Assembly (NCBI RefSeq): GCF_000011325.1
Contig: NC_003450.3
Location: forward strand, 3,240,001 to 3,272,000
Source of the DNA: Corynebacterium glutamicum ATCC 13032
GTDB taxonomy: Bacteria > Actinomycetota > Actinomycetes > Mycobacteriales > Mycobacteriaceae
Length of the DNA: 32,000 nt
Direction of reading: 5' to 3'
In this document: piece after piece, positions 1 through 32,000 of the stretch
Numbering within the stretch: the stretch's first letter is position 1
Layout of the letters: each line of letters begins with the position of its first letter
The notes under the pieces: generated by a model
What the model saw: only the letters and a program-made list of their open reading frames with translations
Database searches by the model: none
Told to the model about the DNA's origin: nothing
Program-made: the position numbers and the translations under genes

Positions 1-175
1 CGCGATTGCAGCGGGTGCTTCCGGTGCGATCACGGGTTCCGCGATCACCAAGATCATTGCTTCCCACTGCGAAGGTGAGCACCCGAACCCGTCCACCATT
101 CGAGATATGGACGGTTTGAAGAAGGATCTCACTGAGTTCATCTCTGCGATGAAGGCAGCGACCAAGAAGGTTTAG
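1..175 (+). CDS. trpA: tryptophan synthase alpha chain, 3' end only (starts upstream of window)
   Basis: Frame 2 is open from the window edge to TAG at 173-175. It translates to AIAAGASGAITGSAITKIIASHCEGEHPNPSTIRDMDGLKKDLTEFISAMKAATKKV*. The G-x-GSAI-x-KII ... MKAAT pattern matches the C terminus of TrpA proteins as I remember them. It is absent from the ORF track because it has no start in the window. Confidence 0.7.
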   Translation, partial: AIAAGASGAITGSAITKIIASHCEGEHPNPSTIRDMDGLKKDLTEFISAMKAATKKV

Positions 176-187
176 GCCTTTAAATGT

Positions 188-213
188 GGCAATGTTTCAC
201 GTGAAACATTGCC
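188..213. repeat. core palindrome copy 1 (26 bp perfect: GGCAATGTTTCAC|GTGAAACATTGCC)
   Basis: Perfect inverted repeat read directly. It lies 12 nt after the trpA stop, between convergent trpA and the PTS EIIC gene. Confidence 0.95.
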
Positions 214-229
214 CTAAAGTACAGATGTA

Positions 230-285
230 CAAAGAAGCCGCCTCCTAGCTCTCGGGCTGGGAGGCGGCTTCTTTGTTTGCGGTTT
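230..285 (+). terminator. intrinsic terminator hairpin
   Basis: 16-bp perfect stem CAAAGAAGCCGCCTCC (230-245) / GGAGGCGGCTTCTTTG (260-275) with a 14-nt loop, followed by TTTGCGGTTT. It sits between convergent trpA (+) and EIIC (-). Confidence 0.75.
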
Positions 286-310
286 AGGAAATCTCAGGGT
301 TTTGGAGATC

Positions 311-1852
311 TTAGCTTCGAGCCGGTGGGGTAGGAGCGCCCGCCGGAGGAGCAATCTTAGGGTAGGTCCGAGCCCCAGCCGTTGGAGTGGCATCAGCTTC
401 CGCCTTCTCCACGCGCTCACGGTTGGGAGCTGGATCCCAGTGCCCATTCACGACGCGCTTCTGGAAGACCATCGCGCCACCCAGAAGAACCGCTGCGATG
501 ATGAGCAACAAGATGAGCCCGCCAGCACCTTCCACCTTGGCTGCAGAACCAACAACGATTCCGAACCAACCAAAGTCCGCATCACCGAAAGTGGTGTTCT
601 CTGACCCGAAGGAACCAAGCACACCAAGCAGGAAAGCAGGGAGGAAGGTAATCAGAAGACCGTTGGCAAAGGCGCCAAATACTGCTCCTCGACGACCACC
701 CGTGGCATTACCGTAAACGCCCGCCGCGCCACCAGTGAAGAAGTGGGGGACCAAACCAGGCAGAATCAACGCGACACCAAAAGCTGGGTTCAGCCACGAT
801 GCAAGAACAGTCAGGCCAACCAAGCCACCGACGAAGGAAGACAAGAAACCAATGAGAACGGCGTTCTGCGCGTAGGGGAACACGATCGGTGCATCCAATG
901 CGGGGATAGCTCCGGGAACAACCTTCGCAGCAATACCTTGGAATGCGGGGACCAGTTCACCAAGAATGGTGCGGACACCAAAGAGAATCACGGCAACTGC
1001 AACGCCGAACTGCAGACCTTGAGTGAAGGACTGCATGATGTAGTTGCCTACGTTGGTGGCGCCATTGGGGAATGCAGTGAAGGCTTCTTCTTCTCCTGCG
1101 CGCACCAGGAACAAAATAGCCAAAATGATGTACATGATCGCCATGGACAGAGCTGTAGAAACCATGGAGTCGCGGAGGAAGCGCAAGCCTTCCGGAACCT
1201 TCATATCCTCAGTGGAAGGGCTGGCCTTCTTGCCCTTGCCACCGACCAGTCGGCCGACTGCACCGGCAGCTACATAACCTGCGGTGCCGAAGTGTCCAAT
1301 GGCAATGGAATCATCGCCAGTGATTCGGCGAGTCCACGGATGCGCGAACGCAGGCAACGACACCATGAGAATACCGAGCAAGAGAGCACCCACACCCACC
1401 ACAATCCACGCATCAAATCCGGCGGTGGCCAAGATGATGGTGAGCATGGTGGACATGAACAGCACGTGGTGTCCGGTGAGGAAGACATAACGCAGGTTGG
1501 TGAAACGAGCCAACACCAAAGAGATGGCGAAGCCCAGAATCATCAGCCACGCCACCTGCGCGCCGTATTCAGCCTGTGCGATTCCGGCGATGGCTTCATT
1601 CGTTGGGACAACACCACGCATGCCTGTGGCACCCATGATCATCGCACCCAGTGGCTCCAGGGAGGCAGTGACCAACGTGGCACCCGCACCAATGAGCAAA
1701 AAGCCCAACGTTGCTTTGATTGCTCCACCGATAACCTGACCGACGGAACGCCCCATGGCACCCAATCCCACGGCGGTGATGATACCGATGAGGAAAGCCG
1801 GAACCGCAAGGATTTCATTAACGAGGAAAAGAGGAATGGTTAACCAGTCCAT
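311..1852 (-). CDS. PTS ascorbate-family (SgaT/UlaA-like) EIIC permease
   Basis: 513 aa polytopic membrane protein, MDWLTIPLFLVNEILAVPAFLIGIITAVGL..., with glycine-rich helices typical of SgaT/UlaA EIIC. AAGGAC SD-like sequence before the ATG at 1852. It lies 24 nt downstream of the EIIAB gene in the same operon. It has a Pro/Ala-rich C-terminal tail of about 50 aa. I recall the C. glutamicum locus name rmpC but did not verify it. Confidence 0.9.
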   Translation of the reverse strand: MDWLTIPLFLVNEILAVPAFLIGIITAVGLGAMGRSVGQVIGGAIKATLGFLLIGAGATLVTASLEPLGAMIMGATGMRGVVPTNEAIAGIAQAEYGAQVAWLMILGFAISLVLARFTNLRYVFLTGHHVLFMSTMLTIILATAGFDAWIVVGVGALLLGILMVSLPAFAHPWTRRITGDDSIAIGHFGTAGYVAAGAVGRLVGGKGKKASPSTEDMKVPEGLRFLRDSMVSTALSMAIMYIILAILFLVRAGEEEAFTAFPNGATNVGNYIMQSFTQGLQFGVAVAVILFGVRTILGELVPAFQGIAAKVVPGAIPALDAPIVFPYAQNAVLIGFLSSFVGGLVGLTVLASWLNPAFGVALILPGLVPHFFTGGAAGVYGNATGGRRGAVFGAFANGLLITFLPAFLLGVLGSFGSENTTFGDADFGWFGIVVGSAAKVEGAGGLILLLIIAAVLLGGAMVFQKRVVNGHWDPAPNRERVEKAEADATPTAGARTYPKIAPPAGAPTPPARS

Positions 1853-1876
1853 AATATTTTCGTCCTTTTAAAGTAG

Positions 1877-2689
1877 TTAGATGTCGTAGCGTTCACGAAG
1901 CGCAGCATCGATTTCATCGGTGCTCGTGAAGTCATTGATCACGTGAACCGGGATTCCAACATCACCCAACGTGCGGGCGATTTCACCAGAGGTCATGATG
2001 AGATCAGCTTCCTTGGCTTTGCCCTTGGCGGAGATAGTGTCGGTTGCCTCCACCGTCATGTATGGACCCCAACCCCAGGTGTCGAAAACTTGCTCAAGGG
2101 TGTTTTTGAGGAAGAGGGAGGTACCCAAGCCGTTGCCACAGACGGTGAGGATCTTGTCGTGGGTTTTGGATTGGACTGAGGCTGCAGGAGCGTCAGTGGG
2201 TGTTACAGCAGGAGCCACAGCAGGAGCCTTCTGCTTCGCCGGCGCTGCTGCCTTCTCTAAGATTGCTTGGATCTCCTCGGGACTTTGTGCCTCGTCGAGA
2301 TCCTTTCGGTATTTTCCTAAAGCTTTAGCCAATGCCGCCATCGCTTGGGTATGTGCGGTGGCATCTTTGGCAGCGAGAGCAACGATGAGATTGACGGGAT
2401 CATTCTTACTGTGACCGAAGGAAACAGGGGAGGCCAGGCGCACCCACGACATAGCGGTCTCGCGGACTGCTCTGCTGGGGCGGGCGTGCGCGAAAGCGAA
2501 ACCTGGAGCGACCACAATGTAGGGGCCTTTTTCTTCCACGCTGGCGATCATGGCATCGGTGTAGGCGGAATCAATGCTGTTTGTCTTTTCTAGGAGTACA
2601 CCTGCGGCGCGGATGCCTTCACGCCAATCGGTGACCGTGCGGTCGAGTTCTATGCGTTCTGCCTTTAGCAGATCTTTGAGTACAAACAT
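1877..2689 (-). CDS. PTS EIIA(mannitol/fructose type)-EIIB fusion protein
   Basis: 270 aa. The N-terminal EIIA_2 domain has the active-site region GFAFAHARP. An Ala/Pro-rich linker (AAAPAKQKAPAVAPAVTPTDAPAA) follows. The C-terminal EIIB has KILTVCGNGLGTSLFLK with a phospho-Cys motif. Confidence 0.9.
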   Translation of the reverse strand: MFVLKDLLKAERIELDRTVTDWREGIRAAGVLLEKTNSIDSAYTDAMIASVEEKGPYIVVAPGFAFAHARPSRAVRETAMSWVRLASPVSFGHSKNDPVNLIVALAAKDATAHTQAMAALAKALGKYRKDLDEAQSPEEIQAILEKAAAPAKQKAPAVAPAVTPTDAPAASVQSKTHDKILTVCGNGLGTSLFLKNTLEQVFDTWGWGPYMTVEATDTISAKGKAKEADLIMTSGEIARTLGDVGIPVHVINDFTSTDEIDAALRERYDI

Positions 2690-2797
2690 AAGTAGATGTT
2701 AATTCACTGCATGTTGATTCGGATAGGGTCAAACATAAAGCCACACTTGCTAGATCTCCGTACGCCCCACGAAGACACCTCGAAGTTCCCACGCGAA

Positions 2798-2815
2798 ATG
2801 TTTCACGTGAAACAT
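2798..2815. repeat. core palindrome copy 2 (bare 18-bp core ATGTTTCACGTGAAACAT)
   Basis: Perfect 18-bp palindrome whose flanks are not complementary. It lies in the divergent promoter region, 30 nt before the ABC ATPase ATG (2846) and 108 nt before the EIIAB start (2689). Confidence 0.95.
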
Positions 2816-2845
2816 CTGCTGATTTTTGTCTCCAAGTGGAGTTGA

Positions 2846-3763
2846 ATGAGAGTTATGAACACTCCGGCAGTTCAGGTTCAAAATCTAAGTTTGAGTTTTG
2901 GGTCGTTCACAGCTGTCAACGGCCTCAGCCTCACGGTGGAGCAGGGGAGCATTCACGGCTTCCTCGGCCCCAACGGTGCAGGAAAGTCAACAACCATCAG
3001 GGCACTCATTGGAGTGCTAAAACCCCAAACAGGTTCAGTCGCTATTCTCGGCCAAGATCCTGTTGCTCACCCCGATGTCCTTCGAAGAGTTGGCTACGTT
3101 CCAGGAGATGCCACACTGTGGGACAACCTCACTGGGGCGGAAGTTTTCAGGGCGCTCGAATCACTCCGCAAGACTCCATCCAACCGAGCTCTAGAAAACG
3201 AGCTCATTGACGCCTTCCAATTGGATCCCTCGAAGAAGATCCGCGAATACTCGACAGGTAACAGAAGGAAAGTCAGTCTCATCGCGGCGCTCAGTCATGA
3301 GCCCGAGCTCCTCATCGTTGACGAGCCCACCGCAGGCTTGGATCCCATCATGGAGCAAGTCTTTGTCACCTATGTCCGCAAGGCACGAACCAACGGCGCG
3401 TCCGTGTTACTCAGCAGCCACATTCTCAGTGAGGTGGAGCAGCTGTGTGATTACGTCACGGTCCTTAAAGAGGGGCGAGCAGTTGCATCTAATGAGGTGA
3501 GCTATCTGAGGAAGATCTCCGCTCACCGCATTACTGCCACGATTCCGGCGGTACCTCAACACCTTGCTGGCAGGGGAGAAGTGGATTTCGATGCTGGCCA
3601 TCTCAGCATCACCTGCGATGCCTCCGAGGTTCCCGATATTTTGCGCATCATCATCGACGCTGGCGGCCAGGACATCATCAGCACCGCGGCGTCGCTGGAG
3701 GAGATCTTCTTGCGTCACTATGGAGAAACCGTGAGTGGTTCAGAAAGCAAGGCATCACAATGA
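2846..3763 (+). CDS. ABC transporter ATP-binding protein
   Basis: Walker A GPNGAGKST, signature-like YSTGNRRKV and Walker B LLIVDEPTAGLD. GGAG at 2838-2841. An alternative ATG lies at 2855. The stop overlaps the permease start (ATGA at 3760-3763). Confidence 0.9.
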   Translation: MRVMNTPAVQVQNLSLSFGSFTAVNGLSLTVEQGSIHGFLGPNGAGKSTTIRALIGVLKPQTGSVAILGQDPVAHPDVLRRVGYVPGDATLWDNLTGAEVFRALESLRKTPSNRALENELIDAFQLDPSKKIREYSTGNRRKVSLIAALSHEPELLIVDEPTAGLDPIMEQVFVTYVRKARTNGASVLLSSHILSEVEQLCDYVTVLKEGRAVASNEVSYLRKISAHRITATIPAVPQHLAGRGEVDFDAGHLSITCDASEVPDILRIIIDAGGQDIISTAASLEEIFLRHYGETVSGSESKASQ

Positions 3764-5346
3764 TCCGTCTTAATCTACGTCTTCGTCGGATGCTCATTCT
3801 GTGGTGGCTGCTTGGCATCTGGGTATTTCTCATCATCACCCCGCCGTCATATGTTGCCACCTATCCGGACCTTGCGAGCCGTGGGCCGGTTGTCTCAAGT
3901 GTGCAAAATAATGTGGGCACTCAAGCAATGTATGGCTATCTTCCATCGCCTGGCACCATTGGGCAATTAACCGCCTGGGAAACTGGAGCATGGTTATGCG
4001 TGTTGTCGTCGGTGATGATGGTTTTGCTGTTTAGCTCGCTTCATCGCAAACCTGAAAGCTCGGGTCTCGTCGAGTATGTGTATGCCGCGGGGCGCAGCGG
4101 TTCTTCCCGTTTCGGCGCGGCGATCGCCACAGGCACGATTGTGTCTGTCCTCAACGGTGCGGTGTGCGCCTTCATCCTGCTCGCTTTTCGATATCTAAGC
4201 ATTGATGAAATCACGGTCGCTGGCAGCATAGCGTTCGGCGTAACCATCACTCTCACCATGCTCGCCACCATGGCCATCACGAGCATTCTGCAGAGCTTGT
4301 GGGGGAGGGGAACCAACTTCAACCGCCTTGGCCTCCTCAGCGTGGGTGCCGCATTTTTGATCAGAATGTTCGCTGACACATCGTCGTCAAGCTGGGCAAC
4401 TCACCTCAACTGGGTGTCACCGCAGGGCTGGCGCACAGTGATCGCACCCTTCACGGAAGACAGTTGGCTGAAGGCTTTGGTCTTGGCCATCGTGTGCGCG
4501 GCGCTCATCGGCGTTGCATTTACCCTCGATTCCCGGCGCCCCTTCGATGAAAGCCTGCTTCACCTTCGAGGTTCGAAGCGCTACCGCGAGCGAAAAATCC
4601 GAAGCCTGTACAGCCTGAACATGGTGCTTCACAGAGGAAATCTGATCACTTGGTCGATCGTCATCGGCTTGGTTCTGCTGATTTTCCTTCCCCTCATCGA
4701 CTCACTCCTGCCGTCGCTGCAAGGCGATGCCGCGACGATGCAAGCCGTCGAAGCCTTCTTGCCAGCGGGCGAATTGCAGATCACCTTCATCGTCTACGTC
4801 TTCCAAATCGCGTCTATTCTGCTCAGCATCGCAGTGGTCTTGCCCGTCATCGGGTTCATCGGCCAAGAGCGCGAAGGCCTCATCGACGCGGTCCGCAGCA
4901 CGGGCGTGCGCCGCTGGTCGCCCCTATGGGGCTGCGTTCAAGCATGCTTATCGACGCTAACCTCCTGCACCATTTTCGCCATTCTATGTGCTCTCCTGGG
5001 TTTGTATCTCCAACCGTCAACAGTGGAAGACGGGACCTCCCTCATGGTGCTTTCCGGCCTCTCAATTGCCGTCCATGCACTGTTCTTCCTAGGAATCGCA
5101 ATCGCAGTAGCGGGACTTGCACCGCGCGTCATCCACCTTGCCTGGCTCCCCATTATTGCGGCGTCGGTAGTGACTCTCCTCGGCCCATTGTTCTCACTCA
5201 CCGAGCAGCAAATGGAATTCTCGCCACTGACACATTCATGGGCAAACTCCGATGAAGCAGTGTGGCCGTTGCTCACATTCGCGATTATTGGTGTCGCCCT
5301 TGGGGGAGTAGGCCTACTTGGGGCGCAGCGAAGGAACCTACTTTAG
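3760..5346 (+). CDS. ABC-2-type transporter permease (multi-pass membrane protein)
   Basis: 528 aa with many hydrophobic helices. It is translationally coupled to the ATPase through the ATGA overlap. Confidence 0.8.
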   Translation: MIRLNLRLRRMLILWWLLGIWVFLIITPPSYVATYPDLASRGPVVSSVQNNVGTQAMYGYLPSPGTIGQLTAWETGAWLCVLSSVMMVLLFSSLHRKPESSGLVEYVYAAGRSGSSRFGAAIATGTIVSVLNGAVCAFILLAFRYLSIDEITVAGSIAFGVTITLTMLATMAITSILQSLWGRGTNFNRLGLLSVGAAFLIRMFADTSSSSWATHLNWVSPQGWRTVIAPFTEDSWLKALVLAIVCAALIGVAFTLDSRRPFDESLLHLRGSKRYRERKIRSLYSLNMVLHRGNLITWSIVIGLVLLIFLPLIDSLLPSLQGDAATMQAVEAFLPAGELQITFIVYVFQIASILLSIAVVLPVIGFIGQEREGLIDAVRSTGVRRWSPLWGCVQACLSTLTSCTIFAILCALLGLYLQPSTVEDGTSLMVLSGLSIAVHALFFLGIAIAVAGLAPRVIHLAWLPIIAASVVTLLGPLFSLTEQQMEFSPLTHSWANSDEAVWPLLTFAIIGVALGGVGLLGAQRRNLL

Positions 5347-5386
5347 CAACTGGCTAAATAAGATTCTCTGGACGATACTAGGCATT

Positions 5387-5770
5387 ATGACTCAACCAGC
5401 CCCCATGTGTAGCCGCCGCATGTTTCTTCTTGGAACAGCAACAACCTTCGCAGGTGCTTTTCTTGCAGCCTGTGGTACTGAACCAGATCAGGAGGTAGCG
5501 GCTACTGAAGTCCCCGTCGGAAGCTCTGTCATCTTGGGTTCCGTAATCATTGCGCAGCCAACCGAAGGCAACTTCGTGGCTTACTCTTCTGCATGCCCAC
5601 ACCAGGGATCACGCATCACCAAGGTAGAGGGAGACACTGTTATTTGCACGAACCATAAGTCAGTCTTCAACATTTCCGATGGTTCAGTTGTGTCCGGCCC
5701 AGCCCAGAACGGACTCACCAGCGCCAATCTCAAGCAGGACGGCGACACTCTGAGCGCGTCCGTGCAGTAG
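5387..5770 (+). CDS. Rieske [2Fe-2S] domain lipoprotein with twin-arginine signal
   Basis: Start moved to the ATG at 5387 (MTQPAPMCSRRMFLLGTATTFAGAFLAACGTE). It has the Tat motif SRRMFLLG, the lipobox LAAC, and Rieske ligands CPHQG ... CTNH. It lies 40 nt after the permease stop. Confidence 0.8.
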   Translation: MTQPAPMCSRRMFLLGTATTFAGAFLAACGTEPDQEVAATEVPVGSSVILGSVIIAQPTEGNFVAYSSACPHQGSRITKVEGDTVICTNHKSVFNISDGSVVSGPAQNGLTSANLKQDGDTLSASVQ

Positions 5771-5781
5771 AAAAACAGACA

Positions 5782-5819
5782 AAAAATGGCGATGTTTCAC
5801 GTGAAACATCGCCATTTTT
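5782..5819. repeat. core palindrome copy 3 (38 bp perfect: AAAAATGGCGATGTTTCAC|GTGAAACATCGCCATTTTT)
   Basis: Perfect 19+19 bp palindrome with A5/T5 ends. It fills almost the whole 49-nt gap between the convergent Rieske stop (5770) and OYE stop (5820). Its shape fits a bidirectional terminator. Confidence 0.95.
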
Positions 5820-6932
5820 CTACCACGCACCTCGCACATAGGACGGTGGGTAGGGGATCTCATCGCGAGTTTTCCCCAGTTCATGCGCAGCAAATAGTGG
5901 CCAGGAAGGGTAGCGGAGGGCAGCTCGACCCAGCGAAATAATGTCCGCATCTCCACGATCAAGATGCCCCTGCGCCTGACCCACATGAGTAATTAATCCA
6001 ACCGCGGAGGTAGGGATACCCACCTCTTGCTTCACACGACGAGCAAATTTCACTTGATAGCTCGGCTCCACAGGGATTGTCGCGGGTACTGCACCTCCGG
6101 TGGAAATATCGACTGCATCCACACCCAGCTTTTTCAGATCTGACACAAGCGAGACGGTTTGATCGTCATCCCACGAAGGTTCATCATCAATCCAGTCCGT
6201 GGCAGAGATCCGGGCAATCAGTGGCATCGAGCCCGGAATCACTGCACGGATCGCCTGGGCTACTTCCCTAAATAGTCGTGTGCGATTCTCAAACGAACCT
6301 CCATAAATATCAGTACGTTTATTTGCGACGGGAGTGAGGAACTGATGCAACAGGTAACCGTGGGCACCATGGACCTCCACAGCATCAAACCCTGCACGCA
6401 CCGCGCGCTCTGCAGCAGCAGCGAAATCCTGAATAACCTTTTCAATACCTTCGCGGGTCAATTCGGTCGGATCTGCAAGCCCCGGCTGAGCGACAGCACT
6501 AGGCCCAAAGGTTTCCCATCCACCCTCGTCAACTGATTGAGTACCAGTAGGGAAGTTAGGAAGGGCCGGATATGTGCTCGCTTTGCGGCCTGCATGGTTA
6601 AGTTGCACACCGATCAGTCCACCTTGAGCGTGGACAAAATTTGTAATTCTCTCCCATGCCTCAACTTGGGCCTCATTCCATAGGCCAGTGCAACGCGATG
6701 AGATTCTTCCCTCTGGACTAATGCCGGTGGATTCCGCGATGAGGAGTCCGAAGCCGCCAACAGCTCGGGCTCCGTAATGCACGAGGTGCCAATCAAGTGG
6801 AACCCCATCGAGGTTATTGGCTTGGTACTGGCACATGGGCGCGAGCCACATCCTATTGGGAATTTCTAATCCACGGATTGCAATGGGAGTAAGGAGGGAA
6901 GTCATGGTGTCGAGAATAGTCCAAAAATCCAC
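5820..6932 (-). CDS. NADH:flavin oxidoreductase, Old Yellow Enzyme family
   Basis: 370 aa. Motifs PNRMWLAPMCQY and HGAHGYLLHQFLTPVANKRTDIYGGSFENRTRL are typical of OYE/NamA. GTG start at 6932 is preceded by AAGGA. An alternative ATG lies at 6905. Confidence 0.9.
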   Translation of the reverse strand: MDFWTILDTMTSLLTPIAIRGLEIPNRMWLAPMCQYQANNLDGVPLDWHLVHYGARAVGGFGLLIAESTGISPEGRISSRCTGLWNEAQVEAWERITNFVHAQGGLIGVQLNHAGRKASTYPALPNFPTGTQSVDEGGWETFGPSAVAQPGLADPTELTREGIEKVIQDFAAAAERAVRAGFDAVEVHGAHGYLLHQFLTPVANKRTDIYGGSFENRTRLFREVAQAIRAVIPGSMPLIARISATDWIDDEPSWDDDQTVSLVSDLKKLGVDAVDISTGGAVPATIPVEPSYQVKFARRVKQEVGIPTSAVGLITHVGQAQGHLDRGDADIISLGRAALRYPSWPLFAAHELGKTRDEIPYPPSYVRGAW

Positions 6933-7234
6933 AATCCTTGCGCTGATTCAACCACGCAGGAAGTCAATTGATTAACGACACAGTGACGAAACTAAATAGA
7001 GCGATAAAATTAATGGGTTAATCCCACTATTTCATTTCAAGTAACTTGATTCACCGAGCATCAGGGAAACCAATATTGGGTTCACCTAAAACTGCTGGTC
7101 ATTTCCATCGCCCATGCCCCCACGCGATGTCTTCTCACAGTACCACCCACAAGCCACAAGGAGGGTATGGAGGTGGGCGTCTAAAGCCAAATTTTTCCCG
7201 GTGTTTGAGGCGATTGCACCGTACACTAATGTGC

Positions 7235-8209
7235 ATGCTTGAACGCCTCAAACGCCTAGATCCGCTCATTGTCCTCATTGTGCTGGCTGTCATTGTGGCG
7301 ATCATCATTCCAGTTCGCGGGGTTGCTGCGGATTGGTTTGATGTCGCCGTCAAGATTGCCATTGCGCTGCTGTTTTTTCTTTATGGTGCCCGCCTATCCA
7401 CCCAAGAGGCGCTGAATGGTCTGAAGCACTGGAGGCTTCACCTGACTATTTTGGCGATCACTTTCGGAATATTCCCACTTATCGGCATTGGGCTCGAGCC
7501 GATGACTGCATTTGTGTCGGAAGATATTTATCGGGGAATTTTGTTCCTCACGCTCGTTCCGTCCACCGTGCAGTCATCGGTGGCGTTTACCTCGATCGCT
7601 AAAGGCAACGTAGCTGGTGCGATTGTGTCGGCATCGCTCTCCAACCTTGCGGGTGTTTTCCTCACTCCGCTGCTGGTCATGCTCATCATGTCTGCGGGCG
7701 GGGGAGTTCACGTGGATTCCCAGGTCTTCCTCGACATTGCGATTCAGCTTCTGCTGCCGTTCATCCTCGGCCAGGTATGTAGGCGTTGGGTGAAGAATTT
7801 TGCGGCCAACAAAGCAACAAAAATCGTGGACCGCGGCTCGATCGCGATGGTCGTGTACTCCGCGTTTTCTGCCGGCATGGTGGCTGGCATTTGGTCCACT
7901 GTGAGCGTTCTAGAGATTATCTACCTCATTGTTTTCGCTATTCTGCTGGTGATGGCCATGCTGTGGTTCACGCTGTTCATGGCTACACGCCTTGGATTTA
8001 ACCGGGCAGATTCCATCGCTATTCAGTTCTGCGGAACCAAGAAATCCCTGGCCACAGGCCTCCCAATGGCGGCAGTCATCTTCGGTGGCGCCAATATCGG
8101 CCTGCTCATCTTGCCGTTGATGATCTTCCACCAAGTCCAGCTGATGATTTGTGCATGGCTTGCAGCTCGTTATGGTCGTGATGCGCAGGAACAGAAAGCC
8201 AACGCCTAA
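7235..8209 (+). CDS. bile acid:Na+ symporter (BASS/SBF-like) family transporter
   Basis: The track ORF starts at 7046, but its first 60 aa or so are basic and non-membrane. The hydrophobic body starts at MLERLKRLDPLIVLIVLAVIV (ATG 7235, or 7229). It has about 10 TM helices and a YfeH-like pattern. Confidence 0.75.
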   Translation: MLERLKRLDPLIVLIVLAVIVAIIIPVRGVAADWFDVAVKIAIALLFFLYGARLSTQEALNGLKHWRLHLTILAITFGIFPLIGIGLEPMTAFVSEDIYRGILFLTLVPSTVQSSVAFTSIAKGNVAGAIVSASLSNLAGVFLTPLLVMLIMSAGGGVHVDSQVFLDIAIQLLLPFILGQVCRRWVKNFAANKATKIVDRGSIAMVVYSAFSAGMVAGIWSTVSVLEIIYLIVFAILLVMAMLWFTLFMATRLGFNRADSIAIQFCGTKKSLATGLPMAAVIFGGANIGLLILPLMIFHQVQLMICAWLAARYGRDAQEQKANA

Positions 8210-8248
8210 AAGTCCTCAGTAGCTAGCCAAGCTGGTCAAGCAATGAAA

Positions 8249-8276
8249 GTGGTCACCTTCCGGGGGCCACTTTTTT
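8249..8276 (+). terminator. intrinsic terminator
   Basis: Stem GTGGTCACC / GGGGGCCAC (one wobble, one mismatch), loop TTCC, then TTTTTT (8271-8276). It lies 40 nt after the transporter stop. Confidence 0.7.
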
Positions 8277-8323
8277 GCATTCTAGGCAGTTCGGGCCGGT
8301 GTGAATAAAACACCTTCCCCAAA

Positions 8324-8339
8324 TAGACAGCATGGTCTA
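8324..8339. promoter_or_regulatory. perfect TAGAC-N6-GTCTA inverted repeat (McbR-type operator consensus)
   Basis: TAGACagcatgGTCTA was read directly. It overlaps a candidate -10 hexamer TAGATT (8338-8343), 54 nt upstream of the ATG at 8393. The consensus is assigned from memory of the C. glutamicum McbR motif. Confidence 0.5.
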
Positions 8340-8392
8340 GATTAGCTTGAAACGAAAGCGTACATTCGCAGCAACTAACGGAAAGCACACTC

Positions 8393-9169
8393 ATGACTCA
8401 CACTCTGCAGGCAACTAATCCCCTTGATCAAACCGCTTGGCACGCTTGGCATTTCTCCCGAAACAAAGAGGCCATCAGCCGCACCGGCGCCACCAGCCTG
8501 AGTGCCACAGAGTGGATTAGCGCCACCACACTCAAGGACGCGCACACTTTTCCTTCACTTCCCGGGCGATGGTATAAACGAGGCGGCGGGGTAGTGGGAG
8601 CACATTTACCACCAGCTTTCGCAACAACTGGAACGGTGCAACTGCGCCCCGGTGAGCTCTTGATAGCGGAAGATTTCACCCTCACCGTCATTGAACGGCT
8701 TGGACAGTTTGCACTTCAGGTTTTTGATGCACGCAATCCGAAGCGTTTTGAATTCCACTCCATCGCAGCTTTCCCACCGTCCGAGGAATGGCGGATTGAG
8801 GCTCGCTTCTTCCCGGAACCTGACACTGTTAACACCGCTGCAGCTGATGGAGTTATCGTTGCCACGCCTACTGCGGGTTGGGTGCACTTTTTGAAGGGCC
8901 GTCTGGATTACCGTCTTCGTGTAACCGTTCAGAAAAATAATCTACGGGCACTATTTAGCGACAATTCCTCGACGTTGGGCGTTTATCAGCATCGTTTTGT
9001 CGACATCCCACGCCCTGATGCCGAGGGAAACACCATCATTGATTTCAACCGCGCTTATCTTCCCCCAAAGGCATTGAACCGAAAGTTCCTGTGCCCATCG
9101 CCCAGCCTGAACAACCACCTCAATCTCACCGTGGAGGCAGGGGAGAAGTGGGTGGTTGCTGGAGGATAA
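8393..9169 (+). CDS. conserved hypothetical protein, DUF1684-like
   Basis: 258 aa soluble protein with GGAAAG SD 8 nt upstream. The family call comes from memory of the locus and of actinobacterial DUF1684 proteins, and is not verified. Confidence 0.6.
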   Translation: MTHTLQATNPLDQTAWHAWHFSRNKEAISRTGATSLSATEWISATTLKDAHTFPSLPGRWYKRGGGVVGAHLPPAFATTGTVQLRPGELLIAEDFTLTVIERLGQFALQVFDARNPKRFEFHSIAAFPPSEEWRIEARFFPEPDTVNTAAADGVIVATPTAGWVHFLKGRLDYRLRVTVQKNNLRALFSDNSSTLGVYQHRFVDIPRPDAEGNTIIDFNRAYLPPKALNRKFLCPSPSLNNHLNLTVEAGEKWVVAGG

Positions 9170-9184
9170 TACTTGCTAACCGTC

Positions 9185-9523
9185 CTAAACGGGCAAGTCA
9201 GCTGCGTTGCGCTCTTCCACTTCCGCTCGCATGACAGAAGTCAGCAGTCCCGGAAAACGCGCTTCCATATCTTCGCTGCGCAGCGCACTTAGAATGGCAG
9301 TTCCTTCATAGCGCTGAGTAATCAGACCCGCCTCACGGAGTACGCGGAAGTGGTGCGTTGAGGTGGATTTAGATACTGGAAGCTCGAAGGCAACACATGC
9401 CTGATCATTATGTCCGCACGACAGCTGCGACAGGATTTGTCGCCTAATAGGATCCGACAGCGCAAACATGATGGCATTTAAATTCATCTCGGCCAAAGAT
9501 GGATGTTCCAATTTGCGGGCCAT
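9185..9523 (-). CDS. cyeR: ArsR-family redox-responsive transcriptional regulator
   Basis: Start moved to ATG 9523 (MARKLEHPS...), which is preceded by GGAGGG. It has an ArsR-type winged HTH (FALSDPIRRQILSQL ... SKSTSTHHFRVLREAGLI) and Cys residues in SCGHNDQAC. It is divergent from an OYE gene, as in the described CyeR-cye1 pair. Confidence 0.8.
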   Translation of the reverse strand: MARKLEHPSLAEMNLNAIMFALSDPIRRQILSQLSCGHNDQACVAFELPVSKSTSTHHFRVLREAGLITQRYEGTAILSALRSEDMEARFPGLLTSVMRAEVEERNAADLPV

Positions 9524-9562
9524 GACACCCTCCAAATGATCTCGTAAAACAGTATTGAATTT

Positions 9563-9584
9563 AGGTACGACTCTAATCGTACCT
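9563..9584. promoter_or_regulatory. inverted repeat AGGTACGA-N6-TCGTACCT, candidate CyeR operator
   Basis: Perfect 8-bp arms in the cyeR/cye1 divergent region. A second weaker copy, GTACGAtcaaacTCGTTG, lies at 9606-9623. Confidence 0.55.
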
Positions 9585-9651
9585 TGCCCTCAAGCCAAGC
9601 TAGTTGTACGATCAAACTCGTTGTATGGCAAACGTCGTACTAGTCGATCGA

Positions 9652-10746
9652 ATGGAGCCTTTGGTGTCCAAGCTGTTTACCCCAATTCAAATCCGCGACA
9701 TCACCATCCCCAACCGCGTGTGGATGTCACCGATGTGCACCTACTCTGCAGCCACCGGTTCAGGTCTTCCCACCGATTTTCACCAGGCTCATTACGCAGC
9801 TCGCGCAGCAGGTGGTGTCGGATTAGTCATGGTTGAAGCAACTGGAGTGAACCCCGTAGCTCCCATCTCCCCAGTCGACCTTGGACTTTGGAGCCATGAC
9901 CAAATTGAACCATTCTCCCGAGTGACAGCAGCTATTCGCGCCGGTGGGGCAGTACCGGCCGTTCAATTAGCCCATGCTGGCCGCAAGGCATCCACCGATG
10001 CTCCGTGGAATGGTGGCGGATATGTTGGACCAGAAACCAATGGATGGGAGACTGTCGGCCCCAGCCCTCTGGCATTCCCAGGTTTGCCTGCTCCGCGCGA
10101 GCTGACGGTTTCAGAAATCCAAGAGGTTGTGCAGCAGTTCGCTGGCGCCGCCGTTCGTGCCGATCAGGCTGGTTTTGATGTCGTGGAAATTCACGCAGCA
10201 CACGGCTACCTTTTGCATAACTTCCTTTCTCCGATCTCCAACAAGCGCACCGATTCATACGGCGGATCTTTAGAAAACCGCGCTCGCATCGTGCTCGAAG
10301 TCATTGATGCAATCCGCGCAGTGTGGCCAGAGGAAAAGCCTGTATTCATGCGCATTTCCACCACCGACTGGGTGGAGGAAAACCCACAGGATGATCGCGA
10401 GTCCTGGACGCTGAGCCAAAGCAGGCAGCTGGCTTTGTGGGCATCCGAGCACGGAGTTGATTTGATCGATGCCTCTTCTGGTGGCCTCGACATCGTCCCC
10501 ATTCCGCATGACCGCGATTACCAAACCGCGAAGGCCGCAGATCTTCACGCAAGTACCGGAGTGACAGTCGCTGCTGTGGGGCGCATTGATGACGCCCAAA
10601 CTGCGCACAATTTGGTTGATTCTGGCGATGTCAATGCAGTTTTCCTCGGCCGTCCACTGCTCAAGGATCCTTCCTGGGCAAACCAAGCAGCCCTCGCACT
10701 AGGTGCGGAACCCAGGTATGTTCACCAATACGACTACGTACTTTAA
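9652..10746 (+). CDS. cye1: NADH:flavin oxidoreductase, Old Yellow Enzyme family
   Basis: Paralog of the 5820-6932 gene, with HAAHGYLLHNFLSPISNKRTDSYGGSLENRARI. The start is ambiguous: TTG 9604 (track), ATG 9625 or ATG 9652. I prefer 9652 (MEPLVSKLFTPIQIRD) because it aligns with the paralog N terminus and leaves the second operator-like repeat outside the CDS. Confidence 0.85.
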   Translation: MEPLVSKLFTPIQIRDITIPNRVWMSPMCTYSAATGSGLPTDFHQAHYAARAAGGVGLVMVEATGVNPVAPISPVDLGLWSHDQIEPFSRVTAAIRAGGAVPAVQLAHAGRKASTDAPWNGGGYVGPETNGWETVGPSPLAFPGLPAPRELTVSEIQEVVQQFAGAAVRADQAGFDVVEIHAAHGYLLHNFLSPISNKRTDSYGGSLENRARIVLEVIDAIRAVWPEEKPVFMRISTTDWVEENPQDDRESWTLSQSRQLALWASEHGVDLIDASSGGLDIVPIPHDRDYQTAKAADLHASTGVTVAAVGRIDDAQTAHNLVDSGDVNAVFLGRPLLKDPSWANQAALALGAEPRYVHQYDYVL

Positions 10747-10758
10747 AGGAGAGTTGAC

Positions 10759-11409
10759 ATGAAGGTTTTCATCATCGGCGCTGCGGGTGGCATCGGCAAT
10801 CGACTTTCCAGCCTGCTTCACGCCAGGGGAGATGCAGTTAGCGGCATGCACCGCAATCTTGAGCAGGCCTCAAAAATCACAGACACTGGGGCAACTGCCG
10901 TACTCGGGGATCTCATCCACAACAGCACGGAGGAGCTTGCGGAGCTTTTCCGCGGTCACGATGCCATCGTATTTTCTGCAGGCGCCCACGGAACAGGGCA
11001 AGAAAATACCACGCTTATCGACGGCGCCGGCCTCCGTAAAGCCGCCGACGCTGCCAGCGCGGCCAACGTTTCACGCTTCATCTTGGTCTCTGCGTTTCCG
11101 GAATCCTCCCGCGGGGAGAACACCACCGAGAACTTTGAGCACTATATGAAGGTGAAGAAGTCCGCCGATGTCTACCTCAGTCACACTGACCTAGACTGGG
11201 TTATTGTCCGACCAGGCGTGCTTCAAGATGAGGCAGGGGATGGTTTAGTCACTGCTGGCTTAGCGATTAATTACGGCAATGTTGCTCGCGATAATGTCGC
11301 AGCGTTCATTGATGAAGCTCTGCATCAACCGCAGTTGTCAAAGATCATTGTTGAACTCACCGACGGTTCAACTCCGGTGGCGGAAGCCGTAGAACGCCTC
11401 ATCAAGTAA
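10759..11409 (+). CDS. NAD(P)-binding atypical SDR (NmrA/YwnB-like) protein
   Basis: 216 aa with the Rossmann motif MKVFIIGAAGGIGNRL. AAAGGAG SD. It lies 12 nt after the cye1 stop, consistent with an operon. Confidence 0.85.
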   Translation: MKVFIIGAAGGIGNRLSSLLHARGDAVSGMHRNLEQASKITDTGATAVLGDLIHNSTEELAELFRGHDAIVFSAGAHGTGQENTTLIDGAGLRKAADAASAANVSRFILVSAFPESSRGENTTENFEHYMKVKKSADVYLSHTDLDWVIVRPGVLQDEAGDGLVTAGLAINYGNVARDNVAAFIDEALHQPQLSKIIVELTDGSTPVAEAVERLIK

Positions 11410-11415
11410 AGACGA

Positions 11416-11455
11416 AAAGAGGGAGAATGTTTCACGTGAAACATTCTCCCTCTTT
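11416..11455. repeat. core palindrome copy 4 (40 bp perfect: AAAGAGGGAGAATGTTTCAC|GTGAAACATTCTCCCTCTTT)
   Basis: Perfect 20+20 bp palindrome. It lies 6 nt after the + strand stop (11409) and 8 nt after the - strand stop (11464) of convergent genes. Confidence 0.95.
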
Positions 11456-11463
11456 AGCTACTT

Positions 11464-11619
11464 CTAGGAAGAGAGTGAAGAAGTGTAGTGCTGTGACTCG
11501 ACTGCTTCAGGTCGCGCCCATCCCTGGAAGTGCTGGAACTGCTCTTGGATCTGAGCGCCCCACTGTGCTGGCTTGAAGTTCTGTGCGATGTCGGTGAAGT
11601 GCTGGATCTGATCAAACAT
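11464..11619 (-). CDS. small Gln/Phe-rich protein, paralog A (51 aa)
   Basis: My own translation: MFDQIQHFTDIAQNFKPAQWGAQIQEQFQHFQGWARPEAVESQHYTSSLSS*. AAGGAAATCACT precedes the ATG. It is below the track length cut-off. The track ORF 11454-11684 is a different frame. Confidence 0.7.
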   Translation of the reverse strand: MFDQIQHFTDIAQNFKPAQWGAQIQEQFQHFQGWARPEAVESQHYTSSLSS

Positions 11620-11701
11620 AGTGATTTCCTTTGCTGAGGTTGAATGAGTTCGGGGAGTAAAAACAGCTGCGCTGCGATTCTCAAGGGGAGCAGGGCTCCT
11701 C

Positions 11702-11729
11702 GGTCAATGTTTCACGTGAAACATTGACC
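11702..11729. repeat. core palindrome copy 5 (28 bp perfect: GGTCAATGTTTCAC|GTGAAACATTGACC)
   Basis: Read directly. It lies 11 nt after the stop of small-protein paralog B. Confidence 0.95.
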
Positions 11730-11740
11730 TTAAAGAGCGA

Positions 11741-11899
11741 CTAGGAGCTGAGGGAGAAAGTGCTCTTGGCTGGCTCTACAGTTTCGGTGTTAAACCAATT
11801 CTGGAAGTGCTGCTGGAACTGCTCCTGAATCTGGACACCCCACTGTGCGCCCTGGAAGTTCTGTGCAATGTCGGTGAACTGCTGGAACTGATCAAACAT
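11741..11899 (-). CDS. small Gln/Phe-rich protein, paralog B (52 aa)
   Basis: MFDQFQQFTDIAQNFQGAQWGVQIQEQFQQHFQNWFNTETVEPAKSTFSLSS*. This is the internal ATG of track ORF 11741-11935, preceded by AAGGAGATCACT. Confidence 0.75.
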   Translation of the reverse strand: MFDQFQQFTDIAQNFQGAQWGVQIQEQFQQHFQNWFNTETVEPAKSTFSLSS

Positions 11900-12094
11900 A
11901 GTGATCTCCTTAAAGTGATTGTTGTAAAGAAGCAAGAACGTCTGTTGTAAAAGGTTTAAAAAAGCTTAAGGTATCGCTAGACTTGCCACGATGAGGCTTT
12001 ACCTCCAACCGCAGCCCTCCCAGAACATCGGTTACCGATGGCGTCTCTCTGGCAGCTGAGTTGGCAGCAAAGCTAATCATTCCGGATCGCATTG

Positions 12095-12120
12095 GGGGAT
12101 GTTTCACTTGAAGCGTCCCC
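12095..12120. repeat. core palindrome copy 6, degenerate (GGGGATGTTTCAC|TTGAAGCGTCCCC)
   Basis: The left arm is intact. The right arm differs from the expected GTGAAACATCCCC at 3 positions. It lies 10 nt after the stop of paralog C. Confidence 0.8.
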
Positions 12121-12130
12121 TCATGTGTTC

Positions 12131-12301
12131 TTAGGAAGAGAGGGAAGAGGTACGCTCCGGCAGGGGAGCAGCCTCAGGGCGAACCCACTGCTGAATCTGC
12201 TGAGGGAAGTGCTGCTGGAACTGCTCCTGAATTTGAGCGCCCCACTGTGCAGGCTGGAAGTTTTGTGCAATGTCGGTGAAGTGCTGAATCTGATCGAACA
12301 T
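12131..12301 (-). CDS. small Gln/Phe-rich protein, paralog C (56 aa)
   Basis: My own translation: MFDQIQHFTDIAQNFQPAQWGAQIQEQFQQHFPQQIQQWVRPEAAPLPERTSSLSS*. AAAAGGAGTTCAAC precedes the ATG. The track ORF 12121-12510 is another frame. Confidence 0.7.
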   Translation of the reverse strand: MFDQIQHFTDIAQNFQPAQWGAQIQEQFQQHFPQQIQQWVRPEAAPLPERTSSLSS

Positions 12302-12332
12302 GTTGAACTCCTTTTAAGTGGTTGAGTGAGAT

Positions 12333-12413
12333 TTAGGAAGAAAGAACGACTGCAGAGAAGATGTCGGAAACGCTTCCCAGGACAGTGTTGAAGATGTTGA
12401 CGATGTATCCCAT
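12333..12413 (-). CDS. candidate 26-aa hydrophobic small ORF
   Basis: ATG at 12413 to TAA at 12333-12335: MGYIVNIFNTVLGSVSDIFSAVVLSS*. Codons are mostly C-ending preferred codons (ATC GTC AAC TTC CTG TCC GAC). It ends 31 nt upstream of paralog C and shares the ...LSS-stop ending. The SD is weak (GAAAG). Confidence 0.3.
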   Translation of the reverse strand: MGYIVNIFNTVLGSVSDIFSAVVLSS

Positions 12414-12728
12414 GAAAAGAACTCACTTTCTCGTGTACTTGCAAGGTGTGCCAGCGACGGTGTGTTCCGTTGCTGTGACTTGAAGTTAACACCGAAAAAA
12501 TTTTTCCCACAAACAGCGGTCAGACCAATTTTCAACTCCGTGACCTGCACAAATGCAAAAATACTGAAGTTTATGGGAATTCCCCCATCATCATGATCTA
12601 GCTGCGGAAATGGCATATCATCATGGCTAACCAACAAAGGTCATCTCAACCGGCTTAAGAAAATTCTGCCAGCTTTCTGCTGATTGAATCGTGCCAGCTC
12701 AGGGCATATCTCACCTAAAGTAAACACC

Positions 12729-13484
12729 ATGAAATCAATCTTCATTTCCGGTGCGGCGAACGGAATTGGCAAAGCTGTGGCGTTGAAATTTCTTCACGAA
12801 GGTTGGCTCGTTGGAGCCTACGACCTCGCGGAAATCACCTACTCACACCCCAATCTTCGCTGGGGCTACCTCAATGTTCGACAGTCCGAGTCGTGGGACA
12901 AAGCCCTAGAAGACTTTGCGACGCACACCGGAGGCACCATCGATGTGGTGGACAATAATGCCGGCGTAATTATTGAGGGACCGCTGCAGGACGCAGAGGA
13001 GGGGAGCGTCGACAAGCTTCTTGCAATCAACGTCAATGGCGTGACTCTTGGTGCCCGCGCCGCTCATCCTTATTTGGCGCGCACGCCGGGCGCCCAGTTG
13101 TTAAACATGTCCTCGGCGTCGGCGGTGTACGGGCAGCCCCAGATCGCGGTGTATTCGGCTTCGAAGTTTTACGTCGCAGGTCTTACTGAGGCGCTGAATT
13201 TGGAGTGGCGGAAAGACGATATTCGCGTGGTCGATGTTTGGCCTTTGTGGGCGAAAACCGATTTGGTGAACGGCGTGAAGGCTAAGTCACTGAAGCGTTT
13301 GGGTGTCCGGATCACTCCGGAACAGGTGGCACAGGCGGTATGGGATGCGGTGCATCCGAAATCTCGGTGGGCGAAGGGAAAGGTGCATCACGGGGTGTCA
13401 AAGTTGGATAAGGCGCTGTATCTCATGAAATCTCTGTCGCCTGATCGGGTAGCGATGTGTTTTGCGCGACTAATCGCCGGATAA
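12729..13484 (+). CDS. short-chain dehydrogenase/reductase (classical SDR)
   Basis: Start moved to ATG 12729 (MKSIFISGAANGIGKAV). It has the cofactor motif SGAANGIG, NNAG, and the catalytic YSASK. Confidence 0.9.
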   Translation: MKSIFISGAANGIGKAVALKFLHEGWLVGAYDLAEITYSHPNLRWGYLNVRQSESWDKALEDFATHTGGTIDVVDNNAGVIIEGPLQDAEEGSVDKLLAINVNGVTLGARAAHPYLARTPGAQLLNMSSASAVYGQPQIAVYSASKFYVAGLTEALNLEWRKDDIRVVDVWPLWAKTDLVNGVKAKSLKRLGVRITPEQVAQAVWDAVHPKSRWAKGKVHHGVSKLDKALYLMKSLSPDRVAMCFARLIAG

Positions 13485-13560
13485 ATGAATTGATTATTTT
13501 AGGCTCCCAGGGATTAAGTCTAGGGTGGAATGCAGAAATATTTCCTACGGAAGGTCCGTT

Positions 13561-13743
13561 ATGACGCCTGCAGGTCCAGCACAATTACTCATTGTTGCTC
13601 TTGTAGTAATTGTCCTCTTTGGTTCCAATAAGTTGCCTGATGTTGCTCGGTCCGTTGGCCGTTCGATGCGCATTTTCAAATCTGAGATCAAAGAGATGAA
13701 CAAGGATCAGATCGAAAGCTCCGATCAGACCTTGAAGAACTAA
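13561..13743 (+). CDS. tatE: TatA/E-family twin-arginine translocase subunit
   Basis: Start moved to ATG 13561, preceded by [52 protein letters not shown] shows the TatA signature (TM helix, FG hinge, amphipathic helix). I recall this second copy being named tatE. Confidence 0.85.
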
Positions 13744-13757
13744 GGTTCCTCGCATCT

Positions 13758-13806
13758 AAAAACCGCCTGCCTTCTCTGTTTAGAGAAGGCAGGCGGTTTT
13801 TGTTTT
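13758..13806. terminator. bidirectional intrinsic terminator
   Basis: AAAAA, then a 15-bp perfect stem CCGCCTGCCTTCTCT (13763-13777) / AGAGAAGGCAGGCGG (13782-13796) with loop GTTT, then TTTTTGTTTT. It lies between convergent tatE and the POT transporter. Confidence 0.9.
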
Positions 13807-13821
13807 GAGGCTTTGTGAGGC

Positions 13822-15348
13822 CTATCGGACGTCGATGAACTTCTTCAGCACCCAGCCCTTGGCTGCTATGACGATTGCACCAAGAACGATGGCTGCAACG
13901 CCAACGGTAATGAAGAAGACCTTTTCAGATCCTGCATCGGTTGGATCGTAGTAACCACCCAGGGTGCCGGACAGGGACGTACCCATGGAGACAGCCATCA
14001 GCCACACGGCGAACATGCGGGACTGGAATGCCTCGGGTGCGACCTTGGTTGCAAGTGAGTTGCCGACAGGGGAGAGCAGAAGCTCAGCGATGGTGAAGAG
14101 GAAGTAGACCCAAATGATCAGTGCCATTGGGGTAGAGTTCTCTGCACCGCCGGCGAACGGCAGGAAGAAGAACAGCGCGCAACCAATGACAATGTTGGCG
14201 ACACCGAACTTCACTGCAGTAGACCACTGCTTTGCTCCGAGTTTTGTCCACAAGGTGGCAAAGATTCCGGAGAAGATGATGATGAAGATTGGGTTGAAGG
14301 AGTTGATCAATCCTGGAGGAAGATCAATGCCGAAGAAGTTACGGTCCAGGCGGGTGTCGGAGTAAACCGCGAGGACCGTGAACTGGGTTTGGAAGATCGC
14401 GAAGAAAAGCACGCCACCGATGAACATCGGGATGAATCCCAACAAGCGGGACTTTTCCGCTGCGGTGGTCAGTGGGGAAACGTACATCTGAGCAAGCAGA
14501 GCAATAGCCGCAATCAGTGCGATCGCTGCGGTGATGTTGGACAGCCATTCCAGCTTGATGATGCCCGTTGCGATGAGAGCGACAACTGCTGCGACAACCA
14601 CGACTGCACCGATAATCCAGCGCGCATATTCATTCTTAGGCAGTGGGTTAGGAACAGTATGGCCTGCCGCACCGATGGTGGTTTTACGCATCGCCACGTA
14701 TTGGATGAGACCCAAAGCCATGCCGACTGCGGCGATACCGAAGCCCCAGTGGAATCCTCCCCATCCCCACAGAGCGTTGGTGATCAGCGGGCCAAAGAGG
14801 CCACCGAGGTTGACGCCCATGTAGAAGATGGAGAAGCCTGCGTCTCGACGCGTGTCCGTGCGTGAGTACAGCTGGCCCAGCACAACCTGCGCTGCCGTCT
14901 TCACGCCACCTGAGCCAAGGCCGATGAGGACCAAGCCGATGGACAGTCCCGTATATCCCGGAATCAAGGCCAGGGCAATGTGGCCCAGCATGACGATGAT
15001 CGCGGAGTAGAAGAGTGTACGTTCAGAGCCCAATACTCGGTCTGCAATGAACGAAGCCACGAGGGAGGTCATGTAGACGAAGCCGCCGTAGGCGCCCACA
15101 ATGGACAGTGCAGCTGTCTGATTCATACCAAGTCCGCCATCGGTGACGGAGTAGTACAGATAGAAAGCAAGGATGGACTGCATGCCGTAGAAGCTGAATC
15201 GCTCCCACATCTCCACGCCGAAGAGATTTGCCAGCCCCCAAGGCTGGCCGAAGAATTTCTTTTCGCGGTGAGTTTCCGCCACTTCAGACCCTAGGTGGGG
15301 GTCGGAAGGTTCAGGACTCACACCGTCTTGAGTTGTGTCGGTGTTCAT
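13822..15348 (-). CDS. POT/PTR2-family proton-dependent di/tripeptide transporter
   Basis: Start moved to ATG 15348 (MNTDTTQDG...), preceded by GGAGG/AGAGG. It has the PTR2 signature GVEMWERFSFYGMQ and about 14 TM helices. Confidence 0.9.
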   Translation of the reverse strand: MNTDTTQDGVSPEPSDPHLGSEVAETHREKKFFGQPWGLANLFGVEMWERFSFYGMQSILAFYLYYSVTDGGLGMNQTAALSIVGAYGGFVYMTSLVASFIADRVLGSERTLFYSAIIVMLGHIALALIPGYTGLSIGLVLIGLGSGGVKTAAQVVLGQLYSRTDTRRDAGFSIFYMGVNLGGLFGPLITNALWGWGGFHWGFGIAAVGMALGLIQYVAMRKTTIGAAGHTVPNPLPKNEYARWIIGAVVVVAAVVALIATGIIKLEWLSNITAAIALIAAIALLAQMYVSPLTTAAEKSRLLGFIPMFIGGVLFFAIFQTQFTVLAVYSDTRLDRNFFGIDLPPGLINSFNPIFIIIFSGIFATLWTKLGAKQWSTAVKFGVANIVIGCALFFFLPFAGGAENSTPMALIIWVYFLFTIAELLLSPVGNSLATKVAPEAFQSRMFAVWLMAVSMGTSLSGTLGGYYDPTDAGSEKVFFITVGVAAIVLGAIVIAAKGWVLKKFIDVR

Positions 15349-15475
15349 AACCTCTATGATCCTCCACCTAAAAGCACAACTCCAATTAGGCACCCAACGA
15401 TCCCGCAACTGAAACACAGTTGAAAATAGCTAGAGGCTTAAGTTGATCACAGGGGATTGAACGGCAAATGAGGGA

Positions 15476-15495
15476 AATGTTTCACGTGAAACATT
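15476..15495. repeat. core palindrome copy 7 (bare 20-bp core AATGTTTCACGTGAAACATT)
   Basis: Read directly, with no complementary flanks. It lies 127 nt upstream of the POT transporter start and 246 nt downstream of the TetR stop. Confidence 0.95.
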
Positions 15496-15741
15496 GAAAG
15501 AAGTCAGATACGGCTTCACAATTCCCTAAATCCCACAAATGCCCCTCGCTTGAAAAGCACTTTCGGACACCATGTGCTCAATAAGGAACAAAATGGGGGT
15601 AAAGAAGTGTGCGCGAAGGATATTAAGCGTTCCACAATCTCCAGCGCGACCACCCAAACAGGCTGCACGCCATCAGTGGACTTCCACACAAATGGCCCCC
15701 AATTTGAAATAATTCACAAATAGGGGATTGGGGCGCATTGC

Positions 15742-16299
15742 CTATTGGAAAACTGCCAACCATTGGCGAGCCACAGCCAACTTTAGCAATTCCTCATCAA
15801 CATCTTGCCCTCGGACATAGAGGAAGTAAAAGTTTCTATCCATGCCCATCAAGCTAGCCAGGAACTGAACTCGACGCTCTTCATTCTCAACCAATTCGGG
15901 CACCGATTGGCTCAACCTCTGCATCATTGAAAGCCACTCATCGGCCACCGCAGCATCTTCGACCATCGCTTGTTCCATCGCCCCGAACACTTTGGCATTC
16001 GCTTTCCACACCTCCGTCATGGAGTCCAGCCATCTAAGAATGGACTCCAAAGTGTGTTCAGGGAGATCAAAAACTTTTAGGACAGGGGTGCGGACCGCGG
16101 GTTCAAGTTCCCGCATTTTAGCCATCATGAGATCGGGCTTGTTACGGAAATGAAGGTAAAGGTTTGCCCGGCTACCACCCGCTGCCTGAGCAATCTGATT
16201 CATGGAGGTGGAACCATAACCGTGCTCCAAGAAGAGTTCGTGGGCTACATCGATAAACCTTTGACGGGTCTCTGCGGCCTTGAGATCTTTCAGATTCAT
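15742..16299 (-). CDS. TetR-family transcriptional regulator
   Basis: Start moved to ATG 16299 (MNLKDLKAAETRQRFIDVAHELFLEHGYGSTSMNQIAQAAGGSRANLYLHFRNK), a typical TetR N-terminal HTH. The track extension to 16572 reads through the palindrome and into the dioxygenase 3' end. Confidence 0.85.
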   Translation of the reverse strand: MNLKDLKAAETRQRFIDVAHELFLEHGYGSTSMNQIAQAAGGSRANLYLHFRNKPDLMMAKMRELEPAVRTPVLKVFDLPEHTLESILRWLDSMTEVWKANAKVFGAMEQAMVEDAAVADEWLSMMQRLSQSVPELVENEERRVQFLASLMGMDRNFYFLYVRGQDVDEELLKLAVARQWLAVFQ

Positions 16300-16406
16300 T
16301 GGTGTTGCTCTTCTTGTTGAGGGACGGGCTCTGATCAGTGTAGAACAACGCAATCGTTTTCGGTTCGCTTCGCCTGTGAATTGATGGAGATCGGTCTGGA
16401 ATCCAA

Positions 16407-16442
16407 AGAATGCCAATGTTTCACGTGAAACATTGGCATTCT
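16407..16442. repeat. core palindrome copy 8 (36 bp perfect: AGAATGCCAATGTTTCAC|GTGAAACATTGGCATTCT)
   Basis: Read directly. It lies 26 nt after the dioxygenase stop (16469) and about 108 nt upstream of the TetR start. Confidence 0.95.
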
Positions 16443-16468
16443 GGAGGGTTGCGTCGAAAAGCGAAATC

Positions 16469-17374
16469 CTACGCGCCCGGCGCGAGCACGATGTCGAAGC
16501 GCGTGCGCGCCCACGTCTGATCGCCGAGATCCCGACCATCTGGGGTAGGAGTGCCTGGCGCCTGCTCCTCAAACTTCTTGATCAACGAGTCCTTGACCCC
16601 GAAGACGGAATCGCCGATTTCTAGCTGCGGATCACCCTCAACGAAAATGTGAGTGACCAAGGTGCGCAATTCAGGAGCGGTCACCATGAAGTGAAGGTGG
16701 GCGCAGCGCACCGGCGAACGACCAACCGCCTTGAGCATGTTGCCCACGGGGCCATCGTGGGGGATTGGATAAGGAACCGGAGTCAGACCCCAGAAGCGGT
16801 AATCGCCATTGGCGTCGGTGTGCATATACGCGCGACCCGCCATGCGCTCATCGGCATATTGGACATCGTAGAGTCCATCTTCATCGCACTCCCACACCTC
16901 GATACGAGCATTCGGAACGGGATTGCCTTCAGTGTCGGTGACGGTTCCTTCAATCCACGCTGCCTGCCCCTGGGCGCCGCCGGCGATATCTCCACCCAGC
17001 TCAACCTCAGGAGCGTCATCGAGGAAGAATGGACCAAAGACTGTAGCTTCCGTTGAGTTTTCATACGCTTCGTTGTTCACCGCGATGGTCTGCATCGAGG
17101 CGCCCAAGGTATCGGAAAGCAACACAAACTCTTGGCGCTTGTCATCAGTAATGTGGCCAACCGCTGTGAGGAAATCAATGGCGTAATTCCACTCATCCTC
17201 GGTGAGGCGCACATCCCGGATGAAATCGTGCAGATGCACAACCAGCGATTCCATCAGCTGCTTGAGGCGCGGGTTTTCACACGCATCAAAAGATTGGAGG
17301 ACACGGTTCACCAGATTTTCTTCAACAGCCTTTTGCTGCGCGCTGATGTTGTGGTCTGCGGTGGTGGTTGTCAT
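16469..17374 (-). CDS. intradiol ring-cleavage dioxygenase, hydroxyquinol 1,2-dioxygenase type
   Basis: 301 aa. It has an N-terminal helical dioxygenase_N region ([29 protein letters not shown]) and a C-terminal intradiol core ([14 protein letters not shown] ... CAHLHF). Adjacency to maleylacetate reductase supports the hydroxyquinol assignment. AAGGAGAAAATC precedes the ATG. Confidence 0.85.
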
Positions 17375-17400
17375 GATTTTCTCCTTGAAAAATCGCCGGG

Positions 17401-18504
17401 TTAGTTACTGAGTACTGCGCTAAGAACTGCCGGATCCTCACCGTTGAGTGCTGCTTCGAGCAATCTGCTGAGGTTTTCCCGGGTCACTGGGCGAGGATTG
17501 TTGGCGGGAACTTTCTCCAACGTGACGTCCACTGCCTCAGCAATTCCTGAAGCCTCGAAGCCGTAGTCGGAAAGTCGTTTCGGTGCGTTGACTGACAAGC
17601 GGAGGCGTTGCAGGCCTTCTAGTGCGGTGTCAGTTCCAAAGGCTGCGGCTGCGCGGCGTTCAGCTTCTGGTGCGTCGCCTGCGTTGAATGCCAAAACATA
17701 CGGCAGCACGGTTGCGTGGGTTTGGGCGTGGGGGAGGTTGAAGGTGCCTCCCAAGGTGTGGCAGATTTTGTGGTGTAGTCCGGAGCCTGCGGAGGCGAAG
17801 GATACTGCTGCGAGGTAGGCGCCGTAGAGGGCTTCGTCGCGTCCTTCGATGCTGTGCGGGTTCGCAACAATTTTCGGCAGTCCCTGGTTGAGTGCGCGGA
17901 TTCCTTCGGCTGCAAGCACTGCGTTGATGGGATCGGCGTTGGGTCCCCACAAAGAATCAATGCAGTGCGCCAGGCCGTTGAGTCCGGATGCCACGGACAT
18001 CTCCACTGGAAGCGACATGGTGAGTTCGGAATCGTAAATGACTGTTTCGGGGAGCACCTTCAGATCAACACCGGTTGTTTTGCGCGCTGCTTCCGTCAGA
18101 CCCCACACGTTGGTTGCTTCCGATCCTGCGTAGGTGGTGGGGATCGCGACGATGGGCAGGGCAGTGGTCATGGCAATTGCTTTGGCCAAACCTATGGTGG
18201 ATCCGCCGCCAACACACACCAGCAGATCAATCTCATTGTCGGTTGCCACTGCACGCGCACGTTCGGCTACTTCGATGGGCACGTGCATGACAACTTCGTC
18301 GTGCCAGATCGCCACCTCAATTTCTGAGGCCACCTTATGGGCGATCGACATTTCTCGTTCACCCGCAATGACCATGACCTTGGCTGAGCCGCGGCGTTCA
18401 ACTTCCTGCTTTAAGAATGCACTGGACTTGCCATATCCAAACATGACTTTCTGTGGGAGGGTGTCGTGGTTGAATGCGAGTGAGTTGTTCACAGCGAGAA
18501 TCAC
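17401..18504 (-). CDS. maleylacetate reductase (iron-containing alcohol dehydrogenase fold)
   Basis: 367 aa with the Fe-ADH family pattern ([25 protein letters not shown]). It lies 26 nt upstream of the dioxygenase. The GTG start at 18504 is uncertain because I see no clear SD. Confidence 0.8.
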
Positions 18505-18558
18505 TTTCTAAAAGGTGTGGTGGTTTGTTAGGTGCTAGCCAAAGAGATCGGAGGGGGT

Positions 18559-20085
18559 TTAAGCCTTCTTGAAGATCTGGCCGGTGAATGCTGCGTGATC
18601 GAGTTCTTCAAGTGAGCGGCCACGGGTTTCAGGAACAAACTTGGTGACGAACGCCAGGGCAATGACTCCGACGACTGCGAAGATAAGGAAGGAGAAGGTG
18701 ATACCCACGCCGGAGACCAGTGCTGGGAAGAACAACGCTAGGACGCCATTGATGCCCCAACCGCAGAATACCGAAATACCGGTGCCGATACCCTTCATTC
18801 GGACTGGGAAGATTTCCGCCAGCCACACCCACACTGCAACGTTGAGGAAAGTCTGCATGGAGAGCACGAACCCAACAACAAGGATCATGATGGCGAATGG
18901 TCGAATGGAGTTACCTTCTGGAAGGAGAGTGCCGGCAGCTGCGATCAAAAGGTGGAAGGTGGTGGTCAGTGACAGGCCGATGATGAAGGTGGTGCGGCGA
19001 TCCAGGCGGTCCATGTTGCGCAGTGCGATCAGTCCACCGATGACGGCAACGGCACCGAAAGCAATGTTGGCAACCACAGCCATTTCTGCGCTCATGCCGG
19101 ATTCCTCGAGGACGCGGGTTCCGTAGTACATGATGGCGTTGATGCCGGTGAGCTGCTGGGCAACTGCAACACCGATGCCGGCGATGAGCAGACGAACCAG
19201 CCATTTGTTGCTGAGGACTTCGCCGATGGACATGTGGGTGTGCTTGCTAGAAACCTGGCCTGAAGCCTGGCCCGAAGACTGCTTAACACCAGGAAGTGCC
19301 GCATTGTTTTCAGAGTGCACCGCGATGATTTCATCCATTTCGGCTTTCGCACGCTCAGGGGTACGGACGGTCTCCATGACGCGGCGGGCGTCGTCGTAAC
19401 GCCCCTGGTTGACCAGCCAGCGTGGTGATTCCGGCATCCGCAGCATGCCGAGGAAGAGGGCGACGGCAGGGAGGGCACAGACGGCGAACATGATGCGCCA
19501 GATTCCATCAATAACTCCGTGTAGGGTGACGGCGATAAGCGCGTTGATCACGAAGGCAAGCAGCTGGCCGGTGACGATAGCAAGCTCGTTTCGGCCGGTC
19601 AGGGAGCCGCGGATTTCTAGTGGTGCGAGTTCAGCGAGGTACACCGGAACTACTGTGGAGGCGCCGCCAACCGCGAGACCCAACATGATGCGCCCGGTGA
19701 CCAAGGTGGCAAATCCTGGTCCGTAGAACTGCCCCAGCTCACCGGCGGGGGAGAATACGACGAGGATTGATCCGAGGAAGAACAGCACGGACAAAGTGAT
19801 AATTGCTTTTCGACGCCCGATTTCGTCCGAGATACGCCCAGCGAACAGCGCGCCAAAGGCTGCAGCGAAAACCAGTGAACTGATGACAACGCCGAGCTGC
19901 AGCACGTTGAGTCCGAGTTCTTGTGCCATGTGGCCTTCGGCGCCGTTGGCGACACCGGTGTCATAGCCGAAGAGAAGTCCGCCGAGACAGGCGACGAGGG
20001 AAATTTGTCCAAGTCGACGCGCTGGTCGGCCTGCTGTTGGTGCTGTAGTGGCCGATGTACTTGATGTGGCCTTGATGTCCGTCAT
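18559..20085 (-). CDS. iolT2: MFS sugar porter, myo-inositol/proton symporter
   Basis: Start moved to ATG 20085 (MTDIKATSS...), preceded by AAAGGA. Sugar-porter motifs LFGYDTGV, GRISDEIGRRK and PESPRWL are present. The symbol comes from memory of the C. glutamicum locus. Confidence 0.85.
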   Translation of the reverse strand: MTDIKATSSTSATTAPTAGRPARRLGQISLVACLGGLLFGYDTGVANGAEGHMAQELGLNVLQLGVVISSLVFAAAFGALFAGRISDEIGRRKAIITLSVLFFLGSILVVFSPAGELGQFYGPGFATLVTGRIMLGLAVGGASTVVPVYLAELAPLEIRGSLTGRNELAIVTGQLLAFVINALIAVTLHGVIDGIWRIMFAVCALPAVALFLGMLRMPESPRWLVNQGRYDDARRVMETVRTPERAKAEMDEIIAVHSENNAALPGVKQSSGQASGQVSSKHTHMSIGEVLSNKWLVRLLIAGIGVAVAQQLTGINAIMYYGTRVLEESGMSAEMAVVANIAFGAVAVIGGLIALRNMDRLDRRTTFIIGLSLTTTFHLLIAAAGTLLPEGNSIRPFAIMILVVGFVLSMQTFLNVAVWVWLAEIFPVRMKGIGTGISVFCGWGINGVLALFFPALVSGVGITFSFLIFAVVGVIALAFVTKFVPETRGRSLEELDHAAFTGQIFKKA

Positions 20086-20508
20086 GTTGTGTCCTTTTAT
20101 CTTTGATGAAGTCACAATTGTTGCTATATGCAGCTCTTAACCGATCCAGAAAGCAGAGTTATGGAAAAGGGTTTGGAGCATTTAGCCCTGTGCACTTGTA
20201 AAGCTTGTTCAAACGACTTAAAACAACCGGGAAGGTGGCCGGCCTACGCTTTTAGGAGAAGGAGGGACGAAGGTGTGAGTCCCATTTCCTCGCTAGTTCA
20301 ATGATTCTGGTTCTTTCATTGGGGTTGCCCCCGATTTCGAACTATCATCTACCGGACATCTTGTTCGTAAGATAAGCTTTTGTCAAGACTTTTTGTGTTG
20401 TGGGTTACTTTTTGTCGATATAGTTACCCAAGACAACCTGTTTAGCCGTCACAAAACACCCCATGCGGGGGCAAAATCAAAAACAACCTTTAGAAAAACG
20501 GATCAAAT

Positions 20509-21993
20509 ATGCAAACCATTCAGCTACTCACCAAAGCAGGACTTTTAGTAGACGCACTTTCGGCAGGGCCAAATACTCATTCTGAGCTGGCAAAACAGTT
20601 AAATGAGCCGAGGTCGTCGATCTATCGAATAACGTCTTCGTTAGAGGAAGTCGGGTACGTCAACATCACCAGCAGTGGCTTGTTAGGGCTTGGCGTAAAC
20701 ATCCTCCACCTGGGCGAAAGTGCCGTTGACGCCCTGCTTAACAGAACTTTATTGCGGGAAAAATTAGGCTGGCTCCGCGATCAGCTGGGCATGACCGCTT
20801 TCTTTTGCACCCTCCAAGATGACCGCATCATCAGTCTGGATTGGCAGGAGGGCGCAGATATTGATCTGATTTACCTCGCCCCTGGCCGCACGCTCCCGTC
20901 CCAAAAAGGTGCAGTCTCCCATGTGCTCCAGGGCAAAGACCTGCGCAAAGGGTGGAGTATTGATCACGGCGAGCTCACCGTTGGAGTGTCATCCTTAGCT
21001 GTCGCGGTGAAAAACGCTAACGGCGACGTCTTAGGTGCAGTGGCGGTAGCTGGGCTGAGTGCAAGCGTTGAGAGCAAAATCGACACCATCCGGGACACGT
21101 TGAAGGAAACTGCGTGCGCAATCGCAAACATGCCGCCAGCCAAAACGCAGGAATTCGATCCATCACGAATCAAGGAACCCAATTCACCTTCGGTAATCAC
21201 CAAAGCGGCAACGCTCATGGATGTGCTCCGCACTGAAGGTCCCACCAACTCCGCTCGCCTAGCTGAGGTGCTGGGGGAGCCGATCAGTTCGGTGTACAGA
21301 ATGCTCCACACCTTAACCGCGATCGGGTGGGTTGAGCAGGACGGAAAGCGCGGCTCCTATCGCGTTGGCCTAGCCATGCTCACACTTGCCGAATTGCAAT
21401 TGCGCCATATGGATCTCCGCAAGATCGCCGCACTAACAATGCGGAAAATTCATGCACTCACTGGTGAAACCACATTTTTATGTGTTCGTCACGGCATTCG
21501 CGCGGTATGCATCGAGAGGGTCGATGGCGATCGTGTGAATAGTCGAGTTCTCCAGCTGGGAACCTCGCTGCCGCTCCATGTCGGTGCCGCACCTCGTGCG
21601 CTTCTCGCTTTTGAGGGACGCAGGGCCTGGGAAACATATGCCACAAACTTAGGATTCGAGGGCCATAACTGGTCTAAAGGACCGTCCAGAGGCGAGCTAT
21701 TCCAACACTTGGACGAAGACCGCGATAAGGGTTTTTGCCTGGTAGACAATGAAATTACTCCCGGGATCGCCGCTGTAGGAGCACCGATTTACAACCATCG
21801 TGGTGAAGTCGTGGCAAGCCTGTCCATGAGTGGACTGCGGGACGGCATCCTCAGCGATACCACCGACTACTCGGCCGTGGAACTGATCCTGCAGGGGTCT
21901 GCGGAGATTTCCCAAGCGCTGGGAGCGACCATTGAGCACAACGGGGGCAACCAAAAACTACCCCAGGTAACCCCTCTGAGCATTGTGGTTTAA
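20509..21993 (+). CDS. IclR-family regulator with two tandem HTH + effector modules
   Basis: 494 aa, about twice the normal IclR size. Module 1 spans aa 1-205 (HTH SELAKQLNEPRSSIYRITSSLEEVGYV). A linker spans about aa 206-227. Module 2 spans aa 228-475 (HTH ARLAEVLGEPISSVYRMLHTLTAIGWV) and has a full effector domain (...PLHVGAAPRALLAF ... GIAAVGAPIYNHRGEVVASLSMSG). Confidence 0.85.
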   Translation: MQTIQLLTKAGLLVDALSAGPNTHSELAKQLNEPRSSIYRITSSLEEVGYVNITSSGLLGLGVNILHLGESAVDALLNRTLLREKLGWLRDQLGMTAFFCTLQDDRIISLDWQEGADIDLIYLAPGRTLPSQKGAVSHVLQGKDLRKGWSIDHGELTVGVSSLAVAVKNANGDVLGAVAVAGLSASVESKIDTIRDTLKETACAIANMPPAKTQEFDPSRIKEPNSPSVITKAATLMDVLRTEGPTNSARLAEVLGEPISSVYRMLHTLTAIGWVEQDGKRGSYRVGLAMLTLAELQLRHMDLRKIAALTMRKIHALTGETTFLCVRHGIRAVCIERVDGDRVNSRVLQLGTSLPLHVGAAPRALLAFEGRRAWETYATNLGFEGHNWSKGPSRGELFQHLDEDRDKGFCLVDNEITPGIAAVGAPIYNHRGEVVASLSMSGLRDGILSDTTDYSAVELILQGSAEISQALGATIEHNGGNQKLPQVTPLSIVV

Positions 21994-22145
21994 GCAATTC
22001 ATTGACGTACAAAGTGATGCGTGTCATGATTGAGACACTTGTCCGGTAGGTGAGTCTTCGTGAGATACCCCCGGCCAGTCATACAGTTCAACCAAGCTCC
22101 ACCACCCAGATAAAAACCTGCGGGTTGCGTTTTAGGAGAATTCCC

Positions 22146-23225
22146 ATGAGTGATCAAAAAATTGTTGTTGGCCTGCTAGGCATCACCCACCCGCATGCGT
22201 CGGCGCGGGTGCGTGCCCTCCGTGAAATTGATGGGGTAGAGGTCGTCGCCGCCGCGGATACTGATTCCCGCCTCCAGTACTTCACCGACAAATATGATGT
22301 TGAACCCCGCGAGATCGATGACGTCTTGAACGACGATCGCATCAACGCCATCATGGTTCACTCCAAGAGCAAGGACATGGTCCCTCACGCCAAGCGCGCG
22401 CTCGCGGCCGGAAAATCCGTCGTCGTGGAGAAGCCCGGCGGGGGAACAGTGGCGGATCTTGAGGAGCTCCTGGCCCTCAAAGAAGCTGCCGATCCTCAGC
22501 GAATCGTGCAGGTCGGGTACAACGTCCGCCTGTCTGAATCGGTTCAGAGATTAAAAGAGCTTCTCGACGCCGGCCTCATCGGCGAAGTCGTCAGCGTGCA
22601 AGCACGCGGCGCCGCAAAAGTAGGTGAGCATATCACCGAGCACCTCAACCAACCCGCAGACATGGGCGGTGTGTTGTGGATTCTTGGCTGCCACATGCTC
22701 GATGCATTGGTGGAAGTCTTCGGAGCTCCAGAATCCGTGAACGCCCGAGTGCATAAGACCGCAAAACTCTCTGACGACACCAGCCGCGAAGACTCAGCCT
22801 CCGCACTGCTGTACTACCCAGATTTCTCCGTCAGCTTCAGCTTCGACGGCCACGATGATCTGGAATGGTTCGAAAGCTCCCGACTCACGGTCTATGGAAC
22901 CAAGGGCATGATCGAAGCCGGAATCCTCCCTCAGACACTGCGCGTATACCTCAATGAGTCACGCCAGGGCTGGCCACAGGGTTGGACCGAGTGGACCCAG
23001 AGCTACTTCACCCCACCGTTTGCTCGCACAGAATCCAACAAATTCTCAGAGCTTCCAGAGCTAGAAAACATCAGCAACTTCCGCACAGAAATGCAGGGGT
23101 GGGTGAATTCCATTCGCACTGGATCCCGCAATGTGGCGCCAGTTGAGGATGCTCTCACAGTCGCTCGCATTGTCAGTGCATGCTACGAATCCGACAACAA
23201 CCAGGGCATTTCCGTAAACATCTAA
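22146..23225 (+). CDS. oxiC: Gfo/Idh/MocA-family oxidoreductase
   Basis: Start moved to ATG 22146 (MSDQKIVVGLLGITHPHA), preceded by AGGAG. It has an N-terminal Rossmann fold and the EKP motif (VVVEKPGG). The symbol comes from memory of the C. glutamicum inositol cluster II. Confidence 0.8.
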   Translation: MSDQKIVVGLLGITHPHASARVRALREIDGVEVVAAADTDSRLQYFTDKYDVEPREIDDVLNDDRINAIMVHSKSKDMVPHAKRALAAGKSVVVEKPGGGTVADLEELLALKEAADPQRIVQVGYNVRLSESVQRLKELLDAGLIGEVVSVQARGAAKVGEHITEHLNQPADMGGVLWILGCHMLDALVEVFGAPESVNARVHKTAKLSDDTSREDSASALLYYPDFSVSFSFDGHDDLEWFESSRLTVYGTKGMIEAGILPQTLRVYLNESRQGWPQGWTEWTQSYFTPPFARTESNKFSELPELENISNFRTEMQGWVNSIRTGSRNVAPVEDALTVARIVSACYESDNNQGISVNI

Positions 23226-23237
23226 GAGGAGCACTCC

Positions 23238-24119
23238 ATGAAACCACAACTTATTGCATCTTGCTGGACCAGCGCGGGAGACGCCGCACCCGATCGTGAC
23301 GATCTCAGCAGCCCAGTAGCAATCGATGAGCGCATCGCTCTAGTCGCTGAAACCGGTTGGGCAGGCATTGGGCTTGTTCACGCCGATCTCATCAAAGCAC
23401 GCGACACCATTGGCTACGAGGAATTGCGCCGACGCATCCACGCTGCAGGAATTGAAATCATTGAGGTGGAGTTCCTCAATGGTTGGTGGGCGACTGGTGC
23501 GGAACGCCAAGAGTCCGATGCCGTTCGTGCGGATCTGTTTGCTGCGGCGCAAGCTCTTGGTTCCCCACACATTAAGGTCGGAGCAGGAGAGGGCACCAAT
23601 GGTGTGGTTCCCATTGCTCACATGGCCAGTGCGTTTACTGATCTCGCTGCGGAAGCTGAAGCTCATGGCGTCAAGCTCGCGTTGGAAGCAACTCCGTTTT
23701 CTCACCTGAAGACCATCTACGACGCGCTGGAAGTTGTCAGCCATTCCGATAGCCCATCGGCTGGACTCATGGTTGATATCTGGCACACCGCGAAAATCGG
23801 AATCCCCAACGATGAACTGTGGCGCAACATTCCACTGTCCAAGGTCAACGCAGTGGAGGTTGATGATGGTTTCATTGACACCCCAATTGATCTTTTCGAT
23901 GACTCCACCAACCGTCGCGCGTACTGCGGTGAAGGCGAATTTGATCCCGCAAGCTTCATCCGTGGCGCCATCGACGCCGGTTGGACGGGCGCATATGGTG
24001 TGGAAATTATTTCCGCAGAGCACCGAAGCCTCCCGGTGAAAGAAGGGCTGCAACGTGCTTTCGACACCACCATCGCAGCGTTTGAACAAGCTGCTCGTCT
24101 CGCCCCCTCCACTAACTGA
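23238..24119 (+). CDS. xylose-isomerase-like TIM-barrel protein (sugar phosphate isomerase/epimerase; IolE/IolI/IolH superfamily)
   Basis: 293 aa with GAGGAG SD, starting 12 nt after the oxiC stop. The sequence pattern (GIEIIEVEF..., HIKVGAGE, LALEATPFSHL, VDIWH) fits the AP_endonuc_2 fold. Confidence 0.75.
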   Translation: MKPQLIASCWTSAGDAAPDRDDLSSPVAIDERIALVAETGWAGIGLVHADLIKARDTIGYEELRRRIHAAGIEIIEVEFLNGWWATGAERQESDAVRADLFAAAQALGSPHIKVGAGEGTNGVVPIAHMASAFTDLAAEAEAHGVKLALEATPFSHLKTIYDALEVVSHSDSPSAGLMVDIWHTAKIGIPNDELWRNIPLSKVNAVEVDDGFIDTPIDLFDDSTNRRAYCGEGEFDPASFIRGAIDAGWTGAYGVEIISAEHRSLPVKEGLQRAFDTTIAAFEQAARLAPSTN

Positions 24120-24142
24120 TCTTTGAAAGGCTGAAAAAACTC

Positions 24143-25150
24143 ATGACTCTTCGTATCGCCCTTTTCGGCGCTGGCCGCATCGGTCACGTCCACGCTGCCA
24201 ACATTGCTGCAAACCCTGATCTTGAACTCGTTGTTATCGCCGATCCTTTCATTGAAGGCGCACAGCGTTTGGCAGAAGCCAATGGGGCAGAAGCGGTTGC
24301 ATCACCAGATGAGGTGTTCGCCCGCGATGATATCGATGGCATCGTGATCGGTTCACCAACCAGCACCCACGTTGATCTGATCACCCGCGCCGTGGAACGT
24401 GGCATTCCTGCACTGTGCGAAAAACCCATTGATTTAGACATTGAAATGGTGCGTGCCTGCAAAGAGAAGATCGGCGACGGCGCTTCCAAGGTGATGCTGG
24501 GGTTTAACCGACGCTTCGATCCTTCTTTCGCTGCCATCAATGCGCGAGTGGCAAACCAGGAGATCGGCAACCTGGAGCAGTTGGTGATCATCAGCCGCGA
24601 TCCAGCGCCCGCACCGAAGGACTACATCGCAGGTTCCGGTGGAATCTTCCGCGATATGACCATCCACGATCTGGATATGGCGCGTTTCTTTGTGCCCAAT
24701 ATCGTGGAAGTGACTGCAACCGGCGCCAATGTTTTCAGCCAGGAAATCGCGGAGTTCAATGACTACGACCAGGTTATCGTCACGCTTCGTGGCTCAAAGG
24801 GCGAGTTGATCAACATCGTGAACTCCCGCCACTGCTCCTACGGCTACGACCAGCGACTTGAGGCTTTCGGCTCTAAGGGCATGCTCGCCGCCGACAACAT
24901 CAGGCCCACCACGGTGCGCAAGCACAATGCGGAAAGCACCGAGCAGGCAGATCCGATTTTCAACTTCTTCCTCGAGCGCTACGACGCCGCTTACAAGGCA
25001 GAGCTCGCAACTTTTGCTCAAGGAATCCGCGACGGCCAAGGCTTCTCACCAAACTTCGAGGACGGCGTCATCGCCCTTGAACTAGCGAATGCATGCCTTG
25101 AATCAGCTCAAACCGGCCGCACCGTCACCCTCAACCCTGCCAACGTTTAG
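24143..25150 (+). CDS. oxiD: inositol 2-dehydrogenase-type Gfo/Idh/MocA oxidoreductase
   Basis: 335 aa with MTLRIALFGAGRIGHVHA (Rossmann), CEKPI, and GGIFRDMTIHDLDMARF, typical of IolG/IdhA enzymes. Confidence 0.85.
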   Translation: MTLRIALFGAGRIGHVHAANIAANPDLELVVIADPFIEGAQRLAEANGAEAVASPDEVFARDDIDGIVIGSPTSTHVDLITRAVERGIPALCEKPIDLDIEMVRACKEKIGDGASKVMLGFNRRFDPSFAAINARVANQEIGNLEQLVIISRDPAPAPKDYIAGSGGIFRDMTIHDLDMARFFVPNIVEVTATGANVFSQEIAEFNDYDQVIVTLRGSKGELINIVNSRHCSYGYDQRLEAFGSKGMLAADNIRPTTVRKHNAESTEQADPIFNFFLERYDAAYKAELATFAQGIRDGQGFSPNFEDGVIALELANACLESAQTGRTVTLNPANV

Positions 25151-25184
25151 TCAACGTCTAGTTAATGCCTAAGGAGAAAACCTC

Positions 25185-26270
25185 ATGAAAAACATCACCA
25201 TCGGAATGGTCGGCGTCGGCCGCATTGGCCGCATGCACGTCGCCAACATGCTTGCCGTTGCTGAAACTTTGAAGGAACGCGACCTCAACATTGAGATCGT
25301 GCTCGCAGACGCAATGCCCGGTTTTGCGGAGCAGGTGGGCGCGGACATGGGCGTGAAGGCGGCGGCAAGCGTCGATAAGCTTATTGAGGACGGGGTGGAT
25401 GCCCTTTTCATTGCCACCAGCACCGCTGGCCACGTCGATGTTTTGCGCAAGGGCATCGCGGCAAAGCTGCCGATGTTCTGCGAGAAGCCGATCGCGTCGG
25501 ATGTGCCTGAGTCGCTGAACATCATCCGCGAAATTGATGCGGCTGGCGCGACGGTTCAGGTCGGCCACCAGCGCCGTTTTGACCTCGGTTACCAGGAAGC
25601 TAAACGACGCCTAGATGCAGGCGACCTCGGCTGGCTTCATTCGCTCAAGGCCGTATCGAGCGATGCGTTTCCGCCACCGGTGTCCTACTGCGCTACCTCT
25701 GGTGGACTTTTCCGCGATGTGTCGCTGCACGATTTCGACATCATTCGCTGGCTGACCGGCCAGGATATTGTCGAGGTGTACGCCAAGGGCAGCAACAACG
25801 GCGACCCAGAAATCGGCGCAGTCGGTGACATCGATACCGGAGCGGCCCTACTCACGCTTGCCGACGGCACCCTCGCCACCGCCATCGCCACTCGTTACAA
25901 CGGTGCAGGCCACGACGTTCGCCTCGATGTTATGGGCTCTAAAGATTCCACGATCGTTGGCCTGGATGAAAAGTCTGCGTTCGCTTCTGCGGAGGAGGGC
26001 ATCGATTTCCCAACCGGCGAATCGCACCCAACGTTTGCCGAGCGCTTCGCCGACGCATACAAGAATGAGTGCATTGCGTTCGTGGAGTTGATCCTGGGAG
26101 AGCGGGAAAACCCTTGTACCCCTGCAGACGCTGTGGCTGCGGCGATTGTTGCCGATGCAGCTCAGCTGTCGCTGGTCACTGGCGAGCCAGTGAAGATTCC
26201 TACTGTACGGGAAATTCTTGAAGGTTCTGCGCAGCCAGTTGAGGTGCGTGCGCTGGTTCCATCTGCTTAA
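25185..26270 (+). CDS. oxiE: inositol dehydrogenase-type Gfo/Idh/MocA oxidoreductase
   Basis: 361 aa with ITIGMVGVGRIGRMH, CEKPI and GGLFRDVSLHDFDIIRW. AAGGAGAAAACCTC precedes the ATG. Confidence 0.8.
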   Translation: MKNITIGMVGVGRIGRMHVANMLAVAETLKERDLNIEIVLADAMPGFAEQVGADMGVKAAASVDKLIEDGVDALFIATSTAGHVDVLRKGIAAKLPMFCEKPIASDVPESLNIIREIDAAGATVQVGHQRRFDLGYQEAKRRLDAGDLGWLHSLKAVSSDAFPPPVSYCATSGGLFRDVSLHDFDIIRWLTGQDIVEVYAKGSNNGDPEIGAVGDIDTGAALLTLADGTLATAIATRYNGAGHDVRLDVMGSKDSTIVGLDEKSAFASAEEGIDFPTGESHPTFAERFADAYKNECIAFVELILGERENPCTPADAVAAAIVADAAQLSLVTGEPVKIPTVREILEGSAQPVEVRALVPSA

Positions 26271-26287
26271 AACCTTACTGCTTATCT

Positions 26288-26319
26288 AAAAGCCGTCCCG
26301 CAGCAGTGGGTCGGCTTTT
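26288..26319 (+). terminator. probable intrinsic terminator of the oxi operon
   Basis: AAAAGCCGtCCC (26288-26299) pairs with GGGtCGGCTTTT (26308-26319) with one T-T mismatch and an 8-nt loop. It starts 17 nt after the stop. Confidence 0.55.
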
Positions 26320-26711
26320 ACGCTCCCACCAAATCCCTAAAGTTGCAGTTGAGACTTTGTGCCGCGGTGAACAAAAGACACCCCCTCTAGATGGGAGCCT
26401 AACGGCCAAACGGACACACTTGCAGGTTCCAAGCCCATTTAAGCAATGTGAACGCCTTAAAACGGCACAGAAGCTACTCTCGCTAAAGTAAACACCTAAT
26501 TCACCTTGATCCCACCGAAAAGCAATGACAGATTCTCCTATAGTTCACATGAATTTAATTAGAAACTTTTAATGTATCTCCCAGGTGTTGGACACTCATT
26601 GACTTGCTATTTCTCAACCTCATCCTGCCTAACCAAAAGGATGGGGTTTTAGCTTTTGCCATTTTGCGTCCACATAAAACTTTCAACTCTTCATTGGATC
26701 TAGGAAAAATT

Positions 26712-29700
26712 ATGAACATCTCAAAGCTCGGACTGAGGATCGCGGTCACAGCAACGGCGACCACAACGGCGCTTGCCCTCGGTGGCACGCACATGGCAGT
26801 TGGTCAAGAAACTGATCTGCTCAACGCTATGGAAACACTCGCTGGGGTTCCCTCAGACTTGGTGGTCACTGAAATCCTCCCCGATACCACCAGCTATGAC
26901 AATTTTGAATTCTTTGAAGTTCACAACACCGGCAGTGCACCCGTGACCATTGGGGAAGGGGAGTACACCTTCGCCTATTCCTTTGACGATTCCGCCGATA
27001 CGTCCCGCGACAAGGCACTGGATCTTGGCGGGGAAGTCACGGTAGATGCAGGCGAAACCATTGTGGTGTGGATTGAGTACTCCAGTTCAACTGTTGATAC
27101 CGCTGCGTTTAGTGAGCAAGACTTCCGTGATTTCTACGGCATGGATTCCTCAGCCCGCATCTTCCGAGCAACTGGCCAGGCGGGTCTCGCTAACGGTGGT
27201 GATCGTGGCATCCGAGTTCTGTACAATGGTGAAGTTTCTGGTTGGTCCCACTACCCATCAGATAGCGCAGCGGTTCAAAAGGGAATTGACTTCGCGCTGC
27301 CAAAAGTAGGGGAGCAGGCCAGCATTGCAGTGCGCACCAAAACTGATCCAACTCCAGGATCAATTACTTCTGATCAGTTGATTCCTGGCGGATTGGACAC
27401 TCCAGAAGAGCCTGAAGCCCCTGAAGACTCTCTTTTTGAAGGGCGCACTCCCCCTAGGGATGCAGCACCGCTGATCCTCACTGAACTAATGGTCAACTCC
27501 ACCAACATGGGCAGTTCTGATGGTTTTGAGTATGTGGAAATCACCAACACTACTGCCGAACCCATCGATTTTTCCGATTACACCTTGAACTACCTGTACC
27601 CGCAGGATGAGTTCACCAACACCAACGAAGCCGTCTGGGCTGCGGAACCTGGTGATGTCATTATTCAGCCTGGAAAATCTCTCGTGTTTTGGATCAAAAA
27701 TGGCCCCAATGATGAGGCAACCGCAGCAGATTTCAATGCAGAATATGGCACCAACCTGGAGGCTGGAAAAGACCTTGTTGAAATCTCCTCAGGTGGGATG
27801 GCCAATGGTACTGCCAGAGGAATGCAGATTCAGACCAACACTGGCCACATAGTCAACCGTGGTTTCTACAACATGGCTGGCGCTTCTGATGTGAAAGCCA
27901 ACGAGGGTCTTCATTTCGCAGTGGATGAGTCTGATCTTCTGAAGCAAACGCTTGTCGGCAGCGGTGCGCCAACCCCGGGCACTGTGTACACTTCGCAGAT
28001 TCCTAATCCACTGTCTGCCGTTATCGCTGATTCTTCTGTACCACTCATCACAGATAATACCGCAACCAGTATCAACCCTGCGGAGCCGTTTACCTTCGCC
28101 TTCAATATCACCGATGATGTCCAGGTGCGCACGGCAACACTGCATGTTACTTCCAGTGCTGGCGAAGCCGCGACAACCATCAACCTCACCGAGGATGACG
28201 GCTCTTTCAATTGGGCTCTGCCTGCAGCGGATCTCACCGGAAAATCCTGGTTCGAATACACCGTAACCGCCACCGACGGATTCAACAGCGTTACCACCGA
28301 GCCGGTACGCGTCACCGTCGACGGCGCCAACACCGACCCGCTGCGCCTCAACCTGGAAGAAAACCAATGGGTCAGTGGCACCACCGATGTTATCGGTGCT
28401 TCAGATGTCTTCGGCGACAAGCTTGAATTGCTTATCGACGACGCGCCTGCAGTCACCAACTCCAGCCTGTCTGCGGCCCCGACGTTTGCGATGGAAGTAA
28501 CCCAAACTGATGTGTTCTTCCGCAACGGCATCCTTGCCGGTGGGGAAGAACTCCGCATTTTCGATCAAGGAACTTACGCCAACACCGAAACCATCTCCAC
28601 ACCAGTCCCGCTGTATCACATCAATGAGGACGGTACCCTCACAGTCAGTGTGTATGCGGGAACTAAAGCAGCACCAGAAATTGACCTCAACGAGAACAAT
28701 GACGATTTCCAGATCAGAAACCTTCGACTAATTCTGCCTGATGGCCGGACCCTCACCCCTGCCGGAATTTCCGATTCTAATGCGTGGCTCAACATGGGAG
28801 ACAGCGCTGGAAAACTCGATTTCTTCGATGCCACCTTCGCCCTCCCTGAGGATGCTTTCACCGGTGTGGCACACGCATGGGATACCACCCAAAGCACAGA
28901 TGGAGAACACCACATCACCATTTCCCGCGAAGACGGCGGGGAAATCAGCCGCACCATCCGGGTTGATAATACTGCCCCAGAACTCACCGTTTCTGGAGTT
29001 GAAGAAGGACAAGAACTGCGCGGCACCGTAGAAATTGATGCCCAGGCAACCGATGCGGGTGCGGGCGTGAAGAGCGTCGAGACGCTTCTCGACGGCGAAC
29101 GCGTGCAACTTCCACTAACCACCGGTTCCATCGCTTTGGATAAAGGTGAACACACCTTGGTTATCCGTGCAGAAGATGAAGTAGGAAACCGCACCGAGAA
29201 AACCATCACGTTTAGCACTCCGGATGAAAACCCCATCAGTGGTGACTACGCTCCAAGCAATGGGGCCACCGTGGGCGTCGGTGACGTTAAGTTATCTGCA
29301 CGAGCAAGTGATCCAAGTGGCGATACTGTCAAGATGACGTTCCTGGAAGCCGATTCACCAAAATTAGATAGTGGTCGCGTCCGAATGTCATCAGGAACGG
29401 TAGAAGATGCCGGAAGTGTCTCGCGCGCCGAGGCGAAAATGTTGGAGAGGGGAGACGTCGAGAAGCTATCCAGCCTGGATGGGCTGGGCATGGAAGTTAC
29501 CTCCGACGCCGCACTGCCGTACCAGCTTTTTGAAGTCGATGCGGCGGATGCACTCGCGGCCGACACTGAAGTGCGCCTGAATTGGGCGGGATCCGCCGAT
29601 GGTCGCGCGCAGGTGATCATGTATGTTTTCGATGGCGAGGCGTGGGTTGAGGTGGATCGTCACTTGACCGGCGATGAGCTGGAAGAGTTTACGCTGCAGG

Positions 29701-31097
29701 GCGTCGTCAATGCGGAAAAATTTGCAATCGGCGGCACTGTCACCGTATTGATTCAGCACTCCGAAGGCTTCGCCGGTGCGGATCATTCAACTAGAAATTC
29801 CGACGTGACCGCAGCGCACCCGGATGATGTGGCTCGCTCTGAGTACGATTTCACCCTCGCGTGGGAATCTGACACCCAGTACTACAACGAGGAATTCCAC
29901 GAGCACCAAACCAACATCCATGACTACGTGCTCGCCGAACGGGAGAACAAGAATATTCAGTTCATGTTCCACACTGGCGATGTTGTCGACGACTGGGATC
30001 AGCCCGCGCAGTGGGCCACAGCCAACCCCGAATACCAGCGCCTCGACGACGCCGGCCTGCCATATTCTGTCCTTGCCGGAAACCACGATGTTGGCCACAC
30101 CAGCAATGACTACACCGAATTCAGCCGACACTTCGGCGAACAGCGCTACGTAGACAACCCGTGGTACGGCGAATCCTACCAAGACAACCGAGGGCACTAC
30201 GATCTATTTTCTGCCGGCGGAATTGACTTCATTAACGTAGCGATGGGCTGGGGTCCAGACGACGAAGAAATCGCGTGGATGAACGAGGTCCTGGCCAAGC
30301 ATCCCGAGCGTGTGGCGATCCTCAACCTCCACGAATTCATGCTCACCACCGGCGGACTTGGCCCGATCCCGCAGCGCATTCTCGACGAGGTCGCAGCCAC
30401 CAACCCAAATGTCAGCATGATCATGTCCGGCCACTACCACGACGCATTCCAACGCACCGACTCCTTTGACGACGATGGTGATGGAGTAGATGACCGCACC
30501 GTCACCTCTATGCTTTTCGATTACCAAGGCCTACCGGAGGGCGGACAGGGGTACCTCCGACTTCTCCACTTTGATAACCAAGGCCAAAAGATGATGGTGC
30601 GCACCTATTCACCATCCCTGAAGGATTACAACTCTGATGAACCCTCACTGTTGGGGCCTGCAGAAGACCCCAACATGTATCAAGAATTCGAAGTGTCCTA
30701 CGAGCAGCTCGGCATCAAACCAGAGGGCCGCACCCTGATCGGCGATTCCTTCAGCGCCGATTTCTTGACCTCCAATGAAATTGGAATAGTTGATGAGGTT
30801 CCTTCTGGAACGATCGCTTCCACGAACTGGAAGGACGTAACCGAAGGTCGCCACAGTTGGTATGTTCGCTCCGAGGATCCTTTCGGCGGCGTCGAGATTT
30901 CACCCGTGCAGTCCTTCATTGCCGGGGAAGAGGCTGGCGGGAACGCGCCCGGCACTGGAAGCTCCAATGGCGGTTCATCCCACGGATTATGGGGTGCGCT
31001 TGCGGGATTCTTTGCCGGAGCGGCAGCCCTGGCTGGAGCTGCGATCGCATTTGTCCCCGGAATTTGGGACTATGTGACCAACGCATTCAAGCGATAA
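26712..31097 (+). CDS. phoC: large secreted/cell-surface phosphoesterase (LTD repeats + Ig-like domains + calcineurin-like metallophosphatase + C-terminal membrane anchor)
   Basis: Start moved to ATG 26712 (signal peptide MNISKLGLRIAVTATATTTALALGGTHMAVG). There are two lamin-tail-like segments (VVTEILPD..FEFFEVHNTG; LILTELMVN..FEYVEITNTT). Metallophosphatase motifs are present: WESDTQYY, HTGDVVDDWD, AGNHD, NLHEF, SGHYHD. The C-terminal hydrophobic helix is GLWGALAGFFAGAAALAGAAIAFVPGIW. The symbol comes from memory of the C. glutamicum phosphate-starvation gene. Confidence 0.85.
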   Translation: MNISKLGLRIAVTATATTTALALGGTHMAVGQETDLLNAMETLAGVPSDLVVTEILPDTTSYDNFEFFEVHNTGSAPVTIGEGEYTFAYSFDDSADTSRDKALDLGGEVTVDAGETIVVWIEYSSSTVDTAAFSEQDFRDFYGMDSSARIFRATGQAGLANGGDRGIRVLYNGEVSGWSHYPSDSAAVQKGIDFALPKVGEQASIAVRTKTDPTPGSITSDQLIPGGLDTPEEPEAPEDSLFEGRTPPRDAAPLILTELMVNSTNMGSSDGFEYVEITNTTAEPIDFSDYTLNYLYPQDEFTNTNEAVWAAEPGDVIIQPGKSLVFWIKNGPNDEATAADFNAEYGTNLEAGKDLVEISSGGMANGTARGMQIQTNTGHIVNRGFYNMAGASDVKANEGLHFAVDESDLLKQTLVGSGAPTPGTVYTSQIPNPLSAVIADSSVPLITDNTATSINPAEPFTFAFNITDDVQVRTATLHVTSSAGEAATTINLTEDDGSFNWALPAADLTGKSWFEYTVTATDGFNSVTTEPVRVTVDGANTDPLRLNLEENQWVSGTTDVIGASDVFGDKLELLIDDAPAVTNSSLSAAPTFAMEVTQTDVFFRNGILAGGEELRIFDQGTYANTETISTPVPLYHINEDGTLTVSVYAGTKAAPEIDLNENNDDFQIRNLRLILPDGRTLTPAGISDSNAWLNMGDSAGKLDFFDATFALPEDAFTGVAHAWDTTQSTDGEHHITISREDGGEISRTIRVDNTAPELTVSGVEEGQELRGTVEIDAQATDAGAGVKSVETLLDGERVQLPLTTGSIALDKGEHTLVIRAEDEVGNRTEKTITFSTPDENPISGDYAPSNGATVGVGDVKLSARASDPSGDTVKMTFLEADSPKLDSGRVRMSSGTVEDAGSVSRAEAKMLERGDVEKLSSLDGLGMEVTSDAALPYQLFEVDAADALAADTEVRLNWAGSADGRAQVIMYVFDGEAWVEVDRHLTGDELEEFTLQGVVNAEKFAIGGTVTVLIQHSEGFAGADHSTRNSDVTAAHPDDVARSEYDFTLAWESDTQYYNEEFHEHQTNIHDYVLAERENKNIQFMFHTGDVVDDWDQPAQWATANPEYQRLDDAGLPYSVLAGNHDVGHTSNDYTEFSRHFGEQRYVDNPWYGESYQDNRGHYDLFSAGGIDFINVAMGWGPDDEEIAWMNEVLAKHPERVAILNLHEFMLTTGGLGPIPQRILDEVAATNPNVSMIMSGHYHDAFQRTDSFDDDGDGVDDRTVTSMLFDYQGLPEGGQGYLRLLHFDNQGQKMMVRTYSPSLKDYNSDEPSLLGPAEDPNMYQEFEVSYEQLGIKPEGRTLIGDSFSADFLTSNEIGIVDEVPSGTIASTNWKDVTEGRHSWYVRSEDPFGGVEISPVQSFIAGEEAGGNAPGTGSSNGGSSHGLWGALAGFFAGAAALAGAAIAFVPGIWDYVTNAFKR

Positions 31098-31109
31098 TTA
31101 TGGATAGGT

Positions 31110-31144
31110 AAACGCTCTACACGGTTTAAGTGTGGAGCGTTTTT
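31110..31144 (+). terminator. intrinsic terminator of phoC
   Basis: Stem AAACGCTCTACAC / GTGTGGAGCGTTT (one G-U wobble), loop GGTTTAA, T-run to 31144. It starts 13 nt after the stop. Confidence 0.8.
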
Positions 31145-31166
31145 CAATGTTTCACGTGAAACATTG
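31145..31166. repeat. core palindrome copy 9 (22 bp: CAATGTTTCAC|GTGAAACATTG)
   Basis: Read directly. It directly abuts the T-run of the phoC terminator. Confidence 0.95.
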
Positions 31167-31249
31167 CAACAAAAATGGCGCTTTTCGACGCCCCCGCCGC
31201 CTCTTCACCGCTGTTAAGTGGCGGGCATTATGGTTGTCGGGGCGAGATG

Positions 31250-31283
31250 AACCCTCAATGTTTCACGTGAAACATTGAGGGTT
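31250..31283. repeat. core palindrome copy 10 (34 bp perfect: AACCCTCAATGTTTCAC|GTGAAACATTGAGGGTT)
   Basis: Read directly. It lies 83 nt after copy 9 and is followed by TT. Confidence 0.95.
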
Positions 31284-31392
31284 TTACACCCAATTAAGAA
31301 AAAATGAATTAAACCAAAACTTCTTAATCGCAGGGGTTAAGGTAAGTTCAGCTAATCAATGAAACTTCCCCTTTCAGCCCGTTGAAGAACCA

Positions 31393-32000
31393 ATGAGCCC
31401 TGCCCGCACCCAGCCCCGAGCGGCTTTCCTAAGGAAGCTCCGACCCATCACATGTAGCCTTTCCTTGGTTCTCGTAGGGTGCAGCAACACGGCAGAGTCC
31501 ACGACCACCGATACGGCAGGCTCCACTGAAACTTCATCACAGATTTCACCCACCACTCCAGTCAGCACCACCGAAGCAGCGCCGCCTGAAGATCCAAGCG
31601 CAAACGCTTTGGAAGAGTATGCTCAGATCCTTGCCAATCCAAGCATCTACCCCTTAACCGAAATTTCACAATTCGTCCCCACAGGCACATATGCCTACAC
31701 ACTTGTTGAAGCAACTTCCGATTCCATCCCAGAACTACTACTCCGCGCCGATAGTCACGAATTCGCGCCAATTTTGGTTTTCACCTATGACGAAAACACA
31801 CAATCCGCAACCCAAGCTGGAGGAGTCCTAATTGACGGTGTCGCCAGCGCCGGCGGTTCACGAGTCAAGGTCAGAGCTTCAAATTCAGGAGCAGGAATCT
31901 ACCAATTGAATTGGTACTCGATACAACCAGTTGGCGAAAGCTCTTTGTACGGAATCCAAGGAAACTCCCTGACACAAATCGCAGACCCCGAGGATTTCAT
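31393..32000 (+). CDS. putative lipoprotein, 5' part (continues beyond window)
   Basis: My own translation from ATG 31393: MSPARTQPRAAFLRKLRPITCSLSLVLVGCSNTAESTTTDTAGSTETSSQISPTTPVSTTEAAPPEDPS... It has a positively charged n-region, the lipobox LVGC, and a Ser/Thr/Pro-rich linker. The frame stays open to position 32000 and is closed upstream by TGA at 31360-31362. It is not in the ORF track because it has no stop in the window. Confidence 0.65.
   Translation, partial: MSPARTQPRAAFLRKLRPITCSLSLVLVGCSNTAESTTTDTAGSTETSSQISPTTPVSTTEAAPPEDPSANALEEYAQILANPSIYPLTEISQFVPTGTYAYTLVEATSDSIPELLLRADSHEFAPILVFTYDENTQSATQAGGVLIDGVASAGGSRVKVRASNSGAGIYQLNWYSIQPVGESSLYGIQGNSLTQIADPEDF

Follow-up and report, generated by a model that had tools for sequence, protein, structure and literature searches.

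Repeated palindromes of an origin-proximal region of Corynebacterium glutamicum are parS sites, most of them at the tips of terminator-like hairpins

The palindrome repeated across the 32,000-nt window analysed here (BX927147.1 positions 3,213,308-3,245,307 of the 3,282,708-bp chromosome of Corynebacterium glutamicum ATCC 13032) has as its core the canonical chromosomal parS, which is bound by ParB/Spo0J. The sites very probably consist of two layers, an invariant core that is the ParB site and variable flanks that form terminators or 3'-end hairpins with parS at their tip. The parS cluster, the main feature of the window, is a textbook element that is already known, and the less familiar point that remains, which is of modest importance, is that most copies form the tip of a terminator-like hairpin that follows a gene. 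For annotation, the window can be labelled as the centromere region of C. glutamicum close to the origin.

The motif ATGTTTCACGTGAAACAT has nine exact matches in the window and a tenth copy with three mismatches (Table 1), in agreement with the counts and positions of the preliminary description, and it lies far above chance, as none of 100 dinucleotide-preserving shuffles of the window contains a match. The inner 16-mer TGTTTCACGTGAAACA (nine exact copies, and one with three mismatches) is the parS consensus used across the ParB literature and matches the 16-bp palindrome TGTTNCACGTGAAACA, while the map position of the window agrees with the origin-proximal clustering of parS. The motif, for which no assigned function had been recognised at the outset, thus has one, and the earlier suggestion of a site for an unknown dimeric protein was right in kind but not in calling the protein unknown, which is ParB according to ChIP-seq at these sites. 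An unknown regulator binding CACGTG is ruled out by the same published ParB binding. At gathering thresholds no Rfam family matched the window, and the motif is thus absent from the curated RNA families. The core is identical in every exact copy because ParB recognition constrains it, and for that reason its fixed sequence needs no explanation in terms of a terminator. In this known layer, a ParB dimer recognises TGTTTCACGTGAAACA in duplex DNA, closes into a CTP-dependent clamp, slides outward and builds the partition complex, which is segregated by ParA and also loads SMC.

The ten parS of the chromosome occupy a 35-kb cluster that lies 73 kb away from oriC; parS1 is within trpCF, parS2 to parS10 are intergenic, and no exact parS occurs anywhere else in the genome (Böhm et al. 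2020, Nat Commun 11:1485). The nine exact copies in the window are parS2 to parS10 of these ten mapped sites, while parS1, with an extension of just 4 bp, lies inside trpCF at window coordinate -2471, 2.5 kb upstream of the window, so that the cluster spans 33.7 kb when it is counted. ParB-mCherry ChIP-seq was enriched at all ten parS, bare copies included, in three propagation zones (Böhm et al. 2020), which are reproduced by the spacing of the sites (parS1-4, parS5-8 and parS9-10, with 4, 4 and 2 sites, respectively). Removal of all ten parS gave 29% DNA-free mini-cells, and deletion of parS or parB abolished the SMC enrichment at the cluster, while a strain retaining only parS1 resembled the wild type in growth, division and ParB localisation, one site thus being sufficient (Böhm et al. 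2020). Elsewhere in the genome, degenerate sites with at least three mismatches do not recruit ParB (Böhm et al. 2020). The copy with three mismatches in the window is a dead extra site and is absent from the published ten. The palindromic flanks are not mentioned in the main text of that paper, in which the words palindrome, terminator, stem-loop and inverted repeat do not occur.

Table 1. Sites carrying the repeated core, the remaining hairpins and the grt genes, in window coordinates
Feature	Position	Start of ATGTTTCACGTGAAACAT copy	dG (kcal/mol)	Description
parS2	188..213	192		26-bp perfect palindrome, 16-mer 193-208; begins 12 nt past trpA stop (173-175)
parS3	2798..2815	2798		Bare 18-bp site in divergent promoter region, between PTS EIIA/B gene (minus strand, start 2689) and ABC ATPase gene (plus strand, start 2846)
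parS4	5782..5819	5792	-23.3	38-bp palindrome, A5-GGCG-core-CGCC-T5; fills gap between convergent Rieske gene (stop 5770) and OYE gene (stop 5820)
parS5	11416..11455	11427	-27.8	40-bp palindrome between convergent NmrA-like gene (stop 11409) and grtC (stop 11464)
grtC	11464-11619			Minus strand; tandem paralogue, glutamine-rich toxin
parS6	11702..11729	11707		28-bp palindrome, 11 nt 3' of grtB stop; in tandemly duplicated gene + hairpin unit
grtB	11741-11899			Minus strand; tandem paralogue, glutamine-rich toxin
Decayed parS	12095..12120	12099		ATGTTTCACTTGAAGCGT, three mismatches; GGGG/CCCC outer stem intact; 10 nt 3' of grtA stop
grtA	12131-12301			Minus strand; tandem paralogue, glutamine-rich toxin
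parS-free hairpin	13758-13801			A5-20 bp-T5, between convergent genes
parS7	15476..15495	15477		Nearly bare 20-bp site 5' of PTR2-type transporter gene (minus strand)
parS8	16407..16442	16416	-23.3	36-bp palindrome, 26 nt 3' of dioxygenase stop (16469, minus strand)
phoC terminator	about 31111-31144			Canonical, stem + T-tract
parS9	31145..31166	31147		22-bp palindrome immediately after canonical phoC terminator
parS10	31250..31283	31258		34-bp palindrome, then TTTT; about 100 nt 5' of next plus-strand gene

All ten copies are intergenic when judged against the called genes, and the exact ones are perfect palindromes of 18-40 bp, while the decayed copy pairs in its outer stem alone. Nine of the ten perfect hairpins in the window whose stem reaches 9 bp or more are parS sites. 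Seven copies lie near stops, starting 6-47 nt past a stop codon or ending 0-26 nt before a minus-strand stop. These features were reproduced much as first described, while the CAATG...CATTG extension, which had been called usual, is present in five to six of the ten copies and not in the remainder.

The flanks are read here as lying outside the ParB site and as forming terminator or 3'-end hairpins carrying parS at their tip, which, judged from their sequence and position, would end or stabilise transcripts. A parS directly behind a gene would be transcribed, and its bare RNA hairpin would be weak and AU-rich (about -5 kcal/mol); a GC-rich base, to which A and T tracts are often added, would lengthen this hairpin to reach -15 to -28 kcal/mol, and the extended palindromes would then act as terminators or as hairpins at the 3' end, in many cases on both strands. 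Six extended copies (parS2, parS4, parS5, parS6, the decayed copy and parS8) form stable GC-containing stem-loops 0-26 nt from a stop, with dG values of -15 to -28 kcal/mol, and are kept in the minimum-energy folds of the 3' UTRs, while the bare copies parS3 and parS7 form no such stem-loop after a stop. Among the terminator-like matches at positions 1-17000, parS hairpins take ranks 1-3. A T-tract is clear at parS4, parS5 (on the minus strand and partly on the plus strand) and parS10, three or four extended copies having one altogether, and a U-tract is absent at parS2, parS6 and parS8. The ability of hairpins without a U-tract to terminate transcription in actinobacteria is disputed. The parS4 palindrome, framed by its A and T tracts, looks like a bidirectional terminator. 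The only parS-free long hairpin in the window (13758-13801) is built like the extended parS palindromes and likewise evolves by compensatory change. The terminator reading of the preliminary description is supported for the flanks as a separate second layer, by their covariation, their 3' position and their likeness to the parS-free hairpin, and is not required for the core.

The self-complementarity of the changing flanks, also noted at the outset, was borne out across species. Orthologous loci were reached from homologues of three proteins (PhoC, the DUF1684 protein and the small Grt protein) and then by looking up exact proteins, while a genome-collection scan with the 216-aa NmrA-like protein returned no Corynebacterium locus, the best match being from Streptomyces (65% identity). 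In the pool of 27 sites from four species, 81.3% of the flank cells are paired vs 67.3% in shuffles, and the covariation score is 0.349 vs 0.127 in shuffles, neither value being reached by any of 500 shuffles; slid controls score 0.10-0.18. At the trpA site, the core is kept in orthologues from three other species and the flanks differ yet remain complementary (GGCAA, GCCAA, TAGGGGCAA or AAAACCGGCAA). At the Rieske/OYE site, GGCG/CGCC is replaced by the compensatory GGTG/CACC in C. suranareeae, while parS5, the grtC site, shows three double, compensatory pair changes against the same species. This covariation is proposed to result from selection for pairing. The stems are nearly all Watson-Crick, with very few G-U pairs, which suits a bidirectional function and also fits a homogenisation of the palindrome at the DNA level.

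The length of the extension follows the context of the site, the long extensions belonging to sites directly 3' of stops. Sites forming the first hairpin after a stop (n=21) extend past the 16-mer by a median of 10 bp, compared with 2 bp for the group made up of promoter and coding sites together with those that follow another terminator (n=14; Mann-Whitney p = 7e-5, and 0.006 once orthologous sites are collapsed). At the parS7 position the extension is short in five species (2, 5, 2, 1 and 2 bp), while the parS3 position carries an 8-bp extension in C. suranareeae and no parS in C. crudilactis. Two extended sites, parS10 (9 bp) and one site of C. suranareeae (8 bp), have no annotated stop directly before them. 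In all, about two thirds of the clade's parS form the tip of a co-varying hairpin located 3' of a gene, while in a broad metagenomic sample about 8% of the sites have an extension of 5 bp or more.

The sites might be parS only, with the palindromy of their flanks a mutational by-product without transcript-level function. Under this explanation, the 16-18 bp palindrome seeds single-strand hairpins at replication, and template switching copies one arm to the other; the conversion of quasi-palindromes by template switching is a well-established type of mutation. The almost purely Watson-Crick stems are what such a process would leave, and extended palindromes also occur at low frequency around parS in unrelated metagenomic contigs (11 of 139 sites are extended by at least 5 bp, vs 0.5 expected). 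Extended copies are found moreover where a terminator is unneeded, at parS10 and at trpA, where, as at phoC, a canonical terminator already adjoins the palindrome as first described, so that a terminator role for the 26-bp trpA hairpin seems superfluous. Against this explanation stand the dependence of extension on context, with PTR2, coding and behind-terminator sites short and 3'-of-gene sites long, the GC-rich stem base and frequent A/T-tract frame, which recur in the perfectly paired parS-free terminator, and the outer stem retained by the decayed grtA hairpin despite its imperfect core palindrome, and it is considered unlikely. Far less probable is that the extended palindrome aids ParB or SMC loading at the DNA level through, for example, the extrusion of a cruciform or a larger protein footprint. 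The positions at ±9 are A/T in 26 of the 27 sites of the clade vs 55-60% of the broad metagenomic sample, and those at ±10 show a purine/pyrimidine bias, which suggests that the sequence contacted or preferred by ParB is a little longer than 16 bp. However, the bare copies are ChIP-positive, extensions of 0 to 15 bp occur, their sequences being unrelated, and a cruciform would be expected to destroy the duplex site that ParB binds. The extension is not needed by ParB, because parS1, a coding site with a 4-bp extension, supports growth, division and ParB localisation on its own much as in the wild type.

The copy number of parS varies between species and strains, and this variation, together with a 111-bp segment with one parS that is present in C. 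glutamicum and absent from a related strain, and a 2.6-kb segment bounded by two copies, could point to a miniature mobile palindromic element (REP- or MITE-like) inserting into hairpin tips, as proposed in the preliminary description. However, core-masked all-against-all BLAST of ±250 nt found similarity among the three tandem grt units only, and the one parS-less orthologous site that was examined has divergent sequence in which the outer stem is not kept, so that neither a flank or terminal sequence shared beyond the grt units nor a clean empty site was found. The junctions of the 111-bp segment are parS-to-parS, the related strain having a single site with the parS9 flank on its left and the parS10 flank on its right, which fits recombination between copies, and exact sites are confined to one origin-proximal cluster, unlike those of a dispersing element. 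Such an element would be expected to combine sequence shared past the core, target-site duplications and dispersal through the genome, a combination that the sites do not show; a mobile element is extremely improbable and the proposal was abandoned. Copy number was changed by tandem duplication of the grt gene and hairpin units, and probably also by recombination between neighbouring parS copies.

The duplication of the grt unit carried the parS hairpin along with each gene. At grtA the parS core is lost in both C. glutamicum and C. suranareeae, with a common central G-to-T change, while the outer stem is kept over 4 bp in the former and measures 12 bp in the latter; the stem is therefore maintained without ParB binding. 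In another C. glutamicum strain, parS6 has a point mutation (CATGTG) and decayed flanks. The plus-strand-only G-U pairing of the decayed core was considered as evidence of a plus-strand RNA function and rejected, since three substitutions in two species are not statistically meaningful. The 3' UTRs of the grt genes consist largely of parS hairpins.

It may tentatively be proposed, as a possibility more doubtful than the two-layer composition of the sites, that in a clade comprising C. glutamicum, C. suranareeae, C. crudilactis, C. deserti and C. callunae the centromere sites have systematically merged with transcript-end hairpins, so that one palindrome would load ParB when read as DNA and form the tip of a terminator or 3'-stabilising hairpin in RNA. 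No prior report of parS inside terminators or extended palindromes, or of such dual use, was found in the searchable literature. If the proposal is true, the merger could shield ParB loading sites from read-through transcription, and in grtABC the parS hairpin could supply a shared 3'-UTR structure for the antisense RNA AsgR and RNase III. The sites would be an example of a palindromic protein-binding site sharing its sequence with a terminator, and terminators are suggested to be cost-free places for new parS copies to settle. There is also a warning in this arrangement, as deletion or mutation of parS, as in the published parS-null strains, may alter the 3' ends of neighbouring genes.

Compared with known systems, the nine exact cores of the window do not differ from parS2-10 of Böhm et al. 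(2020), the organism and coordinates being the same, while the published ten lack the decayed copy at 12099 and include parS1 outside the window. GrtABC-AsgR is a type I toxin-antitoxin-like system of C. glutamicum (Maeda, Tanaka and Inui 2018, Mol Microbiol 108:578), and the three small minus-strand genes beside 11427, 11707 and 12099 are the grt paralogues of this system, a neighbour of the motif and not its explanation. The 16-bp sequence of the core is the same as that of chromosomal parS of ParABS (B. subtilis-type consensus TGTTNCACGTGAAACA). Like bidirectional Rho-independent terminators such as the hairpin at 13758-13801, the parS palindromes directly follow stops, turn over by compensatory change, and have long perfect stems with a GC-rich base and, at 5782-5819 and 11416-11455, A/T-tract frames; unlike such terminators, several of them have no U-tract, and a fixed DNA site for protein binding takes the place of free sequence in their upper stem and loop.

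A search of the whole window with ATGTTTCACGTGAAACAT, allowing up to three mismatches, returns nine exact matches and a tenth with three mismatches, while none of 100 dinucleotide-preserving shuffles of the window contains a match. The nine exact copies and one decayed copy of the core claimed in the preliminary description are thus confirmed, and its palindrome coordinates are reproduced by measuring the perfect palindromic extension beyond the 18-mer. Of the ten perfect hairpins in the window whose stem reaches 9 bp or more, nine are palindrome sites.

Palindromes and neighbouring features in the window (positions are window coordinates; extension is the perfect palindromic extension beyond the 18-mer)
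Feature	Position	Strand	18-mer match at	Extension (bp)	Description
parS2	188-213		192	4	
PTS segment	214-2797				two PTS genes, 2.6 kb
parS3	2798-2815		2798	0	
parS4	5782-5819		5792	10	
NmrA-like gene	10759-11409				NAD(P)-binding, 216 aa, adjoins parS5
parS5	11416-11455		11427	11	
grtC, grtB, grtA	11464-12301	minus			tandem paralogous small genes, 51, 52 and 56 aa, starting MFDQIQHFTDIAQNF...
parS6	11702-11729		11707	5	
Decayed copy	12095-12120		12099	4	
Hairpin without parS	13758-13801				between convergent tatA-like and PTR2-type transporter genes; A5, 20-bp stem, 4-nt loop, T5
parS7	15476-15495		15477	1	
parS8	16407-16442		16416	9	
parS9	31145-31166		31147	2	
parS9-parS10 spacer	31167-31249				83 nt
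parS10	31250-31283		31258	8	

The inner dodecamer, used as a full-text literature query, leads to papers on ParB/parS, and TGTTTCACGTGAAACA is the canonical chromosomal parS (consensus TGTTNCACGTGAAACA). C. glutamicum has ten parS of identical sequence in a 35-kb cluster 73 kb from oriC, with parS1 within trpCF and parS2-10 intergenic; ParB ChIP-seq shows enrichment at all ten, in three zones (parS1-4, parS5-8 and parS9-10), while degenerate sites elsewhere in the genome with at least three mismatches do not recruit ParB (Böhm et al. 2020, PMC7083940). Removal of all ten parS results in 29% DNA-free mini-cells, SMC enrichment at the cluster is lost when parS or parB is deleted, and parS1 as the sole site suffices for wild-type-like behaviour (Böhm et al. 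2020, PMC7083940). Window position 1 corresponds to position 3,213,308 of BX927147.1, parS1 is located at window coordinate -2471 in the IGPS/PRAI gene, and the cluster spans 33.7 kb, its site spacing giving groups of four, four and two that agree with the three published zones. As position, spacing and the published set agree, the nine exact copies are parS2-10, while the copy at 12099 is a decayed site outside the published ten. The core is an already known element, characterised experimentally in C. glutamicum itself, and the earlier statement that it lacked an assigned function is wrong; the dimeric DNA- or RNA-binding protein proposed there was right in kind, given the ParB ChIP-seq at these sites, but is not an unknown one. 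An Rfam scan of the window gave no match, as expected for a DNA site.

The flanks, the sequences outside the core, had been described as differing between copies yet self-complementary, which is correct and is borne out by both orthologous sites and a pooled test. Loci syntenic with the window were compared from C. suranareeae (L023), C. crudilactis (L026 and L152), C. deserti (L028), C. callunae (L153), another strain of C. glutamicum (L025) and a related assembly (L154); at orthologous sites the core is kept and the flanks are changed in a compensatory manner. Behind trpA the flank reads GGCAA, GCCAA, TAGGGGCAA or AAAACCGGCAA, with the exact complement opposite in each; between the convergent Rieske and OYE genes it reads AAAAATGGCGA, AAAAATGGTGA, AGAAAAGGCAA or AAAATGGCAA, the last with one mismatch adjoining the core, and the C. 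callunae site has a 14-bp extension; behind grtC it is AAAGAGGGAGAA, GAAGGGGGAA or AAAAAGGGGAA. When 27 sites of 40 nt were aligned on the core, with 3' partners shuffled among sites as control, 81.3% of cells are paired (67.3% in shuffles), 77 cells are changed on both sides (32.7 expected), and the covariation score is 0.349 (0.127 in shuffles), neither the pairing nor the score being reached in any of 500 shuffles; sliding the partners by one to three columns gives scores of 0.10-0.18. The stems are nearly all Watson-Crick, with few G-U pairs.

The length of the extension depends on gene context. Beyond the 16-mer, the inner part of the core, it has a median of 10 bp where the site is the first hairpin after a stop codon (n=21) and 2 bp where it lies in a promoter, within a coding sequence or after a further terminator (n=14; Mann-Whitney p = 7e-5, or p = 0.006 with orthologous sites collapsed to one value), and the site upstream of the PTR2-type transporter gene is short in all five species (2, 5, 2, 1 and 2 bp). 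A simple terminator scan of positions 1-17000 ranks three parS palindromes highest (11416-11455, 5781-5820 and 12094-12121, in this order); extended copies form hairpins of -15 to -28 kcal/mol and bare ones of -5 to -8.5 kcal/mol, and the hairpins persist in minimum-energy folds of 3' UTRs. The sole long perfect hairpin without parS in the window has the same build as that at 5782-5819, its orthologues differ between species in a compensatory manner, and it is a textbook bidirectional terminator. Stems with so few G-U pairs fit a bidirectional function, and they also fit template switching at the DNA level, which makes palindrome arms alike and may contribute to flank pairing; the dependence of extension on gene context counts against a purely mutational origin. 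The terminator reading is weakened by the lack of a U-tract at several extended copies, by a canonical terminator already standing beside the palindrome at both trpA and phoC, and by parS10, which has no annotated stop codon directly before it. Two layers are proposed: the core is held by ParB constraint, and the flanks are probably held as transcript-end hairpins, often for both strands. The earlier terminator reading holds for the flanks only, with termination inferred from context, covariation and folding. What may be new, as a modest by-product, is that parS is associated with hairpins lying 3' of genes. The self-complementary flanks go unmentioned in the text of the ParB paper, which uses none of the terms palindrome, terminator, stem-loop or inverted repeat (Böhm et al. 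2020, PMC7083940).

The two layers are separable in both directions. ParB function is independent of the extension, as parS1, sufficient alone, has a palindromic extension of only 4 bp, and an outer stem is kept without ParB binding at the grtA hairpin, where the core is lost in both C. glutamicum and C. suranareeae and the outer stem measures 4 and 12 bp, respectively. As a central G-to-T change is common to both species, this loss probably predates their split. The small genes here encode GrtC, GrtB and GrtA, glutamine-rich toxins that belong to the toxin-antitoxin-like system GrtABC-AsgR, each gene being followed after 9-12 nt by a hairpin, gene and hairpin together forming the tandem unit. 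Each of the three 3' UTRs is essentially one parS or parS-derived hairpin, a common structure which might be a target of the antisense RNA AsgR and RNase III. In the decayed hairpin the arm substitutions pair as G-U only on the plus strand, antisense to grtA (dG -17.4 against -9.1 kcal/mol), and the C. suranareeae orthologue (L023 9830-9869) has the same pattern, which hints at a plus-strand RNA, possibly AsgR, though with three substitutions the pattern is not significant.

As for how copies multiplied or vanished, insertion of a miniature element into hairpin apices is not borne out, since no empty hairpin whose outer stems are intact turned up in the comparison, and at the one examined site where a related species lacks parS, C. 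crudilactis has divergent sequence in its place and nothing else. A mobile element finds no support: when the ±250 nt surrounding each of the ten sites are compared all against all by BLAST with the core masked, similarity is confined to the sites at 11427, 11707 and 12099, the tandem grt units, which number two in C. suranareeae and one in C. deserti. Downstream of phoC, two sites that lie 111 bp apart in C. glutamicum (31145-31283) correspond to a single parS in L154 (14420-14460; PhoC 89% identical); as the left flank of this parS is that of parS9 and its right flank that of parS10, a parS copy stands at either end of the 111-bp indel, consistent with recombination between the two copies. 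The PTS segment lies exactly between parS2 and parS3 and is missing in C. suranareeae (L023 18483-18553), where the equivalent sites are separated by 87 bp that contain an unrelated hairpin, and in C. deserti (L028 5400-5870); one breakpoint abuts the parS3 core edge. In C. glutamicum strain LOQV01 (L025 10177, window 11708), the parS behind grtB has its central CACGTG changed to CATGTG and its outer stem partly lost, which indicates that individual parS of the cluster are dispensable and variable between strains.

Several further features adjoin the sites. For the NmrA-like protein, a scan of species-representative genomes gave a best match in Streptomyces (65% identity) and no relative from Corynebacterium, and C. 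suranareeae, C. crudilactis and C. deserti lack the gene at their syntenic loci; the gene was probably acquired horizontally in recent times. The parS9-parS10 spacer, missing in L154, includes a hairpin rich in GC and, on the minus strand, a terminator-like site (31192-31177), the plus strand ending in the parS10 hairpin followed by TTTT; it could encode a small RNA. The metagenome contig k141_193 from ENA (L004 1-10068) is folded back about the 38-bp parS4 palindrome as a perfect inverted duplication of 5 kb, almost certainly an artefact to which the palindrome gave rise during assembly.

Among 139 parS sites on 120 contigs of a metagenomic sample (L030-L149), A occupies the base left of the 16-mer in 55% and T that on its right in 60%, with purine/pyrimidine favoured at the next position outward, which suggests that ParB sites are effectively 18-20 bp in many bacteria; this bias probably explains why the 18-mer, and not only the 16-mer, is invariant here. 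The palindrome extends by 5 bp or more at 11 sites (0.5 expected from shuffled partners) and by 8 bp or more at four (0.025 expected), the longest resembling A-tract/T-tract terminators. Location of parS inside longer palindromes is thus found at about 8% of metagenomic sites, against about two thirds in the C. glutamicum group.

Follow-up and report, generated by a model that had tools for sequence, protein, structure and literature searches.

The three glutamine-rich small genes described here are real, and they have already been published as those encoding GrtA, GrtB and GrtC. They lie in an origin-proximal part of a Corynebacterium glutamicum ATCC 13032-type chromosome, which was analysed as a single stretch of 32,000 nucleotides (the window). 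With high probability, the best overall explanation of these open reading frames (ORFs) is that they are grtC, grtB and grtA of the published AsgR-controlled, type I toxin-antitoxin (TA)-like stress module. Three features of the locus, namely a 26-aa ORF upstream of grtA (orf26), the invariant C-terminal L-S-S and the parS nature of the hairpins behind grtC and grtB, were absent from the accessible literature, and the original study of Maeda et al. (2018) may mention some of them.

Identity of the three genes

An exact-sequence look-up in public records matched the genes termed A, B and C in the preliminary description to cgp_3376/GrtC, cgp_3377/GrtB and cgp_3378/GrtA, respectively, GrtC, GrtB and GrtA being the NCBI names for the proteins of cg3376, cg3377 and cg3378:

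11464..11619, minus strand: grtC (cg3376/cgp_3376; gene A), 51 aa, exact match to UniProt Q8NLA1
11741..11899, minus strand: grtB (cg3377/cgp_3377; gene B), 52 aa, exact public match
12131..12301, minus strand: grtA (cg3378/cgp_3378; gene C), 56 aa, exact public match

The preliminary description could place the proteins in no family and thereby implied that they were novel, which does not hold, given that the sequences are identical to those of the named and functionally described cg3376, cg3377 and cg3378. It had also stated that two of the genes were missed by the ORF track; this reflects only the length cut-off of that track, and all three genes are publicly annotated as cgp_3376 to cgp_3378.

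The name grtABC stands for "glutamine-rich toxic proteins" (Maeda, Tanaka & Inui, Mol Microbiol 2018, doi 10.1111/mmi.13951; cited in PMC6563280 and PMC12414873). As that work is summarized in the two citing papers, Grt proteins halt growth when over-produced, an effect from which AsgR, an antisense RNA that keeps the grt mRNAs low, is reported to rescue the cells; a review sentence among them describes grtABC-AsgR as a type I TA-like system with a role in stress response (PMC6563280, PMC12414873). According to the title of the original study, each grt gene singly causes complete inhibition of E. coli growth (Maeda et al., 2018), and GrtA is likewise described as a protein that 'inhibits E. 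coli growth'. RefSeq, contrary to that title, calls the Grt proteins 'antitoxin'. Judging from the same title and from the review sentence, the checks proposed in the preliminary description, stress expression and a deletion phenotype, have already been published (Maeda et al., 2018). All three genes already carry annotations and names, their phenotype and RNA regulator have been published, and the triplet itself adds nothing new. The original work reportedly covers stress expression and the deletion phenotype as well, with deletion of grtABC-asgR said to reduce stress survival and toxicity in C. glutamicum itself said to be only moderate. RNase III dependence, the inducing stresses, an overlap of AsgR with the grtA 3' end and cgR locus tags are also reportedly given there.

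Coding evidence and selection

All three minus-strand ORFs are present with the translations originally given, Shine-Dalgarno (SD) motifs (AAGGAAATCACT, AAGGAGATCACT and AAAAGGAGTTCAAC) stand immediately 5' of the three ATGs, and S-L-S-S-stop forms the C-terminus of every one of the three genes, all as previously described. The ATG of grtA is preceded by the SD AAAAGGAG, that of grtC by AAGGAA, and that of grtB, at 11899, follows AAGGAG; a TTG-extended, 64-aa version of the grtB ORF is unsupported by the paralog alignment. Recounting the first 30 codons of grtC against grtA reproduced the 10 nucleotide differences reported before, nine of them at third positions and eight synonymous. The purifying selection that had been deduced from this count is borne out by low dN/dS both among the paralogs and between species. 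By the Nei-Gojobori method, paralog dN/dS is 0.013-0.13 for the first 32 codons and higher, at 0.20-0.55, towards the C-terminus; between species, the grt genes give values of 0.09-0.26, with grtA at <=0.25 against its orthologs in C. suranareeae, C. deserti and C. callunae. Frame-breaking changes were found in none of the paralogs, orthologs and strain variants, every indel being a multiple of three; even a 69-nt internal deletion in grtC of one C. glutamicum strain is in frame.

As had also been noted, a Ser/Thr/Arg-rich alternative frame is open in grtC (11454-11684) and in grtA (12121-12510) and broken in grtB. Since this frame is open in two of the genes, and since an antisense RNA and parS sites exist at the locus, it might be argued that the conservation stems from the alternative frame or from an RNA or DNA element (antisense RNA, parS) and not from the Grt proteins. 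The chance of this is negligible, and the substitution pattern already refutes such an origin: substitutions in the Grt frame are overwhelmingly synonymous, with dN/dS falling to 0.013 among paralogs and remaining within the above range between species. The indels are all in frame, and the alternative frame is interrupted in grtB and in orthologs, being cut short in those of C. deserti and C. callunae. The coding regions, moreover, contain neither the candidate antisense RNA nor the parS sites.

Antisense RNA

A plus-strand SigA transcription start site (TSS) has been mapped to genome position 3225297 (Mentz, 2013; PMC4046766, supplementary file 1), where it is flagged as antisense to the cg3377 5'UTR and associated with a rho-independent terminator. 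With window coordinates equal to genome coordinates minus 3213307, a relation calibrated on two hairpins, this TSS corresponds to position 11990, between grtB and grtA:

11990..12132, plus strand: small RNA cgb_33775 ('cg4021'), with a -10 box TAGACT at 11978-11983 and an approximate 3' end

The transcript that starts at 11990 is arranged either back-to-back with the grtB 5' region or antisense to it; it passes a hairpin at 12094-12121 that finishes 10 nt short of the grtA stop codon, and reaches that stop codon. Folding of cgb_33775 gave -57.2 kcal/mol (z = -3.5), and its promoter, 5' end and hairpin are kept in C. suranareeae. The 22-aa leaderless ORF 'cg4021' inside it is not kept in that species, where its fourth codon is a stop, and for this reason it was not accepted as a gene. 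Rfam contained no family for the RNA. We infer that this plus-strand RNA is probably AsgR.

The candidate shows perfect complementarity solely to the grtA 3' UTR/terminator. Duplex prediction against the grtB and grtC mRNAs gave -72.6 and -74.3 kcal/mol, respectively, as compared with approximately -75 ± 6 for shuffled sequences, and no trans-pairing site on these two mRNAs is therefore claimed. Given that the pairing with grtB and grtC is no better than shuffled, the control of all three genes by one RNA is unexplained by this analysis. In the mechanism that we propose, AsgR would pair perfectly with the 3' end of the grtA mRNA and may pair partially with the related grtC 3' end (with that of grtB less well) or with the grtB leader, and such pairing would trigger decay of the grt mRNAs.

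The orf26-grtA region

Two further conserved features lie upstream of grtA:

12333..12413, minus strand: orf26, an unannotated ORF of 26 aa (MGYIVNIFNTVLGSVSDIFSAVVLSS), 31 nt upstream of grtA
12458..12495, minus strand: conserved block GGTGTTAACTTCAAGTCACAGCAACGGAACACACCG upstream of orf26, a possible promoter or 5' region for transcription of orf26 and grtA

orf26 and grtA probably form an operon in which orf26 comes first. orf26 holds the same position before a grt gene in C. deserti (2864-2944), C. callunae (2872-2952) and C. suranareeae, and 22 of its 26 residues are invariant across C. glutamicum, C. deserti and C. callunae, with one more change, Y3C, in C. suranareeae. Nucleotide differences fall mostly on third positions (10 of the 12 between C. 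glutamicum and C. callunae), dN/dS is 0.07-0.39, and the ORF is identical across six C. glutamicum genomes. Its product is hydrophobic (GRAVY +1.31) and ends in an invariant VLSS. The exact sequence was missing from a collection of 15 billion proteins, and a scan of metagenome contigs gave no matches to it. The inclusion or omission of orf26 in constructs could have affected the published grtA phenotypes.

The block at 12458..12495 is the sole well-conserved non-coding stretch upstream of orf26 in a three-species alignment and also occurs in C. suranareeae; it may function as a promoter or 5' region. Published transcript data report no TSS for cg3378, and a sigma-70 scan upstream of orf26 returned nothing in the conserved block. 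A promoter of the SigH, SigE or SigD type was also considered there, and by-eye comparison with consensus sequences of these types was unconvincing.

parS hairpins, distribution and duplication

Each of the three genes is followed by a hairpin (none is assigned to a strand):

11416..11455, unstranded: hairpin downstream of grtC, common to the convergent cg3375, with a perfect parS at 11427-11444
11702..11729, unstranded: hairpin downstream of grtB, with a perfect parS at 11707-11724
12094..12121, unstranded: hairpin behind grtA, a parS degenerate at three positions, which on the plus strand doubles as the terminator-like hairpin of the AsgR candidate

The 18-bp parS palindrome occurs in nine copies in the window, where none would be expected, the perfect copy at 11427-11444 being one of them. 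A parS consensus and a cluster of ten sites have been published, in which parS5 and parS6 form a close pair and in which degenerate parS with three or more mismatches failed to recruit ParB (PMC7083940). The spacing of 280 bp between the sites behind grtC and grtB agrees with this close pair, and, going by sequence, the hairpins at 11416..11455 and 11702..11729 probably carry parS5 and parS6, respectively. The former also scored as a terminator-like site, and a terminator has been called for cg3375/cg3376 (Pfeifer-Sancar, 2013).

An exhaustive HMMER search with an 11-sequence profile against 1.84 billion representatives returned only Grt proteins of the C. glutamicum group and one low-complexity match in a protein of 3130 aa, and a scan of genome contigs gave C. 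callunae as its sole match. The family was seen only in C. glutamicum, C. suranareeae, C. deserti and C. callunae, with three, two, one and one copies, respectively, and constant flanking genes; many complete genomes of C. glutamicum carry the three-gene locus with constant neighbours. These copy numbers suggest that tandem duplication of an ancestral unit of orf26, grt and a parS hairpin gave rise to the three genes, and that C. deserti and C. callunae have kept this unit as a single copy. Local alignment of the 3' half of orf26 with the sequences that precede grtB and grtC scored 38 and 37 (shuffle maxima 39 and 32), and because this similarity is marginal, we offer decayed orf26 copies at these two places as a suggestion only. 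Tandem duplication of a small-gene unit together with its parS hairpin would have multiplied the ParB loading sites too, and the grt/parS locus would in this way provide a concrete example of parS cluster growth.

In a published transcript listing, each grt gene has its own monocistronic transcript. The mRNAs of cg3377 and cg3378 were up 8.8-fold and 11.3-fold, respectively, in a copRS mutant under copper stress (PMC3140484). Entries for cg3376-3378 were absent from the SigD-paper supplements that were searched.

Protein properties and predicted structure

The composition given in the preliminary description, with 20-25 % Gln, a net charge of -3 to -4 and neither Cys nor a hydrophobic segment, was reproduced, and the GRAVY of the Grt proteins is -0.70 to -0.81. 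A signal-like N-terminal segment was found neither in the Grt proteins (51-56 aa) nor in orf26 (26 aa). Two helices joined at the P/G-A-Q-W-G position had been proposed from the hydrophobic spacing, and the AlphaFold2 model obtained with a family alignment matches this proposal, with a break at that position; its helices span residues 2-14, 17-31 and 33-40, the tail is disordered and the mean pLDDT is 71. The model points to a fold with a helical N-terminal half (approximately residues 2-40) and a disordered tail that ends in the invariant L-S-S. This tail is variable in sequence except for its last residues, which read NLSS in C. callunae and SLSS in every copy from the other three species. 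Searches of Pfam, NCBIfam, PADLOC and PDB sequences, as well as Foldseek against the PDB, gave no meaningful match for the Grt proteins or orf26, with zero matches at E <= 10 in Pfam and NCBIfam.

Alternative explanations of function

The Grt proteins might be stress-protective hydrophilic proteins, with the growth arrest a dosage artefact and the antisense RNA tuning a member of a stress regulon. Several properties speak for such a role, as the proteins are hydrophilic, Gln-rich, partly disordered and devoid of a membrane segment, and in four species the genes sit on the chromosome in conserved synteny, have been inherited vertically and show no mobile-element context. The reported loss of stress survival on deletion and the moderate toxicity said to be seen in the own host count in the same direction. 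Induction of the grt genes under stress (PMC3140484; review statement in PMC6563280 or PMC12414873) can be added to these. We nevertheless regard this explanation as unlikely, given that each single gene, going by the title of the original study, inhibits E. coli growth completely (Maeda et al., 2018) and that a dedicated, growth-rescuing antisense RNA is a hallmark of toxin-antitoxin systems.

It is quite doubtful that orf26 and the Grt proteins are exported without a signal peptide, O-mycoloylated by Cmt1/MytC on the penultimate Ser of the C-terminal L-S-S and active in the mycomembrane, where the two might work together in the manner of PorA-PorH, with over-expression toxicity due to membrane damage. 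The idea arises from the last residues, which are invariant (SLSS/NLSS in Grt, VLSS in orf26) despite the variable Grt tail and match the penultimate position of the mycoloylated serine in PorH (…NFSS; Ser56 of 57) and ProtX (Ser37 of 38), NFSS also being the C-terminus of PorB (PMC5310785, PMC13643282). As in PorH/PorA, adjacent signal-peptide-less small genes encode one acidic protein of approximately 55 aa and one hydrophobic protein, the GRAVY of +1.31 for orf26 comparing with +0.79 for PorA. On the other side, neither sequence is related to any Pfam family, PorA/PorH included, non-Grt relatives were absent among the 1.84 billion representatives, and Grt is strongly hydrophilic (GRAVY -0.8 vs -0.04 for PorH). 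Moreover, toxicity occurs in mycolate-free E. coli, and Ser-Ser at the C-terminus is a weak motif, chosen post hoc, for a modification that has no consensus. The mycoloylome supplements searched lack cg3376-3378, and published MALDI spectra of solvent extracts list PorA, PorH and ProtX only; both negatives carry little weight, since small proteins easily escape detection, bottom-up mycoloylome proteomics being poor at finding them, and since the genes are stress-induced. An equally slim chance is given to the ancestral orf26-grt operon being a stress-induced, PorA/PorH-like mycomembrane module with both products mycoloylated and toxicity a by-product of membrane activity. If true, Grt and orf26 would belong to the poorly charted signal-peptide-less mycomembrane proteins.

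Comparison with known systems

PorH, PorA and ProtX resemble the products of the grt locus in being small and signal-peptide-less, in the pairing of an acidic with a hydrophobic gene and in the x-S-S C-terminus, whose penultimate serine bears the mycolate in PorH and ProtX; they differ in showing no detectable sequence or profile similarity, in their chromosomal locus and in that Grt is far more hydrophilic. The helical hairpins of the WXG100/ESAT-6-like proteins comprise approximately 100 aa with a W-x-G turn, whereas the Grt turn is Q-W-G and the helical part covers approximately 40 residues; for membership in WXG100, Pfam gave no match to Grt and the PDB no structural match.

The GrtABC-AsgR module of C. 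glutamicum is the same system as that found in the window, with identical proteins, three tandem paralogs and an opposite-strand RNA between grtB and grtA. Like classical type I TA systems (Hok/Sok, TisB/IstR, Fst, SprA1/SprA1AS), in which a cis-encoded antisense RNA lowers the mRNA of a toxin of <60 aa, it has small proteins that are reportedly toxic when over-expressed, the 51, 52 and 56 aa of Grt lying under the limit of approximately 60 aa. Classical type I toxins are, however, hydrophobic membrane peptides, whereas Grt is hydrophilic, acidic and Gln-rich and has no transmembrane segment, its GRAVY being clearly negative and the AlphaFold2 helices short and amphipathic. The published label is 'TA-like' because the Grt proteins do not have a hydrophobic membrane-spanning helix. 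The module also differs from the classical type in that three paralogous toxins are reportedly placed under one RNA, and in that the hydrophobic peptide at the grt locus is the unannotated orf26, whereas in classical type I systems it is the toxin that is hydrophobic.

Identity and reading frame of the grt genes

The three small ORFs of the preliminary description, all present on the same (minus) strand at the coordinates given there, are the already published GrtABC toxins; the genes themselves are not new.

11464-11619, minus strand: A (grtC), 51 aa
11741-11899, minus strand: B (grtB), 52 aa
12131-12301, minus strand: C (grtA), 56 aa

Exact-sequence look-up identified A as cgp_3376 (GrtC, UniProt Q8NLA1), B as cgp_3377 (GrtB) and C as cgp_3378 (GrtA), all of C. 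glutamicum ATCC 13032/MB001. A three-sequence profile matched 15 proteins in a 5.8-billion-cluster protein collection, every one with a source name belonging to C. glutamicum or C. suranareeae; NCBI names one of the 15 'type I toxin-antitoxin system antitoxin GrtB'. Searches of Pfam and NCBIfam matched no family to A, B or C. The earlier observation and its coding interpretation were right, and the proteins, not placed in any family in that description, are identical with GrtABC.

The Shine-Dalgarno-like sequence quoted earlier was found 5' of the ATG in A, B and C, all three proteins end in S-L-S-S, and A and C differ over codons 1-30 at exactly 10 nucleotides (9/10 third positions, 8/10 synonymous). 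The purifying selection proposed for this frame is borne out by paralog dN/dS values of 0.013-0.13 over the N-terminal 32 codons; the C-terminal part of the genes gives 0.20-0.55 (both Nei-Gojobori). The alternative Ser/Thr/Arg-rich frame is, as described, open in A and C and broken in B, and it is broken in grt orthologs too. The reported composition was reproduced, with Gln making up 20-25% of residues and a net charge between -3 and -4; GRAVY is about -0.8. The suggestion of two helices agrees with the AlphaFold2 model (family alignment, mean pLDDT 71), in which residues 2-14, 17-31 and 33-40 are helical and residues 41-56 form a disordered tail; the PDB contained no relative by structure or by sequence.

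According to the paper on grtABC and its antisense RNA, AsgR, any one grt gene reportedly blocks growth of E. coli and AsgR rescues it, with moderate toxicity in C. glutamicum; grt mRNA levels are said to rise without AsgR or without RNase III, and deletion of the whole module to lower survival under stress. The reported inducers are heat, penicillin G and H2O2. A citing paper terms grtABC-AsgR a type I TA-like, stress-response system (PMC6563280), PMC12414873 likewise cites the work, and a further paper mentions that GrtA inhibits E. coli growth. Under copper stress, cg3377 and cg3378 are listed as up 8.8-fold and 11.3-fold in a copRS mutant (PMC3140484). The RefSeq product names of cg3376-cg3378, 'type I toxin-antitoxin system antitoxin GrtA/B/C', contradict the source paper's account, in which toxicity lies with the proteins and AsgR is an RNA antidote; 'antitoxin' was probably put into these names by mistake, and the mistake will spread.

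Distribution and genomic neighborhood

An exhaustive HMMER search (11-sequence profile, 1.84 billion representatives) matched only the Grt family, including a 53-aa member in C. deserti. The copy number varied by species (1 in C. deserti, 1 in C. callunae, 2 in C. suranareeae and 3 in C. glutamicum). Between-species dN/dS is 0.09-0.26. The locus lies at ~3.22 Mb in many complete C. glutamicum genomes, and its neighborhood is constant in 4/4 species: the grt genes are flanked by an Old-Yellow-Enzyme gene and, at the opposite end, by TatA/E and MFS genes. The following genes lie on the grtC side.

9185-9535, minus strand: ArsR-type HTH regulator
9604-10746, plus strand: Old-Yellow-Enzyme flavin oxidoreductase
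10759-11409, plus strand: NmrA-like NAD-binding protein

We take the genes at 9185-11409 to be the redox-responsive cyeR-cye1 module, and the grt genes would therefore adjoin another stress regulon.

In-frame internal grt deletions between CAGCACTTC repeats occur in some strains, which suggests repeat-mediated slippage and tolerated loss of one paralog. Such C. glutamicum genes were seen in locus L005 (3683-3769) and as P0010 and P0013; in one grtC, 69 nt are missing between a pair of CAGCACTTC repeats, and the product is reduced to 28 aa.

A conserved small ORF upstream of grtA

Separated from grtA by 31 nt lies an unannotated, hydrophobic 26-aa ORF, here called orf26, which, judging from its substitutions, purifying selection has conserved across four Corynebacterium species.

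12333-12413, minus strand: orf26, 26 aa, MGYIVNIFNTVLGSVSDIFSAVVLSS
L008 2864-2944: orf26 in C. deserti
L001 2872-2952: orf26 in C. callunae
L010 ~2045-2125: orf26 in C. suranareeae
12314-12637, minus strand: 107-aa ORF overlapping orf26 in another frame
12458-12495, minus strand: conserved non-coding block 5' of orf26 in all four species, GGTGTTAACTTCAAGTCACAGCAACGGAACACACCG

The ORF occupies the same position 5' of the single grt gene in C. deserti and C. callunae and precedes a grtA-like gene in C. suranareeae. Across C. glutamicum, C. deserti and C. callunae 22/26 residues are invariant, nucleotide differences fall mainly at third positions (e.g., 10/12 between C. glutamicum and C. callunae), and dN/dS is 0.07-0.39. 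The sequence is identical in 6 C. glutamicum genomes, and exact-sequence look-up found it absent from a 15-billion-protein collection. Some annotations (L003, L004, L006, L007, L012) instead call ORFs of 100-152 aa 5' of grtA; because the substitution pattern favors the orf26 frame, these calls are probably spurious. Long other-frame ORFs overlap orf26 and grtA at 12314-12637 and 12121-12510, both on the minus strand. The regions 5' of grtB and grtC bear only marginal likeness to the 3' half of orf26.

The block at 12458-12495 may serve an orf26-grtA operon as its promoter, and a stress-responsive promoter or operator is the candidate role for it; comparison with sigma-factor consensus gave no assignment.

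Centromere sites within the grt units

The hairpins 3' of grtC and of grtB contain the 18-mer ATGTTTCACGTGAAACAT, the parS consensus (cf. PMC7083940), which has 9 perfect copies in the window against 0 expected.

192, 2798, 5792, 11427, 11707, 15477, 16416, 31147, 31258: copies of ATGTTTCACGTGAAACAT

The C. glutamicum centromere is described as a 35-kb parS cluster with the close pairs parS5/6 and parS9/10 (Böhm et al., 2020; PMC7083940). The nine copies fit parS2-parS10, those after grtC and grtB being probably parS5 and parS6, and the hairpin 3' of grtA holds a degenerate parS (3 mismatches, 12099). Given that the order is orf26-grt-parS in both species with a single grt copy (C. deserti, C. 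callunae), tandem duplication of the grt unit probably also duplicated the centromere site and so multiplied a ParB loading site. Most parS copies lie within longer site-specific inverted repeats resembling bidirectional terminators.

A candidate for AsgR

In the data of Mentz et al. (2013; PMC4046766, supplementary file 1), a SigA-type transcription start on the plus strand is entered for genome position 3,225,297, which corresponds to 11990 in the window (genome coordinate minus 3,213,307, calibrated on a pair of hairpins in the list of Pfeifer-Sancar et al., 2013). The entry, named cgb_33775/cg4021, carries two flags, one for being antisense to the 5' UTR of cg3377 and one for a rho-independent terminator (PMC4046766).

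11978-11983, plus strand: -10 box TAGACT of cgb_33775
11991-12059, plus strand: leaderless 22-aa ORF of cg4021, MRLYLQPQPSQNIGYRWRLSGS
12094-12121: hairpin, terminator-like on the plus strand by scan, ending 10 nt short of the grtA stop codon

A transcript from 11990 would pass through this hairpin. The 143-nt stretch folds at -57.2 kcal/mol (z = -3.5), and C. suranareeae retains the -10 box along with the transcript's 5' end and hairpin. We infer that the transcript is AsgR. For its pairing with the grtB and grtC mRNAs, duplex energies equaled those of shuffles. The leaderless ORF proposed within it (Mentz et al., 2013; PMC4046766) was rejected as a gene, as C. suranareeae reads GTG AGG CTT TAA there, a stop at codon 4, and because of this lack of conservation the transcript is probably non-coding.

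Comparison with mycoloylated envelope proteins

The Grt tail is variable, but its final L-S-S is invariant across all copies and species, and orf26 likewise ends in L-S-S. PorH (ending in NFSS) and ProtX, small mycomembrane proteins of C. glutamicum without signal peptides, are O-mycoloylated on the penultimate serine, and NFSS is also the C-terminus of PorB (PMC5310785, PMC13643282). A reading of orf26 and Grt as envelope proteins that are likewise mycoloylated is unlikely: Grt lacks sequence homology to PorH and ProtX, is hydrophilic and does not appear in the mycoloylome lists searched. The likeness resides in the C-terminal Ser-Ser of Grt and orf26, set against the mycolate-bearing penultimate serine of PorH and ProtX, and we regard it as a sequence-based lead, not a result.
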